Made by a program: the position numbers and the translations under genes
Assembly (NCBI GenBank): GCA_003194435.1
Contig: PQXC01000006.1
Coordinates: 3,981 to 67,980 of the forward strand
Direction: 5' to 3'
From: Candidatus Methanophagaceae archaeon
Lineage (GTDB): Archaea; Halobacteriota; Syntropharchaeia; Alkanophagales; Methanospirareceae
Length of the DNA: 64,000 nucleotides
Notes under the pieces: model-generated
Told to the model about the DNA's origin: nothing
Database searches by the model: none
Seen by the model: only the letters and a program-made list of their open reading frames with translations
In this document: piece after piece, positions 1-64,000 of the stretch
How the letters are laid out: each line of letters opens with the position of its first letter
Numbering within the stretch: position 1 is the stretch's first letter

Positions 1-1110
1 AGCATTGAGAGCGATTACATACATTGCATGTGCCCATACAAGTGGGCATACCGATTTCTGCAACCTGTTGGCAAATATCTGCTCAGGGATATAAGGCTTT
101 TCCAATCGGTTCAGGACCCAATCATGGTACATCTTTGCTTTTCCAGGCTCTCCCTTCCTCTTATAATATATTGCCATCCAGAAGTTCAATAAAGGCCATG
201 CACCTGCACCCTTACGTCTTACATCGCCGTTCACCATCCACCCATCATATACATCGTTTTCATATCTGTGGACACCTGCACCGTCATGCACTATTCTCCG
301 TTCCATTGCTCTCACTGTGTTCACCATCCGCTCGTCCTGAGCAGAACATACCTCAAATGGATATACCAGTCCAAGTAGAGAGGCATCAACCACATAATCA
401 TTTATCTCGCCAAAAGTGCGGAGGAAATAGCCATGTGAAGGGTCGGGGTCATATGCTCTTTTCAGACTGTTTTCCATCTGTGAAGCGCACAGCAGCCACT
501 TTTTATTCTTATTCTTATTGTTATTATTCTTATCCCCGTTCATCAGCTCGTTTGCGTATCTGAGCCCACACATACAGGCAGCTATCGAATACGTGTGGTT
601 GTCCCCGATATCAGGGTATGTACTTCGCTCTTCCCAGAGGTCGAATGTCGGGATGAGAAAGTGGTTCCTGTACCAGTGTTTGCAGATACCATCTGCCACT
701 TTCGATATCAGTTCTTTGAAGTCCTTCATCGCTTCCTCTTGCTCTCGCTCTTGCCTGTAATTATAATGGTGCCAGATAGCCCACAATAAGGTGCCTGCCT
801 GGTCAGGCTGGAACTGTTCCCCTGCTCTTGCGCCATTTGTGTGATACCGCTGGAAGAAGATACCGTCTGGTGCTTCCGCGCGCTCCATGCACCACTGGAA
901 AAAATCTGCCTGGATATCTAATCCCAATATGTCCGCAGCCACACAGATGAAAGAAGCATCCCTGAGCCACACGTACCGATAGGACGTGACATCGCGGGGA
1001 TAGTATTTCATATCAGTGTTAGCCGCGACTATCGCGCCATTTTCCACTACCGCATCTTTTATCACCCTTCTTGATGCCTCCAACAATGCTTCTCTGGTTA
1101 CCATTTTCAT
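1..1110 (-). CDS. Glycoside hydrolase family 15 (glucoamylase-like), 3' end beyond window start
   Basis: Manual minus-strand translation from ATG at 1110 gives MKMVTREALLEASRRVIKDAVVENGAIVAANTDMKYYPRDVTSYRYVWLRDASF...FDLWEERS... with no stop to position 1. RYVWLRDAS and DLWEE are GH15 hallmarks. ATGA overlap with the stop of the upstream gene. Confidence 0.6.
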   Translation of the reverse strand, partial: MKMVTREALLEASRRVIKDAVVENGAIVAANTDMKYYPRDVTSYRYVWLRDASFICVAADILGLDIQADFFQWCMERAEAPDGIFFQRYHTNGARAGEQFQPDQAGTLLWAIWHHYNYRQEREQEEAMKDFKELISKVADGICKHWYRNHFLIPTFDLWEERSTYPDIGDNHTYSIAACMCGLRYANELMNGDKNNNNKNKNKKWLLCASQMENSLKRAYDPDPSHGYFLRTFGEINDYVVDASLLGLVYPFEVCSAQDERMVNTVRAMERRIVHDGAGVHRYENDVYDGWMVNGDVRRKGAGAWPLLNFWMAIYYKRKGEPGKAKMYHDWVLNRLEKPYIPEQIFANRLQKSVCPLVWAHAMYVIALNA

Positions 1111-2189
1111 TCAAAGACTCGACTCAAACTTAGCAGATGCTTATTACCGATATTAACATATTTGAGATGCCTCTTTGCCGCTTCATAGCAGCGCAAGACC
1201 TGTTCACGTGGCGTTACTGGCATATCGCGCATATAAAAAGCAGGATGGAAGACGAGCAGAGAATAAGGTATTCGTGGATCAATATCAGCGATGAACCGTG
1301 CGATATTCTCAACCTCCTGCGCGTCTACATAGAAAGGCACGAGTAAAGTGGTGGCGGTGAGAACAGGGGTTGAAGACGCAGACGCGGAGACTGCAAAGAA
1401 CTCATCAGCAATGAGCTTGAAGTTCTCGTATGCTCGCTCGTTAGGAACACCGCTGAGTGCGAGACTGAGGTTCGGGTTGAAGGCTTTGAGGTCGAATTTC
1501 ACTATCCCACCACTGGCTGATGACAGTTCCGCTGCCTGGCGCACCAGATTGGTGGAGCCACAGCCGTTCCATTCCCAGCATATTCGCAAGTCCCGCCCAC
1601 GCTCCCGCTCATCCAGAATCCTGCGTGTGGCATGGATAGCAAAAGGAAGCTGGGGCTCGGGACTACCACCAAAGTAACAGATACAGTATGCGTTCTCACG
1701 TCGCAGTACAGCGGACACGAAATCATATTCGCTCATCGCCCTCGCAGCAGCGAGATTCTTATGCGTTTCGTTCTGACAGAAGATGCAATTGAAATTGCAG
1801 CCATAGAAGAATACTGCGACATTCACTTTCCCGGATTGTGAAGAGCCGGGGCAGAACCAGGCGGCGCAGCAATTTGTCGGTAGTGGGTCATAATACACAT
1901 GCATGAGCGCATAGCCTTCGGGCACAGAAGAGACCAATCGCCCATTTATATTGGCTCTAAGACCGCAATAGCCCCTCTCTCCTTCACCCATCTTACATTC
2001 ATTTGCGCACAGACCACAGGTTATACCACCCTTTGTCTTTGGTGGACTGCTCACAAGTTTATATGCCGCTCTTATCTTTGCATGCGCTTCTTCAATATAC
2101 TCCATTCCCTTTCCACGGCGTATGCAATCGGCACAGACACGTAGAGTTGCTGATGCTTTTCTTTCACCACATATCGCACATCTTATCAT
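1107..2189 (-). CDS. Radical SAM protein, pyruvate-formate-lyase-activating-enzyme-like with N-terminal Zn-ribbon
   Basis: CNFNCIFCQN is a CxxxCxxC motif. N-terminal CAICGERKASATLRVCADC and CGLCANEC cysteine pairs. Translationally coupled to the downstream GH15 gene. Confidence 0.7.
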   Translation of the reverse strand: MIRCAICGERKASATLRVCADCIRRGKGMEYIEEAHAKIRAAYKLVSSPPKTKGGITCGLCANECKMGEGERGYCGLRANINGRLVSSVPEGYALMHVYYDPLPTNCCAAWFCPGSSQSGKVNVAVFFYGCNFNCIFCQNETHKNLAAARAMSEYDFVSAVLRRENAYCICYFGGSPEPQLPFAIHATRRILDERERGRDLRICWEWNGCGSTNLVRQAAELSSASGGIVKFDLKAFNPNLSLALSGVPNERAYENFKLIADEFFAVSASASSTPVLTATTLLVPFYVDAQEVENIARFIADIDPRIPYSLLVFHPAFYMRDMPVTPREQVLRCYEAAKRHLKYVNIGNKHLLSLSRVFE

Positions 2190-2399
2190 CTTTTCTTATA
2201 TTTTATGATATTGATATTGAGCAATTACAATTAAAATTAAAATGCTCGTTTGCGTTCCTGTATGTGGCTCAAAAGTTTCAACTGGTAAGTCAACACTTGC
2301 TATATATTGCCTAACTGTTTCGGTGTATGCAAAGTGCGAGATGCTATCTATTATGTGTTATACCGATTTTTGATGCCTTCTCTCTTCACCTCTCACGAT

Positions 2400-3060
2400 C
2401 ATACCCAACGAACTCTTAATATTTAAGATGTAAGCAATCAGTAAAATCTTAAGCGAAGAAAGTTTAATTGTGCAATACAACACATATCTTTTCTCCTGCT
2501 TAACGATCTTTACCTACGACAAATTTAGAACTGGAAATAAGTTACTTTCCCACTCCAGCAGTCGAACCCATAACCTTTTTAGAGGAGGTAAGAATCAGGT
2601 AATGCACCCCACTCCTTGCCGAAGTTTCACTCTCATCAGGAACTCCATCCCTCTCTTTCCAAACAGGTCACTGAATTCCGATGTCTGTATTCCCTCTATT
2701 GCCAGTAATGTGTGCACCCCAGTTCTTTATTGAAGTCCTTAAACGAACAAGACTCGCATGATGCCAAATCATAACTCTCAGGTCCCTCATCTCTTTACCC
2801 GGAACATAGCTCTCCGGCAAGTAATCCATCCTCAACAATTGCGCTAACACTCTGGCATCCACCCTGTCTGTCTTCACATGCTTCTTTGCAAATGGCTTGA
2901 GATAAACCGGATGTGCCAAATGCACTTCTATCCCCCTTTCATCCAGGTATTCATAGATGCCTCGATCGCTACTTTTGCGCCTTCAGGCAACTCACTCCCA
3001 AATTCGTCCAAACCTTCATTCAATCCTATATACATATGCACCTCCTTCTTCCCTATTTAT
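2400..3060 (-). pseudogene. IS110-family transposase remnant (frameshifted and truncated)
   Basis: The 85-aa ORF 2668..2925 contains KTDRVDARVLAQLL, the DEDD-transposase IS110 N-domain motif. An upstream out-of-frame piece MYIGLNEGLDEFGSELPEGAKVAIEASMNTW is present. No intact full-length frame. Confidence 0.4.
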
Positions 3061-3090
3061 AAGGAGGTGTTTTTCATGTAGTCATTTTTT

Positions 3091-3212
3091 CTTATTTCTT
3101 AACTTACTGTCTACTTTTAGGGGTGCACCCCAACTACTCTCAAAATTTTGTCGCTTCCCTATCTACATAGGATTTTAGGAGCTTCTGTAACCCTTTTGTA
3201 AACTCTTTTGGC
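3091..3212. repeat. Solo IS3-family terminal inverted repeat (3091-3133) fused to a 67-bp inverted duplicate of 26980-27046 (AlkD-like gene 5' region)
   Basis: 3091-3133 is the reverse complement of IS left end 27678-27720 (ttggggtgcacccctaaaagtagacagtaagttaagaaataag). 3146-3212 is the reverse complement of 26980-27046 with a few mismatches. Confidence 0.6.
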
Positions 3213-3269
3213 TTATCTGTTTTTCAAGCAGTTTCTTTGTTCTCTCTTGGATTTGTGATTTGTCCATGA

Positions 3270-3782
3270 TCATTTTACCGCACTCCCTGGGCAGATTAAT
3301 CGCATTTTACATTTTGCGCAGGATTTTTTTCTGCCGACTGTTCCGCTATAAAAAGAGATCAAAAGCAGGAGTAATAATATAACAATTTTAAAGAAAGTGA
3401 ATTTCTGAATAAGAGAAATGCTGATTAAGATAAGAGGAATTAAACTTAATAAGCCATAAGTCAAGGGCGCAATTTTTAAACCTAAAGTGTTAGGAAATTT
3501 CTCAATCTCGCCCTTTTTGAAAAATAGAGCAGATAATTTTCCCCAACCTATGCAACACCACTTATCATAATAATAACAATCGGTGCAGACCAATTTTCGT
3601 AGAACAACAAATACCATTACTATTGCAAAGACAAGATAAATCCAAGCAACCACTGGATGAAAAAACCAACAACAAAGAGTTCCTAAAACAATCCAGAGAA
3701 GCATTAGGACATTGCCCAGGATTATGCTACTCTTTGGATATTCTTCTAATCCCTGCTTATAGATTTTTATTTTGTTTTCCAT
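3270..3782 (-). CDS. Cys-rich multi-pass membrane protein, unknown function
   Basis: Four to five hydrophobic helices plus CTDCYYYDKWCC and CAKCKMRLIC clusters. Probable start MENKIKIY (M7 of the track ORF). Confidence 0.4.
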   Translation of the reverse strand: MENKIKIYKQGLEEYPKSSIILGNVLMLLWIVLGTLCCWFFHPVVAWIYLVFAIVMVFVVLRKLVCTDCYYYDKWCCIGWGKLSALFFKKGEIEKFPNTLGLKIAPLTYGLLSLIPLILISISLIQKFTFFKIVILLLLLLISFYSGTVGRKKSCAKCKMRLICPGSAVK

Positions 3783-3844
3783 AGCAGTTTTTCCTTTCAT
3801 AAGTTAAATTAAATCTGGATAAATACCTTTTGTTTTTAAAGGCT

Positions 3845-4086
3845 GGGTTCGGAATTTCATATAACTTCGGTATATCCGCATTGCTGATATATCACATATT
3901 GCACATATACATCCCTCTGGATGAAACTCCTATCTCCTCGATTCTCTTTCCTTTCATCCTTTTGCGCCTCCACCATTCTCTTTCTTAAACAAACTATCTA
4001 ATGGACTTTTTCCTTTTAAATAATTTTCTTTTTTAAGCAGGGCGGAGTGAATTTCGGACAACGGTTTGTGGGTATGCTACTGAGTC
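3845..4086. repeat. Direct repeat copy 1 (about 230 bp) of 5026-5312
   Basis: Aligned by eye: ccggtatatccgcatt...catccctctggatgaaactcctatctcctcgatt...cttaaacaaactatctaatggacttttt...aaataattttcttttttaagc.gggc.gagtgaatttcggacaacg, then a degenerate gggtatgctactgagtcc motif. Confidence 0.6.
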
Positions 4087-4377
4087 CAAATCATTTGAAC
4101 TTGATAAACTTGTCTTAAATTTCAGTGGATAATACCTTGGATTAATATCTTTGTCTTCAATTCTTTCCGTGTTGATAACTTTTATCCTTAGCTCGCTTAA
4201 AAAGGGTGTTTCTGGATAAGGACCAAATGATAAAACCCCCCATTTGCAGGATGCCATTCATCATTAGAGATTTGCTTATATATAGGAACCATCTTAAACT
4301 TATACCCATAGCACAATGTCGCCTAACGTACGGTGGGTATCTGAAGTCCGAGCCGATAGGCGACCGTTGGGCATTCA

Positions 4378-4986
4378 TTATGTGAATATTGATAGTAATC
4401 CAAACACCACCGTTAGAATCATGCCGACAACCGCTAATGGAACAGCCCATTTATTTGTACTTTTTATCTTATTCAGGTCGTCGTTCCTTGCTTGAATTAT
4501 ACTAGCTATTTCAGATAGTTTTCGTTCAACTGCGTCTCTGTTGCCATTCTCAAGATAAGTAGATATATCTATTAAAATACTTCTTTCGATGTCGGGTAGG
4601 TCCGAGTAAGGTGATACTTCTTCAATTTTTTGAATGAAACCTGATATTTTTTCTTTCCACTCTATAAGTGTTTTATCCTCGATAGATTTCTCTATTTCTT
4701 TTGAAATTAATGCGACCATAAATTCTCTAAGCCATCTACTTAAGCGATACCTATAACTTACCTCCTCGCTACTTAAAACACCTATCCCCCTATACACGTT
4801 CTCAATATCGTCTATAGTATTTATCGCCCCAATTTTTAACCCCTCTAAAAGAGCTTTGAAAAATTTCTTTTTGGCTTCATCTCTTTCACCGATTCTTTTC
4901 TTCAATAACAATTGCATTACAAAAGAAGCATATATTGCTGCAAATAGTGCAGTCAAAATATTTATAAAAACATCATACTCCATCAT
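4378..4986 (-). CDS. Hypothetical protein, N- and C-terminal TM helices flanking a coiled-coil region
   Basis: 202-aa ORF with a hydrophobic N-terminus (FINILTALFAAIYASFVMQLLL) and C-terminus (WAVPLAVVGMILTVVFGLLSIF). ATGA overlap with upstream small ORF 4983..5207. Same strand as the OLD-family gene. Confidence 0.5.
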   Translation of the reverse strand: MMEYDVFINILTALFAAIYASFVMQLLLKKRIGERDEAKKKFFKALLEGLKIGAINTIDDIENVYRGIGVLSSEEVSYRYRLSRWLREFMVALISKEIEKSIEDKTLIEWKEKISGFIQKIEEVSPYSDLPDIERSILIDISTYLENGNRDAVERKLSEIASIIQARNDDLNKIKSTNKWAVPLAVVGMILTVVFGLLSIFT

Positions 4987-5207
4987 ATCATCTCCTTAGT
5001 TTTAAGCCCAATGTCGCCTAACTCCGGTATATCCGCATTACTGCATATATCACTCCCATTTGGTATTATATCTGCAATGCGTATATACATCCCTCTGGAT
5101 GAAACTCCTATCTCCTCGATTTTCCTTCCTTTCATCCTTTTGCCATTCTTTTTCTTAAACAAACTATCTAATGGACTTTTTATCTCCCCTATATCTTTAT
5201 TACTCAC
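4983..5207 (-). CDS. Small hypothetical protein (74 aa), translationally coupled to 4378..4986
   Basis: ORF MSNKDIGEIKSPLDSLFKKKNGKRMKGRKIEEIGVSSRG... with stop/start overlap ATGA. Its 5' part and leader are duplicated (degenerate) at 3845-4075. Confidence 0.3.
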   Translation of the reverse strand: MSNKDIGEIKSPLDSLFKKKNGKRMKGRKIEEIGVSSRGMYIRIADIIPNGSDICSNADIPELGDIGLKTKEMI

Positions 5208-5312
5208 ATGTGTATATATTTTATTACCTCCTTTTCCTTTAAATAATTTTCTTTTTTAAGCGGGGCAGAGTGAATTTCGGACAACGCTCCGGGCGTATCT
5301 GAAGTTCCCCGA
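5026..5312. repeat. Direct repeat copy 2 (with internal insertions) of 3845-4086
   Basis: Same alignment as copy 1. Ends in the gggcgtatctgaagttcc motif, which is the left arm of structured repeat B. Confidence 0.6.
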
Positions 5313-5375
5313 AGGGGAATTTTGGCAGAGGTGCGAAGCACTGTAGCCAGATACGCTCTGTTATACGCCGTGCCT
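5279..5375 (-). repeat. Structured repeat B (inverted orientation), family AGGCAYGGCGTATAAC...GAGCGTATCTG...CAGATACGCYC...GTTRTC
   Basis: The reverse complement aligns almost base-for-base with 25473-25565. Contains an 11-bp inverted repeat gagcgtatctg / cagatacgc.c and UUCG-type hairpins (ccccttcgggg, gtgcttcgcac). The core gttatacgccgtgcct (5360-5375) abuts the OLD gene stop. Confidence 0.6.
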
Positions 5376-5376
5376 T

Positions 5377-7173
5377 TCATTCACTCACCAAGTTAAGAAG
5401 TTTTTCAACAATTTCTTTAAGCTCGTGATGCGTAGCGCCGTTCTCTTCATATTTATCCATCTCTAAAATCTCATCTACCCTCATATCCTCAATAATTTTA
5501 ATAACATTTTCTCCAAATAACTTTTTCATATCTGTAAACTCATCATATTGTTGTAAAGTCCTACCAGATCTTTGAATGACGTTAGGGTGAAGATAATTCT
5601 CTATTTCACGCTTTCGAAGAATAAAGAAAACACCTCCTTCTCGTTTGCACTGTTCTTTCCAATTAAGTTTCCTTTGAGGAATGCTGTCAGTTTGGCTTTT
5701 ACGGTCGCTATCCACAACAACGGCAAAACGCCGATTTAATCTCTTCATAGCTCTAAGGTCTATCCAATACTTTAAGTTGCTTCCACCTACAGGGATAAAC
5801 CCGATGTCTTTTTCATCAAAATTAGCTTCTATATGCCCCGCTTCTTTTAATTTGGATGCCACTGTTTTCCAAAATATAATGTCGTCATTACCTTCCACAA
5901 AAACACATGCTTTATACCCAGTTATCTGATCTGAAGGTTCGACGCCAAGCTCTTCTGCAATTTTACTTGTATTAAGGTCTGGAGACCGAATAGACCTTGC
6001 TACGCCGCCTTCGCGTACAATCAATGTCAAATCCTCTATTGGCGAGGCTCCCGCAAAGACGGGAGAGTGCGATGTAATAATGATTTGATACCCCATATCT
6101 GCAAGTTGCCTAAAAGAATACGCCAACTCTCTTTGAAGTCCCGGATGTAGATTATTTTCAGGCTCTTCAACCCCAAAAATAAAATTTGATGTATTTTCAT
6201 CTCGTTTTTCAGCTAAATATTGAAAGAAAGCTACCATTAAAAGTCGTCTTATTCCACTACCACGTTTATCAAGGGGCTTTTCAATTCCGCTATTATCCTT
6301 TGCCAGAATATCTATACTTACAGCTTTATCCCACGAAAAAGTCGGTTTAACTCTGAGAGTTGTTAGATCGCTAGTATGCCTTTTGAGTCGTTCAAATATT
6401 TCATCAACTTCTCTCTGAAGTGCCTCTTCTATGGCGCCGGTAAAGTTGCTTCTCACATCTGCAACTTCTTGTTGTTCGGCAGCCATTTTAATTATCGGAC
6501 GAAATGGACTCTGAAACGATGTTTCGCTTACATTGATTTTTGTTTCGGCTTCAAATAATTGAAAATCTGAAAGGTGTGACTTAATGCATTTCCACAGATC
6601 TCCTTTTGGAGAAACAACGAGTTCGAATTCTCCAAGTGGGATCCCTGCTTCATTTGCCTTAGCTCGAAGTTTTTCTCTTTTACTTTTATTAGTTAACCCA
6701 CGTCCTGCTTTTGAGACATCAATACCGGCTTGTTGGCACCGGCTGTTAAGTTCACGTTCTTTTAAGTTTACTAGACCTGCAAAATGTTCATTCTGAAAGT
6801 CCCAAGTAATAAAAGAAATTTTGACTTTAGTAAGGTCATTGCGTGGATATGTTTTCCGAATCCTAAGACGCCCTTCTTGATCGAGTAACATTTCCTCTTG
6901 AAATGATGTTTCAATTCCCTCCTCTATTTGGATCGTTTCTGGGATATCTGTAAAAGCAATTTCAATAATTACATCTTCATCAGGGTTGGCCATGTCATGG
7001 GTATCCTCACTTTCAATTTTAGGTTTATCTTCAAAAAATAATTGAATTGCTCGTAGAATGCTTGATTTCCCGGCATCATTTTTCCCAACTATTGTTGACA
7101 ATGGACCTAAACGTGTCTCTCCTAACACCTTAAACGGGCGATAGTTTCTAATGCTGATGCTATAAATTCTCAT
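5377..7173 (-). CDS. OLD-family ATP-dependent endonuclease (ABC ATPase + TOPRIM), class-1-like stand-alone
   Basis: Walker A GKNDAGKSS; signature-like LDKRGSGIRRLL; Walker B/D-loop IFGVEEPENNLHP; H-loop ITSHSP. C-terminal TOPRIM ACVFVEGNDD and VVVDSD (E...DxD). Start set at ATG 7173 (MRIYSISIRNYRPF), preceded by GGAGGTGA. The track ORF began on TTG at 7188. Confidence 0.8.
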   Translation of the reverse strand: MRIYSISIRNYRPFKVLGETRLGPLSTIVGKNDAGKSSILRAIQLFFEDKPKIESEDTHDMANPDEDVIIEIAFTDIPETIQIEEGIETSFQEEMLLDQEGRLRIRKTYPRNDLTKVKISFITWDFQNEHFAGLVNLKERELNSRCQQAGIDVSKAGRGLTNKSKREKLRAKANEAGIPLGEFELVVSPKGDLWKCIKSHLSDFQLFEAETKINVSETSFQSPFRPIIKMAAEQQEVADVRSNFTGAIEEALQREVDEIFERLKRHTSDLTTLRVKPTFSWDKAVSIDILAKDNSGIEKPLDKRGSGIRRLLMVAFFQYLAEKRDENTSNFIFGVEEPENNLHPGLQRELAYSFRQLADMGYQIIITSHSPVFAGASPIEDLTLIVREGGVARSIRSPDLNTSKIAEELGVEPSDQITGYKACVFVEGNDDIIFWKTVASKLKEAGHIEANFDEKDIGFIPVGGSNLKYWIDLRAMKRLNRRFAVVVDSDRKSQTDSIPQRKLNWKEQCKREGGVFFILRKREIENYLHPNVIQRSGRTLQQYDEFTDMKKLFGENVIKIIEDMRVDEILEMDKYEENGATHHELKEIVEKLLNLVSE

Positions 7174-7198
7174 TCTTTTCACCTCCAAAAAGATTTTT

Positions 7199-7214
7199 AG
7201 GCATGGCGTATAGC
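7199..7214 (+). repeat. Core-only copy (aggcatggcgtatagc) of the structured repeat family, inverted relative to 5360-5375
   Basis: 16-bp match to the conserved core. Together with 5360-5375 it forms 16-bp terminal inverted repeats bracketing the OLD-family gene (5360..7214, 1855 bp). Confidence 0.5.
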
Positions 7215-7242
7215 GTAGTATATTTGTTTTTCCACATCGGTC

Positions 7243-8835
7243 TCATTCAAGATAATTCTGGAAATACAACTCACTGACGAACTTCTCCATAAAATCCTGT
7301 TCCTCTTCCAGTTTTATATGCTCTATCCGCTTCGCCACTTCTTCCGCTTCGTTTCGCTTCCGTTTCGAGACCAGAGCCTGCCTGGCGCCTTCCAGTGCGG
7401 CATTACCCACCTTCTTCACCTTCTCTCGGGCGATCGGTGGCAGTAGTCCTATACGTATCGCATTATCCGTATTTGCGAAATTAACGAATCCACCTGCGAG
7501 TAATAACAGCTCTATATCATCGAAACTTATGCCATATTTCTCCAACAATACTCTTACACCAACGGCAATAGCCGTTTTAGCAAGGTTCAACTGGTCTATA
7601 TCAGTCTCCAATAGCTTGATACCATCGGCTATCCTCAGTTCCTTTCCCTCATCGCCCGTGAAAGTGAATTTACCCCTGCCATCTATCATTCCATGCTCCA
7701 GTAGCTCAGCCAGAACATCTATCAGTCCGGAACCGCAGATACCAACAGGAGGAGCATCTCCTATCGTCTTATATTTGATGCTACCATCCACTATTCGCAC
7801 CTCCTTTATCGCACCCTGCACGGCACCAACCCCACAGGAGATGCTGGCGCCCTCAAATGCCGGTCCCGAAGCGGCTGAAGTCGCAATTAACCGCTCCCTG
7901 TTGCCGAGCACAATCTCAGTGTTAGTTCCGACATCCAGCGCTAAGCATATCCCTTTACTCAGATACATCTCCGTTGCCAGCACCACTGCGAGCGCATCAG
8001 CGCCGACGAAACTGCCTATCAGTGGTAGCCCATAAACCCGCGCTTCAGGGTTAGCCGTGAGCTGGAGCTCCTTTGCTGTGGTGAGTGCCGGCTCAGTGCT
8101 CTCAGGCTCGTAAGGACTCTTACCCAGCGACTCTACGGAGAAGCCAAAGAACAGGTCTCGCATCACCGGGTTGCCCACAATCACGAGCTCATAGATATTT
8201 TCCTTAGTCTTTGCCACTTCGCTCATATTAGCAATCATCTCATTCACTGCGGTTCTTATCTCCCTCACCAGTATATCATGCCCCTGCCTCGCGTATTCTA
8301 TCCTGCTGATCACATTATTCCCGTATTTCGTCTGCGGGTTCTGCCTTGAACTCACTGAAACCACCTTCCCGGTCTCCAGATCAACCAGATAGGCAGCAAG
8401 CGTGGTGGTACCGATGTCAATGGCGATACCGTACAGCGCTCCCGTATACTCACCTATATATGTGGAGTTGTAAAATACCCGCTCGCCTTCACGGTGTACA
8501 AAGGGCTCTATTGGTATCCATCTATATTCGCCAGACTCCAGTATGTAATATCCACTCTTCGGTACTCTGACATATATCTGCTCGTCGGTTCGCAATATCC
8601 GCGCCTGACATGCGAGTCGCTGGTTTTCTGCTTTGATAAACTTCCTCTCTGAGTCGGTTACAGCGGAGAGCGCATCAGGTGGAGCATCCACCTCAACTAT
8701 GCACTGACCACATTTGCCCTCACCGGCACATGAAGCATCTATTTCTATTCCCAGTTCCTGTAGATAAGATAATATTGTCCGACCCGCAACGAGTTCCGCC
8801 TCTCTGGTCTGTCCATCCCTGAATATTATCTTCAT
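7243..8835 (-). CDS. Corrinoid activation/regeneration protein (RACo/RamA-like): 2Fe-2S ferredoxin + ASKHA ATPase domain
   Basis: N-terminal plant-type ferredoxin motif CAGEGKCGQC...C followed by a long DUF4445/ASKHA-like domain (GIAIDIGTTT, ALDVGTNTE, GICGSG). Start set at ATG 8835 (MKIIFRDG). The track ORF started at TTG 8859. Confidence 0.7.
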   Translation of the reverse strand: MKIIFRDGQTREAELVAGRTILSYLQELGIEIDASCAGEGKCGQCIVEVDAPPDALSAVTDSERKFIKAENQRLACQARILRTDEQIYVRVPKSGYYILESGEYRWIPIEPFVHREGERVFYNSTYIGEYTGALYGIAIDIGTTTLAAYLVDLETGKVVSVSSRQNPQTKYGNNVISRIEYARQGHDILVREIRTAVNEMIANMSEVAKTKENIYELVIVGNPVMRDLFFGFSVESLGKSPYEPESTEPALTTAKELQLTANPEARVYGLPLIGSFVGADALAVVLATEMYLSKGICLALDVGTNTEIVLGNRERLIATSAASGPAFEGASISCGVGAVQGAIKEVRIVDGSIKYKTIGDAPPVGICGSGLIDVLAELLEHGMIDGRGKFTFTGDEGKELRIADGIKLLETDIDQLNLAKTAIAVGVRVLLEKYGISFDDIELLLLAGGFVNFANTDNAIRIGLLPPIAREKVKKVGNAALEGARQALVSKRKRNEAEEVAKRIEHIKLEEEQDFMEKFVSELYFQNYLE

Positions 8836-8926
8836 CGTGCTAAAAAACCTTTCTTTCAAAAAGAAAGCTTTACCAAGATTATATTTATTTTATGTACCAA
8901 AATAAAAAAGAAAAAAATGGATTCGA

Positions 8927-9562
8927 TTATTCGAGCGATATTGTGGTCTTCTCTCCCCCTTCCTTCTTCTTTATCTTCACACTGAGCACACCGTTCTTAT
9001 ATGTCGCCTTCGCCGATTCCGGATCCACAGGTACATCAAAATTCACTTCTTTGTAGTATTTCCGCTCGTTCTCTGTCTTTATCTCAAGTGAATTCTCCGT
9101 TGCATGCAATTTTATATCCTTCTTCTCAACACCTGGCAGTTCCGCAACCACCTCGTAAGAATCTTTCTGCTCCACGAGATCAACTAATGGCTCACGCTCC
9201 GGGAACGGTTCTATACGTCTGAATGACGGTCTTATATTCCCAAACTCCTTTATCTCCGGCTCCTTACCCGGCTCCTTCGTGAAGGTGAACCCGTAGATGA
9301 AAGGTCCATATCTCTTTATCTTGCCTCGTGGCGTCTCCTCCTCAGTCACGAAATTCTTGAACTCCTCAGGCAATTCCTCCTCTAAGCGCTCCATCAAATC
9401 CTCAAACGGGTCTTTGAACCAATCCTCGATATCCAGCGACTCTCTCCTCCGTCTTCTGAACTCCTCCTCAAAAGGCAGTGGTAAACTCCGCATCTCCTCG
9501 AACATCCGCTCCATATACCGCTCCATCAAATCAAATATAGACGGTCTCCTTCTTTTCTCCAT
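8927..9562 (-). CDS. hsp20: Small heat shock protein (Hsp20/alpha-crystallin family)
   Basis: Alpha-crystallin domain SYEVVAELPGVEKKDIKLHATENSLEIKTE...ATYKNGVLSVKIKKKE. Confidence 0.85.
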   Translation of the reverse strand: MEKRRRPSIFDLMERYMERMFEEMRSLPLPFEEEFRRRRRESLDIEDWFKDPFEDLMERLEEELPEEFKNFVTEEETPRGKIKRYGPFIYGFTFTKEPGKEPEIKEFGNIRPSFRRIEPFPEREPLVDLVEQKDSYEVVAELPGVEKKDIKLHATENSLEIKTENERKYYKEVNFDVPVDPESAKATYKNGVLSVKIKKKEGGEKTTISLE

Positions 9563-9642
9563 CTTCCCTCACTCCTTATCTTTAATCACATAAAAAGGTT
9601 TGCATATGTAAAAAATAATTTACAATTAATTACAATCTACAA

Positions 9643-11556
9643 TCATCTCTTCTTTTCTTCTTTTACATCATAATCCACATCCACGTAATCGCCGCTTTCG
9701 CTTTCGCTCTCTTTTTTAGTGCCTTCCTCGCCCTTGCCCTTAGCCTGCTCCTTAGTCTGCCCCTGCCCCTGAGCTTGTGCCTGTTCCTGTGCCTTCTTCG
9801 CCGCTTCCTGATACACCACCGCCGAAATCTCGTGTAGCGCCTTCGTCAGTGCATCCATATCCTCCTTTATCTTCGCTATGTCTTTACCCTCTAACGACTT
9901 CTTTAGCTTCTCTCGCGCCTGCTCCACCTTCTCCCGCTGGTCTTTGCTTATCTTGTCACCAAGCTCGTTTATCGTCTTCTCTGAGGTATAAACGAGCGAG
10001 TCTGCCTGATTTCGGAGTTCCACCTCCTCTTTTCGCTTCTTATCCGCCTCACGGTACTTCTCCGCTTCCTTCACCATCCGGTCTATCTCCTCTCTTGAGA
10101 GCTTGGTTGAGGCGGTTATTCTTATAGAAGCGGCTTTGCCCGTGCCCAGGTCCTTCGCCGTTACGTTCAAAATGCCATTTGCATCAATATCAAATGTGAC
10201 TTCAATCTGGGGAACGCCCCTCGGTGCTGGCGGAATGCCATCCAGATGAAACCTCCCAAGCGAGGTGTTATCGGCAGCCATCGGTCTCTCACCCTGCACG
10301 ATGTGTATCTCTACCGATGTCTGATTGTCAGCAGCAGTGGTGAATATCTGCGATTTCTTCGTTGGTATCGTGGTGTTCCGCTCTATTATCGGAGTGGCTA
10401 CGCCACCAAGTGTCTCAACACTGAGTGTGAGCGGAGTAACATCGAGCAGAACTATCTCGTCCTTCACCTGCCCTGCGATTATACCCGCCTGTATCGCCGC
10501 GCCAATTGCCACCGACTGCATTGGGTCCACTCCCCCTTCGCCTTTCTTACCCATTATGCGTTCAAAATACCCGCGCACAATTGGCGACCTTGTGGGTCCA
10601 CCGATGAATATTATCTTGTCTATATCCTCTGGGGTGAGCTTTGCATCTTCTAACGCCTGCTTTATGGGTGCTTCTACTCGCTTCAATATCGGTTCTACCA
10701 GTTCCTCCAATTTAGCCCGCGTGAGCGTGGCTTCCAGATGCTTCGGCTCATTGCCAGAGACGGCAATGAACGGCAGATTTATTGTTGTAGAGACAGAAGA
10801 GGATAACTCTATCTTCGCCTTCTCCGCTTCATCCTTTATCCGCTGCATCGCTGTAAGGTCGTTACGCAAGTCTATCCCTTCTTTCGCTTTAAAACCCTCC
10901 ACCAACCAGTCTATTATTGCAGCATCTATATCCGCACCACCGAGATGTGTATCACCAGAAGTGGATAATACCTCAAATACACCCTCCCCTATCTCCATAA
11001 TCGTGACATCAAAAGTACCACCGCCGAAGTCGAGAACCGCGACCTTATATTCACCCTCCTTGCCGAGTCCATAAGCCATCGCCGCTGCCGTCGGCTCATT
11101 TATTATCCGTTTCACATCAAAGCCCGCAATCTCACCCGCATCCTTCGTCGCCTGCCGCTGGTTATCATTGAAATACGCCGGCACGGTGATCACCGCAGCA
11201 TCTACCTTCTCACCCAAATACGCTTCGGCATCCGTCTTTATCTTCTCCAGTATCATTGCTGATATCTCCTGTGGTGTGAACTCCTTATCTATGGTCTTCA
11301 CATATACCTTCTCTGCAGTTCCCATCTTCCGCTTTACTTCCATTATTGTACCCTCTGGATTGATAACCGCCTGCCGTTTCGCCGCCACTCCAACCAACCG
11401 CTGTCCATCCTTCGTGAATGCTACCACTGACGGAAACATCTTTCCACCGTATGCACTGCCTTCCGCACTGGGTATTATCTTCGGCTCACCACTTTCGTCT
11501 ATATACGCGGCTTCCGAGTTCGTGGTTCCAAGGTCAATACCTATTATTCTCCCCAT
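9643..11556 (-). CDS. dnaK: Molecular chaperone DnaK (Hsp70)
   Basis: [28 protein letters not shown]-type motifs along the full Hsp70 length. Acidic C-terminus. Confidence 0.95.
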
Positions 11557-11656
11557 TTTCTTCCCCTATATCATATCAACATCATACGTCATCAACAGAA
11601 GTAGATAACAATAAATGAGCTTGAGTGTAAAATAATAAAAAGAGAGAAAGAAGAAG

Positions 11657-13297
11657 TTAGTATTCCTCTCCCATTCCTTCCATTCCTGGTCCACCACCAC
11701 CTCCTGGTGGTGTCGATGGCTTCTTCTCAGCACCTGCGGCAATTACATCGTCTATCCGCAGAATCATCGTCGCCGCTTCCGTAGCTGAGCTTATAGCCTG
11801 TGTCTTTATCCTCAGCGGCTCGATTACATTCGCATCCAGCATGTTCGTTGGCTCACCCTTGTACACGTCCAGACCATCGTATTTATTGCCCTTCTCATGT
11901 GCCGAGCGAAGACTGACGAGCGTATCAATGGGGTCTAAACCGGCATTTTCAGCCAGTGCTCTCGGTATCACCTCCACAGCATCTGCAAAAGCCTGTATCG
12001 CCAGTTGTTCCCTACCTCCCACGGTCGCGGCATAATCACGCAGTTTGAGTGCCAGTTCTATCTCCGTCGCTCCACCACCTGCTACATACTTACCATCTTC
12101 CAGCGCACATGCGAGCACACGCAATGCATCCGTCATCCCCCTCTCTAACTCATCCACTACGTGCTCTGTACCACCACGCAGTAGTATGGTCACGGCTTTC
12201 GGATTCTTGCAGTCCTCAACGAATATCATCTCGTCGCCTCCTATCTTACGCTCCTCTACCAATCCCGCAGTTCCCAGGTCTTCCGGCTTTATCTCCTCCA
12301 GCGTCGTCAATATCCTGCCACCCGTTGCGCTCGCAAGCTTCTTCATGTCACTCTCCTTCACCCGTCTCACTGCCAGTATGCCCTCCTTCGCCAGGAAGTG
12401 CTGTGCAAGGTCGTCAATGCCCTTCTGACAGAAGAGTACATTCGCACCACTCGCTTTTATCTTGTCCACCATATCCTTCAGCATCGCTTCTTCCTCATCC
12501 AGGAACGCTTTCATCTGGTCTGGTGAGGTAATCTCTATCTTCGCATCCACCTCCGTCTTCTCTATCTCCAGTGCCGAGTTCACCAGTGCTATCTTCGCAT
12601 TCTCCACAAGCTTCGGCATCCCTGGATGCACCCTCTCCTTGTCTATGACCATCCCCTTTATCAGGACTGTATCCTCCTTGCTCCCACCGGTCTTCTTCTC
12701 CAGCTTTACCTGGTCTGTGTCTATCTTCTTACCTTTCTCTGCTATCGTCTTCATCGCCTCCACAGCAAGCTCGGTCAGCATCTCCTTCGCTACCTCTGCT
12801 CCTTTACCGGTCATGGAAGTCATCGCTATCTTCTTCAGCGTCTCTGTATCCTCAGGGTCTATGTCCAGTGCCAGGTCATTCAATATCTCATACGCCTTCT
12901 CGGCTGCTAATCGGTAGCCTGAGACGATTAATGTGGGATGTACCTCCTGCTCCAGGAGCTCCTCCGCCTTCTTCAATAATTCACCGCCTATGACTACCGC
13001 ACTGGTCGTCCCATCTCCAACTTCGTTATCCTGCGTCTTCGCAATCTCCACCATCATCTTCGCCGCCGGGTGTTCTATGTCCATTTCCTTCAATATCGTC
13101 GCGCCGTCATTCGTTATGACCACGTCACCCATGGAATCCACCAGCATCTTATCCATACCTTTGGGTCCCAATGTAGACTTCACTGCGGCTGCAATAGTCT
13201 TTGCGGCGAGTATATTCCTGCTCTGCGCGTCTTTACCCCTCGTTCGTTCACTACCCTCCTTCAATATCAATATCGGCGTACCACCCAATTGTGCCAT
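11657..13297 (-). CDS. ths: Thermosome subunit (group II chaperonin)
   Basis: 546 aa; [26 protein letters not shown]-terminal GGM-like tail [15 protein letters not shown]. Confidence 0.95.
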
Positions 13298-13329
13298 CCT
13301 TCATCACCTCTAATTTTCTATATCTATGG

Positions 13330-13345
13330 TTCTATATAAATATTG
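13330..13345 (-). promoter_or_regulatory. Candidate TATA box (tttatata on minus strand) about 40 nt upstream of the thermosome ATG, with SD-like GAGGTGA at -8
   Basis: AT-rich intergenic region; pattern only, no experimental support. Confidence 0.25.
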
Positions 13346-13411
13346 CTATACTCAACCTATATAAAAATGTATTATATCCCTTATATATCCCTCATTGATT
13401 CACCGCGCTGT

Positions 13412-13483
13412 GCCCTGGTAGCATAGTGGCAATGCGCCACCTTGGTAAGGTGGAGACCGCGGGTTCAAATCCCGCCCAGGGCT
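13412..13483 (+). tRNA. tRNA-Thr (anticodon GGT)
   Basis: Manual cloverleaf: acceptor gccctgg/ccagggc; anticodon arm ccacc-ttGGTaa-ggtgg; T-arm gcggg-ttcaaat-cccgc; discriminator t. Confidence 0.8.
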
Positions 13484-13535
13484 CTTATGGCTCTTATCCC
13501 GTACGATGATAAGATAGTAAGATAGAGATAGTAAG

Positions 13536-14930
13536 ATGATAGCGAAGAGAATTGTCACCATTGGTGGCTCAGATAGCAGTGGCGGTGCGGGGATACAGGC
13601 TGATATAAAGACGTTCTCCGTTCTTGGCGTTTATAGCACTTCTGTAATCACCGCTGTTACTGCACAGAATTCTAAGGGCGTGCAGGATAAACTGGAGATA
13701 CCGGTTGAATTGGTGAACTCACAGGTTCGGTCTATAATTGACGACATTGGCGTGGATTATGCGAAGACAGGGATGCTCTCTTCTTCTAAGATGATAATGG
13801 CAGTATCAGCACTGCTGAAAGAATATACGGTGCCGTTCGTCCTTGACCCGGTGATGAAGGCAGGTTCGGGCGGCACACTGATGGATTCCGCAGCCGTGGA
13901 TGCGCTCGTGGAGTATCTGTTGCCGCTGTGCAGGGTTGTAACACCGAATATAATGGAGGCATCGGCTATCTCTGGTCAGGAGATAAGAACACTCTCGGAT
14001 ATGAAAGAAGCAGCCATTGCGATACACGAAAAGGGCGCTCCCGCAGTTATCATAACGGGCGGGCATCTCGAGTGCGAGACAGGAGCAGGTAGAGCAACGG
14101 ATTTGATATACGATGGCGATGGGTTCAGGGAATTAACACTGGAGTATATAAGACCAGGGCCAGGACTCGCACCCGCACATGGTAAGGGTAAGATACTGCA
14201 CGGCAGTGGCTGTTCATTCTCCGCTGCTCTAACCGCGGAACTGGCGAAAGGGTATGATTTATACACGGCAGCCGCAAAAGCAAAAGCATTCGTTCATGAT
14301 GGTATCATGGACGGTGATACAATCTCCAATTTTATGGTTGTGAATCCCGCACGCAGGATGCGAATAGATGCGGACAGATACAGTGTGCTGGAGAACCTCA
14401 AAGAGGCATTAAGGCTATTGAAGCGCACAAGGGGCTTTAAAGAGGTAATACCCGAAGTGGGAACGAACATAGGTATGGCGATAGAAGGAGCCACAGGTAT
14501 AGAGGATGTAGCAGCGGTGGACGGCAGGATACATCCCACCCATGACGGCATACATTCGGGCTGTGTCGAGTTCGGCGTGAGCAGTCACATAGCGCGGATG
14601 ATACTGACGATGATGAGACACGAACCAGATAAGAGGAGTGCTATCAACATCAAATATACACCGGAACTGGTTTCAGCATGTGAAGATGCGGGGTTGCAGG
14701 TAGCCTATTTTGAGCGTGAAAAAGAGCCCACAGGTGTGGAGACGATGGTATGGGGCACGGAAGAAGCACTGAAGCATGGGGGTGGAAGCAGAGGCAGAGC
14801 TCCCGATGTCATCTTCGACCGCGGTGCATACGGTAAAGAGGCAATGATAAGAATCTTTGATACTACCGCCGTTGACGTGGTGAAGCGATTGCGAAAGTTG
14901 CTGAACGGAGGAACTGAAGAAGATGAATAA
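13536..14930 (+). CDS. thiDN: Bifunctional ThiD-ThiN: hydroxymethylpyrimidine/phosphomethylpyrimidine kinase fused to archaeal thiamine-phosphate synthase ThiN
   Basis: N-terminal ThiD motifs (IGGSDSSGGAGIQADIKT, VLDPVM). About 200-aa C-terminal ThiN-like extension. 464 aa, typical of archaeal ThiDN. Confidence 0.8.
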   Translation: MIAKRIVTIGGSDSSGGAGIQADIKTFSVLGVYSTSVITAVTAQNSKGVQDKLEIPVELVNSQVRSIIDDIGVDYAKTGMLSSSKMIMAVSALLKEYTVPFVLDPVMKAGSGGTLMDSAAVDALVEYLLPLCRVVTPNIMEASAISGQEIRTLSDMKEAAIAIHEKGAPAVIITGGHLECETGAGRATDLIYDGDGFRELTLEYIRPGPGLAPAHGKGKILHGSGCSFSAALTAELAKGYDLYTAAAKAKAFVHDGIMDGDTISNFMVVNPARRMRIDADRYSVLENLKEALRLLKRTRGFKEVIPEVGTNIGMAIEGATGIEDVAAVDGRIHPTHDGIHSGCVEFGVSSHIARMILTMMRHEPDKRSAINIKYTPELVSACEDAGLQVAYFEREKEPTGVETMVWGTEEALKHGGGSRGRAPDVIFDRGAYGKEAMIRIFDTTAVDVVKRLRKLLNGGTEEDE

Positions 14931-15798
14931 GATGAAGGAGAGTAAGAGGATTAAATTCACGAAGATGCATGGCTGTGGCAATGATTTCATAGTGATAGAC
15001 GAGCATGAGACGGAGGTGATACCAGAGCCTCATAAGGAGGAACTCAGCAGGGAATTGTGCACGAGAAAGCTGTCAATAGGTGCAGATGGCGTCATCTTTG
15101 TCTGCAAGCCCGACCCCGGCTCAGGCTGTGACACGCGAATGCGGATATTCAATGCCGATGGAACAGAGGCGGAGATGAGTGGGAACGGTATGCGATGCTT
15201 TGCCAAATATGTATATGAGCGAGGGCTGGTTCACGAGCGACGGATAAAGGTGGAGACACTGGGCGGGCTGGTGGTGCCGGAGGTGAAAGACCTTATTGAT
15301 GGACGGGTTGCCACGGTAAGGGTGTTTATGGGCAAACCCAGGTTTGAGTGGTTGAATGAGCCTTTATACGTGAACGGGATAGGTGAGATAAAATTGACAT
15401 CCCTGAATCTTGGAAACCCACATGCCGTCGTCATTCTCAACTCATTTAGCGATCTTGATGTGGGTATGGTGGGTAAGCGCATTGAGACGCATCCCGCTTT
15501 TCCTAACAGGACGAACGTGAATTTCGTGCTATTGGGAGCGGAGGATAGGAATGAGATAACAGTGAGGACTTATGAGCGAGGAGTGGGTGAGACGCTGTCA
15601 TGCGGGACAGGTTCAACAGCTTCTGTGGTTGTATTGGAGGAACTCGGTCTTATCAATGCTTCCACACCCGTGACGGTGCATACGCGGGGTGGTGATTTGA
15701 GCGTGGAAGTGAAAGAGGAGGGTGCATACCTTACAGGACCGGCGGAGGAGGTATTCGAGGGTGTATTCACTATTCACACTACATTACATTATGATTAG
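14923..15798 (+). CDS. dapF: Diaminopimelate epimerase
   Basis: FTKMHGCGNDFIVID and second catalytic Cys region LSCGTGSTA. Overlaps thiDN by 8 nt. Confidence 0.85.
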   Translation: MNKMKESKRIKFTKMHGCGNDFIVIDEHETEVIPEPHKEELSRELCTRKLSIGADGVIFVCKPDPGSGCDTRMRIFNADGTEAEMSGNGMRCFAKYVYERGLVHERRIKVETLGGLVVPEVKDLIDGRVATVRVFMGKPRFEWLNEPLYVNGIGEIKLTSLNLGNPHAVVILNSFSDLDVGMVGKRIETHPAFPNRTNVNFVLLGAEDRNEITVRTYERGVGETLSCGTGSTASVVVLEELGLINASTPVTVHTRGGDLSVEVKEEGAYLTGPAEEVFEGVFTIHTTLHYD

Positions 15799-15807
15799 AA
15801 TCAGATT

Positions 15808-16371
15808 ATGAGGTTGATAATAGGGATAACAGGAGCGAGCGGTGCGATATATGCGAAGAGATTACTGGAGATGCTTCATGAGCGAGGAGTGGAGATTGAT
15901 TTGATTATCACTCCGTATGGGCGCTACATAATAGAGTATGAACTCGGGATAGGGGTGAAGGAGATAGAGAAGTTCGCAACACGCCTCTGGGACATTGATG
16001 ATATGGCTGCTGACATTGCAAGTGGCACACAATTGTGTGACGGGATGGTGGTAATACCATGCACGATGAACACAGTGGCAAAGATGGCGCACGGGATAGC
16101 AGATAATCTGCTCTTACGCGCATTTGATGTGATGCTGAAGAGCAGGAGCAGGAACAGGGGGATAATCATCGTGCCCAGAGAGACACCGCTGAATGAGAAC
16201 CACTTAGAGAATCTACTGAGGCTAAAGCGAATGGGTGTGACGATTATACCACCGGTGCCCGCCTTTTATTACCATCCAAAGTCAATTCAGGACATGGTGG
16301 ACTTCATTGTGGCGCTTATCCTTCGCGAGTTCGGTATAGCGCATACAGTGCCGAGATGGAAGAAGCCATGA
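15808..16371 (+). CDS. ubiX: UbiX-family flavin prenyltransferase
   Basis: MRLIIGITGASGAIYAKRLLE, a flavoprotein fold of 187 aa. CTMNTVAKMAHGIADNLLLRA. Confidence 0.85.
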   Translation: MRLIIGITGASGAIYAKRLLEMLHERGVEIDLIITPYGRYIIEYELGIGVKEIEKFATRLWDIDDMAADIASGTQLCDGMVVIPCTMNTVAKMAHGIADNLLLRAFDVMLKSRSRNRGIIIVPRETPLNENHLENLLRLKRMGVTIIPPVPAFYYHPKSIQDMVDFIVALILREFGIAHTVPRWKKP

Positions 16372-17795
16372 CGATGATGGATATAGATATACCAAGGGTG
16401 GTGATTGCGGGCGATAGGAGTTCGGCAGGTAAGACCACCGTCTGCATCGGGCTGTTGAGCCTGTTACGCGAACGTGGCTTACAGGTTCAGGGCTTCAAAG
16501 TCGGGCTTGACTACATAGACCCCGGATTTCATACACTCGTCTCCGGCAGACGCTCAAGGAATCTTGATGGCTTTCTTATGTCGCCGGAGGTGGTGAAGGA
16601 GCTATTTGTGAGGGCTTGTGAAGATGCGGATATAGCAGTTATAGAAGGAGTGAGAGGGCTTTACGAGGGTTTGAACTATTACGATGACGTGGGCAGTACC
16701 GCCCAGATAGCGAAGATTCTCCGGTGCCCGGTCATAATGGTGGTGGATGCTGCGAGCATAACGAGGAGTGCTGCCGCACTGGTCAATGGATACAGGAGTT
16801 TTGACCCCGAAGTCAACCTATCGGGTGTTATTCTGAATAATATCGGGAGTTCAAGGCATGGAGAGAAGGCGGAGCGTGCGGTGGAGGAGTATTGCGGGCT
16901 TAAAGTGATAGGGAAGATACCAAGGAGGAGCGACCTGGCAATCTCCATGCGCCATCTCGGCTTGATTACCGCAGAGGAATGTAAAAGCAGATGGGATGAT
17001 TTCAATAACGTTCTGAATAGGATAAAAGAGGCGGTAGAGTCTAATCTGGATATATCCGCACTACTGGAGATAGCAGATAGCGCGCCCGCATTGAACCTGC
17101 CGGAGCCGAGACTATTCCAGCATCAGCATCATGCTCACACACCCCCTCGAGTAACGATTGGAGTCGCATTTGATGAGGCTTTCAATTTCTACTATCACGA
17201 TACGCTCGATTTACTCAGGCATGAAGGAGCGGAGATTGTTTATTTCAGTCCAATAAGGGCGAGCAGGCTGCCGGAAGGACTTGATGCCTTGTATATCGGC
17301 GGTGGCTTCCCCGAGATCTATGCTCGCGAGCTGGCTGCGAATAAGCAGATGCGACGGGCTATCAGGGATTTCCACGATGCTCATGGCGTTATGTATGCTG
17401 AATGTGGCGGATTGATGTATCTCCTGGATGAGCTTGAGTATGGTGGCGATGCCTTTGAGATGTGTGGTGTGATAGAGGGCAGGGTGAAGTTCAGGGAACG
17501 GCGATTGGTGAACTATGTGGAGGGGGAATTTAGAAGGGGATGCATTATCGGCAGTCGCGGCACACGGTTCAAAGGGCATGAGTTTCACCGGTCGGTGATA
17601 GAGCTCGGGAATGAGAATAAAAATAAAGACCGGTTTGCGTATCGGATGCTGAGAGGCGAGGGCATCTATGAAGGACTGGATGGGATAATAACGAACAACT
17701 GTCTCGCTTCCTATACACATCTGCATGCAGCCTCGTATAGAGAATTTGCACCGAACTTCGTTGCGAGTGCAAGGAGAGGGAGTGTTGTGAAATAA
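16356..17795 (+). CDS. cbiA: Cobyrinic acid a,c-diamide synthase family (CbiA; could alternatively be the F430-pathway paralogue CfbB)
   Basis: N-terminal CobQ/CobB/MinD ATPase (AGDRSSAGKTTVCIGL) plus C-terminal glutamine amidotransferase (YAECGGLMYL, HEFH). Confidence 0.75.
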   Translation: MEEAMTMMDIDIPRVVIAGDRSSAGKTTVCIGLLSLLRERGLQVQGFKVGLDYIDPGFHTLVSGRRSRNLDGFLMSPEVVKELFVRACEDADIAVIEGVRGLYEGLNYYDDVGSTAQIAKILRCPVIMVVDAASITRSAAALVNGYRSFDPEVNLSGVILNNIGSSRHGEKAERAVEEYCGLKVIGKIPRRSDLAISMRHLGLITAEECKSRWDDFNNVLNRIKEAVESNLDISALLEIADSAPALNLPEPRLFQHQHHAHTPPRVTIGVAFDEAFNFYYHDTLDLLRHEGAEIVYFSPIRASRLPEGLDALYIGGGFPEIYARELAANKQMRRAIRDFHDAHGVMYAECGGLMYLLDELEYGGDAFEMCGVIEGRVKFRERRLVNYVEGEFRRGCIIGSRGTRFKGHEFHRSVIELGNENKNKDRFAYRMLRGEGIYEGLDGIITNNCLASYTHLHAASYREFAPNFVASARRGSVVK

Positions 17796-17905
17796 TAGCC
17801 AGCGACTCATCAGAATTAAAGGCTAAAAGGGATAAAGAGGATGAAAAGAGAGCAATAGCATTTCACTTAACGTTCCCGTGCCAGCATAAAAGAAGTTTTT
17901 GCAAA

Positions 17906-17979
17906 TGGGGTCGGTGCGATTTGAACGCACGATCGGCGAGTCTGGAGCCCGCTGCCCTACCGGACTAGGCCACGACCCC
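17906..17979 (-). tRNA. tRNA-Trp (anticodon CCA), no intron
   Basis: Minus-strand cloverleaf: acceptor ggggtcg/cgacccc; anticodon arm gcggg-ctCCAga-ctcgc; T-arm gtgcg-ttcaaat-cgcac; discriminator a. Confidence 0.8.
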
Positions 17980-18053
17980 TACCTCTACTACTCTTATTTT
18001 TTATAATAAAATAAAAATCTTCTGTATTGTATATTGTATTGTATCATTCAAAT

Positions 18054-18542
18054 TCAATTTTGTATGATTTCACGAAGTGGGAGGCATTCTATGAGTTGGT
18101 CCATATGCTGGTCATCATCGGGCTCCCTATCAGTTCTTTGTGTAGATATAACCTTATATTTCCTCTGTGCTCTGCTCCCTTTCCTGATTAAAACACCCTC
18201 AGAATGCAGACTCGCCAGATAGGTTGATAAAGTACTGAGTCGAATATCCACCCCATATACTTCTTCATATATTCGTTTTAACTCTGAAGAAGTGAACCAA
18301 TCACGGGGTGCCTTCTTATCGTAACGGAGGAAATACTCCAATCTGCCCTTTATCGTGAGGTCCTCATTGTCCATATCATAAGGGTCAATAGCCGAAGGAG
18401 AAGGTATCTGGTCCTCCAGGAACCGCACAATACTCCTTATTGTGGTAGATTTGAACGCTTCATTCATTAAATCGCCCTCTCGCTCCATAGAAGTCTTCAC
18501 GCCCTCTTCGTTCGTCACTTCCACGCGCACCTTCAGTACCAT
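18054..18542 (-). CDS. Hypothetical winged-helix DNA-binding protein, divergent from dnaJ
   Basis: 162 aa; wHTH-like STLSTYLASLHSEGVLIRKGSRAQRKYKV near the N-terminus of the minus-strand product. Confidence 0.4.
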   Translation of the reverse strand: MVLKVRVEVTNEEGVKTSMEREGDLMNEAFKSTTIRSIVRFLEDQIPSPSAIDPYDMDNEDLTIKGRLEYFLRYDKKAPRDWFTSSELKRIYEEVYGVDIRLSTLSTYLASLHSEGVLIRKGSRAQRKYKVISTQRTDREPDDDQHMDQLIECLPLREIIQN

Positions 18543-18728
18543 CGCTATCTGTTCACGTGTTCAATGAATATATGAAAGATAGACCCATGCTATATATAAA
18601 GGATATGGTAGAAGGGGTGGGGTGACCATACATTTCCACTGGAGTGAATGTGAGAATAGGTGAAGAGACGGAAAAAATATTTACATTGATAAAAGGAAAA
18701 AATCATAGGAGAAGCGGAGGACTGAGAA

Positions 18729-19931
18729 TTGGCACAGAATAAGGATTATTACGAGATCCTGGGTGTTGATAGAGGAGCATCAGAAGAGGAGATAAAACGC
18801 GCTTATCGCAGATTGGCGAAGAAATATCATCCTGACCTGAATAAGGATAATCCGAAAGAGGCGGAAGAGAAGTTTAAGGAGATCTCTGAGGCTTATGAGG
18901 TCCTGTCAGACCCTCAGAAGCGGGCAAATTATGACAGATTTGGGCATGCCGGCGTTGACTTTGGTCCCGGTGGATTCGATTGGTCGAAGTTCACAAGGTT
19001 CAGTGATATAGAGGATATATTCAGGGATATATTCGGCACTGACTTTGGCTTTGGAGGCGCGGGTAGAGGGGGGACCAGTAGCATATTTGAGGACCTCTTT
19101 GGTGCCGGTAGACACCGGGGTGCTGAGTACCAGTACCCGGAGAGGGGCAGGGATATCAGGTATGACATGGAGATAGAGTTAGAGGATGCAGCGAGGGGTA
19201 TAGAGAAGGAGATAGAGGTGAGCAAAGAAGAGACCTGTCCGGATTGTAAGGGCACCGGAGCGTCAAGTGGTGGCTTACAGACCTGCCCTGCATGCGGTGG
19301 AACGGGGCAGATAAAGCGGGTCCAGAGGCAGGGTTTTGCTCAGTTCGTCTCCATTACCACCTGTCCGCGATGTGGGGGCAGGGGTAAAGTGATAGAAAAG
19401 CCTTGCAATACCTGCGGTGGAAGTGGTAAAATAACCGTGAACAAGCGTTTATCAGTGCGAATACCGCCTGGAGTGGATACCGGTAGTAGATTACGGATAC
19501 CGGGAGAGGGAGAGGCGGGTGAAAGAGGCGGTCCGCCTGGTGATTTATACATAGTGATACATATAAGAGAGCATGAAATCTTCAGGAGGGAAGGGAAAGA
19601 CCTCTATTGTGACGTCCCTGTAAGATTCGCTCAGGCGGCTCTCGGTGATGAAATACGGGTGAAGAACATATATGGTGATGAAGTGAGGTTGAAAATTCCT
19701 CCCGGTACACAATCGGGTACCATCTTCCGATTAAGAAATCAGGGCATGCCGGATTTAAAGGGACATGGACGGGGTAACATGATGGTCAGGGTAAAGGTAG
19801 TAACGCCGAAGAAATTGAGTAAAAGGCAGAAGGAACTGCTAAAGGAGTTTGATAAGGAGGAAGAGAAGCAGAGTAAGAGTAAAAGGGATACTTATTCTGC
19901 TTTCTGGAAGAGAAGAGGAAAGATTAATTAA
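18729..19931 (+). CDS. dnaJ: Chaperone DnaJ (J-domain, G/F-rich, four CxxCxGxG zinc repeats)
   Basis: DYYEILGV...HPD J-domain; [35 protein letters not shown] start with upstream GGAGG. Confidence 0.9.
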
Positions 19932-19990
19932 CTTTATATAGGTGAAAAGAAAGATTAAAGTAGAAATAGAAAAGATGCGAGGGGGAAGTC

Positions 19991-21769
19991 ATGGAAGGAC
20001 TGCTAAGGACACCGATTCTCTCTGTACTGGGACATATAGACCATGGGAAGACCACTTTACTCGATAGTATCAGAGGTACAGCAGTAGCAGCGAAGGAAGC
20101 GGGTGGCGTAACGCAGCATATAGGTGCTACGGAGATACCGATTCGGGTGATAAAGGAGATTTGTGAACCCTTAAAGAGCGATTGGACTGGAATTGAAATT
20201 CCAGGATTATTATTTATTGATACTCCAGGGCATTACGCTTTCGCATCACTGAGGAAGCGGGGAAGCGCTCTGGCAGATGTCGCGGTACTTGTGGTGGATG
20301 TGATGGAGGGTTTTCAACCCCAGACTTACGAATCGTTGAGCATTCTGAGATTATTGAAGACCCCTTTTGTTGTGGCATTGAATAAGATAGATAGAATAAA
20401 GGGCTGGCAGTCATCGAGGAAGCCATTTGTTATAAATTACCGGTCACAACCGGAGTTTGCGAGCAGGGAGCTGAATACAAGGATATACGAGATAGTGGGC
20501 GACTTATATGACAAGGGCTTCTCCGCTGACCGATATGACCGGATCAGTGACTTCTCAAGGACTGTGAGTATCGTGCCGGTGAGTGCGAAGACAGGAGAGG
20601 GGATAGCGGATTTGCTTCTTGTTCTTATAGGTCTGGCGCAGAAGTACTTTGAGAGGAACCTGCGACTGCATCTGGAGGGTCCAGGTGTGGGTACGATACT
20701 GGAGAAGAAGGAGGAGCGAGGGCTTGGAACCACGATTGATGTTATATTGTACGATGGTAAGCTCAGCGTAGGAGACACGATAGTGGTGGGGAGCGTGAAA
20801 GAAGAGCCGATAGTGACGAAGATAAGGGCATTATTGAAGCCGAGAGCACTCCAGGAGATAAGAACGGAGCAGAGATTCAGGCGTGTAAAATCCGTGAGTG
20901 CCGCTGCAGGGGTGAAGATAATGGCGCCGAATATAGAAGATGCGCTCCCTGGCTCTCGTGTTCGTGCTGTCCCCGCTACGGGTAATGTAGACGCAGATAT
21001 AGAGCGTGTAATTAAAGAGATGAAGGATGAGATAGCGGAGATGAAGCTGGACACATCATCCGAGGGGCTGATTATAAAGGCAGACACGATGGGTTCTCTG
21101 GAAGCATTAGCTCTGGAATTGAGAAGCGAGAAGATAGAGCAGATAAAGAAGGCGGAAGTGGGGAATATCTCGAGGCGGGATGTAGTTGATGCCATCATGG
21201 TCAGTGACCGTTATTTGAGAGCTATTCTGGGCTTTAATGTTGATGTTCTACCCGATGCGAGAGAAGTAGCCATGCAAAATGACATCCCTATCTTCGTGAG
21301 CGATGTCATTTACAGGGTGATAGAGGATTATGAGAACTGGGTCAAGGAGGAGAAGGAACGAGAGAGACAGGAGAAGATAGACAGGCTGACAACACCAGCG
21401 AAGATAAAGGTACTACCGGGTTGTGTATTCAGGCAGAGCAAACCTGCTATATTTGGAATTGAAGTATTGTGTGGCAGGATAAAGACTGGTGTGGAATTAA
21501 TAAAGTCAGATGGCACAAATATCGGCAGTATAAATGAGATACAGAACAGAGGAGAGAGCATAGCCACGGCAGATGAAGGCATGCAGGTGGCTATCTCAAT
21601 GAAGAAGCCCATCTTCGGACGGCATATAAAAGAGAATGATATCTTATATGTAGATGTGGATGTAGGCGTAGCGGAAGGAGCTGAGAAGGAGCTGAGAGGT
21701 TTACTCTCACCGTGTGAGGAGGAGTTACTGAGGGAAGTGTATGAAATAAAATTGAGGAGGCGAAGATGA
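19991..21769 (+). CDS. infB: Translation initiation factor aIF5B (IF2 homologue)
   Basis: GTPase G1 VLGHIDHGKTTLLD; G3 DTPGH; G4 NKID. 592 aa with C-terminal beta-barrel domains. Confidence 0.9.
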   Translation: MEGLLRTPILSVLGHIDHGKTTLLDSIRGTAVAAKEAGGVTQHIGATEIPIRVIKEICEPLKSDWTGIEIPGLLFIDTPGHYAFASLRKRGSALADVAVLVVDVMEGFQPQTYESLSILRLLKTPFVVALNKIDRIKGWQSSRKPFVINYRSQPEFASRELNTRIYEIVGDLYDKGFSADRYDRISDFSRTVSIVPVSAKTGEGIADLLLVLIGLAQKYFERNLRLHLEGPGVGTILEKKEERGLGTTIDVILYDGKLSVGDTIVVGSVKEEPIVTKIRALLKPRALQEIRTEQRFRRVKSVSAAAGVKIMAPNIEDALPGSRVRAVPATGNVDADIERVIKEMKDEIAEMKLDTSSEGLIIKADTMGSLEALALELRSEKIEQIKKAEVGNISRRDVVDAIMVSDRYLRAILGFNVDVLPDAREVAMQNDIPIFVSDVIYRVIEDYENWVKEEKERERQEKIDRLTTPAKIKVLPGCVFRQSKPAIFGIEVLCGRIKTGVELIKSDGTNIGSINEIQNRGESIATADEGMQVAISMKKPIFGRHIKENDILYVDVDVGVAEGAEKELRGLLSPCEEELLREVYEIKLRRRR

Positions 21770-21770
21770 G

Positions 21771-22166
21771 ATGCAGGTCGTGATTAGTGATCCAAAGACG
21801 GGTAAGGCATACAAGCTGGAAGGTAAGGATACGGAAGTGAGTGCCTTATTCGTGGGTAAGCGGATAGGGGATTTAGTGGATGGAGACATTCTGGGGCTAA
21901 GTGGCTATATGCTGGAAGTAAGGGGTGGCTCAGACCGTGATGGAGTGCCAATGCGGGCTGATGTACCAGGGGCAGGGAGGAGGAGAATCCTGATCGCTTC
22001 ACCGCCCGGTTACAGACCCCGGGAAAAGGGCAAGAGGAGGAGGAAGTATGTCCGTGGTAATGAAATTTCAACTGATATATCGCAGATAAACGTGAAGATA
22101 AGAATGTATGGTCACCAGCCGATAGAGAAGATATTTGGTGAGGTGAAAGAGGGAGGGGAGGCGTAG
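21771..22166 (+). CDS. rps6e: 30S ribosomal protein S6e
   Basis: MQVVISDPKTGKAYKLE...GKRIGDLVDG...RRRKYVRGNEIS, S6e family. Starts 2 nt after the infB stop. Confidence 0.85.
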   Translation: MQVVISDPKTGKAYKLEGKDTEVSALFVGKRIGDLVDGDILGLSGYMLEVRGGSDRDGVPMRADVPGAGRRRILIASPPGYRPREKGKRRRKYVRGNEISTDISQINVKIRMYGHQPIEKIFGEVKEGGEA

Positions 22167-22218
22167 GCGTGGTTGAGTTCTTTGTTCCCTGTTCCTTGAT
22201 TGAGAGCATGTTAATGTT

Positions 22219-22515
22219 ATGCGAAGAGCAACCTCTTTTCATCCAAATGCATATTTGAAACACAGGAGGAATGTCGTGAGTGGCTTAAAGGCGAGGACAA
22301 AGATAATCAAGATGATGGAGAATGTGGATACGGAAACGGGAGCTGGAAAGGAAACGACGGCAAGGATGATATCGCAGTTCCTTAGCTTGAGTTATCGGGC
22401 ATCTTTACACCATTTACACCTGCTGGAGGAGGAGAAGATAGTGAAACGAAGCGGTAAGAGACCCTATAAGTGGGCATTGACCGGTAAAGGGCAAAAGGGC
22501 GTCGTCGAAGAATGA
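22219..22515 (+). CDS. Small winged-helix protein (probable start at the internal MMENV)
   Basis: ARMISQFLSLSYRASLHHLHLLEEEKIVKRSGKRPYKWALTGKG resembles a wHTH. Start uncertain. Confidence 0.35.
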   Translation: MRRATSFHPNAYLKHRRNVVSGLKARTKIIKMMENVDTETGAGKETTARMISQFLSLSYRASLHHLHLLEEEKIVKRSGKRPYKWALTGKGQKGVVEE

Positions 22516-22525
22516 TGAATGATGA

Positions 22526-23629
22526 ATGATGAATGAAGAATTGCTCATGATTCCAGGACCGGTGCCGGTACTACCTCGCATTCGTAATGCGATGTCAAAG
22601 CCGATGATATACCACCGGGGAGAGGAATTCAGGGCGATGTATGAGGAGATAGTAGCAACGCTGAAGTGGATATTTCAGACGAGGAACGACCTCTTCGTGC
22701 TCTCAGGCTCAGGCACATGTGCAATGGAAGCGGCGATAGGCAACCTCGTTCGTAAGGATACCCCGGTGGTGAGCATAGCCAATGGCAAATTTGGCGAGCG
22801 GTTAGTTGAGATAGGAAACAGGTATAGCGATAATGTCACCCCGGTTAACTTCGAATGGGGCAGTCCAATCGAACTGGAGGAAGTGAAGGCGGCTATGGAG
22901 GAGAAGCATCCTCAGGTTGTTACAATGGTGCATAACGAGACATCAACAGGTATACTCAATCCAGCAGAGGCTATTGCAAGACTCACACGTAAGTACAATG
23001 CACTGTTCGTGCTGGATTGCATCACCTCAATTGGGGGCTACGAAGTGCCGGTAGACGATTGGGGGGTGGACATTGCCATTGTCGGCTCACAGAAATGCCT
23101 CGGTGCACCACCCGGGCTGTCGGCAATCTCGGTAAGTGAGCGTGCATGGAAGATGATGCTGGGTGATAATGATAATAGTGAGAGTAGGGAGAGACCATAT
23201 TATATGGACCTCATCGCTTACAGAGATAGTTTTGAGAAGGGACAAACACCCTATACACCTGCTTTACCTCTGTTCTTTGCATTGCGAGAGGCACTGGAGG
23301 TGATAAAGGAGGAAGGGATGGCAAAGCGAGTAGAACGTCACAGGCGACTCGCAGATACTCTCCGCTCTGCTGTCACAAATCTGGGATTGAGTTTATTTCC
23401 GAGACTGAACGATGTGAGTGCATACTCCAACACGGTGACCGCAATAAAGGTACCTGAGTGGCTCGATGATGCGCACTTGAGGGGTGGTATGCGAGAGAGG
23501 GGGGTGATGGTCGCAGGTGGTCAGGGTAAGCTGAAGGGCAAGATATTTCGGATAGCCACAATGGGGAATATAACAGAGGGTGAAGTCTCGAGAACCATAC
23601 AGGCACTGGAAAGTGCACTCAGGGGGTGA
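22526..23629 (+). CDS. PLP-dependent aminotransferase class V (serine-pyruvate/alanine-glyoxylate/phosphoserine aminotransferase family)
   Basis: 367 aa; [12 protein letters not shown]...; PLP-lysine region [11 protein letters not shown]. Confidence 0.8.
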
Positions 23630-24099
23630 AGGAGAGAGGAATGAAGAAGGAGTTGAAGGTAGTTCCTATAAAAAATGGCACCGTTATTGACCACATCTCT
23701 GCCGGTCAGGCACTGAATGTGCTTCACATATTGGGTATCAATGGTAAGACTGATGCGGTTGTGAGTGTGGTGATGAACGTACGGAGTGGAAAGATGGGGA
23801 GGAAGGATATAGTGAAGGTAGAGGACAGGGAACTAAAGCCGGAGGAGGTGGATAAAATCGCTTTGATTGCGCCAAATGCCACTATAAATATAATACGCGA
23901 CTCGGAAGTGATAGAGAAGCATAAGGTATATTTACCTGAGTTTATAGAGGGTATAATAAGATGTTCGAATCCCAATTGCATATCTAATGCGGAGCGTGAG
24001 CCGGTTGTACCGAGATTTGTGACTTTAAGCACGAATCCTCCGAGGTTCCGGTGTTTCTACTGTGAGCGGATAATGGAGGATGTATCAGGGTATATATAG
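23626..24099 (+). CDS. pyrI: Aspartate carbamoyltransferase regulatory subunit
   Basis: [16 protein letters not shown]-domain and C-terminal Zn domain CSNPNCIS...FRCFYCE. No pyrB adjacent. Confidence 0.85.
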
Positions 24100-24117
24100 T
24101 ATATAAAAGAGGATATA

Positions 24118-24687
24118 ATGAGTAGGAATGCGCGAGTGAAGCGGGAGACGAAGGAGACGAGTGTGGAGGTGGAACTTGAACTTGATGGTAACGGTGCCAC
24201 CAGGATAGACACCGGAATTAAATTCTTTGACCATATCCTCACTGCTTTCGCCACTCACGGGTTCTTTGACCTCGTTGTGGATGCGGAAGGTGACCTGAGC
24301 CATCATATCATTGAGGACACTGCTATCACGCTCGGTAAAGCGTTCAAAGATGCAATTGCAGCCGATAGGACGAAGACCGTGCGGTATGGTCTCGCTGCGG
24401 TGCCCATGGATGAATCCATTGCGAGATGTGCAGTAGATATAGGCAGTATAGGTGGAGAGGGTAGAAGTTATACGGTCCTGGAACTGGGCTTGGCAAGGGA
24501 GCGGGTTGAGGACGTCAGCACCGAGGACATACCCCATTTCCTAAATTCTTTCGCATCTCATGCAAATCTCACACTCCACATATATGCACGGGGCGGTAAC
24601 GAGCACCACAAGATAGAAGCGATATTTAAGGCGCTTGGAATTGCACTGGATAAGGCAACGAGGGTAGAAGAGAGGAGGGTAAAGTAA
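24118..24687 (+). CDS. hisB: Imidazoleglycerol-phosphate dehydratase
   Basis: RETKETSVEVELELDG, FFDHILTAFATHG, HHIIED motifs. Confidence 0.9.
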   Translation: MSRNARVKRETKETSVEVELELDGNGATRIDTGIKFFDHILTAFATHGFFDLVVDAEGDLSHHIIEDTAITLGKAFKDAIAADRTKTVRYGLAAVPMDESIARCAVDIGSIGGEGRSYTVLELGLARERVEDVSTEDIPHFLNSFASHANLTLHIYARGGNEHHKIEAIFKALGIALDKATRVEERRVK

Positions 24688-24769
24688 TACAGTAACGCGA
24701 ACACGTATACTATACCCATTTCTTGAATAAAACCAATTTACGGGGTAGTAAACATAGAGCTCAAGGGGC

Positions 24770-24839
24770 GATCCGCTAATCTTGATGACCCAAACCCTTA
24801 CGGGCTTCGCATACCCGCAAAGCGTTATACGCCATGCCT
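24770..24839 (-). repeat. Diverged, inverted copy (D) of the structured repeat family; core gcgttatacgccatgcct at 24822-24839
   Basis: Reverse complement reads ttaggcatggcgtataacgctttgcgggtatgcgaagcccgtaaggg. Shares the 16-18-bp core with 7199-7214, 5360-5375 and 25473-25488. Confidence 0.5.
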
Positions 24840-24848
24840 AAGAGGTAG

Positions 24849-25278
24849 ATGAAGATGAGAAGAAAGATAAGAGTATACTTGGTCACTTCGGTAATTTCAG
24901 CGCTATTTGATGAAAGGAATCCAGAGAGGAAATCACTCACAGAAGCTTTTTTCGCGGAAATAGATAATTTTGAGACTTTCATCCCGCACTCCCGACATGG
25001 AACTCCAAAGCAAATTGAAGGATGCAGTATCGCGATTTTCAGTGCTCTCTTTAACCGATGACGTTGAATGGGTAGCGCGCGAGTATATCCCAGTTCCAGA
25101 GAGTTACTCTGAGGATGCCTACCATATTGCCATCGCTGTTATAAACGAGGTAGACTATCTTTTGAGTTGGAACTTCAAGCACATAGTGAGGAGGAAAACG
25201 AGAGACATAGTGAGGATGGTAAATACTTTAAATAACCTGAGACAAATAGAAATTATGGCACCTGCAGAATTGCTATAG
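24849..25278 (+). pseudogene. PIN-domain (VapC-like) toxin gene split by a +1 frameshift; first catalytic Asp replaced (RVYLVTSVISAL)
   Basis: ORF 24849..25061 carries the N-terminal PIN strand (vyLDTsvi-like). ORF 24970..25278 in the +1 frame carries the C-terminal PIN half (DAYHIAIAVINEVDYLLSWNFKHI). Confidence 0.55.
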
Positions 25279-25287
25279 GAGGCAGAT

Positions 25288-25614
25288 ATGAGCAAGATTA
25301 AGGAAGAAGATATTGAGAACATAAGAAAAGCCATAGAAAAGGAGTTTCCAGAAGACCCTGCTTTACAACAGGTTCACATCGCGAGGAAAATCATTGCTAA
25401 AGAAGCGCAACTTGAAGGATTAAGTTTCTTTGAATACGTCAAATTGTTGGGGAAGCGAGTAGTTAACAATGAAGGCACGGCGTATAACAGAGCGTATCTG
25501 GCTTCGGTTATAGCCTTCGCCAAAATTCCCACGCGGGGAACTTCAGATACGCTCGGAACGTTATCTGCAATTGCTTGGCTTATAGTGAGGTGTGAAAATG
25601 GGACGTCTTATTAA
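25288..25614 (+). CDS. Hypothetical protein (108-aa ORF whose C-terminal 45 codons run through structured repeat A)
   Basis: ORF only. The 3' third is encoded by the repeat, so the native stop is probably lost. Confidence 0.3.
   Translation: MSKIKEEDIENIRKAIEKEFPEDPALQQVHIARKIIAKEAQLEGLSFFEYVKLLGKRVVNNEGTAYNRAYLASVIAFAKIPTRGTSDTLGTLSAIAWLIVRCENGTSY
25473..25565 (+). repeat. Structured repeat A (reference copy): AGGCACGGCGTATAAC-aga-GCGTATCTG-[two hairpins]-CAGATACGC-tcggaac-GTTATC
   Basis: Seen directly. 9-11-bp perfect inverted repeat, internal GGCTTCGG...AGCC and TTCCCacgcGGGGAA hairpins, ATAAC/GTTAT outer inverted boxes. Confidence 0.6.
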
Positions 25615-26950
25615 AATACACGATATAGACGAGTTTTCAGAAGTCAAAACTATCCCAGATGCAACTATAAATAACGAAATACTGACTAACATCAGAAATT
25701 TAGATGAAAAAAAGGAACTGGAGCGTTTTCTTCGAGAAATTTTATATGATCCAAATGAAACTCCTCATGGTCCTACGGAAATAGCAGATATATTGACAAA
25801 TGTACATGTTAGAGGAGATAAGCGATTAACTGCTTTTGTTTTGAAAGGAAAAAGCTTCCAAAGAGTTTCAAGTAGACATGTAACTCATCAATTCGCTAAA
25901 CTCCGGCAAATCTCAGAACTCGGTTTGATGGTTTTTGGAGCAGTCGGGAATATCCAAGATGATGCTCAGAGAGATTTTGTGCAAATAGCTATTGATGCAG
26001 GATGTGACTATCTTATCATGGATGCTCAGGACTTGGCACGCTTGTTTATTGCCTATGAAAAAATCTGTCCAAAAGATGGGACACCTTATGATGATACAGG
26101 CACATGTAAAAAAGGGCATGTGCGAGATAAGGGTTTGCCTTTAGAAATGGAAGTAAGAGAAAAAATACGATACACCATTGTAAATCAAAAAGACGTAAGC
26201 CACGCTGGAGCCAAACGTTACTCTGCTACTATTCTTTTAGACAGGCATTATCCTAAGGATGTAATTAGAACAATTATTCAAGAAGCAACAGAGAAGCTGA
26301 AATATAGCAGTTATTACCGTAGTGAACGACTGAAAGCACGCTGGGGGAAAAATCCTGCTCATGTAGTGTGGCTATTCATAGCTTATGACTTAGAGGATAT
26401 TCAAAATGCAAATTGGGTCTGTCGTACTTGTTGGATAGATCCATCGTTAACAAAAGATATGCGTCCTGTTGATTTAAATGGTAATGAAAAACTCGGAGAT
26501 ATAGAAATCCTTTGGAACGATGACTATAAACCATATAAGAACTTCTTTGAAACTTTCTCTGGCACGAAGGAGGAATTTTTGGGAGCCATTCAGCCCATAT
26601 TGAATGAAATGATAGAGTTTGCTAAACGAGCAATTGAGTATTTTGAAGAATACCGCCGAGGGAACATTCCTGAAGAGGAGTTGATCTTGAGGATGCAAAA
26701 GATGGAACCAAGGGTCACGGAATTTTACTTGCAATCAGGAAATATCCCTATGCCTCCCGAAGACTGTAAGGACTATGACCAAGCTTGCCAGAATATTTTT
26801 GCTACTATCCACGATATGTTTCTCTATTTTTCTAAAAGAGGGTTAGAAACATGGCCTAAACGAAATAGAGATTGGTTAATGCAGGACACTATAAAGCGAT
26901 TTTATAATGATATGAATAGGATTAGATTTGAAGAGACTAAGATACATTGA
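25592..26950 (+). CDS. Hypothetical 452-aa protein, island cargo (possible nuclease-like N-domain)
   Basis: Long intact ORF with no recognisable motif beyond a possible alpha/beta N-domain. Bounded by repeat A upstream and half-repeat C starting at its stop codon. Confidence 0.55.
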   Translation: MKMGRLIKIHDIDEFSEVKTIPDATINNEILTNIRNLDEKKELERFLREILYDPNETPHGPTEIADILTNVHVRGDKRLTAFVLKGKSFQRVSSRHVTHQFAKLRQISELGLMVFGAVGNIQDDAQRDFVQIAIDAGCDYLIMDAQDLARLFIAYEKICPKDGTPYDDTGTCKKGHVRDKGLPLEMEVREKIRYTIVNQKDVSHAGAKRYSATILLDRHYPKDVIRTIIQEATEKLKYSSYYRSERLKARWGKNPAHVVWLFIAYDLEDIQNANWVCRTCWIDPSLTKDMRPVDLNGNEKLGDIEILWNDDYKPYKNFFETFSGTKEEFLGAIQPILNEMIEFAKRAIEYFEEYRRGNIPEEELILRMQKMEPRVTEFYLQSGNIPMPPEDCKDYDQACQNIFATIHDMFLYFSKRGLETWPKRNRDWLMQDTIKRFYNDMNRIRFEETKIH

Positions 26951-26951
26951 T

Positions 26952-26976
26952 ACTTCAGATACGCTCGAAACGCTAA
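26952..26976 (+). repeat. Half copy (right arm, cttcagatacgctcgaaacg) of the structured repeat family
   Basis: Matches the right arm of repeat A in the same orientation. Begins immediately after the TGA of the 452-aa gene. Confidence 0.5.
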
Positions 26977-26977
26977 G

Positions 26978-27739
26978 TGGCAAAAAGAGTTTACAAGAGG
27001 GTTACAGGAGCTCCTAAAATCCTATGTAGATAGGGAAGCGACAAAAAATTATCAAAGGATTATCCCAGATACTGGAAAATTTTATGGAGTTCCACTTCCT
27101 GTTTTGAGAATAATATCTGCCGAAATAGGAAAGTTTATCCAGAAAGAACCAACAAAAGCTACGACATTGTTAGAAACTATCTGGGATGAAGGTTCCTTTG
27201 AATCAAGACAGATAGCAGGGAAATGCTTAGAGAAGTTTGGTCCAAAGAATCCAAAAATTTGTTTAGATTTTGTCTCTTCAGTATTACCTGATCTTGATAA
27301 TTGGGCTGTTTGTGATAATCTTGCCATGTGTGGAGTAGAACCAATAGTTTATTCCAATCCGGAACTCGTTTTACCTCTCTCTGAAAGATGGATTAAGAGC
27401 GAGAACAAATGGATCAGGCGGTTTGGAGTGGTAAGTTTACGAGGATACAAGAGAATCCAAATAACAGATAAAGCTTTCGAGATTCTTGATCTGGTCATGG
27501 AAGACAAAGACAAAGATATAAAAAAGGCGGTATCGTGGGTTTTGAGAGAAATAACAAAGAAGAATCCAGATGGGGTGGCAGAGTTTTTAACACGATGGGC
27601 AGAGGCAAAGCCAGATAAGAATGCGAGATGGATCATAAAGGATGGGATGAAAAAGCTGCCAAAAGAAATGCAGACTGAAATCTTAACTTGGGGTGCACCC
27701 CTAAAAGTAGACAGTAAGTTAAGAAATAAGAAAAAATGA
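26978..27739 (+). pseudogene. AlkD-like DNA alkylation repair (HEAT-repeat DNA glycosylase) gene, start codon lost at 5' end and 3' end reading into the IS3 inverted repeat
   Basis: Open frame from 26951 with no ATG/GTG until TTG 27104, yet the upstream codons encode the conserved AlkD N-terminal region (LQELLKSYVDREATKNYQRIIPDTGKFYGVPLPVLRIISAEIGK). Same frame as the 452-aa ORF, separated by one TGA. The last 17 codons (WGAPLKVDSKLRNKKK) are IS terminal-repeat sequence. Confidence 0.55.
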
Positions 27740-28071
27740 AAAAGGGGTGCAAGATGAAAAGAAGGAGGCAATATACACGGGATTTCAAAATTGGTGTAAT
27801 TAGAGAGGTCGAGAGTGGAAAAACGCTTGCCCAGGTGTCACGTGAGAACGAGATACATCCATCTCTCGTGGTGAAATGGAAGAAGGAATACTTTAGGGAC
27901 CCGGAAAATGCCTTTCGTGGCAACGGGAAGGCATATAAAGAGCAAGCAAGGATGGCAGAGCTTGAAAGGCTGGTTGGGCAGTTATACGCAGAAAACGAGT
28001 TTTTAAAAAAAGCATTGACCAGATTGGAAGTCAAAATCAAGGAAGAGGAGGTAAAAGAAGCACGGGGGTGA
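27736..28071 (+). CDS. IS3-family transposase OrfA (HTH)
   Basis: RRQYTRDFKIGVIREVESGKTLAQVSRENEIHPSLVVKWKKEY, leucine-zipper-like C-terminus. Confidence 0.85.
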   Translation: MKKGCKMKRRRQYTRDFKIGVIREVESGKTLAQVSRENEIHPSLVVKWKKEYFRDPENAFRGNGKAYKEQARMAELERLVGQLYAENEFLKKALTRLEVKIKEEEVKEARG

Positions 28072-29003
28072 AATACATGCTCATAAAAGAGAGTCTCGAA
28101 TCTGGAAGCCAAATATCAGTAAATCGAGCCACGCAATTATTGGGCGTAAGCAGATGCGGGTTCTATAAGTGGCTCGGGCAATCGAAGACCGGACAGGTGA
28201 ACGCCATACCGGACATGGACGTTAGAAACGAAATACAGAAGATCGCCGTGGAGTTCCCCGCATACGGATACAGACGGATAACCGCCGAACTCCGGAATCG
28301 TGGTTATTCGGTGAACCATAAACGTGTACTCAGGCTCATGAGAGAAGACAATCTCCTTTGCGTTCGTAAGGATTTTAAGCCAAAAACCACCGATTCCAGG
28401 CACGATCTCAGGGTCTATCCCAATCTTGTGAAGGGGTTGAAGATAACCCGATTGAATCAGGTATGGGCTTCCGATATCACTTATATCCGTCTATCGGGCG
28501 AATTCGTCTACCTGGCGGTAATCCTGGACCTCTTCAGCAGGAAATGCATCGGATGGAATCTGGATAGAAGCCTTCACACAGAACTGGCGTTAAAAGCTCT
28601 GGCTATGGCAATAGAAACACGCTGGAATGAGAACCTGCGGGGACTGATTCACCACTCAGATCAGGGAGTTCAATATGCCTCGGAAGAATATATCGGATGT
28701 CTCAAAGCGCATGGAATCCTGATCAGCATGTCAGCGCGTGGCAACCCCTACGATAATGCATTCGTAGAGAGCTTCATCCGGACATTGAAGTATGAAGAGG
28801 TCTATCTCAATGAATATGAGACCTTCTCCGACGCCTTAGATAATATCGCTCATTTCATAGAGGACGTATACAACAAAAAGAGGCTGCATTCTGCCATAGG
28901 GTACCGCTCTCCCATAGACTTCGAGAAGGAAATGGAGATGGAGATGGAGATGGAAATGGAAAAGGGGGTGAAAGCATCGAAAGTTTTAAATACTGTTTCT
29001 TAA
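28068..29003 (+). CDS. IS3-family transposase OrfB (rve integrase core, DDE)
   Basis: WASDITYIR...HHSDQGVQYAS...NAFVESF (D, D, E triad region). In the -1 frame relative to orfA. Confidence 0.85.
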   Translation: MKYMLIKESLESGSQISVNRATQLLGVSRCGFYKWLGQSKTGQVNAIPDMDVRNEIQKIAVEFPAYGYRRITAELRNRGYSVNHKRVLRLMREDNLLCVRKDFKPKTTDSRHDLRVYPNLVKGLKITRLNQVWASDITYIRLSGEFVYLAVILDLFSRKCIGWNLDRSLHTELALKALAMAIETRWNENLRGLIHHSDQGVQYASEEYIGCLKAHGILISMSARGNPYDNAFVESFIRTLKYEEVYLNEYETFSDALDNIAHFIEDVYNKKRLHSAIGYRSPIDFEKEMEMEMEMEMEKGVKASKVLNTVS

Positions 29004-29052
29004 CTAGTTGTATACTAACAGGGGTGCACCCCAACTCTTTTAGATTGAGAAT

Positions 29053-30183
29053 ATGACAAAATTCATCGAAATCGAAGCGAAGAGTATTTTACAGAAGTAT
29101 AAGTTTAGAGATGATTGGTTCTGGAATCGTTACGGGGTTAACCCTTATCGTGGCTGCCAGTTCGCATGCAACTATTGCGATGCGATAACAGAGAAATATC
29201 TTGTGCATGAATCCTACAAGGATTTCTCAAGGATAATTTATGTAAAGAAGAACGCTCCCGAAATCTTAGGAAAAGAGGTTAAAAAGTTGAAGCCAGATGT
29301 TGTTGCTATGTCCGGCGTTACTGACCCCTATCAGCCCGCTGAGAAGAAATATGAGTTAACAAGGAAAATGTTAGAGATTTTAGCAGAGCATAGGTTTCCG
29401 GTTCATATTATCACGAAGAGCGATTTGGTCTTAAGAGACGTTGATTTACTGCGAGAGATAGCAAAACAGACCTGGTGTACGGTTTCCTTAACAATTATAA
29501 CCTTCAATAAGGAGTTGTTGCCCTACCTGGAACCGTTTGCACCTTCGCCGGAAAGGAGGTTAGATGCAGTTGATAAGTTAAATAAGGAAGGAATACCGGC
29601 AGGTGTTGACTTTACACCCATTGTACCATATCTTTTGGATGGTCCAGAAAATATTGAAGAAGTGATCAAAAGGGCATCTGAATGTGCACAATATATTCTA
29701 ATCGGTGCAGCAATGACTCTGAGAAGTAATCAACGCATAAGATTCTTTGAATTATTAAAAACAAATTTTCCTGAACTCGTGGAAAAATATAAGAATTTAT
29801 ATGGAGAGAAAGAGAATCCTCCACAAGATTATATTGTGAGGCTAAATGGTCTTGCATTTGAGTTTTGCAAGGAATACGGGATAAAGAATTATATTGAGCC
29901 GCCGAGCTTTGAAAGACCTCTCAAAGAGAATTTTGATGTGGCAAATCATTTATTGTTGATAGCGTTTTTCAAAGAATTCAAATCAGCAAATCCTTATTCC
30001 GCGTGGGCTTATCATAGGGCATCTCAAAATATAGAAAACTTAGATGAGAGCATAAAGGAGATTTATAAAAAAGGAGAATTAAAAAAGATTCAAGGTGTAG
30101 GGAAGAGTATCGTTAAGATTATTGAAGATTATTTAACAAATGGGAGCAGTGAAAGATTGGATAAGGAGATTAAGACATGGTAA
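29053..30183 (+). CDS. Radical SAM DNA-repair photolyase family protein (spore-photoproduct-lyase-like, COG1533) with C-terminal helix-hairpin-helix
   Basis: CQFACNYC (CxxxCxxC); overall SplB-like length; C-terminal KIQGVGKSIVKIIEDY HhH motif. Confidence 0.7.
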   Translation: MTKFIEIEAKSILQKYKFRDDWFWNRYGVNPYRGCQFACNYCDAITEKYLVHESYKDFSRIIYVKKNAPEILGKEVKKLKPDVVAMSGVTDPYQPAEKKYELTRKMLEILAEHRFPVHIITKSDLVLRDVDLLREIAKQTWCTVSLTIITFNKELLPYLEPFAPSPERRLDAVDKLNKEGIPAGVDFTPIVPYLLDGPENIEEVIKRASECAQYILIGAAMTLRSNQRIRFFELLKTNFPELVEKYKNLYGEKENPPQDYIVRLNGLAFEFCKEYGIKNYIEPPSFERPLKENFDVANHLLLIAFFKEFKSANPYSAWAYHRASQNIENLDESIKEIYKKGELKKIQGVGKSIVKIIEDYLTNGSSERLDKEIKTW

Positions 30184-30268
30184 ATATAAATAAAAATCAA
30201 CTCACTACGAAAGAGAAAAACAGGAATAAATTTGCTTATTTCTGGATAAGTTTTTATATCTCGCAATA

Positions 30269-30792
30269 GTGATAGTCTCGGCCATTTGGACATGGCGGCA
30301 GCCTTTTCAAGATAATATACTATATCCACATCTGCACGATGTATCAAATATGCTTGGTGGAATTTTATTAGGAATATTGGCTGCTTATTGGCTTTCAAGC
30401 CAGGAGAAGTTAATAAGTTTTCTGATACCAATCGCTATAATAGATTTCATCAGTTTTACACGGTTTGGAAGGTGGACTCCTAATCGGAAATTGATTGAGA
30501 ATAAAACATTTGCAAAAAGCTATCGGTTTGCATGCCCATTCCAGGTTTCTCAGGATTCTATCAAATAACTGGCATTGGAGATATGTTTGTTTTTGCCCTT
30601 ATTGAGGGGGCCACTCTAAAAATTTGGGGAATACATGCTATTTGGATGGCTATCAGTGCTATCATTGTTGGGCAGATTCCGAACGTTATTGGTATGCTAT
30701 CTTTTAAGAACAAGCCGTGGTACCGTGGAATTCCAGCAACTTCGTTCCCTGTTTTGATTTTTGTTACAATCGTTTTAGGGTATAGCTTATGA
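30269..30792 (+). pseudogene. Membrane protein gene split by a frameshift (ORFs 30269..30568 and 30532..30792)
   Basis: Two overlapping hydrophobic ORFs in different frames. Confidence 0.35.
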
Positions 30793-30817
30793 GATTAACA
30801 AGAGAGGGGTAAAAAGC

Positions 30818-31177
30818 ATGGATAAAATAATGAGCACAGGAAACTCAAAAGCTGCAAATCCATGGCGGTTTTTTGCCCTTGCTCCTGGCATTTCGTGTTT
30901 TTTTCTGGATGTGGGTTGTATTGTTGGCGTTCTTGCAGGCTCACCGTGGCCAGAGTTTGAAACAGCCAGAAATCTGCTGTCTGAACCCTGGAGAATTCTT
31001 CCTTTTGCCGTTTTTATCCTGCTCTATGGTCCATTACCGGAAGAGCTGGGCTGGCGCGGTTATGCTCTGGATGGGCTGCAGGTGAGATATAATGCACTAT
31101 TCTCAAGTCTGATACTGGGCGTGGTAAAATGCTTGAAAAAGCACATTGGAAGCCCAGATACGAGAAAGAAGGCATAG
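30818..31177 (+). pseudogene. Truncated CPBP-family (CAAX/Abi) intramembrane metalloprotease
   Basis: Motif 1 EELGWRGY (EExxxR) present, but the ORF stops at 119 aa before the FxxxH / HxxxN motifs. Confidence 0.5.
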
Positions 31178-31490
31178 AGGTCTTCGTAAGCCGAGGAACC
31201 ATGCTGCGCATAATCCTCACACCATTGACCCTGAGATAGTGAAACAACACCTTCCTGGCTCTACCCTCTTTCGGATAGCCCGCTAACATGTTTAAAGAGG
31301 CGATGTGCGCTCGGAACTCCATAGTTCCGGAACTACTGGATAAAAATAAAGAAACCTCCATGACCCCCAAGGGGGACACCCATGAACATGAAAATAAGAA
31401 AGTATTTTCATACCAAATAATAAGTTATAAATCAGGATGTGTATAGGTAAAGTAGGTTGAGGTGTTTTTTTCAGAGATGATAGAGGATAG

Positions 31491-32720
31491 ATGATAGAGG
31501 ATAGCAGACTGTATGGGCATCGTATGTCCGAATGGCAGCAGGTGCGGCAATTAGCGCAGTTCCACGTCTATCTCGATCCAGAGACGGGGATGGCTTATAC
31601 ACATCCTGAGTTCCTGCCACCGATCATTCGAAACAGGCTATTACCAAAGCTCGGGTTTGAATCACATAGCCAGAGAGCGTTCTTCATCATCACAGATAGC
31701 CACCAGCTTGTGGAGTACAAGGGGCTTGTCTATCCCTATTCCAATGACAATGATATAGAGATAGTGCCGGCAAGTGGACAGCCCTGGGGCATGCTCTTGA
31801 AGGAGCATGGTGAACGTGAAGCAATGGCATTGAATGCAATTGCAAGGCGAATCGGTGGTGTCTATGGTGAGTATCACGATGCGGGAGTGGCAATACAGAA
31901 CCGAGAAAGAGAAGGTGGTGAGATAATACATTACGGCGTTCTCAGGCGCTGGAGTGATGATTACGATTATGCTTATGCTTACATACCTTTTATTAGGCTT
32001 GACCTCTTTGATGCTGTGAGGCGACTTGCCACGCTGGAGGGCACGTCACATATCGAACTGCTGAAGAGTGCAATGGCGCGATTGGGCTTGATATTGAGGA
32101 CTGCACATGAAATTGGGATTTATCACTGCTTCACGCATCCGGGTAATATAGATGCACATGGCAACCTTGTGGATTTCGAGCATGCAATCTGCAGTGCAGA
32201 GATTCCGGTGCTGAAAAGACTATGCCTGAATGGAAGTGAGTTACTGGATGATGCACATCTGCGATATCGAGACATTGACCTCTTCTTTGCTGGCGCTCGT
32301 GAGATTCTGCACAGATGTCAGACATGCTTTAAACTCTCTCGTGATGAGTTAATGAAGAAGATAAGGTTTCTGCGTGAGAATATATCCATCACAGTGGGTA
32401 TACCTGTTTTTGAGGTTCTTGCACATCTGAATATCGGGTTTTACGAGGATACACTGAAGAGACTCCCGTTCTGCTACCAAGAAGACGTAATAGGAGCGTT
32501 TGTTGATAGCTATTGTGAATCTGGGTCAGGGTCGGAAGTGAAGCGTGGTATCTTCTCAGAACTGCTCAGACATGGCAAATGGACACCGAAGGCGAGTGGA
32601 TACATCATCAATGCCGGGAATCCACTACCAATGCAGCAGATACCAAATGAGCTCATATTAAAGCTCTGGAATATGGCGCCACTCAAGAAGAAAGAGAAAG
32701 TGTTCAGCCCCCTCCACTAA
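31491..32720 (+). CDS. Protein-kinase-like fold protein (APH/RIO-like), possibly a pseudokinase
   Basis: IYHCFTHPGNIDAHGNLVDFEHA resembles the catalytic-loop/DFG region hGDlHpgNi...iDFg, but with Phe in place of the catalytic Asp. 409 aa, otherwise no recognisable motifs. Confidence 0.45.
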   Translation: MIEDSRLYGHRMSEWQQVRQLAQFHVYLDPETGMAYTHPEFLPPIIRNRLLPKLGFESHSQRAFFIITDSHQLVEYKGLVYPYSNDNDIEIVPASGQPWGMLLKEHGEREAMALNAIARRIGGVYGEYHDAGVAIQNREREGGEIIHYGVLRRWSDDYDYAYAYIPFIRLDLFDAVRRLATLEGTSHIELLKSAMARLGLILRTAHEIGIYHCFTHPGNIDAHGNLVDFEHAICSAEIPVLKRLCLNGSELLDDAHLRYRDIDLFFAGAREILHRCQTCFKLSRDELMKKIRFLRENISITVGIPVFEVLAHLNIGFYEDTLKRLPFCYQEDVIGAFVDSYCESGSGSEVKRGIFSELLRHGKWTPKASGYIINAGNPLPMQQIPNELILKLWNMAPLKKKEKVFSPLH

Positions 32721-32952
32721 CTACCATTCGGCAATCTATGAGTAGAAATAACACCTATAACAGCACTGAAAAGAAGGTCCAAAAATTCTTCTTTTAAGAT
32801 ATTTTTGGTGTATCCATGGAATCTGAATTCTATAAGGTAATGTGGCATTTTTATCTGTTGTAGGTCTTTACTTAAACTGGAATACAAATAGTCAATTATA
32901 GAATACAAATCACCTAAATTGTTTGGATTTACAGGAGGAAGTGAATGACTTG

Positions 32953-33010
32953 CGAAATGGCGTATAACAGCGGATAAAAGGCTTCGATGCTTCACACCTT
33001 CGCCCAAGTG
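32953..33010 (+). repeat. Copy E of the structured repeat family (ggcgtataacagcgg...ggcttcgatgcttcacaccttcgcc), right half diverged
   Basis: Shares the GGCGTATAACAG core and the ggcttcg..ccttcgcc central part with repeats A and B. Lies at the boundary between the accessory island and cofH. Confidence 0.45.
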
Positions 33011-33164
33011 GTGTTCAAATATCGTCTTCTATATTTTTGCTGTGTATCTGTAACGACTCTTTCATAATGATATTTTTACAAGGAGGGTATGTAAAGGCTA
33101 ATGTTTTGGTAGACAGTTGTTCGAAGATTTTTGTGAGGGAATGTTAATAAAATAATCCTAAATC

Positions 33165-34226
33165 CTATATCAGTTTATACAGTGTGTTCCTCCTCCTTGG
33201 TGTCCTACCCGCATCCTTTATCAGCCGTTCAAACTCCTCCGGGCTCAGGTATTCTCCAGCTGAAGAGCCCGATAGCCGTGATATATTCTCTTCCATCAAT
33301 GTGCCTCCAAGGTCATTCACACCGAAATATAGCATCCTCTGTGCATACCCTACCCCGAGCTTCACCCACGACGCCTGTATATTCACACAATATGGATGAA
33401 GAATGACCCTTGCGAGTGCGTGTACTATTGCATTCTCCTCAAAGCTGACATCGCGCTTCACCAGCTTTCCCAATTCATTATTCTTATGCATGAACTTCAG
33501 GAGCACGAACTCGGTAAACCCTCCTGTCTCTTTCTGCAGCTCTCTTATCCTGAAAATGTGGTTTATCCTCTCCTTCCACGTCTCTATGTGTCCATACATG
33601 ATAGTGGCAGTGGATGGAATCCCCATGCGATGTGCACTCCTTATTATACTCTCCCATTTAGCTGTATTTAGCTTCCGGGGGCATATTATCGCTCTTATAG
33701 AATCATCCAGTATCTCTGCTGCCGTGCCAGGAATAGAGCCCAAACCTGCGCTCTTCAGCTCCTTCAATACCTCTTCCACTTCCAACCCCGTATTCCTTGC
33801 TACATGATATATCTCCATAGGTGAGAAAGCATGGATATGCACATCAAACTGCGATTTTATAGTCTCAACGAGTCTGCAATAGTCGTCCAACCGCAGGTCA
33901 GGATGCAATCCACCCTGAATGCATATCTCGGTCGCCTCATTTTTCACCGCCTCTTCCACCTTCTCCAGAACCTCATCCATAGTCAGCATATAGCCCCGCT
34001 TCTTATCCTCCCTGAATGCACAGAACTTGCAATTCCCGATGCAAACATTCGTGAAATTTATGTTCCTGTTCACCACGTAGGTGACAATATCACCCTTCGT
34101 ATCCTTCCGCAGCTCATCCGCGAAGCGAAATAAAAGAGGGGGGTGATTCACAAGAAAGAAGGCATCTGCACGCTCTATCCCTCCCCTCCTTATTCGCTCA
34201 TATAACTCATCGAAATCGTCTTTCAT
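33165..34226 (-). CDS. cofH: Radical SAM enzyme of the CofH/MqnC/MqnE family, most likely F420 (FO) synthase subunit CofH
   Basis: VVNRNINFTNVCIGNCKFCAF is the family signature around the CxxxCxxC motif. 353 aa. F420-utilising host context. Confidence 0.65.
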   Translation of the reverse strand: MKDDFDELYERIRRGGIERADAFFLVNHPPLLFRFADELRKDTKGDIVTYVVNRNINFTNVCIGNCKFCAFREDKKRGYMLTMDEVLEKVEEAVKNEATEICIQGGLHPDLRLDDYCRLVETIKSQFDVHIHAFSPMEIYHVARNTGLEVEEVLKELKSAGLGSIPGTAAEILDDSIRAIICPRKLNTAKWESIIRSAHRMGIPSTATIMYGHIETWKERINHIFRIRELQKETGGFTEFVLLKFMHKNNELGKLVKRDVSFEENAIVHALARVILHPYCVNIQASWVKLGVGYAQRMLYFGVNDLGGTLMEENISRLSGSSAGEYLSPEEFERLIKDAGRTPRRRNTLYKLI

Positions 34227-34261
34227 CCATCTGAATCTGATATTTCCTTCTCTTACTTCAC

Positions 34262-35260
34262 TTACTTTATCCCTGTTATTATCTCCTTGCTGAGGTCAAA
34301 TATCATTGCCTTCTCCGCACCATCTTCTATCACCAATTTCATACTCGCATCTATCTCCCCGACCATAGAGGCTGTTATACCCGCATCCTCGAATATATTT
34401 ATGCATTCCGCGCCCCTCTCCGCATCCTCCACCGTTAATACAAATCCTGTACCTGGATACATCTTTAGCCACTGTGCAATAGAAATCGGCACTTCTTCCG
34501 TATCAGGTCTCGGTATCTTCTCCAGCTCCACTCGCGCTCCCACACCCGAGGACTCAAGTAACATACCCAGGGTACCAAGCGTGCCGGGATTGCTTATGTC
34601 CTTACCGGCAGTTGCCAGCCTCTTCTCCCCTATCTCCACCATGGTATTCAATTGCCTCTTTATCGCAGTTGCTGACTTCCTTGTCGTGTTGTCCCATGCA
34701 AGGTTGTATTTCGGATATACTCTACCATCGAGGTCAATTGCCACAACTATTTTATCACCCGGCTTCGCTCCACTTGAGAATATCACACTGTCCCGCTTCA
34801 CAGTTCCAACAATCCCGACATCAAGCGCATTGTATGAAGTATCGGGATGTAGATGCCCGCCCACCATAGGCACGCCGAACTTCTTCACGCCATCCTGCAT
34901 CCCCCTGCCCAATTCCGCACATATATGCCTCTTCTGTGTTGAGGTCAGATTCACCATCGCCAGTGCAGTACCGCCCATCGCCGCTATATCATTCACATTC
35001 ACGAGTACTGCGCAATAACCTGCCCACCATGGGTCTGCATTCAATAATTTACCCCATATCCCATCCACCGCAAGCAGAATAAAATTGTCATCGTCCACTC
35101 TGAGCACCGCCGCATCCTCTCCAAATCCCGCTATTGTCTTATTACCCACCCTATCTGCATCTCCGAGTGTCTTCACGAGGTCCCTTATCGCCCCCTTACG
35201 CTTCACTCCTTCAAAGTTCCTGAGCTCCGCAGCCAGAGACTCCAGATTCATGCCCCACAT
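34262..35260 (-). CDS. AIR-synthase-related (PurM-like) protein
   Basis: PurM-type N-domain (GEDAAVL..., DGIWG) and C-domain. 332 aa. Operon-like overlap with the downstream HAD gene. Confidence 0.65.
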   Translation of the reverse strand: MWGMNLESLAAELRNFEGVKRKGAIRDLVKTLGDADRVGNKTIAGFGEDAAVLRVDDDNFILLAVDGIWGKLLNADPWWAGYCAVLVNVNDIAAMGGTALAMVNLTSTQKRHICAELGRGMQDGVKKFGVPMVGGHLHPDTSYNALDVGIVGTVKRDSVIFSSGAKPGDKIVVAIDLDGRVYPKYNLAWDNTTRKSATAIKRQLNTMVEIGEKRLATAGKDISNPGTLGTLGMLLESSGVGARVELEKIPRPDTEEVPISIAQWLKMYPGTGFVLTVEDAERGAECINIFEDAGITASMVGEIDASMKLVIEDGAEKAMIFDLSKEIITGIK

Positions 35261-36069
35261 TTGTACGCCTCCATCTCCTCTATTATCTCTTTTACCTCTT
35301 CTATATCCTTTATTCTGAAATCAGCAACCTCAAAAATCTCGCTCGGCCTATCCGTAGCCTCATGTAAGGACAATACTGCTATATCAGATTCACAAAATGC
35401 GAGATAATCGTTCCTGTCATCACCAACCATTATCACCTTATACCGGTCTTTCAACTTCCTCACCAAATCACGCTTGTCCTCCGGGGTCATCATACCAAAG
35501 ATATTCTCCGTAGGCACCTCTGGTAGATATACTGATATCTCCTCAGGTTCTATCCTATCTCCTGATGCTACAAATACTGCACAACCCATCTGACTCAATT
35601 CCTTCAGGAGCTTGCGAGTCCCAGGGAAGAACTTTATACCTCCCGCTATTAAATATCTTATCGTTTTGCTCGCCATCTCCACTATCAAAGCTATCCCTAC
35701 TACCGGTAAAATGTCACACCTCCTTAAAAAACCCATCGTTTCATGCACGTCCCTCAACTTGATGCGCCTATCGCTCAATATCGCCTCCAGCACTTCTTTA
35801 TCATCTATCCCTTCTCTCTTATATACCACCCCAATTTCTATTTTCTTATCCTTCATCACTTCTGACAGCAACTTTGAATCCTCTTCTTTCGCTAATGTCT
35901 CATCGTATCGCGTCTTCAATATCGCCATTGCGCCCCTCTCCAACCTGTCCGTACAGCTCAACCCCGACACCCTGCTCCGCTTCGTTATCCCCCTATCCAT
36001 ATTTTTTATTATTCTGAACGGCGCATAAAGAACACCTGCACCGTCAAATACTACTGCTAAATCCCTCAT
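35248..36069 (-). CDS. HAD-superfamily hydrolase
   Basis: 273 aa. FDGAGVL N-terminal motif I variant; GDDRNDYLAF motif IV (GDxxND). Confidence 0.6.
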   Translation of the reverse strand: MRDLAVVFDGAGVLYAPFRIIKNMDRGITKRSRVSGLSCTDRLERGAMAILKTRYDETLAKEEDSKLLSEVMKDKKIEIGVVYKREGIDDKEVLEAILSDRRIKLRDVHETMGFLRRCDILPVVGIALIVEMASKTIRYLIAGGIKFFPGTRKLLKELSQMGCAVFVASGDRIEPEEISVYLPEVPTENIFGMMTPEDKRDLVRKLKDRYKVIMVGDDRNDYLAFCESDIAVLSLHEATDRPSEIFEVADFRIKDIEEVKEIIEEMEAYKCGA

Positions 36070-36154
36070 TTGAGCATCATCTCCAAATTAATTTTATGAG
36101 TGAAGCTATAACTATAAGAATAAAGAGGGTTTAATATATGGTTATGGGGTGTGA

Positions 36155-38269
36155 GTGATGGCTCAAAACCTTGACCTTACAACAGAGAGGTGGGAGGACT
36201 TCCTGAAGCGATATTGCTGGGATGAGCTTGTAGAGCTCTCAAATTACTATCCGGAGAAGCGGAGTTTATTTGTTAAGTTCACTGACATGGACCTTTACGA
36301 TCCGAATCTCGCAGATATGGTACTGGAAAGTCCCGATGTTGCTATTAATGCGGCAACAAGGGCATTACGAGCTATTGATACCCCAACCGGGGTCACACTG
36401 GATGAGGCAAACTTCCGCATAATAAAGGTACCGAGAAGGCTAAAAATCCGTGATATCAGGAGCGAGGATATAGGAAAGCTTGTGAGTATAGAAGGATTGG
36501 TGACAAAAGCTACCGAGGTGCGTCCGAAGGTGGTGGAAGCGGTATTTGAATGCCCCTTCTGTCATCATGTGTTCTCAGTGGAGCAGAGTGGACGGCAGTT
36601 CAAAGAGCCGGTGGAGTGCGATCAGGAGAGTGGCGGCTGTGGTAGGAAGTCTCAGCATTTCAAACTCCTACTCGAGCAGTGTAAATTTGCAAATGCGCAG
36701 AAGATACAACTTCAGGAGTCGCCGGAGGAACTGCGTGGTGGTGAATTGCCACAGGCAATAGATGTCTATCTTGAGGATGACATCACCGGTGGTGTCACAC
36801 CGGGTGACCGTGTCATTATTACCGGCATTCTCAGGTCTTATCAGCGGACTACCAGGTTCGGAAAGACGCCTTTCTTTGATATCTATCTTGAGGGTAATTC
36901 ATTGGAGCATAAGGAGGAGGAGTTTGAGGAGATAAAGATAACGGAGGAGGATGAACAGCGGATAATGGAGCTGAAGAATCAGCCAGACGTTTACGAGAAG
37001 CTGATAATGAGTATTGCACCCTCTATTTATGGCTATGAGGAGATAAAAGAGGCTATGGTACTCCAATTGTTCGCGGGTGTACCGAAGGAGCTGCCGGACG
37101 AGACGCGAATACGTGGCGATATACATGTACTGCTCGTTGGTGACCCGGGTGTGGCGAAGAGTCAATTACTGACATACCTTGTGAAGTTAGCACCCAGGGG
37201 CCTGTATACCGGTGGTAAGAGTAGCACTTCTGCTGGACTGACCGCAGCGGCAGTGAAAGATGAGTTCGGCGAAGGGCGATGGACCTTAGAGGCGGGAGCG
37301 CTGGTACTCGCAGACAAGGGTATAGCAGCGGTGGATGAGATAGACAAAATGAGGAAGGAGGATAGGGACGCACTTCACGAAGCGATGGAGCAGCAAACGG
37401 TATCAGTAGCGAAAGCGGGCATAATGGCGCGTTTGAACTCTCGCTGTGGGCTGTTAGCTGCTGCGAACCCCAAATATGGACGATTTGATAAGTACACTCC
37501 TATTGCGGAACAGATAAATATGCCGCCCACGCTCCTATCGCGGTTCGACCTCATATTCACCATGATGGATAGACCAAACGAGGAGGCAGACACGAAGACT
37601 GCTGAACATATAATCGAGACACATTATGCAGGCGAGCTACTCGCACGGGCTAAGAATGTGAGCAAAATAAATAGAGCCGAGCGAGAGCATTTCGAGCGTG
37701 CAGTGGCGGTTATGAAACCCCCTATTGAGAGTGACCTGCTAAGAAAATACGTAGCATGGAGCAAACGGAATGTATTCCCGGTGATGAGCGAAGGAGCGAG
37801 GCGGAGATTCCTTGAGTTCTATATCGGGCTACGCAGGCAGGGTTATGAAGATGAGGATGCCCCGGTTCCCGTAACTGCGCGGCAATTAGAGGCACTGATT
37901 CGACTCGGTGAGGCGAGGGCGAGGGCGCGATTGAGCGATGAAATAACGGAGGAGGACGCCGACCGCGTGATTAATATCGTCACTTACTGCCTGAAGCGTG
38001 TCTTCGTTGACCCTGAGACCGGCAGGCTTGATACTGATTGGGTCACTGTGGGCATAACGAAGACCAAAAGAGACCGGGCGAGGTCAATAAGGGAGATAAT
38101 AAAGGACCTGGAACGCGAGTATGGTGATGAAGTACCGCTGGAGGAGGTGCTTGACCTCGCAGAGGAGGAGGGAATGGAGCGAGAGAAGGCAGAAGAGATA
38201 ATAGAGGTGATGAAACGGGATGGTATCCTCTTCTCACCTTCAAGTGGTATTGTTAAGTTTGTACGTTAG
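36155..38269 (+). CDS. mcm: Minichromosome maintenance helicase MCM
   Basis: Zn finger CPFCHH...C..C; Walker A GDPGVAKS; Walker B/arginine finger DEIDKM...SRFDL; C-terminal wH. 704 aa. Confidence 0.95.
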   Translation: MMAQNLDLTTERWEDFLKRYCWDELVELSNYYPEKRSLFVKFTDMDLYDPNLADMVLESPDVAINAATRALRAIDTPTGVTLDEANFRIIKVPRRLKIRDIRSEDIGKLVSIEGLVTKATEVRPKVVEAVFECPFCHHVFSVEQSGRQFKEPVECDQESGGCGRKSQHFKLLLEQCKFANAQKIQLQESPEELRGGELPQAIDVYLEDDITGGVTPGDRVIITGILRSYQRTTRFGKTPFFDIYLEGNSLEHKEEEFEEIKITEEDEQRIMELKNQPDVYEKLIMSIAPSIYGYEEIKEAMVLQLFAGVPKELPDETRIRGDIHVLLVGDPGVAKSQLLTYLVKLAPRGLYTGGKSSTSAGLTAAAVKDEFGEGRWTLEAGALVLADKGIAAVDEIDKMRKEDRDALHEAMEQQTVSVAKAGIMARLNSRCGLLAAANPKYGRFDKYTPIAEQINMPPTLLSRFDLIFTMMDRPNEEADTKTAEHIIETHYAGELLARAKNVSKINRAEREHFERAVAVMKPPIESDLLRKYVAWSKRNVFPVMSEGARRRFLEFYIGLRRQGYEDEDAPVPVTARQLEALIRLGEARARARLSDEITEEDADRVINIVTYCLKRVFVDPETGRLDTDWVTVGITKTKRDRARSIREIIKDLEREYGDEVPLEEVLDLAEEEGMEREKAEEIIEVMKRDGILFSPSSGIVKFVR

Positions 38270-38657
38270 CGGGCACGAACTTCGTACCGTAATAGATTAT
38301 CCCTCTCTCACCTTCTTCCCCCAATCTCCTGAACACCGCCTGGACACGCATCCCTGTATGCATCTCCTCAGGCTTGCATATCACTTCAGAAAGTAGCTGT
38401 GCACCCTCATCAAGCTTAATTATCGCTAAGTTGTATGGTATCTGCCGATTGAGATTCCGCGGAGCCTGGTGTACGGTCGTGTAAGTAACCACCTCTCCTG
38501 TGCCTTTAAACTTATAAGGTACAATCTCGCCTCTTCGCCTGCACTTCGGGCATAGAGTTCGGGGCGGGAAGAAGAAGCTGCCGCAGTTCAAGCACCGTGT
38601 ACCCTCTAAATTATAACGCGCTGCCTGCTCACGCCAGAATTTCGCCGTTGATGCCAT
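38253..38657 (-). CDS. DUF35 Zn-ribbon/OB-fold protein (thiolase-associated family)
   Basis: CLNCGSFFFPPRTLCPKC Zn ribbon followed by an OB-fold. 134 aa. Confidence 0.7.
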   Translation of the reverse strand: MASTAKFWREQAARYNLEGTRCLNCGSFFFPPRTLCPKCRRRGEIVPYKFKGTGEVVTYTTVHQAPRNLNRQIPYNLAIIKLDEGAQLLSEVICKPEEMHTGMRVQAVFRRLGEEGERGIIYYGTKFVPANVQT

Positions 38658-38786
38658 CTCTCTTTGCTCCTTATATTATACCTATATTAGTTAGTTTAGA
38701 TGTAGATTTTGTTTTAATTTAAATACATTTAAGTTTGCTTTTGTACGGTTGAGGCAATGTTCAAAGGCAAAGGCGGTCCCCGACTT

Positions 38787-39860
38787 TTACTTTTCATCTT
38801 TTCCCGTTCGAGAAAAGCTCCCCAATATTTCACCACTGCCATCGAACACATAAACGTCAGCATCGGTTTTCTGTGCTAACCTCTCTGCAAGGGTGCCGAA
38901 GAAGGTCTTCAGTCGTTCATAATCTATTTTCTTCAATCGTTCAACAAGCTCGCTGACACTGCTGAACTCAAAATTGAAATGGTTGTGAGCATTAATATCT
39001 AACATATCGCAAATCTTCGCGGGCATCGTGAATATCACCTTCCTCTTCGCTTTTGACTTCTCTATCGCGTAGCACACGAAATTACCGGCAACAATAATCT
39101 TCTCCGCCGGGAAATTCAGTTTTTCGGTAGCGAACCTCTTGCTTGCAGCACCTGTGCTTACCCCGATAACGTCCTTTATATCTCTTACGAGGAAGTCTAT
39201 AACGTGCTTATAGCCATTCCTGGTGTATGGCTCAACGAATCCAGTAGCGCCGAAGATGGGTATTCCTCCTTCTATTCCCACCGCTGGAAGAACTGTGTTT
39301 TTCGCTATCTTCTCACCCTCGGGCACGAAAATCTCTATTTCTACACCACCGGACAGTACTTCCTTCACGTTCGCTTCTATGTTCCTCAAGATGTGCGGGT
39401 ATATATCGGGTGCTCCGACTTTACCCAAACCCGGTCTTTTTATTATCCCTATACCCTTGCCCGCTCTTATAGAGAACACAGGAAAACGTCTCGCCTTTGC
39501 ACATATAAGCATTCCACTGAATGTGTCACCTTTGTAATCGCCGGAATCTACACGAACACAGGCGGTACAACTGGCTTTATCCAAACTCGCTACGTTCATC
39601 TCCGCTTTCACACCAATCGGGGTTGTAACTTCTACTTTTTTCACTTCTTTACCTGCGAGCAGAAGAGCAGCAGCTTTTGAAGCCGCAGTAGCGCAAGTTC
39701 CTGTTGTATAGCCTCGTTTGAGGATTCTCCCATTCTCGAGCAGGACCACTCTGCCCTTTTTTATATGCTCGATTAAGGCATCATAACCGATATTATTCAT
39801 CTTTGCAGCTCTTTTTATTAGTTCTTCCGGGTATTCCCTTCCTGATACAGGGTCTATCAT
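38787..39860 (-). CDS. cbiD: Cobalt-precorrin-5B C1-methyltransferase
   Basis: RGYTTGTCATAASKAA signature of CbiD. 357 aa. Confidence 0.85.
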   Translation of the reverse strand: MIDPVSGREYPEELIKRAAKMNNIGYDALIEHIKKGRVVLLENGRILKRGYTTGTCATAASKAAALLLAGKEVKKVEVTTPIGVKAEMNVASLDKASCTACVRVDSGDYKGDTFSGMLICAKARRFPVFSIRAGKGIGIIKRPGLGKVGAPDIYPHILRNIEANVKEVLSGGVEIEIFVPEGEKIAKNTVLPAVGIEGGIPIFGATGFVEPYTRNGYKHVIDFLVRDIKDVIGVSTGAASKRFATEKLNFPAEKIIVAGNFVCYAIEKSKAKRKVIFTMPAKICDMLDINAHNHFNFEFSSVSELVERLKKIDYERLKTFFGTLAERLAQKTDADVYVFDGSGEILGSFSRTGKDEK

Positions 39861-40034
39861 TTTTTCATCCCGTGCTTCTATAATTCATTGTAAGTAACGT
39901 GCTTAAAGGAATGTTAAAAAGATGACCTTGAGAGGGAGAAATGCGTCATCGCTGTTGTCGTATATTTGCTGAGAGGCATAATTATAAAGGATAAATGAGA
40001 GCATAAAGCACAGGAACTGGAATTCCTCAAGCAA

Positions 40035-41480
40035 TCACCCATTTTTATTTTTGCGTTTCCTCTTATCCCTCTCTAACAGCACATACCCCACCAGTGCGAG
40101 CAAGCCAGAGGCGAACAGGATGAGCGTTGACAGTTCGGGAATTGGATAGCCGGGGTCAGTAGAAGGGCTTTCGATATAAGAGTCGCTGCCGGCTTCGGCT
40201 TTATAGTATATCTGGAGTTCATCCGTTGGGCAATCCCATGATAATCTAACAGCGAGCCAATCGCCAGTACTGAAATCCTGTGTTGTTGATACGTTGTCTT
40301 CACAGGTTATGTCCCATAGATGTTTAGTTTCCGCTGCTGTTAACTGCTCGGTGTGGCTGGCAATAACGGTTACATCTCCGGTGCCTTTTTCCAGCCTGCA
40401 AATCTCAACCGTGAGGTTGTGCCCTATTTCATCATCTTCTATCGCTTCTGTCCGAATATGCGCTTTCCACGGGTTATCGCCAAATCCGAGTCCGCATTCC
40501 GCTCCGGTATCCGCATAGAACCATGCCACTCCGGTATAACTCAGGTTGAAATATTCGCCTGTGCCGCTTCCTGAACCTTTGTGCATCAGGTTGTCCTTCG
40601 CGTGCGTCTTACTATCGTTCGCGTTTGGTGCATCATCGGGTTTAGCTTCAGGGGTAAGATACCATGTCTGCTGCTTTGGAACCGGAAGCGTAATGTTGGA
40701 ATCGAATCTCCCGCCTTCGTTGACCTCTTCTGATGATACCTTGAACTCAACAATCTTTGACTGACTTCCATCCGGACTTCTGACATCGAGCTGCAGTGTC
40801 TCGCCTGTAACTATATCAATGCCATGTCTAAGCACGAGCTGGTAGTAGTTAGAAGTGGGTGAAGTCTCAGCCTGCCATTCCTCGCTCGTGTTCAGGTTTG
40901 TTATGTTAACTCTGGGATTATTGCATTCACTGCCGTTTTCGTAAGAAACATATCCATATACGAGGAACGGACTTGAGGGCTGTATAATTTCTACACTTCC
41001 ATTCTTTACGTTGGCAGGGATAGGATAACCATCAGGGTCGCTTAAAATGACGCCCTCCAGGTCGCTAAGGTGAAGCCCACTGAGTCCACGTTCAGCAATC
41101 GCTTGAAATGTAATTGTTGTAAGCACACCTGAAGTGTTCACGCCGCTCGTTGTTTTCTTCCGTGATTCAGCATACTCGACCTTGCCAAGGGTATTATTTA
41201 TTTCGTCTATCAATAGATATGTCTCAGCACCATCCTGACTGAGAAATGTGCCTTGGGTAAGTCCAGTTGCGTTCAACAGCGTATTATTAAAATACAGCGT
41301 GTAGCTGGCACCAAATACTTCACTTCCTTCCGGATAAACTGTAATATTAACTGTGAATATCTCCCCTGATGCGACTTTTTGACATGAAGGCTCAACGCTT
41401 ATCGTCGCAGCAGAAGCAGTCTGAGAAATAGCCAGAATTACCACCATTATTATCATTATCGCTGCAATTGTATATTTCAT
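40035..41480 (-). CDS. Secreted cohesin-domain surface protein with NITNLNTSE..NYYQ module and C-terminal TM/basic anchor
   Basis: Signal peptide. Cohesin domain FTVNITVYPEGSEVFGASYTLYFNNTLLNATGL.... C-terminal LILFASGLLALVGYVLLERDKRKRK. Confidence 0.8.
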   Translation of the reverse strand: MKYTIAAIMIIMVVILAISQTASAATISVEPSCQKVASGEIFTVNITVYPEGSEVFGASYTLYFNNTLLNATGLTQGTFLSQDGAETYLLIDEINNTLGKVEYAESRKKTTSGVNTSGVLTTITFQAIAERGLSGLHLSDLEGVILSDPDGYPIPANVKNGSVEIIQPSSPFLVYGYVSYENGSECNNPRVNITNLNTSEEWQAETSPTSNYYQLVLRHGIDIVTGETLQLDVRSPDGSQSKIVEFKVSSEEVNEGGRFDSNITLPVPKQQTWYLTPEAKPDDAPNANDSKTHAKDNLMHKGSGSGTGEYFNLSYTGVAWFYADTGAECGLGFGDNPWKAHIRTEAIEDDEIGHNLTVEICRLEKGTGDVTVIASHTEQLTAAETKHLWDITCEDNVSTTQDFSTGDWLAVRLSWDCPTDELQIYYKAEAGSDSYIESPSTDPGYPIPELSTLILFASGLLALVGYVLLERDKRKRKNKNG

Positions 41481-41543
41481 CTTTTATTTTGCCACCTCCT
41501 GAATTTCTTACTTATAGCACTTCTCATCGGCGATTTTTCAGTT

Positions 41544-42821
41544 TCATTCCTCTTCCCTCCACAACTTTATTGCAGGTATCCAGCCTGTGTATTCTTTCCC
41601 GTTCGCATCTGTGAACTCGTCACATATTATTTTACCGCCTGTTGCGTTGTATTCCCCGGGATGATGGATAATCTGCGGATACGAGCCTGTGCGAATGGTG
41701 TAGTTGTATTCTTTACATGGTTCAAGCGTGAAACTTGTGTTGAACGTAAGGTTATGCCAGTCGTCTGAATATCCACTCCAGTTTGCGTGTGCATCCACGC
41801 CGTTGCCCCATATCCTCGCATATTCAGTGTGCCCGCCAGTGCCAGGGCATGCATAAGTGTATATCCTGTTCACTTCTATCTCATGGGCAGGTATTATTGT
41901 TCCGTTATGCACGCCCATTATGCTTGGATACGGGCTATCTGGCGCACCGGTGTCAAAGATACCAAGTTTTGCTTCAAGTGTGATATTGAAGTTGAAGAGC
42001 CCGCCGTTGTTGATATCATTTTGGGTTACCATGTAGTTTGTAATATTTGACAGTTTTCCATCCGGGCTTGTAACGTTGAACTGCAATATCTCGCCTGCAA
42101 CTATGTCAGTGCAAGGTGTAAGCACGAGCTGATAGTAGTTATAATCAGGATGTGTCTCAGCTTTCCATTCCTTGCTTGTGTTCAGACTTGTGTTCAGGTT
42201 AGTTATGTTAACCTTTGGATTATTGCATTCGGTGTCATTTCTGTAATAAACATATCCAAATATCAAGAATGAGCTGGATGGCTGTGCGATTTCTACGCTT
42301 CCATTGCTAACATTGGTCAAGATAGGATAACCATCAGGGTCGCTTAAGATGACGCCCTCCAGGTCGCTAAGGTGAAGCCCACTGAGTCCACGTTCAGCAA
42401 TCGCTTGAAATGTAATTGTTGTAAGCACACCTGAAGTGTTCACGCCGCTCGTTGTTTTCTTCCGTGATTCAGCATACTCGACCTTGCCAAGGGTATTATT
42501 TATTTCGTCTACCCATAGATATGTCTCAGCACCATCCTGACTGAGAAATGTGCCTTGGGTAAGTCCAGTTGCGTTCAACAGCGTATTATTAAAATACAGC
42601 GTGTAGCTGGCACCATATACTTCACTTCCTTCCGGATAAACTGTAATATTAACTGTAAATATCTCCCCAGATGCGACTTTTTGACATGAAGGCTCAACAC
42701 TCACTACTGGACTTGCCTGTGATTCAATCGCTGTTGGCACGGCAAAGCCAATTTGTGCAAATATAAATATAAATAAAGCTATAATGCCAGTTCCAATTGC
42801 GGTGGTCAAAACTCTTTTCAT
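41544..42821 (-). CDS. Secreted cohesin-domain protein (paralogue, 110-aa stretch identical to 55025..55813)
   Basis: Signal peptide plus cohesin domain. C-terminal beta-rich domain. Confidence 0.8.
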   Translation of the reverse strand: MKRVLTTAIGTGIIALFIFIFAQIGFAVPTAIESQASPVVSVEPSCQKVASGEIFTVNITVYPEGSEVYGASYTLYFNNTLLNATGLTQGTFLSQDGAETYLWVDEINNTLGKVEYAESRKKTTSGVNTSGVLTTITFQAIAERGLSGLHLSDLEGVILSDPDGYPILTNVSNGSVEIAQPSSSFLIFGYVYYRNDTECNNPKVNITNLNTSLNTSKEWKAETHPDYNYYQLVLTPCTDIVAGEILQFNVTSPDGKLSNITNYMVTQNDINNGGLFNFNITLEAKLGIFDTGAPDSPYPSIMGVHNGTIIPAHEIEVNRIYTYACPGTGGHTEYARIWGNGVDAHANWSGYSDDWHNLTFNTSFTLEPCKEYNYTIRTGSYPQIIHHPGEYNATGGKIICDEFTDANGKEYTGWIPAIKLWREEE

Positions 42822-42839
42822 TTTTTATTTTTTTACCCC

Positions 42840-43697
42840 CTATTTTTCTTTTTTAAATATCAAATACGACGCTATCACGAACAATCCCGCTGTTACAAAC
42901 ACAGCCTCAAATCCCGGTATTTCCTGTCCCTTATTCTCTTTTTCCCCTGACATAGGCAATGAAACGATTGAAGCCGGCGACGACGTGGCTATGGTTGGAG
43001 TTGGATATGGTGATGGATATGGTGATGGTGAGGGAACAGAGTTTATAGTGGATGTCTGCATTGGTGTAGAATCCGGTGTCTCCGTAGGTGAGGATATAGA
43101 TGCAGGCGTTGATGTTGGTGTTGACGTTACAGATGCGTCTCCACTGTTGCTATCCCCACTTTCCGAAGTTGGTGTTGGCGTAGACGTGGGCGTATGAGTA
43201 GGTGTTGGTGTAGTTCCTATATTGCATGTTCCATCACCGATTAAAACGCCTGCGATCTCAAAACCGTAAGGGTCGCTTAATATTACTTCACTCAAATTTA
43301 GACTGCTCGTTCCGGGTTTCGTTGCATTAAAGGTAATGGTTGCAAGCACACCGGGGTTAGTCACTCCACCGCTACCTATTCTGTATTCGCTGAAATTGAC
43401 CTTGCCGTTGGAATTATCAATCTCATTTACCATCACATTGCCTCCGAGAAAGGGTCCTTGGTTTTGACTCAGCGCCTGTAATAAACTATTATCAAAGAAT
43501 AAGGTGTATTGAGCACCGAATATCTCCTCGCCTTCAGGATATATGGTTATGTTCACTGTGAACTTCTCCCCGGGTGAAACTTGTAGATATGGCGGTTCAA
43601 CACTTATTTTTGGTCCTGGCATTCCAAGGCTCGTTTGTATGAGTGAAGAGACAAATAGGGGAGCAATGGCAATCGCTGCGACCATAGCTTTGTTCAT
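42840..43697 (-). CDS. Cohesin-domain protein with Thr/Pro-rich linker and PGF-CTERM archaeosortase sorting signal
   Basis: Cohesin FTVNITIYPEGEEIFGAQYTLFFDNSLL. TPTPTHTPTSTPTPT linker. IPGFEAVFVTAGLFVIASYLIFKKEK. Confidence 0.8.
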   Translation of the reverse strand: MNKAMVAAIAIAPLFVSSLIQTSLGMPGPKISVEPPYLQVSPGEKFTVNITIYPEGEEIFGAQYTLFFDNSLLQALSQNQGPFLGGNVMVNEIDNSNGKVNFSEYRIGSGGVTNPGVLATITFNATKPGTSSLNLSEVILSDPYGFEIAGVLIGDGTCNIGTTPTPTHTPTSTPTPTSESGDSNSGDASVTSTPTSTPASISSPTETPDSTPMQTSTINSVPSPSPYPSPYPTPTIATSSPASIVSLPMSGEKENKGQEIPGFEAVFVTAGLFVIASYLIFKKEK

Positions 43698-43703
43698 TTT
43701 TTA

Positions 43704-44720
43704 TCATCTCCTCCTTTTTCTTTTTATGATAAAATATGACATTGCAAGCAAGCCAATTGTTGCTGTGATAGCTCCAAATCCTGATGTAGGTGAAGCTGCT
43801 GGTGAAGCAGCAGGGGTGAGAGAAGGTGGAGGTGACAATGCAGGAGGTGAAGGGGTTACTGTTATTGGAGGTGTGGGTGTGAGCAATGAGGTTACGGGGA
43901 AGTAAATCTTCCATTCTTCTATACCACCAAGCATATTATAAACATGTTCAAAACCATGCTGGACAAGTATTTCGCTTGCTGTTCTGCTTCTGCTACCGGT
44001 TTTACAATAAACAATGATTTTTTTAGATTTGTCCAATTCGCCAATTCTGTTTCCCAATTCAGGTAAAGGTATAAGTTTAGCTTCAGGTATATGCTCACTA
44101 TCGTATTCCTTTTTCGTTCTGACATCCAGCAAAATGATTTCTTCCGGCTCTTCTTCCAACATCTCGTGTGCTTTTTCAACTGTGATATCAATAACAGCGG
44201 GCTCACCTGTAACTCCTCCTACGGTACATGTTCCACCGCCAATTTCACTCTCAAAAACTTTCCCATTTATGTCGCTTAATATCACATCGCCCAATGTTAA
44301 ATCGCTCGTTCCGGAGGTTCCAATTACCTCAAAGCTAATAGATGCTAATACACCAGAGTCTGATATGCCTCTCTCAGCAGTTCGTGTCTCGCCATATTCG
44401 ATCTTGCCAATTGTATTGTTTATTTTGTTTATCACTTCGATTGCATTCGTGCCATCCTGACTTAGAAAAGTCCCCTTGGTTTGCGATGTTGCATTGAGCA
44501 AATTGGGGTCGAAATATAAATCATATTGAGCGGCATATATCTCCTCTCCTTTTGGGTCCACCACGATTTCGATTGTGAATGTCTCCCCCTGCGATACCTC
44601 AACACTTGCTGGCGACACGCTTATACTTGGTCCGGGTGCGGCTTGCACCAGCGAGCTAAACGCCAGATTTAGTAGCACAAAAAATACCAAACCCATACAT
44701 ATTGCCCTTCTTATTTCCAT
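43704..44720 (-). CDS. Cohesin domain - rhodanese (sulfurtransferase) domain - Pro/Thr linker - PGF-CTERM-like anchor fusion protein
   Basis: Cohesin FTIEIVVDPKGEEIYAAQYDLYFDPNLL. Rhodanese with active-site loop VYCKTGSRS. C-terminal SGFGAITATIGLLAMSYFIIKRKRRR. Confidence 0.8.
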   Translation of the reverse strand: MEIRRAICMGLVFFVLLNLAFSSLVQAAPGPSISVSPASVEVSQGETFTIEIVVDPKGEEIYAAQYDLYFDPNLLNATSQTKGTFLSQDGTNAIEVINKINNTIGKIEYGETRTAERGISDSGVLASISFEVIGTSGTSDLTLGDVILSDINGKVFESEIGGGTCTVGGVTGEPAVIDITVEKAHEMLEEEPEEIILLDVRTKKEYDSEHIPEAKLIPLPELGNRIGELDKSKKIIVYCKTGSRSRTASEILVQHGFEHVYNMLGGIEEWKIYFPVTSLLTPTPPITVTPSPPALSPPPSLTPAASPAASPTSGFGAITATIGLLAMSYFIIKRKRRR

Positions 44721-44919
44721 TTTTTATCACTTTTTCATTTTTTATATTTTTATCTATTTAAAAGCTTTTCGATTTTTTTCTTTATTGTTGTTAGGATTAT
44801 GAAAGAATAACCCTATATATAGCTATAAGGAAAAGGGGAGGGGAAGAGTGGGGGGAGTATATCGGTCGGTGGACGCCCGCTAAAAATAGTGCATGAATGT
44901 TCAGCGATTCCCCTTTTAA

Positions 44920-45144
44920 CTTTTTATTTTATTCTCTGCTTTCGGTTTAGCATATCCATCGGATTTCGGGAGCAAGGTGATAGGGCTCATATTTGGACTC
45001 CCGGCTCTTTTCCTCGTGAATGCTTTCCGGCTTTTCTTCCTTTCTCTTATCCTTCTTTATTATCCCGGGATTTTTGATTATGCGCATACATATCTGTGGC
45101 AGACGGTCATCTTGATAATGATATTTGTGGCATGTCTGGTGTAG
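44920..45144 (+). pseudogene. Exosortase/archaeosortase-like fragment (NxxR motif region) without start codon
   Basis: Frame +1 reads ...GLIFGLPALFLVNAFRLFFLSLILLYYPGIFDYAHTYLWQTVILIMIFVACLV, resembling the conserved aNgxR...H transmembrane core of exosortases. Neighbouring frames (44889..45077, 45236..45652) are also hydrophobic. Confidence 0.3.
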
Positions 45145-45235
45145 TTGGAATTTGTAGTGAAGGTGAGGGTGAAGGATACGGCTTCTTCCTTTTTTCTCCG
45201 TTTCATGGCTATTTCTGAACTATGATTATAGCTTA

Positions 45236-45652
45236 TTGATTGCGAAGGTCGCGGAACCAATCGTGAATATGGTGCTTCCGGAATCAAGTTTAGCAAATTT
45301 AAAAGAGATGAGATACACTGGTGTAGAAGTGATAATAACACCGGAATTGATGACCGCTACTTTCAATTTCGTTCCTTTTATCGGGCTTATTTTCGCAACG
45401 AGAGCAATTAGTTTTAAGAATAAGATGAAGGCTATGGGAATAGGTTTGCCTATAATAGTAATTGCACATATCTTTTTCCTTGTGTATAAATCTCTTACGG
45501 ATCCGAACCTTGGAGTCCCTTATGCTTTTAAAGCCATGCTCACAGTGCAATTGATAGGACAATATTTCCTCCCTTTTGGCATCTGGCTTGCATTTGCATG
45601 TAGTGGGGATAGAGGAGCATGTGAGGAAGAAGCATGGGAAGAAAGGCGTTGA
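45236..45652 (+). CDS. Hydrophobic hypothetical protein (possibly the C-terminal part of the degraded archaeosortase-like gene)
   Basis: ORF with three predicted TM segments. Confidence 0.3.
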   Translation: MIAKVAEPIVNMVLPESSLANLKEMRYTGVEVIITPELMTATFNFVPFIGLIFATRAISFKNKMKAMGIGLPIIVIAHIFFLVYKSLTDPNLGVPYAFKAMLTVQLIGQYFLPFGIWLAFACSGDRGACEEEAWEERR

Positions 45653-45881
45653 AGAAGGAAGAAGTTAAGGCAGTGTTAGAGTTGGAGGCGGAGAAAGCCG
45701 ATTTCGTCTCTATGATGTTAGAGAAATTGCATTTAGGTAAGGTTATGGAGCGGATAAGGAATGTGCTTAAGAGAATAAAAGAGAAGGAAAAGTAAAGGAG
45801 ATGCGACTCCTGAGTCTCTAAATTCTTCAGTTCAAGTTCAAAGAGAAGTTTTTATATGCGCATTGCCAATATTATTCACGA

Positions 45882-46244
45882 GTGGTAGAAATGGAACATT
45901 CGTGGATAGAAGTTGAAATATCAGACCTTGAGAGGAAGAAATCCGCAAAGCTAAACGCATTGGTTGATACTGGAGCGAGCTTGGCAGTTTTGCCAGAAAA
46001 AATAGCTGAGGAGCTTGGGATAGAACCTATAAGCGAGGAGAAAGTTTCGACAGGAGCAGGAGAGATAAAGGTAAAGAGGGGTAGAGCCTGGATAAAGCTG
46101 AAGGGGAAGGAAGATGCCTTTCCCATCTGGATTTCGGGTTTTATAGACAAGGTTTTGCTTGGAGTGGTTGTTTTAGAATCCTTTGGCTTTGATGTAGATC
46201 CTGCAACCGGAACATTGAAGGAAAGACCACTGCTTTTATATTGA
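45882..46244 (+). CDS. Retropepsin-like (clan AA) aspartic protease
   Basis: ALVDTGASLAVLP matches the D-T/S-G-A catalytic motif and hydrophobic flanks of the retropepsin fold. 120 aa. Confidence 0.6.
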   Translation: MVEMEHSWIEVEISDLERKKSAKLNALVDTGASLAVLPEKIAEELGIEPISEEKVSTGAGEIKVKRGRAWIKLKGKEDAFPIWISGFIDKVLLGVVVLESFGFDVDPATGTLKERPLLLY

Positions 46245-46489
46245 CGGATAGATTGACTTGCATCTCGCTCTTGGATTAGTTAGTTTGGCGATTGCTAAAA
46301 GGCTTCTTGAGAAGTGATTCGAGTTTACAGAATTTTCTAAAGAAGAGTTCATACGGGTTTTTTTCCTTCATTAAGAAAGAACTCGAGCTAATTCCTCTTG
46401 AAACCTAAGAGAAAAAAAGGAATTTTTTAAAGTTTACTATTTTCCACTTTTCCCTATTGCCTATTGCCTATTGCCCATTTCGCTTATTT

Positions 46490-47494
46490 TTACCATGCAA
46501 TATTCCCCCAATTTGCTCCTATTATCACTGCATCAAGTATGTTCACGATACAATCATTGTTAAGGTCTCCCCTGTCAGCCCTGTCTTGTCCTTCCCAGCA
46601 GAAATTACCGCACGTGCATTTTTCGCCCCATTCACGCCCTACTATTACTGCATCAAGGATATTCACCCTGCCGTCCCCGGTTGCGTCTCCCGCAATATAG
46701 ACGTTAACTTGTATAATAGCCGTGTTTGCGAGACCACCATCATCCTTTACTGTTAAACTGACATTAAATGGTTCGTAGCCTGTTCCATTCCATTTACAGC
46801 TCGAATAAGCATGCTCTATCGCCGGACCTTCGCCAGAATGTGTGTCTCCGAAGTCCCATGTATAGCTTGTGATGGCATCGCCATCCGGGTCATAAGAAGC
46901 GGAAGCGTTAAAGATGGTTTGGCATGGATAATAGGAGCCAACGTTATTGTAGCGGTGCGCAGAGAATGCGATTGCAACAGGGGGGAAGTTTATAAATGCA
47001 GTGCCATTATCTACTGCCGCCGGTATGGTAGTTTCATCAGGACCAGCTTCCTTCAGCACATTGATGCTTAGGTTCAATGCACTTGTCTCTCCATGATTGC
47101 CAACCGCTTTTAATGTGATGTCTGCGAATTTGACATCGCCGTATAATCCATCGCCAAAATCTGCCCCCACTGCTTTGACACTACCTGTCGAATTGTCAAT
47201 AACTGCATCAAATAAATCGAAATCGCTGTTCGCTGCCGATACCACATGAACCACAGATGGGTCGAAAGCGAGGCTTATATCGGCAGCACCCAAATATGAT
47301 ACATTGTTGATCATGATACTCGTGACTGCAGTTTCGTCAGGCTTCATAAAGGCATCGCTTATTGATACAGTAGTTTCAGAAGCAGAAGCTGAAGCTGAAG
47401 CAGACAGAGTGAGGAATGAGACAAAGAGCAGAAATAGTGCAGTATACAACACTGCTACTCCCGGTCTTTTCTTCTTCCACATATCGTTCTTCAT
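46490..47494 (-). CDS. Secreted protein: cohesin-like N-domain + PKD domain + C-terminal double dockerin
   Basis: PKD YDPDGDAITSYTWDFGD. Dockerin repeats GDATGDGRVNILDAVIVGREWG and GDLNNDCIVNILDAVIIGANWG. Start set near MKNDMWKKKRPG (signal peptide). Confidence 0.75.
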   Translation of the reverse strand: MKNDMWKKKRPGVAVLYTALFLLFVSFLTLSASASASASETTVSISDAFMKPDETAVTSIMINNVSYLGAADISLAFDPSVVHVVSAANSDFDLFDAVIDNSTGSVKAVGADFGDGLYGDVKFADITLKAVGNHGETSALNLSINVLKEAGPDETTIPAAVDNGTAFINFPPVAIAFSAHRYNNVGSYYPCQTIFNASASYDPDGDAITSYTWDFGDTHSGEGPAIEHAYSSCKWNGTGYEPFNVSLTVKDDGGLANTAIIQVNVYIAGDATGDGRVNILDAVIVGREWGEKCTCGNFCWEGQDRADRGDLNNDCIVNILDAVIIGANWGNIAW

Positions 47495-47516
47495 TCTTAT
47501 TTTCACCTCCTTCCAT

Positions 47517-49532
47517 TTAGTGAAGCGTTTCAAAGCCCGATTCACCAAGTACGTGTTTTGAAAGATACATCGCATCATACAGTGTTACCACTCCGTTACC
47601 GCTGACTTCTCCTACGCTTTCGGTCATCGTTTCAAATCCGGGTTTTCCAAGCACGTGCTTGGCAAGATACATGGTATCATAAATATCCACCTCACCATTT
47701 TCACTCACATCCCCGTTTAGTATGACAATTAGGGGTATGTTCACCGATGCGTTTACGTTTCCAAATATGTCGGTTGCGTATACCGTGAGGTTATGTGGCA
47801 GGTAGCTCCCATTATATATCGCCGTTCCAATCGAAGCATTAACAGTTACAGTCCATATATCAGTGCCGGGGATGCGAGTCATTGGCTGGTCAGGCGAGCC
47901 ACCCAGTGATGAGAGGTTGATCGAGACACTGGCAACACCACAATCGTCTGTTACTGTAACGTTTAATTGTGATGTTTCGCCCCACCTCAGCTCAGAATCG
48001 GTATCCTCGGGAATAGATGGTGGATTTGCTGTTGGATTTGTTACCAGTGGTGGTGTAACCTCAGCGATGACAAAAGTCCCGTTGTGTGTGGTTGCAGGTA
48101 TAGGAATTTCATCGGGACCTGCATCCTTCAACTCATTGATGGTAATGTTCAGAGTAGACGATTCGCCTGCACTTCCTACCGCCTTTAGCGTGACGTCTGC
48201 GAGTTTCACATCGCCATTGAGACCCGGAGAAGAAGTCTGAAATGCACCTATTCGTGTTATGCCGGAAGAATTATCAATTGCAGACTCCAGGAAATCGAAA
48301 TCGCTATTGTTAACCGCGATGACATGAACCACTGATCGATTGTAGGATAAGAAGATATCCGCAGTGCCGACATTGGTTATATCGCTGATGATAATCGAAG
48401 TGGTAACATTTTCTCCTGATACTGCACTTGCATCACCGATACTGATAACAATATCAGCAAAAGTCTTGAATGCGCGTTCAGAGCTCTGAGCGGAGTTGTT
48501 GCTCGCGTCGGTGCTGTTCACCACGTAATAATAAGTGGTATTTGAGATGAGATCGGCAATTGAGATGCAGTGATAAGTCACGAGAGATGCATTATAAACG
48601 ATTTTCGTGTAATTCCCGGGTTCTGTGCCGTATTTGAGCATGCTGTCACTCGGCTCATCAGTTTCCCAGGTTATGATTGCAGAATCTTTCGCTGTTGGTA
48701 TTGCACTGATATTGGTGATGACAGGCGGAGAAACATCTGGCGGATATAAAGTGATGTTCTGCATGAAACCACCGGCATTCATCTCCTGTTGCGTCACTAT
48801 ATGGTCGAAGACAGAGAAGTTGCCCAGATTATCACTGGCGTTAAAATGAAGTATGTTTCCTTCGCTTATATGAGCGAAGTTTGTTAATACCTGATAATAA
48901 TTAGAGTTTTCGTTTGTCTCTGCTATGAATATTTCTGAGGTGTTCACATTTTCTATCGTAACGTTTGGATTGTATACCGGAGAGCCGTCGTCATAATTAA
49001 CGAAACCAGAGATGTTAAAGTGTGTCGCATTAATTTCTACTGTTCCATTATTGACCGAAATGCCAGAAATTTCATAACCGAGAGGGTCGCTTAATACAAT
49101 ATTGCTCAGATTTAAACTGCACGTTCCGGGTTCCATCGCCTTAAAGGTAATCGTTGCAAGTACACCGGGATTGAACACACCGTACTCAACACCCGTTCTC
49201 ATTTCACCATACTCCGCTTTGCCGATGGTGTTGTTGATTACATTCGTTATGTCCATTGTTGATGCGCCGTCTTGACTGAGAAATGGACCCTTGACCTGTT
49301 CAATCCCTTTTAGAAGCGTATTATTGAAATACAAATCATATTGTGCACCCATTACCTCAACACCTGCTGGATTTACTGTTATATTCACTGTAAAGAGATC
49401 ACCCTGCAGGACGTTTTGATAAGATGGTTCAACGCTTACTACTGGTGCTGCATGAGCCGATGTAACACAGCAAATTAGAATGAATAGAGATACTGTTGTT
49501 ATTCTAACAATGTCTTTGATAGTATTTCTCAT
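47517..49532 (-). CDS. Secreted cohesin - NITxNxT/NYYQ module - fibronectin-III - cohesin-like - dockerin protein
   Basis: Start set at SD-ATG (MRNTIKDIV..., signal peptide). Cohesin LFTVNITVNPAGVEVMGAQYDLYFNNTLL. FN3 ITWETDEPSDSMLKYG. C-terminal dockerin repeats NGDVSENGEVDIYDTMYLAKHVLG. Confidence 0.8.
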   Translation of the reverse strand: MRNTIKDIVRITTVSLFILICCVTSAHAAPVVSVEPSYQNVLQGDLFTVNITVNPAGVEVMGAQYDLYFNNTLLKGIEQVKGPFLSQDGASTMDITNVINNTIGKAEYGEMRTGVEYGVFNPGVLATITFKAMEPGTCSLNLSNIVLSDPLGYEISGISVNNGTVEINATHFNISGFVNYDDGSPVYNPNVTIENVNTSEIFIAETNENSNYYQVLTNFAHISEGNILHFNASDNLGNFSVFDHIVTQQEMNAGGFMQNITLYPPDVSPPVITNISAIPTAKDSAIITWETDEPSDSMLKYGTEPGNYTKIVYNASLVTYHCISIADLISNTTYYYVVNSTDASNNSAQSSERAFKTFADIVISIGDASAVSGENVTTSIIISDITNVGTADIFLSYNRSVVHVIAVNNSDFDFLESAIDNSSGITRIGAFQTSSPGLNGDVKLADVTLKAVGSAGESSTLNITINELKDAGPDEIPIPATTHNGTFVIAEVTPPLVTNPTANPPSIPEDTDSELRWGETSQLNVTVTDDCGVASVSINLSSLGGSPDQPMTRIPGTDIWTVTVNASIGTAIYNGSYLPHNLTVYATDIFGNVNASVNIPLIVILNGDVSENGEVDIYDTMYLAKHVLGKPGFETMTESVGEVSGNGVVTLYDAMYLSKHVLGESGFETLH

Positions 49533-49589
49533 TTCCCATTTCTCACCTCCTTTCAAACTTTTTCGTTTGTTTTTTACCCCCGTCTTTTA

Positions 49590-49659
49590 TCTTTTTTTAC
49601 AAGTTCCCCCAAAAAAGAAAAAGGGAAAAATTTTATTTTTTGTTGTCTATTCCCTATTC
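49590..49659 (-). terminator. Conserved 3' element (GGGGG-A/T-rich-CCCCC hairpin plus T-tract) downstream of a dockerin gene
   Basis: Paralogous to 56413-56494, 60680-60772 and 61930-61993. Confidence 0.35.
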
Positions 49660-52600
49660 TTACCATGCTACATGCCCCCAGTTTGCTCCTATTATAACGG
49701 CGTCGAGGATGTTTATCACGCAATCGTTGTTCAGGTCTGCTTTGTCTTTCTGCAGGTCATCCCACAGATAACCCTCACAGTTGTCACAAGGGTTCGTTGT
49801 AGAACAATGTTCACCCCAGTGCTTTCCTACGTACACTGCATCCAGGATATTCACCCTGCCGTCTCCGTTCGCATCCCCTGCTATGTAAACGGTAACATCA
49901 AAGGAAGTTGAGTTGCTCATTTCCGGGCATCCGTCATCTGTCACCGTTAATACCGCACTGAATAGCACGTAATCTCCATTTGGGTTACCGAATGGTTCCC
50001 ACTGCCATGACTTATATTTGTGCTCTTTGCAAGCGCATCCGTTTAGGTTACCACCTTCACTGGTTCCATACTGCCCGTCACCGAACGCGAACCGGATATA
50101 CGAGATGTTGCCACCTTTATTACCGAAATCCGGGTCCCATGAGCACGAGCATATAGTCGTGTTGCACGGATATTTCTTTGCCACGTTGTTGTACCGGTGC
50201 TTTGATACTGCAATTGCAATTGGTGGTGTGTTGTGGGAAATTGTGACGGTGCCATTAAAGATGTTTATTTGGTCGTACGATTCGTCTGTGTCAGGATTGA
50301 CAATGATCACATCACTGAGGTTGAGGTTAGCGAGTGATTCGCGTTCCCCAATTGCGGTGAACTGAATAGTTGCCACGGTGCCCTTTTCATTTACACCGCT
50401 CTCCCCTATTCTCGTCTCTGCGTATGAAATCTCGCCCGTGGCATGGTCTATGCTATTGGTGACCACGATTGTCTCACCGGAAAGACCGAGGAAAGGTCCT
50501 TTTGTCTGCGTCTCTGCTCTTACTACACTGGTGTTATAATGGAGATAATACTGGACACCATAGACCGAGTTCCCGTGAGGGTCAACCGTTATGTTCACGT
50601 CAAACTGGTCTTGTGGTTGAACAGTAACATTATTTGGTTCAACACTTATTTCAACGAGTACTCCTCTCACGGTTATAGTGATATTCTCGAAGTCAGTTAG
50701 TTCGCCATCGGTGACCTCGAAATGCACATCGTGATAGATACCTGCCTGTCCGAAAGTGGGCGTCCATGCGAATCTTCTCGTGCTCGGGTCAAAAGTTGCC
50801 CCAGGGGGCAGGTTGGATGCGGAGTATATCAGTGCATCGCCATCAGGGTCGGTAGCATGGATAGTAAATGCGAGCAAAGAATTCTCGTTAGCGAGCTTGT
50901 CTCCTATTTCTTCGAGCACCGGAGCACGGTTGACGTTATTCACTGTAATCCGCACGGTCTCATTATCAGTTCCACCTTTGCCATCGTTAACGCCAAAATC
51001 CACGTGATAAACACCGGCATCGTCATATGAAGGCATCCAGTGCCCGATACCAGTTGAAGGATTGAAATCAGCGAACAAATCCGTGCGGTTGCAATAATAG
51101 GTGAGCGTGTCACCATCCAGGTCGGTTGCATTAAGAGCAATCATGAGAGTTTCATTCTCGTTTATTCCTGTATCGCCAATGGGAGCGAGTTCAGGCGGTC
51201 TGTTCACATCGTTCACCGTTATCTTAATAGTTTTGTTATCAATCCCGCCTTTAGCGTCGCTAACGCCGAACTCAATGTAGTAAATGCCTGCGTCGTCATA
51301 ATCGGTAATCCAGTGCCCGATACCTGTTGAAGGCTTGAAATCGGCGAATAAATCCGTGCGATTGCATGAATATGTAAGCGTATCACGGTCGAGGTCGGTT
51401 GCATTCACATCTATCGTTAGCGTTTCACATTCATTTATTTCTCGGTCTCCTACGGGTTCGAGTTCCGGTGGTCTATTTTCATTTTTCACGGTTATCTTCA
51501 CCGTCTCGTTATCAATCCCGCCTTTGCCGTCTGAAACACCGAAATCAACGCAGTAAGTGCCTGCATCGTCGTAGTCGGTAGTCCAGTGTCCGATGCCCGT
51601 TTCCACGTTGAAATCAGTGAACAGGTCCGTGCGGTTGCATGAATAAGTGAGTGAATCACCGTCAGGGTCGGTTGCATTAACGTCAATCGTTAGCATTTCC
51701 GTTTCATTCAGTTCCACATCTGCAACAGGTTCAAGTTCAGGTGCCCGGTTCACGTTATTTACCACAATCGTGATGTCTTCGTAATCGGTTAATTCACCGT
51801 CGCTGACCTCGAAGTGGACATCGTGATATGTCTCCGACTGTTCAAAAGAAGGAGTCCACGAGAATGTCCTCGTGTCCGGGTTGAAGGTTGCACCATCAGG
51901 TAGATTCGATGCTGAATATGTCAGTGTGTCGCCATCAGGGTCGGTGGCGTTTATCGTGAATTCGAGCAGTTCGCTCTCGTTCACCGCTTTGTCGCCTATC
52001 TGCTCAAGAACAGGCGGTCTGTTCGTGCCACCTACCACGATTGTAATGTTCTCCCAGTCGCACAATTCGCCGTCGCTGACCTCGAAGTGCACGTCATGAT
52101 ATATCCCCTCCTGCTCAAAAGAAGGAGTCCACGAGAATGTTCTCGTGTTGGGGTCGAAACTCGCTCCCTCTGGGAGATTCGATGCTGAATATGTCAGTGT
52201 GTCGCCATCAGGGTCAGTGGCGTTTATCATGAATTCGAGCAGTTCGCTTTCATTTACCATCTTATCGCCTATTGGTTCAAGAACAGGTGGTCGGTTCTTG
52301 TTATGAACGATTATTTTTACTGTCTCGTTATCAATTCCGCCTTTACCATCAGAAACACCGAAATCAACGTAATAGGTACCTGCATCATCATAATCAGCAG
52401 TCCAGTGTCCAATGCCGATAGCAGTATCGAAATCAATGAACAGGTCTGTACGGTTGCATGAATAGGTGAGCGTATCATGGTCGGGGTCGGTAGCATCAAC
52501 ATCAATCATAAGCGTTTCGCTTTCGTTTAGTTCTCTGTCGCCAACGGGTTTAAGCACTGGCGGTCTGTTCACATCGTTTACCGTTATCTTAATGGTCTCG

Positions 52601-54591
52601 TTATCAATCCCACCTTTACCATCAGAGACGCCAAAGTCAACATAGTATGTGCCTGCGTCGTTATAATCAGGGGTCCAGTGCCCGATACCAGTTGAAGGGT
52701 TAAAATCAGTGAATAAATCTGTTCGATTGCAGGAATAAACAAGCACATCATTGTCGGGGTCGGTTGCATTCACATCTACCGTGAGCGTTTCATTCTCATC
52801 AATTGTTCTATCACCTACTGATTCAAGCACTGGCGGTCTGTTCACATCTTTCACCATTATCTTAATGGTCTCGTTATCAGTCCCACCTTTACCATCAGAG
52901 ACGCCAAAGTCAACATAGTATGTGCCTGCATCGTTATAATCAGGGGTCCAGTGCCCGATGCCCGTTAAGGAGTCAAAATCAGTGAATAAATCGGTTCGAT
53001 TGCAGGAATAAACAAGCACATCGTTGTCGGGGTCGGTTGCATTCACATCCACCGTGAGTGTTTCATTCTCATCAATTGTTCTATCACCTATTGATTCAAG
53101 CACCGGCGGTCTGTTCACATCATTCACCGTTATCTTCACGGTCTCATTGTCGCTGAATTCACCATCAGAAACGCCGAAATCCACATGATAAACACCAGCA
53201 TCGTCATAGGAGGGTGTCCAGCTCCAGAGAGTGGCAGTGCCGTTGATGGGTGTAAAAGCGCCAAATGAGGCGTTACTGCTGAATGTTAGCACGTCTCCAT
53301 CGGGGTCGGATGCGGTAATCGTTATATTAAGGGCAAAGCCCTCGTCAACGGTTCTGGGACCGATGGGATTGAGCACTGGCGGCATATTAACATCAAAAGC
53401 ATATAGCTTACCGCCACAGGTTCCGATATAGAGAGTGCCATCGGATGCTATTGCGGGCGAAGAATAACAGATTATCCCGGTGTTATATCTCCACAGAAGC
53501 GAGCCATCAGGGTTTATTGCATAAACATACCCATCTTGTGAGCCTACATAGATGATACCGGAGGCATCAATTGCAGGTGATGAGCTTATGCCGCCGTCAG
53601 TGGTATAAGTCCATTTAAGCGAGCCATCGGGATTTATTGCATATAATTTCCTGTCGCACGAGCCGACGTAAATAGTGCCGTCAGAACCAATAGCAGGTGA
53701 CGATACAATCCAGCAGCCTGTTGGATATGTCCACTTAAGTGTGCCATCGGGATTTATTGCATATAATTTCCTGTCATACGAGCCGACGTAAATAGTGCCG
53801 TCAGAGCCGATGGCAGGCGAGGACTTTGTCATCCCGACGGTATATTTCCATTTGAGCGAGCCGTCAGGATTTATTGCATATAGTTTTCTATCAAACGAAC
53901 CTATATAGATGGTGCCGTCAGAGCCAACAGCTGGTGAGGATTGGATTGAACATCCTGTCTGATAACTCCATTTAAGACTGCCATCAGGGTTTATTGCGTA
54001 CAGTTTTCCATTGTTATTGCCTATATAAATAGTGCCATCAGGGGCTATAGCAGGCGATGTGAGGACGAAGCCCCTGGATTTTTTCCACTTAGAGTCATAG
54101 AACTCCCATTTCTCCGTGCCGTTCGGATACAGAGCATATAATCTGCGATTCCAGCATCCTACGTATATCGTGCCATCCGAAGCTACCGCTGGTGTGGAAT
54201 CAATGTAATCAACCAGGCCATGATAAAAATAAAGAGGGGGCGACCAGTGCCATTTCTCCGTGCCATCCGGGTTAATAGCATACAATCTCGAGCGAGTATA
54301 CCAGTGCCAGCCGCTTGTGCCTATGTATATTGTCTCGTCTGGAGCTATTGTTGCAGAACTAAATATCCCTCTACCTCCTCCGGTATAAAATGTCCATTTC
54401 ACCGTTGCCGTGTTTGGTCCGTAATAGGGACTTAACCCTGTGTGGCTCAGGTCATGATGGAACATGGGCCATGGCGAAGAGGCGAGTTGAGCAGTAGCTG
54501 CTGGAGTTACTGACCACAAGATTACACAGATTGCCAGGAGATTACCAAAAGAACTTTTTCTCGCGAAATCTCGTGGTTTTTTATCTCTCAT
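49660..54591 (-). CDS. Giant secreted protein (1643 aa): 8-bladed PQQ-like beta-propeller + about 11 tandem cadherin/Ig-like repeats + cohesin domain + PKD-like + C-terminal double dockerin
   Basis: Propeller repeats DGTIYIGS..KLYAINPDGSLKW. 92-aa repeats NRPPVLE.IGD....E.L...VNATDPDGD.L.YS...DLF.DF. Cohesin FDVNITVDPHGNSVYGVQYYLHYNTSVV. Dockerin GDANGDGRVNILDAVYVGKHWG and ADLNNDCVINILDAVIIGANWGHVAW. Confidence 0.85.
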   Translation of the reverse strand: MRDKKPRDFARKSSFGNLLAICVILWSVTPAATAQLASSPWPMFHHDLSHTGLSPYYGPNTATVKWTFYTGGGRGIFSSATIAPDETIYIGTSGWHWYTRSRLYAINPDGTEKWHWSPPLYFYHGLVDYIDSTPAVASDGTIYVGCWNRRLYALYPNGTEKWEFYDSKWKKSRGFVLTSPAIAPDGTIYIGNNNGKLYAINPDGSLKWSYQTGCSIQSSPAVGSDGTIYIGSFDRKLYAINPDGSLKWKYTVGMTKSSPAIGSDGTIYVGSYDRKLYAINPDGTLKWTYPTGCWIVSSPAIGSDGTIYVGSCDRKLYAINPDGSLKWTYTTDGGISSSPAIDASGIIYVGSQDGYVYAINPDGSLLWRYNTGIICYSSPAIASDGTLYIGTCGGKLYAFDVNMPPVLNPIGPRTVDEGFALNITITASDPDGDVLTFSSNASFGAFTPINGTATLWSWTPSYDDAGVYHVDFGVSDGEFSDNETVKITVNDVNRPPVLESIGDRTIDENETLTVDVNATDPDNDVLVYSCNRTDLFTDFDSLTGIGHWTPDYNDAGTYYVDFGVSDGKGGTDNETIKIMVKDVNRPPVLESVGDRTIDENETLTVDVNATDPDNDVLVYSCNRTDLFTDFNPSTGIGHWTPDYNDAGTYYVDFGVSDGKGGIDNETIKITVNDVNRPPVLKPVGDRELNESETLMIDVDATDPDHDTLTYSCNRTDLFIDFDTAIGIGHWTADYDDAGTYYVDFGVSDGKGGIDNETVKIIVHNKNRPPVLEPIGDKMVNESELLEFMINATDPDGDTLTYSASNLPEGASFDPNTRTFSWTPSFEQEGIYHDVHFEVSDGELCDWENITIVVGGTNRPPVLEQIGDKAVNESELLEFTINATDPDGDTLTYSASNLPDGATFNPDTRTFSWTPSFEQSETYHDVHFEVSDGELTDYEDITIVVNNVNRAPELEPVADVELNETEMLTIDVNATDPDGDSLTYSCNRTDLFTDFNVETGIGHWTTDYDDAGTYCVDFGVSDGKGGIDNETVKITVKNENRPPELEPVGDREINECETLTIDVNATDLDRDTLTYSCNRTDLFADFKPSTGIGHWITDYDDAGIYYIEFGVSDAKGGIDNKTIKITVNDVNRPPELAPIGDTGINENETLMIALNATDLDGDTLTYYCNRTDLFADFNPSTGIGHWMPSYDDAGVYHVDFGVNDGKGGTDNETVRITVNNVNRAPVLEEIGDKLANENSLLAFTIHATDPDGDALIYSASNLPPGATFDPSTRRFAWTPTFGQAGIYHDVHFEVTDGELTDFENITITVRGVLVEISVEPNNVTVQPQDQFDVNITVDPHGNSVYGVQYYLHYNTSVVRAETQTKGPFLGLSGETIVVTNSIDHATGEISYAETRIGESGVNEKGTVATIQFTAIGERESLANLNLSDVIIVNPDTDESYDQINIFNGTVTISHNTPPIAIAVSKHRYNNVAKKYPCNTTICSCSWDPDFGNKGGNISYIRFAFGDGQYGTSEGGNLNGCACKEHKYKSWQWEPFGNPNGDYVLFSAVLTVTDDGCPEMSNSTSFDVTVYIAGDANGDGRVNILDAVYVGKHWGEHCSTTNPCDNCEGYLWDDLQKDKADLNNDCVINILDAVIIGANWGHVAW
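50330..53400 (-). repeat. Intragenic tandem repeat array, period about 276 bp (92 codons), about 11 copies of two alternating subtypes
   Basis: Consecutive protein repeats, some identical over more than 45 residues (NRPPVLES.GDRTIDENETLTVDVNATDPDNDVLVYSCNRTDLFTDF occurs twice). Confidence 0.7.
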
Positions 54592-55052
54592 TCTTCACCC
54601 TCCCATTCATCAACCACTGCGGTTATGGTTTCCACCTCCTCACTCAATCCGGTTGTTTGCGAAGTAGCATTCACGAGCACGGAATAGGGACCTGTAATAA
54701 AGTCATCAGTGACGTTCAGTATTACCGTTCCGCTCTGTCCAGCATCAAGGGTTATTTCTGATTGACTCAGCGAGGCAACACTGGCATTATCGGGATTAAT
54801 TGCAGAGAGATTGAAAGTGTCAGTTTCATTTCCGATATTCTTAATTGTAATCAGGTAGGTTGCATTGCTTCCTAAAGTTGTGGTCTGCGTGATAGTATTT
54901 ACCGTGAGAAAATCATCGGATGCAAACTCCCCAATAATCGCTGGTATTGCTACTGCTATTGTGCATACCATTGCAATGCACACCAATGCGAGGATGCTTT
55001 TTTTTCTTTTTTTCATTTTTCCTTTCATCCGCAGCAGCAATTTAACCCCCAA
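54588..55052 (-). CDS. Small secreted CARDB/DUF11-like beta-sandwich protein
   Basis: Signal/TM followed by LGSNATYLITIKNIGNETDTFNLS...GQSGTVILNVTDD. ATGA overlap with the giant gene start. Confidence 0.5.
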   Translation of the reverse strand: MGVKLLLRMKGKMKKRKKSILALVCIAMVCTIAVAIPAIIGEFASDDFLTVNTITQTTTLGSNATYLITIKNIGNETDTFNLSAINPDNASVASLSQSEITLDAGQSGTVILNVTDDFITGPYSVLVNATSQTTGLSEEVETITAVVDEWEGEE

Positions 55053-55813
55053 CCCGGAGCCCCAACTATGTAAGCACGAAGTGTTACGTAATCCATAGAA
55101 TCTATTTTTGTATTGCAGTCAACGTCCGCTGCCCATTCACTGGTTATTGTCCAACCCGGAGCTCCAACTACGTAAGCACGAAGTGTTACGTAATCCATAG
55201 AGTCTACTTTTCCATTTCCATCTACATCACCGCACATACCTATTCTCACGCTTCCATTGCTAACATTGGTCAAGATAGGATAACCATCAGGGTCGCTTAA
55301 GATGACGCCCTCCAGGTCGCTAAGGTGAAGCCCACTGAGTCCACGTTCAGCAATCGCTTGAAATGTAATTGTTGTAAGCACACCTGAAGTGTTCACGCCG
55401 CTCGTTGTTTTCTTCCGTGATTCAGCATACTCGACCTTGCCAAGGGTATTATTTATTTCGTCTACCCATAGATATGTCTCAGCACCATCCTGACTGAGAA
55501 ATGTGCCTTGGGTAAGTCCAGTTGCGTTCAACAGCGTATTATTAAAATACAGCGTGTAGCTGGCACCATATACTTCACTTCCTTCCGGATAGACGATAAT
55601 ATCAACGGTAAAATTCTCACCCGGGGGAACCTCTAAATACGCTGGTTCAACACTTATCTGCGCTGCCAATGCCGACTGCGCAAAGACACACAATGTCAAT
55701 GCTATCGCAGCAATAATTAAGCCTGTTCCTGTTCTTACTCCTGCTCCTTCTACACTACGCGTACAATTTTCCACTCCTTTTTTTCTTCTTTCTTCTTCCT
55801 TTTTTTCTTTCAT
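55025..55813 (-). CDS. Secreted cohesin-domain protein with C-terminal Cys-terminated double dockerin-like module (…GWGLNCCCG)
   Basis: Cohesin identical over 110 aa to 41544..42821. GDVDGNGKVDSMDYVTLRAYVVGAPGW repeated twice. Confidence 0.75.
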   Translation of the reverse strand: MKEKKEEERRKKGVENCTRSVEGAGVRTGTGLIIAAIALTLCVFAQSALAAQISVEPAYLEVPPGENFTVDIIVYPEGSEVYGASYTLYFNNTLLNATGLTQGTFLSQDGAETYLWVDEINNTLGKVEYAESRKKTTSGVNTSGVLTTITFQAIAERGLSGLHLSDLEGVILSDPDGYPILTNVSNGSVRIGMCGDVDGNGKVDSMDYVTLRAYVVGAPGWTITSEWAADVDCNTKIDSMDYVTLRAYIVGAPGWGLNCCCG

Positions 55814-55875
55814 TTTTTCTACTTTTCACCTCCTAACAAGCATTTAAAGAATTTGACTCACAACTTCGGCTGCTC

Positions 55876-56094
55876 ATGCCAAAACTGAATGAGTCCAGTG
55901 GCGAAATAAAAGCCATACACACTCGCATAGAAGGTGTGGAGAAGGAAATCGGGGGTTTGAGGAGAGAAATGATGACAAAGTTTGAAGCGGTGGATTCAAG
56001 GTTCGACACGCCGGAAGCGAAGATACCAGTGATGGAGAAGATGGCAGAGTTTAAAGTCCGTCTTGCTGAGCTTGAGAAGAAAGTAACTGCATAG
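55876..56094 (+). CDS. Small coiled-coil protein (72 aa), uncertain
   Basis: Heptad-rich IEGVEKEIGGLRREMMTKFEAVD...KVRLAELEKKV. Preferred over the antisense low-complexity ORF 55833..56342. Confidence 0.3.
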   Translation: MPKLNESSGEIKAIHTRIEGVEKEIGGLRREMMTKFEAVDSRFDTPEAKIPVMEKMAEFKVRLAELEKKVTA

Positions 56095-56412
56095 TGCTTA
56101 GGATTTGGCAGTTGGGATTTAGAAATTACGCCAATAGGCGTTTGACGGATGCAGGATGCCGGATACATGATACATGTTTGACTTGCATCTTCACAACTTG
56201 TGGAATTTGAAGTCGAAAGCGAAGAGAAACTGTCCCCAGTTAAAGTTCTATCGCCCAGAGAAGTTTTAAAACTACTATAAGAATTATTTCCTTTGGCGCG
56301 TTTTTCCTTCAGATCCCCGCTTTTTTTCCCGTTCTTCTTCATACTTTAGTCCTACTCCTTTGCATTTTACGTTTTATATTTTGCTCTTTGCATTTTTTAT
56401 TGTTTATCGTGT

Positions 56413-56494
56413 CCCCGAAAAAAGAAAAAAGGGGGAAAAAATTTTTTATTTTTGTTTCTTTATTCCCTATTGGCTATTGCCTATTCACTAATCG
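56413..56494 (-). terminator. Conserved 3' element downstream of a dockerin gene
   Basis: ccccgaaaaaagaaaaaagggggaaaaaatttttt. Same family as 49590-49659, 60680-60772 and 61930-61993. Confidence 0.35.
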
Positions 56495-59400
56495 CTACCA
56501 GGCGACGTGTCCCCAGTTCGCACCGATGATTACCGCATCCAGGATGTTTATCACGCAATCGTTGTTCAGGTCCGCTCCATCCTGCTGCTCACGGTCTCCA
56601 GTCCAGTAATAACAACATCGTCCAGGTTCTGGATATCCTGGGTCATCACACCTCTTGCCCCAGTGTTTTCCTACCCATACTGCATCGAGGATGTTCACCC
56701 TGCCATCTCCATTCGCATCTCCTGCGATGTAAACAGTTACATCCAGGAAGCTCGAGTTGGTCTCCTCCGGGCATCCGTCGTCTGTCAGTGTTAAGGTGGC
56801 ATTGAATGGCACGTAGTGTCCACCTTCATTATATGGAACGCCCCATGGCTCCCACTGCCATGACTCATACTTATGCTCTTTCTGGCAGCCCTCGCATTCT
56901 GCTCCTGTGCAGTTCTCAATAAACTCGCCTTCGCTCGTTCCGTATTGACCGTCACCGAAGTCCCATCTGACATAAGAGATATTGCCGCCTTTGCCCTCAT
57001 CCGGGTCATAAGACTTGCAAGCGCATAGTTTTGTAATGCACGGATATTTCTTTGCCACGTTGTTCACACGATGCTTTGAGGTTGGAATTGGAACTGGTGG
57101 TCTGTTGTCATTTATCTTGACTGTGCCATCTTCGACACAGACATTGCATACCTCTTGCTTATCTTCGTCAACAATGATTATGTCAAGATCAAGCAGGTCT
57201 AACGGACTTACTGCGCCACGTGCACCGATTGCGGTAAACTGAATGGTTGCGACTGTGCCTTCTCCTTTTACACCGCCATCAACCTTTCTCGTCTCAGCAT
57301 AAGAAACTTTGCCGTTCGCCTGGTCTATGTCGTTTATGACCACGATTGTATCGCTGTAATTACCGAGGAAAGGACCTTTGTTCTGCGTCTCCGCTCTTAC
57401 CACGCTCGTGTTATACGTCAAGTAATACTCGACACCATATATTGGCCAGCCGGAAGAAACGTTTATCATTACATCGAACTGGTCCTGAGGCTGGACAATC
57501 GTTGCGTTGGGTTCAACGCTTATCGTCGCAGTGCATTTCGTATCCTTCTCAACAATCAGGATTGCATTGGTCGCCATGAAGCCGTTGCCATAGGGTCTGC
57601 CGTATGCCCAATAGTACGAGTCCCTCTCCTGGAACTCCGCCACCTCTGGATTGCATGGGTCATTCGCCTGTAGTTCACTTGTTACATTCCACGAATCTGT
57701 GCCTATCTCATAATTGGGTGCCGTAGGCCACACTGGTGACTTACTCGCGCCGTTGAAATAAAGGGTTTCTTCTTTGGATTCTGGTGGTTTATACGGTGGT
57801 TCTGGATTTGCGTATAGCGTGGCAGTGAACAGTGTAGCGTTCATTATCTCTTCTGGTGGATTGTCTATACATGGGAATGTTGCAGTCGTGGTTGCATTAT
57901 CAGGGTGGACATAGTACTGCCAGTAGTGACCTCCTGAGTCCTTGTAGTAGAAGGTAGCAAGATAATCAGCTCCTTCATCTATGTAGTATTCGATGTGCGG
58001 CACGCTTGGATCCTCGTACACGATCAGCAGAGCCATTCCAGCAGTTTTTCCTTTTCCCCATGCGTATGGGATAGTCCTATTTGCAGTGTAAACCCCCGCT
58101 CCCGGGTTCACATACTCTGTCACATCGAACGCGAGCATTCCGTTTTGATATTCGTCCATTGTGGTAAATCCTTTCGTATCTGCATAAGAAGCGTCTACCG
58201 AAATTGGATTGCCGTTAAATGTCATCCCAAAGTCAGGTACTGCACCATAGTCCTTCCACTTGTACCAATCGTAGTACACGTACAGCCTTGCCAGCTTTAT
58301 AGTTGCAGTATCCGGAATGTTTGCCGTAGTATTGGTAATCCTGTTGAGGTCTCCTGGAAGAGTAAAGTGCACTGTGTCGTTGCCGCGTTTGTAGTCTCCT
58401 GTTGTGTAGATGAGACTTCTGTTGCATGCACCTTTTATCACTGTATCCATTGGGTGCTGTCCTTGATACCCGTAGCATGTATGCGGCAGCATATCGTCAA
58501 CTATGCAATCTCCTGTTGTGTTCCTAGTCTCATTCCTCATGTTGTTAGTCTCGTCCATCTCGTCAATGTCATCATCACAGTCTGCGGTTGCAGTCAGTGT
58601 GACGTTCTCTAACACCGTAGGATGCCACCAACCCATTCTCACCTCTACTTCTTCGCCTTTTGCTATTGGGAGACTGGTTGTATTCTTTGCGATAAAGCCA
58701 CCGCCACCCGTTATACTTAAGCTCGTATTACCCGTAAAACCATCGTTTTGACCTACGTTCTTTACCCAGACGGTCATCATGTTATGCTTGGATTCAAATA
58801 CATACCTGGGGTCTATTCGAGTCACTATCAAGTCCGGAGCACCCACAATTACAGATGCTTCGTCTTCATCAGAAACCACGACTCCCGTTTCCTCGCATAT
58901 CCCCGTTGCATTCTGAACATTGCAATCCCTGCCAGTATCTACGATTGTGGCATTGAATATGAGGGTTATAGTGTTGCATGGCGGAAGAGGACCTGCGAAG
59001 TTCCATCTGACACTTCTGTTGTCGGGGCTTACATAATTCGGAGCAGGACCTGCTACCATTCCACTGAAGTTCAAGCCTGTCATGTTGTCCCAGATAACGA
59101 GATTAGTAAGGTTGCAGCATTTTACATGGACTGTTGTCTTAAAGGTCACGTTGGTGCCTATTTCAGTTATATCTTTGCTAATCTCTTTTACCCATGCCCC
59201 TGTTTCGTTCTTCACATACTTGGTAACTTCAATGGGGTTGCCGCAGGTGAACGTTCCGTTGTCTACTCCAAATGGTACTGGACCACTGACATTATACAGA
59301 CTCATTGTTCCTACATCGAAGAGCAGGTTGCTTACGCAGCAGCCATCGGTGTCGCAGCAGTGAACTGTGAAGTCGCCGAGATGGTAAACACCCGCTGGTT

Positions 59401-59791
59401 GGTTAGTGGGAACAGGTGGAGAACCTGACCAATGAGCGAATATGACTGTCAACCGCCCCGGAGTCTGCGCAACGGGAGCCCACGATTGGTCCTCAAAGTG
59501 TGTAAGGTCTGGTGTGTAACTGGTTATATTCGCACAGCAATGGGTATATGTAATGTTTACAACACCATTCTGTATGGGAACATCAGATTTAACCCACACC
59601 CCTACAGTTGTCGTGTTGCAGTAGTCTGGCACAGTGCTATTGTCCGGCTCCAGGTAATATATGGCATCTTTTCCTGTAGGCACTGGAGGCTGTGCAATTG
59701 AGGCAGGTGCAATCATTGCAAAGATGGAACCGAGCATTATCGCTGCCATCGCCATTCCCATCGCTATCTTACCGCTTTTCTTATTTTCCAT
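56495..59791 (-). CDS. Large secreted surface protein: N-terminal beta-rich region + CARDB-like + cohesin + PKD-like + C-terminal double dockerin
   Basis: Start set at the ATG preceded by AGGAGGTGA (MENKKSGKIAMGMAMAAIMLG signal). Cohesin FDVMINVSSGWPIYGVEYYLTYNTSVV. Dockerin GDANGDGRVNILDAVWVGKHWG...ADLNNDCVINILDAVIIGANWGHVAW. Confidence 0.8.
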   Translation of the reverse strand: MENKKSGKIAMGMAMAAIMLGSIFAMIAPASIAQPPVPTGKDAIYYLEPDNSTVPDYCNTTTVGVWVKSDVPIQNGVVNITYTHCCANITSYTPDLTHFEDQSWAPVAQTPGRLTVIFAHWSGSPPVPTNQPAGVYHLGDFTVHCCDTDGCCVSNLLFDVGTMSLYNVSGPVPFGVDNGTFTCGNPIEVTKYVKNETGAWVKEISKDITEIGTNVTFKTTVHVKCCNLTNLVIWDNMTGLNFSGMVAGPAPNYVSPDNRSVRWNFAGPLPPCNTITLIFNATIVDTGRDCNVQNATGICEETGVVVSDEDEASVIVGAPDLIVTRIDPRYVFESKHNMMTVWVKNVGQNDGFTGNTSLSITGGGGFIAKNTTSLPIAKGEEVEVRMGWWHPTVLENVTLTATADCDDDIDEMDETNNMRNETRNTTGDCIVDDMLPHTCYGYQGQHPMDTVIKGACNRSLIYTTGDYKRGNDTVHFTLPGDLNRITNTTANIPDTATIKLARLYVYYDWYKWKDYGAVPDFGMTFNGNPISVDASYADTKGFTTMDEYQNGMLAFDVTEYVNPGAGVYTANRTIPYAWGKGKTAGMALLIVYEDPSVPHIEYYIDEGADYLATFYYKDSGGHYWQYYVHPDNATTTATFPCIDNPPEEIMNATLFTATLYANPEPPYKPPESKEETLYFNGASKSPVWPTAPNYEIGTDSWNVTSELQANDPCNPEVAEFQERDSYYWAYGRPYGNGFMATNAILIVEKDTKCTATISVEPNATIVQPQDQFDVMINVSSGWPIYGVEYYLTYNTSVVRAETQNKGPFLGNYSDTIVVINDIDQANGKVSYAETRKVDGGVKGEGTVATIQFTAIGARGAVSPLDLLDLDIIIVDEDKQEVCNVCVEDGTVKINDNRPPVPIPTSKHRVNNVAKKYPCITKLCACKSYDPDEGKGGNISYVRWDFGDGQYGTSEGEFIENCTGAECEGCQKEHKYESWQWEPWGVPYNEGGHYVPFNATLTLTDDGCPEETNSSFLDVTVYIAGDANGDGRVNILDAVWVGKHWGKRCDDPGYPEPGRCCYYWTGDREQQDGADLNNDCVINILDAVIIGANWGHVAW

Positions 59792-60033
59792 TTTTTCTTT
59801 TTCACCTCCTAAGGGGTTATTTATATAGCGCCCCTCCTTGCGCTTTCTTTTTTCTTTCAGCCCCCTCATGGATTTGCACCATGTCAAACGCTTTGCAAGG
59901 GGGCATCCATTTTCTCTCATTTCCTCTCCCGCTTTTCATTTTCTTTTCCCATTTCCTACTTTCTCTGTTCTTCCACTTTCATCTTCTAAAAAGAAATAGG
60001 CAGCTTTGCGCTGCCTGACATTATTTTTCATTA

Positions 60034-60627
60034 TTAGCAACAGTTCAGTGTCCAACCCGGAGCTCCGACTATGTAAGCACGAAGTGTTACGTAATCCATA
60101 GAATCTATTTTTCCATTGCAGTCAACGTCTGCCGCCCATTCACTGGTTATTGTCCAACCTGGTGCCCCAACCACGTAAGCACGAAGTGTTACGTAATCCA
60201 TAGAATCTACTTTTTCATTGCCATCTACATCACCGCATATCCCTACTTGTGGAACGGGTATCGTAAGATTCTGCTCGAACAACCCGCCGTCGGTCATGTT
60301 CTGTGATGTGACCGTAATCGTGCGGTTAGTTGAATTGCCATTATCGCTTGCACTGAAGTACAGCACATCGCCCTCGCTAACGTCACACGACGAAGTTATA
60401 ACCTGATAGTAGTTAGAAGATGCATTCGTCTCCACCGTATAATTCTCACTGGTGTTGAGGTTCGTTATGTTCACATTCGGACCGAGCACTGCGGTTCCAT
60501 TGCTGTATTTCACCCAGCCGTATGCATGGAACGGAGTTGGCGGTTCTGTCGCTGTTGCTACCATCGCTGTTGCTGTGAACATCACTAAAACAGCCAGTAC
60601 CAAAATTATGCTTTTTACCTTTCCCAT
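60034..60627 (-). CDS. Small secreted protein: NITNLNTSE/NYYQ module + Cys-terminated double dockerin-like module (…GWTLNCC)
   Basis: Signal peptide. NVNITNLNTSENYTVETNASSNYYQV. C-terminal 190 bp near-identical to the 3' end of 55025..55813. Confidence 0.7.
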   Translation of the reverse strand: MGKVKSIILVLAVLVMFTATAMVATATEPPTPFHAYGWVKYSNGTAVLGPNVNITNLNTSENYTVETNASSNYYQVITSSCDVSEGDVLYFSASDNGNSTNRTITVTSQNMTDGGLFEQNLTIPVPQVGICGDVDGNEKVDSMDYVTLRAYVVGAPGWTITSEWAADVDCNGKIDSMDYVTLRAYIVGAPGWTLNCC

Positions 60628-60679
60628 CTTATTATATCATCACCTCCTTCTTGTTCTTGTTCTTCCTTTATACGCTTTT

Positions 60680-60772
60680 TTTAGCTTCTCATTCCCCAAA
60701 AAAATAAAAAAGGGGAAAAAATTTTACATTTTTTCTTTTAGCCCCAGATTTTCTTTTTTCCTGTGAAGTGTG
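60680..60772 (-). terminator. Conserved 3' element downstream of a dockerin-like gene
   Basis: ccccaaaaaaataaaaaaggggaaaaaatttt family. Confidence 0.3.
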
Positions 60773-61786
60773 TTAGCAGCTCGCGGTCAGCGTTTCAGCG
60801 CTCTTCATGCTTATGAAGTAGCCCTCGCCTCGCTCCATCGTATCGAAGTCATTAAACCCATTTGGCGCAACAGGGTTATAGACCTCAAATTTCTGTGCGG
60901 TGGCGTTCCACCTCGCGACATACCAGTAGTCGCCAGCAATTGAAGGCAACGCATCGTCTATCGGCTTGGAGCAGTTCAGCCAGCCTATCATGTTCAAGCC
61001 CGGCTCCAGCGAAACGTTCATCTGCTTGTATGCCATGCCGGTGTATGTCCACGTGTCAGCGGATGTCATGTGGATAAAGTATCCAACGCCGTTCTCCATC
61101 GTATCTGAGGAACTCAGTGGTACGAAGTTGTGTGCGGAAGCATCGTATTTGTAGAGTGCATCGTATGAGCCGCTCAATGATGCATCTATTATGTTCGCTA
61201 CCGTCATGTCAGTATCGTTGGTCAAAGGCAGTGAAATCAGGTTCCAGCCCTCAACGAGGTCTTTGGTGAATGTCTCTGGTGTTGGGCACGGGCAATTGAA
61301 GGTGCCGTCTATCCACACTTGATTTGGAACGCTATTCCCATATTCGTCATACAATTTTGCTGCTGGAAAGTCGGCGTGGTTTAATGCGCCCGTTCCAGGA
61401 CCGATTGCCTCCAGTGTGACGTTGGCAAGGATCAAGTGTCCAGTGTGATCGTGGAAATCAGGACTGTCACCGCCGAATCTTATGAAATTTTCCTCGTAGT
61501 AAGGTATGACCATCCAATAACTGGTATAAAAACCGGGTTGGACATCGGTTATATTAACTACATTTGGATCGAAGTATAGGTCATCCTGAAAACCCTCAAC
61601 ACCATCGGTCGCATTAACCCACATTGTCACCGTGATTGTCTCGCCGGGTGCTGCGCAGCTGGGGTCCGGATCGAAGTACACCACATTGTCTGCCGTCGCA
61701 GATGTCGTAAGCACTACTAATACTGCCAGCGCTATTCCTATTCCGAATGCTATTCTTCCCGTTTTGTTCATTTTTTTCTTTTTCAC
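60773..61786 (-). CDS. Secreted protein with N-terminal cohesin-like domain and C-terminal unknown beta-rich domain
   Basis: Signal peptide. ITVTMWVNATDGVEGFQDDLYFDPNVVNITDV is a cohesin-like pattern. Confidence 0.65.
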   Translation of the reverse strand: MKKKKMNKTGRIAFGIGIALAVLVVLTTSATADNVVYFDPDPSCAAPGETITVTMWVNATDGVEGFQDDLYFDPNVVNITDVQPGFYTSYWMVIPYYEENFIRFGGDSPDFHDHTGHLILANVTLEAIGPGTGALNHADFPAAKLYDEYGNSVPNQVWIDGTFNCPCPTPETFTKDLVEGWNLISLPLTNDTDMTVANIIDASLSGSYDALYKYDASAHNFVPLSSSDTMENGVGYFIHMTSADTWTYTGMAYKQMNVSLEPGLNMIGWLNCSKPIDDALPSIAGDYWYVARWNATAQKFEVYNPVAPNGFNDFDTMERGEGYFISMKSAETLTASC

Positions 61787-61929
61787 CTCCTAAGCAACTT
61801 TTTACCTTCGTAAAAAAGCTTGACTTAAAAACTTTTCTTCTCCCATTCTTTCTGTTTTACCTACTTTTCCTTAGAGCCTATTTTTTCATCTCTTTTTAGT
61901 TTCTATTTCCACCCTCTGTCTTTTTATTT

Positions 61930-61993
61930 GCCCCCGAAAAATAAAAAGGGCAAAAACCCAAATTTTTTATTTTGTTCTCGTTCAAGGTTGTTG
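61930..61993 (-). terminator. Conserved 3' element downstream of a dockerin-like gene
   Basis: cccccgaaaaataaaaagggcaaaaacccaaatttttt. Confidence 0.3.
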
Positions 61994-64000
61994 TTAACAA
62001 TCTTTGCAACAGTTCAGCGGGTATCCAAAGCCCCAATGATTTCTTATCGCCGATGCATCTGCCCTGTCCACAAAGCCATCACAGTAATTCACATCTGCTG
62101 CCCACAGGTTGCAAATTGCGTATCCAAAGCCCCAATGGTTTCTTACCGCCGCGGCATCTCCTCTATCAACAGAGCCATCACGATTCACATCCCCACATAG
62201 CCGCCACTGCACGACCAGCGGATAGTTGTCTGCTGCCCCCGCTCCACCATCAAGTGCATAAGGAGCATCCGCAATCCCATCACCGTTTGAATCGGGTGCC
62301 GTCCACTTATCCCAGTAGTTGCCCGTGTAGTTCGTGTAGGTTCCACCGTTGTAGCAGTAACTAACTTGCGTGGAAGTGCTCCAGTGGTTGGTCCCGCGGT
62401 TGTCGTATGCCTGCACTCCACCGCCGTTATTGTTTGTAAGGTCATTCCAGTACACATAGTTCCCTGAACTGTTATACAGCTTTATCCCGTAGTTGCCGTT
62501 GTTCTCTATCGTGTTGTTGTATATCACGCTGTCGTTACCATACACGTACACGCCATATATCATATTGTTCCGGGCGAGATTACCCTTTACGGTGCAGTTG
62601 AAGCCTATCAGCTCGATGCCGTATCTGTTATTATATAACGTATTGCACGTCACGTTGATGAATTTCGTCTCTTCAGGGAAGTCTACTTTTCCCACTTCTA
62701 TACCGTATGAGGTTATTGGACGTTCTGTATGGTTACTTATGGTGTTGTTCGTTATATCAATGTGCGTTGATTTTACTACGCTTATCCCTATATCTGAGTT
62801 GTTATATACCGCGCTATTCGTGACCTTTCCGTTAGTGACGTTTTCCATGCATATACCGCTGAAGTAATCGATAAATTTACTATCGTTGTAGCCACAGTGA
62901 TGAACTGTGCACTTGTTGATCACGAAAGGAACAGTTGTGTTCTCTATGGTGATGCCAGCACCTCCACAGTTCGTTATCGTCAGGTCTTCTATGTAGTAAG
63001 TATCGCCCACTTTCGTGGCAAGACCCTCGTTTTCGAGATCGTTAAAGTCGCTGTTGCTCCTCACCACAATCACATACCCCACTTGATGGAACTCTGATTT
63101 TGCATTGCTCTCATCTGACTCACCCACGTTGTCGTCGCAGTCTGCAACCACGGTGAAGTTGTGGCAATCCTCCCCAAGGTTCACATTCGTAAAGCTCACG
63201 GTTGTGCTTTTACCTGCGTCCAGTGGTCCAACACCTGTCACTTTATCATGGAAGCTACCGTCAATCCATAAACTCACATTGAACGCCACTCCTGTCCCTG
63301 CATTGCCCTGATTGAGAATCGTTGCATTTACCGTGAAGTTCTGGTGTGGTCTCGGTGTTTCTGGCTGGAACTCGATGTCAGAGACCACAAGGTCAGGATT
63401 TCCTCCCGAGACTTCTTCTGCAAGCATCGCAGCCCATACGAAGAAACCCTCATAACCACCTCCACACCCACTACAATCATTCCACCAGGTCAAGTTTTGC
63501 GACATGCCACTGTTTATGTTACTTACGGATTTTTGCCACACATCGAACCAGCCATCAGCACAGCCATCAAAAACTTTCGCACCATTGAAGAATAACTTCG
63601 CATACTCGTGGTGGGACTGAGCAGCCCATACAGTGTGGTTCGCGTTCGTATTTATAGAACCATTGAACCAGGTGGTATACGAGGCAACACAATCCTCCTC
63701 TTTCCATAAACCCTGGTTCAGCCACCAGCGTCCATTATGTGTCGCAGGTTCGGTAGTATTGTCAACAACGATGTCCACGAACTTCCACATGCAGTCACAG
63801 TTGGTAATACCACTTAACGTGTTGATGCCCGGAGTTGCATTCACCGTCCAATAATTATGGCTGGTTCCGAAACCGCATTCCCAGTGTCCGTAAGTATCAG
63901 TTTGTGTATTCATGGGAATCGTTATTTGCTGCTGCTGACCCTGAGAATTGGTAAAGGTTGCGGAGCTATCTCCGCTCTGCATCCAGCAATGCCAGTGCAC
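61994..64000 (-). CDS. Secreted right-handed parallel beta-helix (NosD/PbH1-like) + CARDB + Cys-rich dockerin-like C-terminus protein, N-terminus beyond window end
   Basis: PbH1 repeats (NNTISNHTE..., YNNRYGIELIG, NNMIYGVYVYGNDSVIYNNTIENNGNYGIKLYNSSGN). CARDB DLVVSDIEFQPETPRPHQNFTVNATILNQG. C-terminal GDVNRDGSVDRGD...NCCKDC. No start within the window. Confidence 0.75.
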   Translation of the reverse strand: MHWHCWMQSGDSSATFTNSQGQQQQITIPMNTQTDTYGHWECGFGTSHNYWTVNATPGINTLSGITNCDCMWKFVDIVVDNTTEPATHNGRWWLNQGLWKEEDCVASYTTWFNGSINTNANHTVWAAQSHHEYAKLFFNGAKVFDGCADGWFDVWQKSVSNINSGMSQNLTWWNDCSGCGGGYEGFFVWAAMLAEEVSGGNPDLVVSDIEFQPETPRPHQNFTVNATILNQGNAGTGVAFNVSLWIDGSFHDKVTGVGPLDAGKSTTVSFTNVNLGEDCHNFTVVADCDDNVGESDESNAKSEFHQVGYVIVVRSNSDFNDLENEGLATKVGDTYYIEDLTITNCGGAGITIENTTVPFVINKCTVHHCGYNDSKFIDYFSGICMENVTNGKVTNSAVYNNSDIGISVVKSTHIDITNNTISNHTERPITSYGIEVGKVDFPEETKFINVTCNTLYNNRYGIELIGFNCTVKGNLARNNMIYGVYVYGNDSVIYNNTIENNGNYGIKLYNSSGNYVYWNDLTNNNGGGVQAYDNRGTNHWSTSTQVSYCYNGGTYTNYTGNYWDKWTAPDSNGDGIADAPYALDGGAGAADNYPLVVQWRLCGDVNRDGSVDRGDAAAVRNHWGFGYAICNLWAADVNYCDGFVDRADASAIRNHWGFGYPLNCCKDC

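Follow-up and report, generated by a model that had tools for sequence, protein, structure and literature searches.

How an OLD-family nuclease gene came to lie in the chromosome of an ANME-1 archaeon, and whether it works there alone or together with the genes that follow it, are the questions raised by this locus. The window, which is the whole stretch of DNA analysed (64,000 nucleotides), carries the features that the first-pass annotation had claimed, at the coordinates given there and on the minus strand, as are all features located below. Its view of the OLD gene as foreign DNA placed between housekeeping genes and bracketed by mobile-element signatures was borne out, and the GC content drops from ~50% to 33-40% across 2000..7200. 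Taking the evidence together, we consider it likely that the gene is a self-contained Class-1-like OLD cassette, probably antiviral, in the first position of an integron-like array.

The OLD-family ATPase-TOPRIM nuclease gene (5377..7173) starts with ATG at 7173, ends at 5377 and is preceded by a GGAGGTG ribosome-binding site at 7186..7180. The gene had been correctly recognised, but its product is 598 aa long, or 603 aa if an upstream TTG is used, rather than 599 aa. The complete OLD architecture proposed for it was confirmed by Pfam matches (AAA_15, 1.7e-45; AAA_21, 1.2e-19), by PADLOC searches, in which many GajA models also matched, and by motifs that are invariant in 31 homologues. These motifs are the Walker A G30..G35-K36-S37, the signature R304-G305-G307, the Walker B E336-E337-P338-E339, the H-loop H369, and the TOPRIM residues E427-G428 and D488-S489-D490. 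The gene product is a complete OLD-family ATPase and TOPRIM protein with intact catalytic motifs, and it is predicted to have nuclease activity. The best solved relative by sequence is 6P74, the Class 1 OLD of Thermus scotoductus (1.6e-12). When the AF2 model (pLDDT 83) was searched with Foldseek, 6P74 was again at the top (1.5e-15), narrowly in front of GajA (3.1e-15), and both folds matched the model over the full length; the effector of retron Eco8, which is listed among the retron-associated Class 3 OLDs, matched at ~7e-12. The protein belongs to a tight subfamily of ~598 aa whose members share 60-80% identity across many bacterial and archaeal phyla.

The gene stands alone, since the five contexts in which OLD was found have no flanking gene in common, and here it is followed by an attC-like site, a recombinase remnant and a 202-aa orphan protein. 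As the annotation had stated, no UvrD-like GajB partner is adjacent; neither a helicase ORF nor a Pfam match of this kind was found among the flanking ORFs that were profiled. We also found no reverse transcriptase among the neighbours, no Rfam match in 2000..7400 and no separate AriB gene near OLD. Gabija (Class 2) is ruled out by the absence of a GajB helicase gene beside OLD, and a retron-associated OLD (Class 3) by neighbours without a reverse transcriptase and by the lack of an Rfam ncRNA match in 2000..7400. The Cran1 type (Class 5), defined as a vertically inherited, essential gene restricted to one lineage, the Sulfolobales (PMC12796447), does not fit a gene with presence/absence polymorphism, foreign GC and cross-domain distribution. 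GajA, the retron Eco8 effector and AriA/AriB of PARIS (Class 4) belong to the same ATPase and TOPRIM fold family, but their companions (GajB/UvrD, reverse transcriptase with ncRNA, and separate AriB, respectively) are missing beside OLD here. A Class-1-like architecture, in which an ABC/SMC-type ATPase and a two-metal TOPRIM nuclease are joined in the product of a single gene without partner, is the best reading of these sequences. Like P2 Old, 6P74 and Vc OLD of Vibrio cholerae, the protein has an ABC-type ATPase at the N-terminus fused to a C-terminal TOPRIM domain, with all catalytic motifs, and it is encoded by a stand-alone gene in a variable neighbourhood. The relationship is nevertheless distant, as 6P74 shows 16% identity in the fold alignment and the alignment with P2 Old covers just 17% of the query.

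The first-pass annotation had left the choice between a class-1 OLD and a fused PARIS-like protein; of the two, the stand-alone, Class-1-like protein is favoured. That the protein is instead a fused AriA-AriB, with viral anti-restriction proteins as the trigger and a TOPRIM nuclease that targets tRNA rather than DNA, is in our judgement unlikely. AriA is indeed the top PADLOC match (5.8e-44), but this model spans the generic AAA_15 ATPase only, and the PADLOC Old model matches at 2.7e-34. The C-terminal domain alone matches AriB (1.4e-5) and AriAB (1.1e-3), and with the isolated TOPRIM region the GajA and AriB models match equally well (~1e-5). The weak Pfam match to DUF4435 (3.3e-3) reaches 17.7 bits, below the cut-off of 27, whereas OLD-like_TOPRIM (PF20469) passes with 27.7 bits against a cut-off of 23.2. 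By both sequence and fold, the Thermus OLD and GajA are the closest solved structures, and no PARIS protein is among the top 50.

The Class-1-like OLD gene lies in a 1.9-kb cassette (5285..7213) comprising a 5' half-core, CTATACGCCATGCC, the ribosome-binding site, the OLD ORF, and the attC of the cassette as far as the G of R'. The attC-like site (5279..5375) scores 103.8 bits (E 3.6e-24) with the covariance model and consists of an extended R'' (AGGCACGGCGTATAAC, 5375..5360), an 11-bp L stem, two inner hairpins and the R' GTTGTCC (5285..5279). The upstream one of the two 16-bp inverted cores that had been noticed around the gene, GCTATACGCCATGCCT (7199..7214), corresponds to an extended R' half. 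The inverted cores are real: 7214..7199 and 5375..5360 are complementary at 14 of 16 positions, a score reached by none of 500 shuffles, and judged from their sequences each forms one half of an attC-like recombination site.

Comparison with related loci located the boundaries of this cassette. The segment 7216/7188..5274 is common to the window, to locus L012 (98.5% identity, in another context) and to loci L013-15 (83%), and the cassette junctions in these comparisons fall at G|TT. In a related strain (L008) OLD is absent and the same RACo gene end is joined straight to the cassette of the 202-aa protein. In L066 this RACo junction recurs with its G|TT intact, and the 5' junction of the OLD cassette in the window is G|CT instead of G|TT. 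Around OLD copies of 98%, 83%, 74% and 67% DNA identity the neighbouring genes are entirely different; in L012 and L073 (98%), another gene follows OLD. A match to the attC model was detected ~5-20 nt (mostly 5 nt) past the OLD stop codon in 15 of 80 metagenomic OLD loci, and in 14 of the ~19 evaluable loci with at least 72% identity, evaluable being our reading of which loci have enough downstream sequence. These comparisons demonstrate the cassette boundaries, the presence/absence polymorphism and the recurrence of the cassette elsewhere, and the OLD gene is evidently a discrete single-gene mobile cassette in an ANME-1 chromosome.

The site that starts 5 nt after the OLD stop codon is a conserved structured element of ~105 nt. 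Exact copies of its 24-nt core occur in 43 contigs of diverse archaeal and bacterial origin; ANME-1, other Methanosarcinales-type archaea, Thermoplasmatales, Asgard and DPANN archaea and at least nine bacterial phyla have the identical core. The R'' of this attC family ends with AAC and the R' begins with GTT. The family forms a three-way junction with unusually conserved sequence: across 50 copies, 89% of structure cells pair compared with 82% after shuffling (matched by 0 of 500 shuffles), and 17 pairs show compensatory changes. The 11-bp helix of the L stem is almost perfect (93.8% paired) and has no obvious extrahelical bases; it is at the R/L internal loop that the site is asymmetric (1-3 against 5-7 nt). 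Using the covariance model, which was built in this analysis, we detected sites at 5375..5269 and 4427..4311 of the window and 84 matches in related loci, which form arrays of 2-5 co-oriented sites spaced roughly 0.1-7 kb, mostly 0.5-2 kb, apart. Integrons and CALINs are recognised by at least two co-oriented attC sites less than 4 kb apart that have an R'' RYYYAAC and a GTTRRRY-like R' in an imperfect hairpin, and the window sites are co-oriented attC sites of this description.

A trace of the crossover itself was also observed. Among 32 cassettes, the R'' of a site is perfectly complementary to the R' of the upstream site in 12, compared with 4.1 expected (P ~5e-5); the remaining 20 have no perfect R'/R'' match, and complementarity to the adjacent R' of the same site is at chance level. 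Since the 5' core of the OLD site matches the 3' core of the upstream site, the cassette bears the signature of an integron-type G|TT crossover. A truncated attI-like site (7214..7242) lies directly past the RACo stop codon and ends with ...AAATATACTACG, which places the crossover point between G7214 and C7213. It can be aligned with the RACo-adjacent site of L008 and with attI-like sites located after the IntI-like recombinase genes of L012, L043, L044 and L025. In these four recombinase loci and in L075, a conserved attI-like site lies directly past the recombinase stop codon, continues into G|TT and is followed by a cassette whose own R'' matches; it is kept after the recombinase gene in both archaeal and bacterial loci. 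In L075 the order is recombinase, attI-like site, OLD as the first cassette, and attC. We place the OLD cassette of the window first, in the attI-proximal position, in an integron-like array that begins directly past the RACo gene. Its most likely route of arrival is a site-specific recombination in which its own hairpin-forming attC and the attI-like site crossed over at G|TT.

It is quite improbable that the ~105-nt repeats are instead terminators, 3'-UTR RNA elements or MITE-like repeats, between which genes were shuffled by ordinary homologous recombination. The element is unusually conserved for an attC, folds on either strand, always lies 3' of an ORF and has no matching Rfam family, and the associated recombinase has no IntI domain, all of which would agree with such repeats. 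Homologous recombination, however, would not pair a variable 5' core with the variable 3' core of the upstream site, would not set the junctions exactly at G|TT, and would not join cassettes to a different, attI-like site directly past a recombinase gene. The site structure and the crossover signature are demonstrated by the data above.

The catalyst of the proposed site-specific recombination would be an IntI-related tyrosine recombinase, of which the window keeps 3' remnants and which is intact beside sister arrays. An ORF-less repeat unit (5022..5284) contains a 3' remnant of an IntI-like recombinase gene (~5240..5160), in which 27 aa match residues 316-342 of the recombinase in L012 at 70% identity, and an attI-like site ending GCGGATATACCGGAG|TT (G5022). 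A second unit of recombinase remnant and attI-like site (3865..4061), recognised by repeat and attI alignments, ends GCGGATATACCGAAG|TTATAT. Among the ORFs flanking either window array we found no intact recombinase gene, only the 27-aa remnants. The recombinases of the sister arrays pass the model NF040815 (annotated XerA/integron integrase), but with TIGR02249 they score 239 and 218 bits, below the cut-off of 265, with profile positions 180-232 skipped. They have a gap of ~41 residues relative to an approximate IntI1 sequence and an extra N-terminal extension of ~70 aa. Because these tyrosine recombinases do not have the additional domain specific to IntI, membership in the canonical integrons is unproven, and the activity of an IntI-related recombinase on these sites is what their sequences suggest.

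We then consider the function of the OLD cassette. By analogy with P2 Old and Vc OLD, the protein is most likely a DNA nickase or nuclease that is regulated by ATP and works without a partner, and it would block replication of invading viruses or other mobile DNA. To our knowledge, RecBCD inhibition, the classical proposal for P2 Old, cannot be the trigger of this OLD. In bacteria, OLD nucleases are established effectors against viruses. Among Class 1, the OLDs of P2 and V. cholerae have antiviral activity (PMC12392090), and a phyletic pattern in which bacteria and archaea are mixed typifies defence genes (PMC12796447). PIN, HEPN/MNT and E2-CBASS genes are present in sister arrays. A point against is that no relatives were found in viral contigs. 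Based on this analysis, the OLD cassette probably has an antiviral role, although, unlike the Class 1 exemplars, its host is an archaeon, and in archaea no OLD has been shown to defend (PMC12796447). The only archaeal OLD studied so far, Cran1, is an essential cell-cycle factor and not defensive (PMC12796447), and the ~598-aa subfamily has no known defence phenotype. Both points would suit a housekeeping role in chromatin or the cell cycle, or a selfish addiction element that stabilises the array. Such a non-antiviral role has little probability in our view; Cran1-type genes are vertically inherited and confined to Sulfolobales (PMC12796447), whereas this OLD gene is polymorphic between close strains, foreign in GC and cassette-borne, with relatives 60-80% identical across bacterial and archaeal phyla.

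It had also been proposed that OLD forms a three-gene module with a 74-aa and a 202-aa protein. Both ORFs (5207..4983 and 4986..4378) exist and are co-oriented with OLD. The 74-aa ORF and a 58-aa ORF (5380..5204) overlap the repeat unit 5022..5284; both lie in repeated DNA that is either non-coding or a pseudogene, and neither is a credible gene. What had been taken for a 74-aa protein is evidently the remaining 3' end of an IntI-related recombinase gene, with the frame running on through an attI-like site. The 202-aa ORF belongs to a cassette of its own (4327..5021), which encodes a two-TM orphan protein and has a short degenerate attC (GCCCAAC...CCGTACG|TTAGGC, 22 bits with the covariance model); an identical GTTAGGCGACATTG at 5022..5009 and 4327..4314 brackets it. 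The terminal TM helices predicted for the product agree with our all-helical model, which has long hydrophobic terminal helices. The exact protein is found on 22 short contigs with varied flanks, and homologues in L063 and L064 occur without OLD. After the second remnant unit come one or more cassettes (3132..3864), which encode a membrane protein of 176 aa (3800..3270) and the first part of a DNA_alkylation gene. The end of an IS interrupts this gene at 3131; in L002 it is complete (260 aa). The 176-aa protein shows 69% identity to an L012 protein at a different array position, where a 153-aa DUF3795 gene is called. The 202-aa membrane protein is a separate orphan cassette and an unrelated neighbour of OLD. 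A co-transcribed defence module with the membrane protein as sensor or effector is extremely unlikely. The ORFs do point the same way at short distances, with an ATGA overlap between the 74-aa and the 202-aa ORF, and the 202-aa protein has a weak XhlA-like C-terminal match (28.8 bits, cut-off 34.7), but no neighbour is kept across the OLD contexts described above, an attC and an attI-like site separate the genes, and outside this lineage the downstream genes never occur with OLD homologues.

The array that holds the OLD cassette can be compared with known integrons. Archaeal integrons and CALINs, which include an ANME-1 MAG with seven attCs and one IntI (Ghaly et al. 2022, PMC9668308), are alike in their co-oriented single-ORF cassettes, hairpin sites with R'' ...AAC and R' GTT..., G|TT crossover, attI just past a recombinase gene of the same direction, sites shared between domains, and cassettes for TA, defence and membrane proteins. 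They differ in that the recombinases here have the N-terminal extension but no IntI-specific insertion, and in that the attC family here is a highly conserved three-way junction with no evident L-box extrahelical bases. The IntegronFinder table of that survey lists none of the twelve contig prefixes that we checked. Integron cassettes in bacteria encode defence systems (bioRxiv 10.1101/2024.07.02.601719), and the OLD cassette resembles them as a compact, promoter-poor cassette with a 3' attC in an array that serves as a stockpile; here, however, the host is an archaeon and the chromosomal array has no resident integrase. We tentatively raise the possibility, which we hold to be doubtful, that the cassette is part of a class of integron-like platforms not described as such, with an insertion-less IntI-related recombinase that has a novel N-terminal extension and is co-directional with the array, an attI abutting the stop codon, and the highly conserved ~105-nt three-way-junction attC with no L-box extrahelical bases.

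Gene adjacency in arrays of this kind does not amount to a functional module. A mobile and strain-variable OLD in an uncultured methane-oxidising archaeon is a candidate with which archaeal OLD defence may be tested, and a recombination site common to archaea and bacteria nearly base for base makes the exchange of defence genes between domains testable. If the proposed class of platforms exists, it would move defence genes such as OLD across domains in anoxic sediments, and with this OLD archaea would have their first mobile OLD nuclease of the defence type.

The OLD gene (7173..5377 (-)) encodes a 598-aa product, is preceded by a ribosome-binding site (GGAGGTG, 7186..7180) and lies directly downstream of the housekeeping gene for a RACo/RamA-type corrinoid activase (RACo, 8859..7243 (-)). 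On the same strand there follow two short ORFs (58 and 74 aa), an ORF of 202 aa (4986..4378 (-)), the gene of a 176-aa membrane protein (3800..3270 (-)) and a piece of a DNA_alkylation gene, truncated by IS debris. Genes for Hsp20, DnaK and the thermosome are located upstream of the array, with a radical-SAM gene past IS debris. The GC content is 33-40% across 2000..7200 versus approximately 50% in the housekeeping flanks, and close copies of the region come from hydrothermal-sediment metagenomes. We conclude that the OLD gene is an autonomous single-gene cassette (7213..5285) at the attI-proximal position, next to the cassette-receiving site, of an integron-like array beside RACo.

When we searched the 598-aa product against Pfam, it matched AAA_15 (1.7e-45), AAA_21 and OLD-like_TOPRIM (27.7 bits, cut-off 23.2), and DUF4435 of the PARIS AriB type stayed under the Pfam cut-off. 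PADLOC returned Old at 2.7e-34, together with many GajA models and AriA over the ATPase part only. The Walker A, signature and Walker B motifs, the H-loop, the TOPRIM Glu and DxD are invariant in an alignment of 31 homologues. Among solved structures, 6P74 (Class 1 OLD from Thermus scotoductus) comes closest in sequence (1.6e-12), and the AlphaFold model (pLDDT 83) also matches 6P74 first (1.5e-15), then GajA and the retron Eco8 effector. Because of these profile matches, invariant motifs, and sequence and fold matches to 6P74, the protein is a bona fide OLD-family member, as the first-pass annotation had proposed; it has Class-1 architecture and forms its own subfamily. GajA and AriB profiles are about equally distant from the TOPRIM region alone, and the alignment of P2 Old to the protein is restricted to the signature region. 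Subfamily members of approximately 598 aa with 60-80% identity occur in Zixibacteria, Chloroflexota, Bacillota, Thermaceae, Desulfobaccales, Thermoplasmata and ANME-1, and none was found in the viral contig collection searched. Membership of the gene in a Gabija or a retron system was rejected.

The gene had also been described as bounded by 16-bp inverted cores, and these (7214..7199 and 5375..5360) are indeed complementary at 14 of 16 positions, with none of 500 shuffles as good. The downstream core is the 5' end of an element of approximately 105 nt that starts 2 nt after the OLD stop codon and has the layout AGGCACGGCGTATAAC-AGAGCGTATCTGG...(two hairpins)...CTTCAGATACGCCCGGAGC-GTTGTCC. Its 24-nt core (AACTTCAGATACGCNCGGRRCGTT) is found exactly in 43 genome contigs, from archaea (many Methanophagales, Methanosarcinales, Methanocellales, Thermoplasmatales, Altiarchaeales, Hydrothermarchaeales, Heimdallarchaeota and Iainarchaeum) and from bacteria (Bipolaricaulota, WOR-3, Ignavibacteria, Bacteroidales, Nitrospirae, Dehalococcoidia, Atribacterota, Actinomycetota and Proteobacteria). 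Viral scans with the core gave no match, and a literature search for its sequence gave unrelated primers only. Rfam scans, run over the entire window with gathering thresholds and over 2000..7400 with E<=1, gave two tRNAs only and left the repeats unmatched. A group II intron or tRNA-like origin of the repeats was considered and dropped, and a MITE or terminator reading was rejected.

The element resembles attC, the cassette recombination site. Since RNAalifold on a gappy MAFFT alignment of the site gave 3 pairs only, the attC structure was set by hand on 50 aligned copies (7-bp outer R stem, 11-bp L stem and two inner hairpins) and then tested by pair counts against shuffles and slid registers. 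In this structure 89% of cells pair versus 82% in shuffles, compensatory changes are present at 17 pairs, and no shuffle or slid register came near its pairing score. The three outermost R pairs are often unpaired across copies, which is expected if the distal half of R', the 3' core, belongs to the next cassette. A covariance model detected two strong (104 and 101 bits) and two weak copies in the window and 84 copies in related loci, and the sites form co-oriented arrays of 2-5 with a spacing of approximately 0.1-7 kb, mostly 0.5-2 kb. The model matches approximately 5-20 nt (mostly 5 nt) past the OLD stop in 15 of 80 metagenomic OLD loci, and these 15 are all at least 65% identical to the query. 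At 72% identity or above, 14 of the about 19 loci that had, by our own reading, enough downstream sequence to be evaluable carry the site. More distant OLD homologues, such as those in Thermoplasmata loci L017 and L019, lie in other kinds of island.

A tyrosine recombinase of 324-350 aa stands beside the sister arrays in L012, in L043 (ANME-1), in L044 (WOR-3), in L025 (Thermoplasmatales) and in L075, and a more distant one is present in L061. This recombinase passes NCBIfam NF040815 ('site-specific tyrosine recombinase/integron integrase') and scores 218-239 bits with TIGR02249 (integron integrase). It stays below the 265-bit cut-off of this model because it lacks profile positions 180-232, which make up the IntI-specific insertion. 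Compared with IntI1, it shows 34% identity, a gap of approximately 41 residues at this insertion and an extra N-terminal extension of approximately 70 aa. Directly 3' of its stop codon is a conserved site of GATATAC-type boxes ending ...G|TT, and a cassette follows. The window has three such attI-like sites: those at 5100..5022 and 3945..3865 come after recombinase remnants, and a truncated one follows RACo immediately (7242..7214). The attI-like site after RACo is succeeded by the OLD cassette in the window and in L066 and by a TTGTCC... unit in L008, and L075 shows the full order of recombinase, attI-like site, OLD as first cassette and attC. A unit of recombinase 3' remnant and attI-like site is also located just upstream of the intact recombinase gene of L012 (1299..1429), and therefore such units appear to be duplicated within platforms. 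In the sibling contig L066 the OLD match ends at residue 595 and the next 116 nt (4286..4401) are unrelated to attC, perhaps because DNA was inserted there or because the assembly broke at the repeat.

Integrons recombine between G and TT of R' (GTTRRRY), and therefore the first bases of a cassette, not the R' that follows, are complementary to the 5' core (R'') of its own attC. When we scored the four variable R'' positions in 32 cassettes bounded by two detected sites, R'' was perfectly complementary to the upstream R' in 12 (4.1 expected at random; P ~5e-5), and complementarity to the adjacent R' was at chance level. The OLD cassette obeys this rule, starting with (T/C)TATACGCCATGCC and having its own site begin with GGCACGGCGTATAA, and homology of the window to L012 and L013 ends within a few bases of G|TT on both sides. 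The mobile-element signatures that the first-pass annotation saw around the gene are specifically an integron-type cassette boundary. At the 5' junction of the cassette (7214/7213) the window has G|CT, but L066 (~2410), where the junction is the same in all other respects, has G|TT. The mutation of the crossover triplet might have left the cassette immobile in the window strain. In L013 two attC sites 5.2 kb apart (607..5979), with perfectly matching R'/R'' cores (GTTAAGT, ACTTAAC), have seven genes between them, among which are those of thymidylate kinase, PfkB and HhH-GPD. The segment may be a multi-gene cassette of unusual size, or sites that once lay within it may have disappeared.

It had been proposed that OLD and the 74-aa and 202-aa proteins form one anti-virus module, and this did not survive comparison. 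First, in L008, from a related strain with a 91% identical RACo end, RACo and the repeat lead directly to the 202-aa gene without OLD between them. Second, the OLD copy in L012 (98.5% DNA identity) is in a wholly different context, other copies are at 83%, 74% and 67% DNA identity, and no flanking gene is common to the OLD contexts. Third, distant 202-aa homologues in L063 and L064 have no OLD nearby. Finally, over 27 aa the 74-aa ORF shares 70% identity with the very end (C-terminal VSNKxIGxIKSPLDSL) of the intact L012 recombinase; it is a recombinase pseudogene remnant that is by chance open through the following site. A three-gene operon was rejected, since the comparative neighbourhoods separate the genes. 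The 58-aa ORF is a translation of attC, and the same pseudo-peptide is seen wherever an ORF runs through such a site. These read-through ORFs (5380..5204 (-) and 25288..25614 (+) in the window, and in many loci) share the recurring pseudo-peptide GTAYNRAYLA...IP.RGTSDT, with tblastn matches in >20 loci, and gene callers may label them conserved hypothetical proteins or C-terminal extensions. A second copy of the stretch that holds these two small ORFs lies another 1.2 kb along (5010-5298 matches 3853-4075), and part of the stretch also recurs at 25.5 kb.

The 202-aa protein, an orphan, is found in identical form on 22 short contigs with varied flanks, and NCBI has it annotated for an ANME-1 MAG (Candidatus Methanophagaceae). 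The search yielded no more than 22 homologues; the N-terminal TM helix is variable, and the helical body and C-terminal TM helix are conserved. Its predicted structure is all-helical (pLDDT 76), and a fold search gave no PDB match at E<0.5. PADLOC, PHROGs, Pfam and NCBIfam searches with the 58-, 74-, 176- and 202-aa products gave only a sub-threshold XhlA match. The Cys-rich membrane protein of 176 aa shares 69% identity with the product of L012 3671..4199, by coordinates the 153-aa DUF3795 gene called in L012. This gene lies two cassettes upstream of OLD in L012, not downstream as in the window, illustrating cassette shuffling.

A second cassette array (24740..27714 (+)) is located after hisB. 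It opens with a degenerate site (...CAAAGCG|TTATACGCCATGCC, 24826 (+)), followed by an apparently frameshifted PIN-like gene (ORFs 24849..25061 and 24970..25278 (+)), a strong attC crossed by a short ORF (25473..25576 (+), 101 bits), a 452-aa orphan gene (25592..26950 (+)) and a half site (26953 (+)) with a DNA_alkylation gene next. The PIN gene shares 90% identity with the cassette that directly follows the recombinase in L043, and the 452-aa cassette is 84% identical to one between two attCs in a Thermoplasmatales MAG (L047). PADLOC gave no match with the orphan cassette proteins of this array and of L012. A 409-aa orphan ORF, without Pfam or PADLOC matches, and a degenerate attC-like site behind it (32953..33059 (+), 26 bits, E ~3e-4) may represent a third, decayed cassette (31491..33059 (+)). 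Each array has at its distal end a DNA_alkylation gene that abuts an identical 25-nt IS end (GGGGTGCACCCCTAAAAGTAGACAG), and the two IS ends are inverted relative to each other (3131..3107 (-) and 27690..27714 (+)). The one at 27.7 kb is part of an IS3-family element (HTH_Tnp_1 and rve ORFs, 27736..29003), and at 3.1 kb an IS110-type transposase fragment (2925..2668) comes next. An IS-mediated inversion may have moved the two arrays apart or rearranged them.

Either the OLD cassette was inserted into the RACo array at its attI-proximal position, or L008 has lost it from there. In Class 1 OLDs, ABC-type ATPase heads control a two-metal TOPRIM nuclease (PMC7049728), and the window protein would probably be regulated in the same way. 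Vc OLD, a DNA nickase, keeps phage genomes from replicating and depends on both of its active sites (PMC12392090). The sole characterised archaeal OLD is non-defensive (PMC12796447). By analogy, we favour a defensive role for the window OLD, because the gene is mobile and polymorphic between strains, because it has spread across domains, a phyletic pattern typical of defence genes (PMC12796447), because PIN, HEPN/MNT and E2-CBASS genes are present in sister arrays, and because defence systems in integron cassettes have precedent.

Integrons and CALINs are already known from archaea, an ANME-1 MAG among them, with attI immediately downstream of intI, attC sharing across domains, and TA, defence and membrane cassettes (PMC9668308). 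The window and sister arrays work like these. None of twelve contig prefixes from our genome matches is in the IntegronFinder table of Ghaly et al., in which a sister ANME-1 MAG (QENK01) is present (PMC9668308). However, the arrays differ from the canonical integron and were not filed as such, because the recombinase of the sister arrays is without the IntI-specific domain and the L stem of the attC-like site shows no evident extrahelical bases. The family of the OLD gene is known, and so is the kind of vehicle that carries it. This vehicle is possibly a non-canonical, cross-domain integron variant, which, if true, would be the most interesting point of the locus.

Follow-up and report, generated by a model that had tools for sequence, protein, structure and literature searches.

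The window, a 64,000-nt stretch of an ANME-1 (Methanophagales) chromosome, carries two arrays of genes, one on each strand (Table 1). On the minus strand, the order is RACo, an OLD-family nuclease gene, a recombinase remnant with an attI-like site, a 202-aa ORF and further genes. On the plus strand, hisB is followed by a PIN-like locus, a 452-aa ORF, a DNA_alkylation gene, further genes and cofH. PADLOC matches the OLD gene to AriA, Old and GajA, and places the 452-aa ORF in no family, as does Pfam. The gene first annotated as PIN is a pair of ORFs in two frames (24849-25061 and 24970-25278), apparently frameshifted, for which no Pfam match was found; a small ORF in the same cassette starts at 25288. 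An IS3-family element encoding OrfA and an rve-like orfB overlaps the 3' end of the DNA_alkylation gene with its left end. It is absent from strain L241 and is no part of the cassette system.

Table 1. Features of the two arrays (coordinates of the window)
Feature	Position	Strand	Remarks
176-aa membrane protein cargo gene	3270..3800	-	Homologue of a 144-aa ORF, second cassette of L192
Repeat X, decayed attC-like site	4428-4313	-	R1 17.9 bits, E = 0.018; recognisable remnant ~4377-4313; G|TT between 4327 and 4326
202-aa cargo gene, weak XhlA-like C-terminus	4378..4986	-	First cassette after attI
attI-like site	5020..5095	-	Two palindromic units, GGATGTATATACGCA..TGCAGATATA and GATATATGCAG..TGCGGATATA; ends GGAGTT|AGGCGACATTGGGC, predicted crossover between 5022 and 5021
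Tyrosine-recombinase gene remnant	5160..5219	-	Last ~20 codons IYTHVSNKDIGEIKSPLDSL, including catalytic Tyr motif
Repeat B, intact attC-like site	5376-5271	-	R1 106.2 bits; folds; predicted crossover G|TT between 5285 and 5284
OLD-family ATPase/TOPRIM nuclease	5377..7188	-	Single-gene cassette; Pfam AAA_15, OLD-like_TOPRIM
OLD cassette 5' start	7199..7214	-	Reads GCTATACGCCATGCCT, distal R' arm
16-mer AGGCAYGGCGTATAAC, occurrence 1	5360-5375	-	
16-mer, occurrence 2	7199-7214	+	1 mismatch
16-mer, occurrence 3	24824-24839	-	
16-mer, occurrence 4	25473-25488	+	
Repeat D, 3' half of attC-like site after hisB	24787-24824	+	G|TT between 24824 and 24825
Cassette 1 body	24825..25471	+	Opens with start arm TTATACGCCATGCCT
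Repeat A, intact attC-like site	25472-25574	+	R1 101.7 bits; folds; G|TT between 25560 and 25561
Cassette 2 cargo, 452-aa ORF	25592..26950	+	
Repeat C, attC-like site	26951-26982	+	76-nt 5' deletion, mutated triplet
Cassette 3 cargo, DNA_alkylation repair-like protein	27104..27739	+	Pfam PF08713
IS3-family insertion sequence	27688..29034	+	39-nt terminal inverted repeats
Repeat E, degenerate attC-like site	32952-33057	+	Island edge towards cofH; R1 29.8 bits

A family of foldable repeats

The original prediction described a family of structured repeats delimiting these genes. The family is real, as seen from its core motif, its fold and the matches to R1, a covariance model of the family with which we searched for copies. 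The 16-mer in Table 1 occurs four times in the window with at most 2 mismatches, compared to 0.01 expected from shuffles; its AGGCAY portion is specific to a subfamily, and the element conserved family-wide begins at GCGTATAAC. The window holds two intact copies of ~106 nt (A and B) and four decayed ones (D, C, X and E). Folding of A and B recovered the outer TATAAC/GTTAT box, the 11-bp arm GAGCGTATCTG/CAGATACGCTC and the two inner hairpins described earlier. These copies had been called near-identical, but they are ~83–95% identical by segment and differ in the first inner hairpin.

The list of copies needed revision. A, B and E stand, D and C stand as partial repeats, X had been missed, and the supposed core-only copy at 7199-7214 is the start of a cassette. 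D, taken for an inverted copy, is a 3' half on the plus strand, complete (58 bits) at that same position in sister strain L241 (7076-7178) and in L243, and the 'core' assigned to it (24825-24839) marks where the next cassette begins. C was rightly seen as incomplete; its triplet at 26972-26974 is GCT rather than GTT, as judged from the intact repeat in L122 (1517-1622), which lies beside a copy of cassette 2 that is 98.9% identical. X has lost the 5' arm of P1 and the whole of P2, and retains the 3' arm and GTTAGGCGACAT. The fold of E was not significant when tested; its counterpart in L241 (11537-11642) scores 32 bits.

The same element is found at >120 metagenome loci, these copies being partly redundant, so that counts do not represent independent events. 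In a specificity control (~680 kb of unrelated loci), R1 matched only additional members of the family, from Chloroflexia, Desulfotomaculum and Leptospira yanagawae. In the predicted fold, GCGTATAAC pairs with GTTATACGC as an extended R stem, which spans ~13 bp in the cognate circular form; a bulge of 5 nt, the 11-bp stem P1 and two variable hairpins make up the rest. Paired cells account for 90.9% in 150 copies, compared to ≤44% in slid registers. Double-change cells number 697 versus 219 in shuffles, and none of 500 shuffles reached the observed value. Covariation is seen directly in all helices, including 9 of 11 P1 pairs, and the AAC...GTT pairs are retained in 137–139 of 143 copies. Wobble counts (101 versus 70) mildly favour the bottom strand as the one that would fold.

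That the repeat instead encodes a small conserved peptide is scarcely credible. A frame reading AYNRAYLAS...TSDTLGT is open through most copies, often with a Shine-Dalgarno (SD) motif and an ATG 6–33 nt upstream, and 95 of 123 lengths differ by multiples of 3. However, the ATGs lie in two different frames in the flanks inspected, the open frame is broken in ~11 copies, third codon positions are invariant, and compensatory stem changes alter the peptide.

Array layout and cassette replacement

At least two copies are present in 75 of 122 contigs, co-oriented in 73 of these 75, with a median spacing of 974 bp; L192 and L165 have five each. Repeats in multi-copy contigs each come after co-directional ORFs, and the longest ORF lies on the repeat strand in 94 of 99 cassettes (p = 2e-22). 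The 14 nt that follow GTT agree at 9.05 of 14 positions with the complement of the flank of the downstream repeat belonging to the same cassette, compared to 6.07 for the same physical hairpin and 6.14 ± 1.9 for random pairs. In cognate stems, positions 1–6 and 9–13 are Watson-Crick in at least 80% of pairs. This complementarity between a cassette's start and its own repeat is the signature of a circularly permuted cassette.

The signature is readily seen in the window. The OLD cassette start is complementary to AGGCACGGCGTATAAC, the 5' flank of repeat B, and the start of the 202-aa cassette, TTAGGCGACATTGGGC, is complementary to GCCCAACGGTCGCCTA, which lies before repeat X. The inverted 16-bp cores noted earlier around OLD and PIN are indeed present, but they arise because a cassette start is complementary to the flank of its own repeat. 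The OLD cassette begins 28 nt past the stop codon of RACo and lacks a full repeat on its upstream side, suggesting insertion at a secondary site.

Cassettes are replaced at the repeats between strains. Comparison of relatives at the repeat boundaries, an approach put forward with the original prediction, revealed different cassettes in HisB-identical strains exactly after the same repeat, immediately following its conserved CGTTA. The OLD cassette occurs in three upstream contexts at 98.5% identity: over 1943 bp it matches the copies in L192 and L189, which have other neighbours, and the homology begins at its start (Table 1). The small ORF of cassette 1, together with its repeat, recurs on other contigs, where at least 10 different sequences come after it, diverging past ACGTTA, and in strain L242 the DNA_alkylation gene directly follows the D-type repeat. 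Helix covariation, the permutation signature and the swaps after CGTTA together point to recombination at the conserved GTT. Co-orientation, ORF strand, permutation and strain replacements likewise uphold the earlier view of attC-type sites bounding cassettes in CALIN-like arrays.

These patterns bear on whether the repeat acts chiefly at the RNA level, as a stabiliser, terminator or processing site between genes or in 3'-UTRs, dispersed in REP/MITE-like fashion and devoid of cassette behaviour. The sense orientation directly past stop codons, the common TTCG loops and RNA fold z-scores of -2.2 to -4.0 would suit such an element. We consider it highly improbable, as it leaves unexplained the complementarity of cassette start and own repeat, the GTT cassette replacement between strains and the linkage to integrase and attI. 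Orientation is moreover non-random, a search of Rfam gave no match, and no target-site duplications were noticed in junctions read by eye. The MITE reading offered earlier is rejected.

A linked tyrosine recombinase and attI-like site

No integrase had been recognized in the window. An intact gene is indeed absent, but a tblastn search with the L192 integrase as query, followed by reading of the sequence, identified a 20-codon remnant, and a complete attI-like site is present as well. In 13 other loci, an intact integrase gene is followed by a site that aligns with this one. The adjacent tyrosine recombinase sought at the outset does exist elsewhere: a gene or fragment lies upstream of the repeats, in the same orientation, in 14 contigs, and wherever the sequence was read a conserved attI-like site comes next, with GTT at its end. 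In L192, the order is hdrA, int (2138-3190), attI and five cassettes. This physical linkage extends to six integrase-homologue loci (Methanotrichaceae, Thermoplasmatota, Thermodesulforhabdus norvegica, one Thermodesulfobacteriota MAG and two untyped MAGs). Every one of the six has attI, and the four whose downstream sequence is long enough all carry R1-positive, co-oriented repeats.

Although VchIntIA is the closest to it, the recombinase has no IntI-specific I2 insertion, and a domain of ~70 aa is added at its N-terminus. It passes the NCBIfam XerA_Arch model (244.6 versus a cutoff of 220) and scores below the cutoff of the NCBIfam integron-integrase model. Its 60–77% identity across archaeal and bacterial phyla fits a mobile, dedicated enzyme rather than a housekeeping gene. 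Canonical IntI requires the I2 insertion for recombining folded single strands; because the integrase here lacks it, the recombination chemistry may differ from that of integrons.

Given the XerA_Arch score, could this be a Xer/dif system (archaeal XerA; IMEX; Acinetobacter pdif modules)? In an arrangement of the IMEX or dif-module kind, host XerA would act, the 'attI' would be a dif-like site, and cassettes would exploit chromosome-dimer resolution by ordinary double-strand recombination. The site arms are 11 bp and Xer-like, of the TTATnnnAAAT type, and the cassette-start arm TTATAYGAAAT resembles an 11-bp Xer arm such as that of E. coli dif. With the ~76-nt P1-P2-P3 module extruded, the flanks would form an 11 / ~8 / 11 dif-like core. 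Even so, this alternative is very unlikely. The integrase, with its added N-terminal domain and its spread across phyla, looks like a dedicated, horizontally transferred paralogue, and it is found as decayed remnants beside arrays. Strong P1–P3 covariation argues for selection on intra-strand folding. The sites are structured, ~106 nt long and arrayed directly, whereas Xer/dif systems have 28-bp cores or, in dif modules, inverted site pairs. The dif-module reading proposed earlier is therefore not supported as such, although the recombinase is Xer-like.

Relation to integrons

The arrays resemble integrons, including the sedentary chromosomal ones whose attCs are conserved, like the Vibrio VCRs, in many respects. 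Both have co-oriented cassettes, mostly of a single gene. Each cassette closes with a foldable imperfect palindrome, in which AAC...GTT is invariant and a crossover at G|TT is predicted, and opens with the previous site's distal half while matching its own site. In both, a tyrosine recombinase and attI stand at the array head, the cargo is rich in defence, restriction-modification and toxin-antitoxin genes, and integrase-free arrays (CALINs) are common. Cassette arrays and CALINs are known from archaeal MAGs, including ANME-1, Methanoperedens and Methanotrichaceae, with attI immediately downstream of intI and a cargo in which toxin-antitoxin and restriction-modification genes are enriched (Ghaly et al. 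2022, Sci Adv, PMC9668308), and our arrays share this layout and kind of cargo. However, the archaeal IntIs are described as bearing the IntI-specific domain, and the tested archaeal attCs (Data S9) are short and canonical (58–97 nt, AAC-AAnTC-...) (PMC9668308), unlike the integrase and sites of this system.

Might the arrays then be canonical CALINs, i.e. ordinary attCs served in trans by a classical I2-bearing IntI, with the linked Xer-like gene incidental? The AAC...GTT boxes, array layout and permutation signature are all integron hallmarks, and IntegronFinder-based work on MAGs of ANME-1 reported CALINs as well as a single IntI (PMC9668308 Data S1/S3). We nevertheless regard this as very unlikely. 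An I2-less integrase and a conserved attI head the arrays in 14 contigs and in all six homologue loci, and a surrogate model built from 9 canonical attCs matched none of >20 repeats (filters off, E up to 10). Integron attCs have extrahelical bases and a symmetric unpaired spacer; the repeats have neither, and show instead an asymmetric 1/5-nt junction, a three-way-junction core and a conserved, strand-asymmetric C.A (= G.T) position. The recombinase also departs from integrons in being co-directional with the cassettes, with attI at its 3' end. With the linked integrase lacking I2 and the surrogate attC model missing the repeats, the system is not a canonical integron.

A probable platform for gene capture

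Most likely, the repeats are cassette-associated recombination sites, functional analogues of attC, belonging to an integron-like gene-capture platform. A cassette consists of one or a few ORFs, all in the same direction, with the ~106-nt element after them, and complete arrays are headed by the gene for the dedicated tyrosine recombinase, with the attI-like site next. We infer that the system is active in recombination, with the linked integrase as catalyst and single-stranded or extruded hairpins as substrate. Cleavage by this enzyme would fall at the invariant G|TT, and cassettes would be exchanged between attI and a repeat or between one repeat and another, leaving as circles and re-inserting. 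With only 20 codons of its integrase gene left and 4 of its 6 sites truncated, the window holds two decaying arrays, largely fossil or relying on an integrase in trans.

Beyond the methane-oxidising ANME-1, the same proposed gene-capture system is present in other archaea and in bacteria, and its recombinase is missing the domain that defines classical integron integrases.

Two further features of the repeats merit mention. Their TTCG loops could be either stable tetraloops of sense-strand RNA or GAA triloops of DNA on the opposite strand, and given these loops the repeats may have an additional role at the RNA level. Many 5' flanks contain an SD motif and an ATG, and one frame is open through the repeat.

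Structured repeats in the two islands

The 16-mer AGGCAYGGCGTATAAC, flagged in the original prediction as a recurring core, occurs four times in the window, against 0.01 occurrences expected by chance. Reading and alignment of the claimed copies showed two full elements, A and B. E has the 5′ half in common with these, C and X have only the 3′ arm ACTTCAGATAC...GTTA, and D and a core-only copy share nothing but the core. X is a copy that the original list had lacked. A covariance model of the family, R1, scored B at 106 bits, A at 102, E at 29.8 and X at 17.9, and its search of the window returned no other credible copy. The fold proposed for A and B was borne out, with RNA z-scores of −2.2 and −2.9. 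C is indeed a partial copy, having lost 76 nt in comparison with locus L122. D had been read as an inverted copy, but is a 5′-truncated version of a repeat that is intact in L241, from a sister strain. When the window was searched with Rfam, only two tRNAs reached the gathering score; near repeat A the sole match was at chance level (E = 3.7), giving no assignment to a known structured RNA family. Both islands, the post-RACo array and the hisB-cofH array, have a lower GC content than their surroundings.

Coordinates of the features discussed (window positions unless a locus is named)
Feature	Locus	Position	Strand
Repeat A	window	25472-25574	+
Repeat B	window	5376-5271	-
Core-only copy	window	7199-7214	
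R-stem position 8, OLD cassette	window	5365 / 7204	
R-stem position 8, PIN cassette	window	25478 / 24834	
int remnant	window	5219-5160	-
attI	window	5095-5020	-
Sequence after repeat B	window	5284-5220	-
Sequence after repeat B, recurrence	L251	18050-18090	
SD/ATG example	window	5204-5380	-
SD/ATG example	window	25288-25614	+
PIN-like gene	window	24849-25278	+
PIN-like gene, first frame	window	24849-25061	+
PIN-like gene, second frame	window	24970-25278	+
IS3-family insertion sequence	window	27688-29034	+
52-nt end of the same IS	window	3082-3133	
85-aa ORF	window	2668-2925	-
84-nt segment 3′ of repeat C	window	26963-27046	
84-nt segment, inverted second copy	window	3146-3229	
84-nt segment, match	L241	7563-7631	
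Repeated coding sequence	window	40600-62000	
Tandem 273-bp units	window	50.6-53.4 kb	
Common 300-nt blocks	window	40.9, 42.2, 55.2 kb	
Integrase gene (int)	L192	2138-3190	
N-terminal extension of integrase	L192	2138-2350	
Repeats and cassettes around integrase	L255	6950-10000	
Extra hairpins	L257	10950-11010	

Consensus and covariation of the repeat family

A gapped pattern search of metagenomes recovered >120 loci, which is a lower bound. The consensus begins with nnGnnACR, GCGTATAAC, A and GAGCGTATCTG, continues with hairpin P2, CAAAT, hairpin P3 and ACTT, and ends with CAGATACGCTC, GGAAC and GTTAnnYGAAAT; the AGGCAY element is confined to one subfamily. Nearly all matches from a scan of a genome collection with the 16-mer core were due to chance; the scan did yield a Guaymas MAG locus (L065), and three others (L013, L049 and L066) are true relatives according to R1. 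A viral contig scan gave no matches. Run on ~680 kb of unrelated loci, R1 matched nothing except true relatives in Chloroflexia, Desulfotomaculum and Leptospira yanagawae.

RNAalifold, applied to the raw MAFFT alignment, returned a wrong register in which GCGTAT pairs with ATACGC. We therefore took the structure from single-sequence folds, set it by hand in R1, and tested it by pair counts. Among 150 R1-aligned copies, an alignment that is fitted to the model and so favours the structure, 90.9% of cells pair, compared to ≤44% in slid registers, and 697 cells carry double changes versus 219 ± 11 in shuffles (0/500 as high). The trend was the same in an independent MAFFT alignment (171 double-change cells versus 63.5). 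Covariation is seen in every helix, including 9 of the 11 P1 pairs, and the three AAC/GTT pairs are kept in 137–139 of 143 distinct copies. P1 has 11 bp and no bulges; at the junction, 1 nt stands against 5 nt. These data uphold the foldable structure on which the original prediction relied, and the sites are under selection for intra-strand pairing.

Certain repeats (L152, L201, L204, L236, L149 and L175, in their 5′ flanks, and one in L257) have one or two extra hairpins of the CCCTTCGGG or ACCCTTACGGGT type in an extended R stem. Downstream of its own repeat, L152 carries a much larger composite structured element that likewise ends in ..CCGTTGTGCGAAAT. The family appears to be modular.

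An SD-like motif and an ATG often lie 6–33 nt 5′ of the repeat, as in L159, L169, L177, L209 and twice in the window, with a frame (AYNRAYLAS...) that is open through the repeat; among 123 copies, 95 have lengths that differ by multiples of three. The recombination model gives no account of the SD, the ATG and the open frame. We rejected a reading of the repeat as coding for a small peptide in view of inconsistent start frames and of stems that vary by compensatory pairs.

Directional arrays and circular permutation

Among the matches listed, 75 of 122 contigs contain at least two copies, which share one direction in 73 of these 75 and have a median spacing of 974 bp; the longest ORF is on the repeat strand in 94 of the 99 distinct inter-repeat segments (p = 2e-22). 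The upstream gene usually stops just 5′ of the repeat or at the TAA within GTATAAC, and the SD and ATG of the next gene follow 3′ of it. The bases 3′ of GTT in repeat n−1 are the reverse complement of those 5′ of AAC in repeat n. In L192, for example, GTTAGGCGAA is complementary to CTCGCCTAAC, and GTTATACGCCATGCC to AAGGCACGGCGTATAAC. Complementarity across 95 non-redundant neighbour pairs is 9.05 of 14, compared to 6.07 for the two ends of the same repeat and 6.14 ± 1.9 for random pairs, and 46 of the 95 have at least 10 matching positions, versus 4.7% of random pairs.

Such complementarity is expected if cassettes are circles, each with a single complete site, that insertion opens at G|TT. 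It also explains the inverted cores that had been noted round the OLD and PIN genes. These cores are real, but are not paired copies of the repeat: each is the beginning of a cassette and faces the site belonging to it. GTT is both the point of cassette permutation and the point at which strains differ. With co-oriented arrays and ORFs on the sense strand, these data bear out the proposal that attC-type sites delimit the cassettes. They argue against a MITE or REP-like repeat, which had been offered as an alternative: orientation is strictly tied to flanking genes and arrays, and the flanks are complementary across the entire cassette, not across the element. No target-site duplications were noticed at junctions read by eye.

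In 61 well-matched cognate stems, positions 1–6 and 9–13 are Watson-Crick in at least 80%, and position 8 of the R stem has C opposite A on the sense strand (52 of 61), equivalent to G.T on the other strand. Position 8 is a conserved strand-asymmetric mark, and may be a strand-selection mark. In the window it corresponds to the 'Y' of the motif first described. The repeats of L. yanagawae are ~180-nt versions, with cognate complementarity and the C.A position as in the rest of the family.

Cassette turnover between strains

Cassette swaps between strains and contexts fall at ..CGTTA, in line with a G|TT crossover. Downstream of the small-ORF cassette there are at least 10 unrelated sequences, diverging right after ACGTTA; in L065 the same small ORF precedes a repeat in which both inner hairpins differ in sequence with their stems kept. 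In the window, L192 and L189, the OLD cassette shows 98.5% identity along 1943 bp; it has three different upstream sequences, and homology begins at TATACGCC. Contigs with a HisB identical to the window's have flanking core genes that are ~98–99% identical, and their cassettes differ after the D-type repeat. The window has PIN there, L241 and L243 have a 93-aa ORF, L242 carries DNA_alkylation, and L245 has yet another cassette. Closely related strains differ at the repeat, as the cassette interpretation anticipates. Look-ups of an empty site by RACo with two alternative start codons returned no record.

The HisB and IF-2 proteins of the window belong to a Candidatus Methanophagaceae (ANME-1) MAG. 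Cargo in the window comprises an OLD-family nuclease, a DNA_alkylation protein, a radical-SAM/HHH protein and several ORFs without a family. The gene originally read as PIN consists of two overlapping frames and is probably a frameshifted pseudogene; its second frame has no Pfam or PADLOC match.

An integrase and an attI-like site head the arrays

A motif screen followed by tblastn located a tyrosine recombinase, or a fragment of one, upstream of the repeat and on the repeat strand in 14 contigs. Both further copies and an adjacent recombinase, which the original prediction would lead one to look for, exist. L192, a complete example, has in order hdrA, int, a 130-nt non-coding region and five repeat-ended cassettes, the fourth of which is the OLD cassette of the window. 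The non-coding region 3′ of int is conserved in 13 loci and contains two palindromic units, GGATGTATATGCGAAC-n4-GTTCGGATATA, whose inner stems covary. AGTT| closes the region and leads into a cassette-start arm; we refer to this region next to the integrase as attI-like. The window had been said to contain no integrase. An intact gene is indeed absent, but the last ~20 codons of int and a full attI are present right after repeat B, with the 202-aa cassette at the GTT of this attI.

The integrase has Phage_integrase and Phage_int_SAM_4 domains, and among solved structures VchIntIA is closest to it (E = 8e-47), with archaeal XerA ranking lower. Residues 174–237 of VchIntIA (2A3V), which contain the IntI-specific insertion I2, are without a counterpart (22 aa versus 64 aa). 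The protein passes the NCBIfam model NF040815 recomb_XerA_Arch (244.6 bits, cutoff 220) and fails the integron-integrase model TIGR02249 (239 bits, cutoff 265), which it matches in two stretches. About 70 extra N-terminal residues are conserved (..IKIFFPYNPDHIAKIKTIGGYKWHAEGKYWSIP..), belong to no Pfam family, and might bind the attI palindromes.

At E ≤ 1e-30, 7483 relatives were found in the protein database. Proteins 60–77% identical to the L192 integrase occur in Methanotrichaceae, Thermoplasmatota, Methanocellales and Thermodesulfobacteriota. We fetched the loci of six relatives and found attI in all six, and R1-positive, co-oriented repeats in 4/4 of those with enough downstream DNA, where they separate restriction-modification systems and other cargo. 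A plasmid search with the integrase gave only distant relatives (<60% identity) and no annotated element of this kind; the closest are truncated 'TnpF'-type recombinases on Acinetobacter plasmids (e.g. NZ_CP104735.1, FJ012881.1), with 53% identity over residues 115–347.

The sequence after repeat B (TTGTCCGAAATTCACTCTGCCCCGCTTAAAA), which in the window lies 5′ of the int remnant, is found again in L125 and, in L251, behind the final repeat of a Methanotrichaceae array. It may mark the end of an array, in which case two platforms would lie in tandem. One MAG (L255) has repeats and cassettes on both sides of the integrase gene, in a block that starts, by eye only, beside a tRNA-like gene.

Comparison with integrons and Xer/dif systems

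Because the logic of the system is that of the integron, we assessed membership feature by feature. Arrays, AAC...GTT boxes, crossover position and attI are shared with canonical integrons. The integrase, however, is without the IntI-specific domain (the I2 helix around patch III), and the repeats have a bulge-free P1 and a 1 versus 5-nt junction where canonical attC sites have a symmetric unpaired spacer and extrahelical bases. Unlike in most bacterial integrons, attI is co-oriented with int and downstream of it. A surrogate attC model, R2, made from 8 archaeal attCs and attCaadA7 rather than being IntegronFinder's own, found no match among the repeats with filters off and E up to 10. Ghaly et al. 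2022 (PMC9668308) reported archaeal integrons, including CALINs in ANME-1 MAGs; by that description their IntIs have the specific domain and their attCs are canonical. Smyshlyaev et al. 2021 noted that the insertion is 'not fully conserved' in an integron-like recombinase subgroup, with no element assigned to such proteins. Our literature searches, of incomplete coverage and hence no proof of absence, turned up no description of an I2-less integron-like system.

The dif-module alternative in the original prediction holds in one respect, since the recombinase, in passing XerA_Arch, belongs to the Xer family. It fails in others: dif sites and pdif modules have a 28-bp 11-6-11 core and inverted pairs, whereas the present sites are ~106 nt, direct and arrayed. 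A core of 11 / ~8 / 11 would appear only if the structured insert were extruded.

The repeats are genuine, and it is correct to interpret them in terms of cassettes. The description that fits best is an integron-like platform whose recombinase lacks I2 and is intermediate between XerA and IntI; in the window it is represented by two decaying arrays. A folded or extruded site would present the R stem and P1 as two duplex arms of ~11 bp, with a single-stranded junction of 5-6 nt between them, and so could mimic an Xer-type core. The integrase would then cut at G|TT and exchange the site with attI or another repeat. Use of the bottom strand, as in integrons, is hinted at by the C.A/G.T position and by the TTCG loops. 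On the opposite strand these loops read as GAA triloops with a C-G closing pair, which have unusual stability in DNA. Wobble counts (101 bottom, 70 top) and DNA folds of both strands, slightly better for the bottom and not decisive, favour the bottom strand only mildly. G.U wobbles in the R box were rejected as a strand indicator because the 3′ half of this box comes from the neighbouring cassette. The sense strand of the repeat could conceivably have a role as RNA.

Integrons are thought to stem from an Xer-like recombinase that gained the I2 helix and with it folded single-strand recombination. We tentatively propose, giving it nearly even chances, that the platforms form a distinct cross-domain integron-like lineage, in which an XerA-IntI-intermediate recombinase without the I2 helix shuffles cassettes via ~106-nt three-way-junction hairpin sites. 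Its members were seen in ANME-1, Methanotrichaceae, Thermoplasmatota, Thermodesulfobacteriota, Chloroflexia, Desulfotomaculum and Leptospira. If this is true, cassette capture by folded sites is possible without the I2 innovation, and the system either represents the state from which integrons evolved or solved the same problem independently. A full integron layout (int, attI, foldable sites, permutation) with an I2-less integrase would make the origin and minimal requirements of cassette capture testable, and arrays are carried by the cultured T. norvegica (with integrase) and L. yanagawae. For ANME-1, which are uncultured methane oxidisers, the system provides a concrete mechanism by which defence genes (OLD, restriction-modification, toxin-antitoxin) turn over at strain level. 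The 60–77% identity among integrases of archaea and bacteria suggests a cassette pool common to both domains. Current tools probably miss such elements or misname them, e.g. as 'XerA / integron integrase'.

Other mobile and repetitive DNA in the window

An IS3-family insertion sequence with 39-nt terminal inverted repeats (TTGGGGTGCACCCC...) lies within the hisB-cofH array, where it overlaps the 3′ end of the DNA_alkylation gene; L241 lacks it. The other island contains a lone 52-nt end of this IS, 100% identical. This IS, shared by both islands, is mobile DNA unrelated to the repeats. An 85-aa ORF at the edge of the post-RACo island resembles, by eye only, an IS110-type transposase fragment (DEDD N-terminal region).

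The 84-nt segment just 3′ of repeat C has an inverted second copy in the post-RACo island (87% identity). Its match to L241 is closer (95.7%) than that to its own second copy, and it may be a recurrent cassette leader.

Repeated coding sequence, likewise unrelated to the repeats, includes six to eight tandem 273-bp units and 300-nt blocks common to three places. By appearance they encode large repetitive proteins, which may be surface proteins.

Follow-up and report, generated by a model that had tools for sequence, protein, structure and literature searches.

Background

Clusters of attC sites and one IntI have been reported from ANME-1 MAGs (Ghaly et al. 2022, Sci Adv, PMC9668308), and an experimentally active archaeal attC with GTATAAC/GTTATAC cores is recombined by the bacterial IntI1 (PMC9668308); the same paper mentions the reverse-orientation integrons of Spirochaetota. 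As defined here, an attC has the core sequences RYYYAAC and GTTRRRY at the ends of an imperfect palindrome of 55-140 nt, and an integron remnant (CALIN) has at least two attC sites on the same strand, less than 4 kb apart. In the reverse-orientation integrons of Spirochaetota the integrases are true IntIs, complete with the additional domain, and are co-directional with the array. Xer enzymes resolve chromosome dimers at one double-stranded site, dif.

The stretch of DNA analysed here (the window, 64,000 nucleotides) belongs to ANME-1 (Methanophagales), a methane-oxidising archaeon, and the region of interest lies between hisB (24118-24687, left flank; IGPD, E=3e-48) and cofH (33165-34226, right flank; Radical_SAM and CofH_C). 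The initial annotation described this region as a single 8.4-kb decaying island of defence or addiction genes, in which the repeats were landmarks unrelated to one another. All of the genes and repeats in its inventory are found where it placed them, but the region is quite probably composite, with a decayed integron-type cassette array on the left, presumably served by a Xer/IntI-like integrase, and eroding, species-conserved, non-cassette chromosomal DNA on the right.

A family of attC-like sites

The repeats D, A, 'half C' and E of the initial annotation are all members of one attC-like family of ~100 nt with the layout R''-L''...L'-R', rather than unrelated elements. A site consists of R'' (GCGTATAAC), a 1-nt spacer, an L stem of 11-12 bp, inner hairpins, a 5-6-nt spacer and R' (GTTAxxx). 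The core boxes, GTATAAC on one side and GTTATAC, GTTAGGC or GTTATCT on the other, are 87 nt apart in sites of ~100 nt; these are attC cores, with R'' GTATAAC deviating from RYYYAAC at position 3. A pattern search of one-genome-per-species contigs found 47 loci versus roughly 7 expected (a back-of-envelope estimate), of which 46 also agree with the consensus at the positions that the pattern left free. The 46 copies of the site beyond the window come from species genomes of many phyla, archaeal as well as bacterial.

The L stem is paired in 95% of cells and has compensatory changes in five of its 12 pairs (25 cells), part of its conservation having been imposed by the search pattern itself (GTAT/ATAC and two C's, four pairs fixed); its covariation was reached by none of 500 shuffles, and slid controls collapse. 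Inner hairpin 2 is represented by at least 19 different stems. When folded as single-stranded DNA, the bottom strand is the more stable in 46 of 51 copies (-18.9 vs -16.5 kcal/mol, p=9e-9), and mismatches in the R arm are mainly C.A on the top (sense) strand, equivalent to G.T on the bottom strand. Extrahelical L-box bases were looked for in the folded bottom strand and none was found, the helix being continuous over 11-12 bp.

The sites resemble those of integrons in their inverse-core and core boxes (...TAAC and GTTA...), in a predicted crossover at G|TT such that the last bases of R' are those of the next cassette, and in a bottom strand that is the better folder; most of the arrays, as in integrons, are without an intact integrase. 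Further likenesses to integron arrays and CALINs (PMC9668308) are promoter-less, co-oriented cassettes of one or two genes that end in imperfect palindromes, many toxin-antitoxin, defence and unknown genes among the cargo, near-identical sites in archaea and bacteria, and ANME-1 among the reported hosts. Unlike integron sites, this family conserves the sequence of the site over phyla and not its structure alone, its L stem is perfectly paired, with the asymmetry of the site residing in the R-L spacers (1 nt vs 5-6 nt), and its interior is branched, with two small hairpins connected by a conserved linker, CGCCCAAAT.

Same-strand arrays contain four copies of the site at the related loci L018, L046 and L050, and three at L054, spaced 0.2-2.3 kb apart (most 0.5-1.5 kb), with co-oriented ORFs that terminate at the sites; many arrays have one or two ORFs between successive sites. 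These four loci are clearly organized as CALINs, whereas the hisB-cofH region, with one intact site (25472), two 3' half-sites (24787 and 26952) and one degenerate site (32952) 6 kb from its nearest neighbour, is a CALIN in the strict sense solely if the half-sites are counted. Between the 3' flank of one site and the 5' arm of the site after it, a mean of 7.2 of 11 variable positions are complementary (at least 8 in 10 of 18 pairs), compared with 4.3 of 11 for the site's own arm and 4.3 of 11 for unrelated arms (at least 8 in 3.3%). Both cassettes tested in the window (PIN and OLD/AriA/GajA-like, described below) score 10 of 11 between their 5' end and the 5' arm of their own attC, and the PIN cassette reaches 11 of 11 if bottom-strand G.T pairs are allowed. 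Such complementarity between a flank and the next arm is, to all appearances, the mark left by the insertion of circular cassettes at G|TT. The comparison demonstrates that the sites are structured and that the cassettes are, on this reading, exchanged at R', since the bases that follow G|TT derive from the next cassette, with whose R'' arm they pair.

Probable cassette remnants next to hisB

The spacer 3' of hisB (24688..24786, forward strand) is common to nearly all strains, and the variable region starts after 24786. Among ten contigs with an identical HisB, seven (L001-L003 and L005-L008) follow the window at ~99% identity until 24766-24787, L004 leaves it at 24731, and those of L009 and L010 stop before the divergence point, which is at 24785/24786, 99 nt past hisB. 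What comes after the same hisB elsewhere is a DUF3795 gene, a HEC-01A-like ATPase (L004) or a directly fused AlkD, in agreement with the prediction that relatives would bear different cargo. By sequence reading only, the spacer after hisB in other strains leads to the C-terminal part of an aspartic-protease-like remnant.

Repeat D (24787..24824, forward strand) comprises hairpin 2, L' (CGCATACCCGC) and R', of which the G is at 24824. The full site in L001 and L002 matches it over its 3' half, and the sequence that continues the R' of repeat D, GTTATACGCCATGCC, corresponds to the 5' arm of the family in reverse complement. The repeat is real; it is the 3' half of an attC-like site in direct orientation and not, as had been thought, an inverted copy.

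The putative PIN (VapC-like) toxin-antitoxin cassette (24825..25560, forward strand) contains a PIN pseudogene, a ~61-aa partner gene and its own full attC. The pseudogene (24849-25278) consists of two overlapping ORFs (24849-25061 and 24970-25278), neither of which had a match in a Pfam search, but which are 90% DNA-identical to an intact 152-aa PIN gene (PF01850, E=3e-8) in Methanophagales locus L046; by comparison, 26 nt are gone at 24984, causing a frameshift, and 9 nt at 25091. The cassette as a whole, present in L046 in another ANME-1 species, is 90.3% identical to the intact cassette there, with homology beginning at GTTATACGCC (GTTATAC). The order within the pair is toxin first, the window copy of the toxin gene being the frameshifted one. 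The 108-aa ORF that follows (25288-25614) is the partner gene (25288-~25470), which lost its stop codon through two 2-nt deletions so that the frame now runs into repeat A; a family search with the 61-aa partner of the intact PIN homologue gave no match. Repeat A (25472-25560, with the model match extending to 25572, forward strand), the full attC of this cassette, scores 98.9 bits with the model R1.

The next cassette (25561..26972, forward strand) carries an intact gene for a protein of 450 aa (25598-26950; the annotated 452-aa ORF, counted from the ATG at 25598), and its attC has been cut down to the 3' end that was called 'half repeat C' (26952-26972, forward strand). Homologues of the 450-aa protein number 395; they are ~451 aa long, have a patchy distribution in archaea and bacteria and often lie on contigs of 1.5-2.5 kb. 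No Pfam domain was found in the protein, and its AF2 model (pLDDT 86) yielded weak Foldseek matches to restriction endonucleases and Avs4, and nothing else.

The AlkD-like DNA-glycosylase pseudogene (26973..27688, remainder 29034-29048, forward strand; PF08713, E=9e-39) is without its start codon and ~17 N-terminal codons as judged against a paralogous copy (3262-3146), and the AlkD-like gene has different internal deletions in other strains. Five codons before its stop it is interrupted by an intact IS3-family element (27689..29033, forward strand), which leaves the last five codons and the stop at 29034-29048. The element has the attributes of its family: orfA (27736-28071, HTH) and orfB (28068-29003, DDE rve) in overlapping frames (NF033516, 316 bits; Pfam HTH_Tnp_1 and rve), terminal inverted repeats of 39 nt (27688-27726 and 28996-29034) of the form TG...CA, and, as the target duplication, the 3 bp ACT on both sides (27686-27688 and 29034-29036). 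It is missing from L001 and L072, both of which join cleanly at 29033, and is evidently a late passenger, otherwise ordinary. The left part of the region (24787-29048) as a whole is best described as an integron-type cassette array in decay, into which an IS3 has recently inserted.

A sister array and its putative recombinase

A sister array at 2.4-7.2 kb is inverted relative to the hisB-cofH region. Its first cassette (5273..7214, reverse strand) consists of an R' remnant (7214-7192), a gene (7188-5377) encoding an OLD/AriA/GajA-like ATPase-Toprim protein (PADLOC: AriA 5.8e-44, Old 2.7e-34, GajA) and a full attC (5376-5273; R1 98.4 bits). At 5006..5222 (reverse strand), a tblastn search with the full-length relative P0138 (E=1.6e-4, 56% identical over 32 aa) located the C-terminal end of a Xer/IntI-like tyrosine recombinase (...KIYTHVSNKDIGEIKSPLDSL), a stub with an attI-like site behind it, of which the crossover G is at 5022. 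A second, shorter recombinase stub (4007-3841, reverse strand) is apparent in translation. At 3082..3262 (reverse strand) are an AlkD N-terminal fragment (3262-3146) and, abutting it, a 52-nt fragment of the IS3 left end (3133-3082), which duplicate sequences of the hisB-cofH region in inverted form (inverted repeats I1 and I2). No intact recombinase was found in the 64-kb window.

Co-oriented recombinase stubs lie in or next to arrays at L013, L018, L045, L054, L059-L062 and the window, and the attI-like architecture is common to the window, L013, L018, L045, L059, L060, L063 and L065. The attI-like sites are repeat-rich, lie 70-150 nt past the recombinase stop codon and end in GTTAxxxGAAAT. 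The flank at the attI junction is complementary to the attC arm of the first cassette at 15 of 16 positions in L018 and 14 of 16 in L065 by computation, and at 19 of 22 in L060 and ~13 of 15 in L013 by manual count. At L065 the order is a full-length int, attI, cassette, attC, cassette.

The full-length relatives of the stubs score 177-225 bits on TIGR02249, below its cut-off of 265, in two stretches that appear to skip model positions ~185-229 (a gap pieced together across proteins, with one stretch each). On the NCBIfam XerA model they score close to the cut-off (203-233 bits against 220), and the solved structures that they match best are those of XerA (PDB 4a8e and 5hxy), above IntI4 (2a3v), itself matched in two stretches. 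Compared with IntI1 (also used as a probe), ~38 residues seem to be absent, and these relatives appear to be without the IntI-specific insertion, the additional domain near patch III. In this the recombinase differs from integron integrases, as it does in having an extra N-terminal domain of ~80 aa and in surviving mostly as short C-terminal stubs inside arrays. Unlike in classical integrons, the recombinase gene precedes the cassettes and is read in their direction, and attI comes past its stop codon; transcription of integrase and array in the same direction is shared with the reverse-orientation integrons of Spirochaetota (Treponema type). Xer/dif systems, in contrast, have no cassette arrays, hairpin sites, extra N-terminal domain or C-terminal ...SPLD motif of the IntI type, which the recombinase bears. 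The recombinase for the cassettes is most probably this Xer/IntI-like integrase, co-oriented with them and followed by an attI-like site, a link drawn from a handful of loci in which the two occur together and the junctions are complementary.

The species-conserved segment next to cofH

The right part of the region begins with a radical SAM gene (29053..30183, forward strand; PF04055 and PF14716) of the 'DNA photolyase-like' Rv2578c/PA0069-like kind with a C-terminal helix-hairpin-helix, which matches NCBIfam NF038135 and NF033668, both under cut-off, and which is intact in the window but frameshifted in L001 and L072. An eroded membrane-protein gene (30184..30792, forward strand; ORFs 30269-30568 and 30532-30792) has lost 76 nt of N-terminal coding sequence at 30259 relative to L001, where it is likewise split into two overlapping frames. 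The remnant of a CPBP/Rce1-like intramembrane protease gene (30818..31177, forward strand) matches PF02517 at model positions 2-50 of 93 only, and around it are indels between strains (30911-31092 and 31354-31419). The intact 409-aa gene that follows (31491..32720, forward strand) has a predicted protein-kinase-like (SelO/YdiU) fold, with SelO/YdiU (E~1e-4) first and protein kinases next in Foldseek. Among its 101 homologues the organism names given are all Methanophagales/ANME-1 or broader (Halobacteriota, Euryarchaeota, Methanosarcin...), and in other ANME-1 genomes it adjoins a gene with a tRNA-binding domain, amid housekeeping genes; it is, on these predictions, an ANME-1-specific lineage gene and not cassette cargo.

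The stretch of ~3.7 kb from the radical SAM gene to the 409-aa gene is kept within the species (L001, L072 and L125), and an R1 scan of it revealed no cassette sites, which speaks against a single 8.4-kb island: the right part (29053-32720) has the character of eroding but species-conserved chromosomal DNA with no cassette organization. Other elements of the initial annotation are borne out. At least five genes are disrupted (PIN, its partner, AlkD, the membrane-protein gene and CPBP); the region is accessory, variable and eroding in that cargo past hisB varies with the strain and pseudogenes are present, its right part being conserved in the species; and G+C content dips to 0.36-0.40 at 25-27.5 kb and 29-31 kb, versus 0.47-0.50 in the flanks. 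The cassette family typically carries cargo of the toxin-antitoxin and defence types, as the label of a defence/addiction island would have it, but no defence model matched inside the region: PADLOC gave no match to the three proteins submitted (450 aa, 409 aa and radical SAM), its matches being instead to the sister array (OLD/AriA/GajA-like) and the strain variant L004 (HEC-01A-like).

Repeat E (32952..33055, forward strand; R1 33 bits, E~1e-4 to 2e-6) is a degenerate attC-like site with a decayed 3' half and a preserved 5' half, also present in L001, L072 and L125, and it adjoins a breakpoint of synteny. Homology with L073-L077 (L073 of the same species, and 95% relatives) stops at the cofH stop codon (window 33155-33166), past which L073 and L076, the two that are annotated, bear ordinary chromosomal genes. 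Of the two arrangements expected in relatives, a different cargo set or hisB directly beside cofH, the adjacency of hisB and cofH is not ancestral; the junction is a rearrangement breakpoint, which repeat E would mark at the cofH stop.

Alternative explanations

In a canonical CALIN the sites would be ordinary attCs, acted on by a true IntI whose gene lies somewhere else, in the same genome or in the community, and the Xer-like stubs would be bystanders. The R''-L''...L'-R' layout and G|TT crossover are indeed those of attC, and the literature lends the idea some plausibility, with attC clusters and an IntI in ANME-1 MAGs and recombination by bacterial IntI1 of diverse archaeal attCs, including one with GTATAAC/GTTATAC cores (PMC9668308). 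It is nevertheless unlikely: none of the ~60 loci fetched around sites or stubs has an integrase with the IntI insertion; all clear recombinase remnants are Xer/IntI-like and co-oriented, and behind each is an attI-like site whose junction matches the first cassette; and the L stem is without the extrahelical bases that the extra domain of IntI reads.

Low G+C content, pseudogenes, an IS, toxin-antitoxin cargo and strain-variable content, including defence-like ATPases, would also be found in a generic decaying defence/addiction island formed by unspecified horizontal transfer, with MITEs, REP-like palindromes or integration leftovers as its unrelated repeats. This explanation is improbable, because the repeats are one family over two domains, in arrays and always co-oriented with and 3' of ORFs; complementarity of a flank to the next arm is predicted by neither MITE nor REP models; there are no target-site duplications around the repeats; and the right half is not accessory at the species level. 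Least credible of all would be structured RNA elements that travel with genes as 3'-UTR stabilisers, terminators or small RNAs: a search of Rfam, which has no attC family, gave no match to the repeats even at E<=1, most mismatches of the sense strand are C.A and the antisense (bottom) strand is the better folder, and an RNA role would leave unexplained both the match to the next cassette after G|TT and the attI-like sites that follow a recombinase gene, even though the sites are directly 3' of ORFs and have covarying stems and strong sequence conservation.

Proposed mechanism

In the integron-type interpretation, each cassette would consist of one or two genes ending in a ~100-nt attC-like site, which would fold as single-stranded bottom-strand DNA; a tyrosine recombinase would cut between G and TT, excising circular cassettes with a junction of the form ...CGGAACG|TTATACGCC..., and the circles would insert at another attC or at attI. 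The PIN-antitoxin cassette and the cassette of the 450-aa gene may have entered at the attC beside hisB, after which small deletions would have taken the 5' halves of two sites, locking the cassettes in place, and would have broken PIN, its partner and AlkD; the insertion of IS3 was presumably recent. Because the recombinase survives in the window as C-terminal stubs alone, the cassettes can probably not move without an integrase supplied in trans. The membership of the repeats in one attC-like family would explain how the cargo arrived in this ANME-1 genome, through a system that seems to be integron-like, kin to a known kind, and on whose array an unusual Xer/integron-like recombinase apparently acts.

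A decayed cassette array between hisB and cofH

In this ANME-1 archaeon (Candidatus Methanophagaceae), the DNA from hisB (24118-24687) to cofH (33165-34226, on the minus strand) combines a decayed integron-like cassette array with eroding chromosomal sequence, the two being joined at a rearrangement breakpoint. Every item that the initial annotation listed between the two genes was found (window protein accessions PXF52763-PXF52817), and G+C content, which it proposed to profile, falls to 0.36-0.40 in two stretches. Its reading as a decaying defence or addiction island holds for the decay and the accessory cassettes but not for the right half, where no further site lies between AlkD and the terminal repeat E, so that this half is eroding chromosomal DNA and not cassettes. 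Pfam and NCBIfam support the AlkD-like gene, IS3 orfA and orfB, the radical SAM/HhH gene, and the Rce1/CPBP fragment. Neither of the window's two PIN ORFs has a domain match of its own; a Methanophagales MAG (locus L046) carries an undamaged 152-aa PIN gene with which they share 90% identity, and against which the window shows two deletions, one of 26 nt that shifts the frame and one of 9 nt. A 61-aa partner gene underlies the 108-aa ORF, whose frame runs on into the next repeat because the stop has been lost. The first ~17 codons of AlkD are missing (by reference to a copy at 3262-3146), and the gene is split five codons upstream of its stop by IS3 (27689-29033, with a 3-bp duplication, ACT), which is absent from sister strains; the membrane gene is split and, compared with strain L001, 76 nt are missing from it. 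The 450-aa gene, the radical SAM gene and the 409-aa gene remain intact. With three of the four island sites truncated or degenerate and no intact recombinase in the window, the array is a fossil, to which small deletions and IS3 have done additional damage. No tRNA lies near the island, which rules out tRNA-targeted integration, and PADLOC gave no match for three island proteins.

For the 450-aa protein (25598-26950), Foldseek returned weak nuclease-like matches at most, and the predicted N-terminal domain may bear a weak likeness to restriction-endonuclease folds. Its family has no Pfam domain, is patchy among archaea and bacteria, and mostly lies on contigs so short as to suggest that repeats flank the gene on either side.

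A family of attC-like sites

The repeats of the island, namely an attC-like site (A, 25472-25572), a 3' half-site (D, 24787-24824), a remnant (half C, 26952-26972), and a degenerate site at the right end (E, 32952-33055), are related in sequence to one another and to copies on the opposite strand at 5273-5376, ~4327 and ~4062. Repeat D, initially annotated as inverted, is a 3' half-site in direct orientation, with an R' arm that mirrors the family 5' arm. The full unit, GGCACGGCGTATAAC-A-GAGCGTATCTGG…[hairpin 1]…CGCCCAAAT…[hairpin 2]…ACTTCAGATACGCTC-GGAAC-GTTATxx, is organised like an integron attC site, running from the inverse core through L'', a variable interior and L' to the core. The copy in strains with identical HisB has the same cores and another L box that is still complementary (GGTATGCG/CGCATACC).

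A pattern made from the conserved parts matched 47 loci in a one-genome-per-species collection, against a chance expectation of ~7 by our back-of-envelope estimate, and the consensus is also present at the positions left free by the pattern in 46 of them. The archaeal hosts include ANME-1, Methanosarcinales, Syntrophoarchaeum, Alkanophaga, Methanoperedens, Bathyarchaeota (Bathyarchaeia), Hadarchaeia, Thermoplasmatota and Nitrosotalea; the bacterial hosts include Aminicenantes, Atribacterota, Zixibacteria, Chloroflexota, Cloacimonadota, Desulfobacteraceae and Patescibacteria; and the site is near-identical in sequence among these groups. BLAST with the site found no match among PLSDB plasmids. 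Rfam identified two tRNAs and nothing else in the whole window at gathering thresholds, and nothing in the island at E<=1, so no known RNA family accounts for the repeats. Their interpretation as MITEs is disfavoured by the absence of target duplications, by their strict orientation with respect to ORFs, and by the complementarity between partner sites.

In an alignment of 51 sequences, the L stem is 95% paired, with compensatory double changes in 5 of its 12 pairs (25 cells), four pairs and two C's being uninformative because they were fixed by the search pattern. This covariation was reached by none of 500 shuffles, and slid controls all collapsed. Inner hairpin 2 varies among at least 19 stems. 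As single-stranded DNA, the bottom strand is predicted to be the more stable in 46 of the 51 copies, and the L stem contains no extrahelical bases. Loss of the 5' half has occurred repeatedly (window positions 24787, 26952, ~4327 and ~4062, and ~8000 of L002, an identical-HisB contig), with CCCAAA-hairpin 2-L'-R' left behind each time, perhaps through chance deletion or as a by-product of recombination; half-sites of this kind are unable to fold and would fix cassettes in position.

Cassette arrays and exchange

A covariance model of the family (R1) revealed same-strand arrays of four copies each in L018 (Bathyarchaeota), L046 (ANME-1) and L050 (Thermoplasmatota), and of three in L054 (ANME-1), with sites spaced 0.2-2.3 kb apart (mostly 0.5-1.5 kb) and co-oriented ORFs terminating at the sites. 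The cargo of the arrays includes PIN and DUF5615 toxins, a SIR2-TPR protein, an HNH protein and methyltransferases, and that of other loci includes ThsB-TIR and NucS-like proteins.

In integrons, the circular cassette is opened between the G and the TT of its site, and the bases after the G form the front of the cassette; because these bases travel with the cassette, the 3' flank of a site is expected to complement the 5' arm of the next site downstream. Counted over the 11 positions that vary, the conserved xTAAC/GTTAx core being left out, complementarity in such pairs averages 7.2 (at least 8 in 10 of 18 pairs), compared with 4.3 against the site's own 5' arm and 4.3 against unrelated arms, only 3.3% of which score 8 or more. 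The window's two testable cassettes (PIN, and the OLD-like gene of the second array described below) score 10/11 each, or 11/11 once bottom-strand G.T pairs are counted. Homology between the PIN cassettes of L046 and the window begins at GTTATACGCC, and the sites upstream of them differ.

Beside hisB, most contigs with identical HisB are ~99% identical to the window through 24785/24786 and then diverge: L001, L003 and L005 continue with a protease-like remnant, a full site, a DUF3795 gene and a deleted AlkD; L002 has a site fused to an AlkD truncated further; L004 departs at 24731 into a HEC-01A-like ATPase; and L006 and L007 have yet other content. These comparisons show that the structured sites form a family and occur in arrays, that cassettes are exchanged at R', and that content beside hisB turns over between strains. 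Directly 3' of hisB in all strains, the sequence (24688-24786; 6835-7080 of L001) reads as the putative C-terminal part of a retropepsin-like aspartic protease (…LIGQVLLELLDLIVEPKTRKLIPNP…), of which the window copy ends at 24786.

Mechanistically, bottom-strand hairpins would be recombined at G|TT by a tyrosine recombinase, presumably of a Xer/IntI-like family. The PIN and 450-aa cassettes may have entered by attC x attC recombination at the hisB-adjacent site, and the junction of the circular PIN cassette would read …GCTCGGAACG|TTATACGCCATGCC….

The associated recombinase

A crude scan of the fetched loci for tyrosine recombinase motifs found nothing, because these loci contain only C-terminal stubs, which were recovered by tblastn with an IntI1 sequence used solely as a probe. 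Remnants co-oriented with the arrays are present in L013, L018, L045 and L054, and two in the window (5222-~5145, reading KIYTHVSNKDIGEIKSPLDSL, and a shorter one at 4007-3978); tblastn with the integrase had no match at the ANME-1 loci of cofH, hisB and homologues of the 409-aa gene (L001-L010, L072-L154). The 59-aa remnant of L013 as query matched 3648 proteins. The best 120 are without exception C-terminal stubs of a single tyrosine-recombinase family, with lengths of 52-102 aa and identities of 71-95% (most at least 80%), and come from bacterial and archaeal phyla; full-length genes are confined to matches of lower similarity. Where contigs are long, the stub is seen within arrays, as in L060 (site, stub, ThsB-TIR, site, NucS-like, site).

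The full-length relatives (350-400 aa; Phage_int_SAM_4 and Phage_integrase) score near the XerA cut-off and under the integron-integrase cut-off; TIGR02249 matches them in two stretches that appear to skip the IntI-specific insertion region, and their best solved-structure matches are to XerA, with IntI4 also matching in two pieces. Alignment with IntI1 indicates a shared C-terminus (…YTHV…SPLD), the absence of ~38 residues, and an extra N-terminal domain of ~80 residues. The associated enzyme lacks the IntI domain.

A repeat-rich site ending GTTAxxxGAAAT lies 70-150 nt 3' of the recombinase stop codon. Between its junction flank and the 5' arm of the first attC downstream, 15/16 positions are complementary in L018 and 14/16 in L065 (computed), and 19/22 in L060 and ~13/15 in L013 (counted manually), so that the site behaves as an attI. 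The complete order of integrase, attI, cassette, long attC and cassette is seen in L065; contigs with full-length integrases mostly stop ~100 nt past the gene, and few arrays can therefore be traced. On a plasmid of Chryseobacterium oryzae (NZ_CP094530; L155, 4950-6760), an integrase (WP_243577774) that is 42% identical and has the same N-terminal domain precedes an attI-like site, one VOC-family gene and an attC-like site; this module adjoins an IS91 with its own recombinase. The int-attI module itself may travel in arrays and may usually erode to a conserved C-terminal stub.

A second array and a probable chromosomal rearrangement

A second, inverted cassette array (2400-7242, minus strand) contains an OLD/AriA/GajA-like ATPase-Toprim cassette with a full attC, the two integrase stubs with an attI-like site after each, ORFs of 202 and 176 aa, two attC 3' remnants, an N-terminal fragment of AlkD, an IS3 end fragment, and an IS110-family pseudogene. 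A 74-aa ORF (4983-5207) is an artefact overlying stub and attI. The two arrays (2.4-7.2 kb and 24.8-29 kb) face each other over a 17.5-kb housekeeping block (7243-24786).

On the right, 29033-33135 is 96-99% identical to strains L001 and L072, with indels, and the MCM-HAD-marker 2-cofH block is kept down to ~69% CofH identity. In L073, of the same species, and four 95% relatives, homology ends at the cofH stop (window 33155-33166), beyond which the two annotated loci have a periplasmic binding protein, followed in L073 by GH57 and a glycosyltransferase and in L076 by other ordinary genes. Descent from an ancestral hisB-cofH adjacency is therefore rejected: the synteny comparison bears out the initial expectation of different cargo behind hisB in relatives, but hisB and cofH were not ancestral neighbours. 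Neither L073 nor the 95% relatives have repeats at this locus, and an R1 search of the relatives' cofH loci gave matches in the same species only, so the cofH side is not a conserved insertion hotspot. The right end of the island, the seat of degenerate site E, is a rearrangement breakpoint. The facing arrays, together with the joining of cofH to other genes in L073 and the 95% relatives, suggest that a large inversion or translocation took place, its breakpoints lying in the arrays, the IS3 or the AlkD copies; the two inverted arrays appear to mark a chromosomal rearrangement.

Homologues of the 409-aa gene occur only on contigs named ANME-1 or under broader archaeal labels, and in other ANME-1 genomes the gene lies among housekeeping genes. 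Its product (31491-32720) has a predicted fold like SelO/YdiU and protein kinases, with H-C-F-T-H-P-G-N in place of the usual HxD catalytic motif, and may accordingly be a pseudokinase or an AMPylase-like enzyme. The MCM matches of the 77-78% relatives (L079-L081) are split by ~1.4 kb, probably an intein; the window's MCM gene (36155-38269) is uninterrupted. Further right (40000-64000, minus strand) are long, internally repetitive ORFs, with 273-nt tandem units at 50.9-53.2 kb and 300-nt blocks repeated at 41.0, 42.3 and 55.2 kb, which probably encode surface proteins unrelated to the cassettes.

Relationship to integrons and significance

The sites share with attC the core, the palindrome, the crossover point and, by predicted folding, the strand; they lack extrahelical bases, and their enzyme lacks the IntI domain. 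Hence we call the system integron-like: it works like an integron, though it may not be one in the strict sense. In classical integrons, extrahelical bases are read by the IntI insertion (I2 helix), and here the absence of one goes together with the absence of the other, so recognition may instead be by conserved sequence and branched hairpin. Sequence- or branch-specific recognition is our hypothesis from the strong conservation of the sites and the extra N-terminal domain.

Archaeal integrons were described in 2022, mostly as integrase-less clusters, ANME-1 included (PMC9668308). No description of this site family or of the stubs was found in open-access text. That the sites and their co-oriented recombinase constitute a distinct, undescribed class of integron-like platform in Archaea and Bacteria is a tentative proposal, which we would sooner doubt than assert. 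If an enzyme without the IntI-specific domain does act on sites without extrahelical bases, it would be a natural second solution to single-strand hairpin recombination and a direct test of present models of strand and site choice by integrases. The plasmid of a cultured Chryseobacterium, with its related integrase, attI and one cassette, makes this idea testable.

ANME-1 archaea, which govern a large share of methane flux out of marine sediments, cannot be grown in pure culture, so their gene flow can be read from sequence alone. The locus is a concrete route by which they gain toxin-antitoxin and defence genes, and the near-identity of the site across archaeal and bacterial groups makes it a candidate vehicle for exchange between the domains in anoxic sediments.
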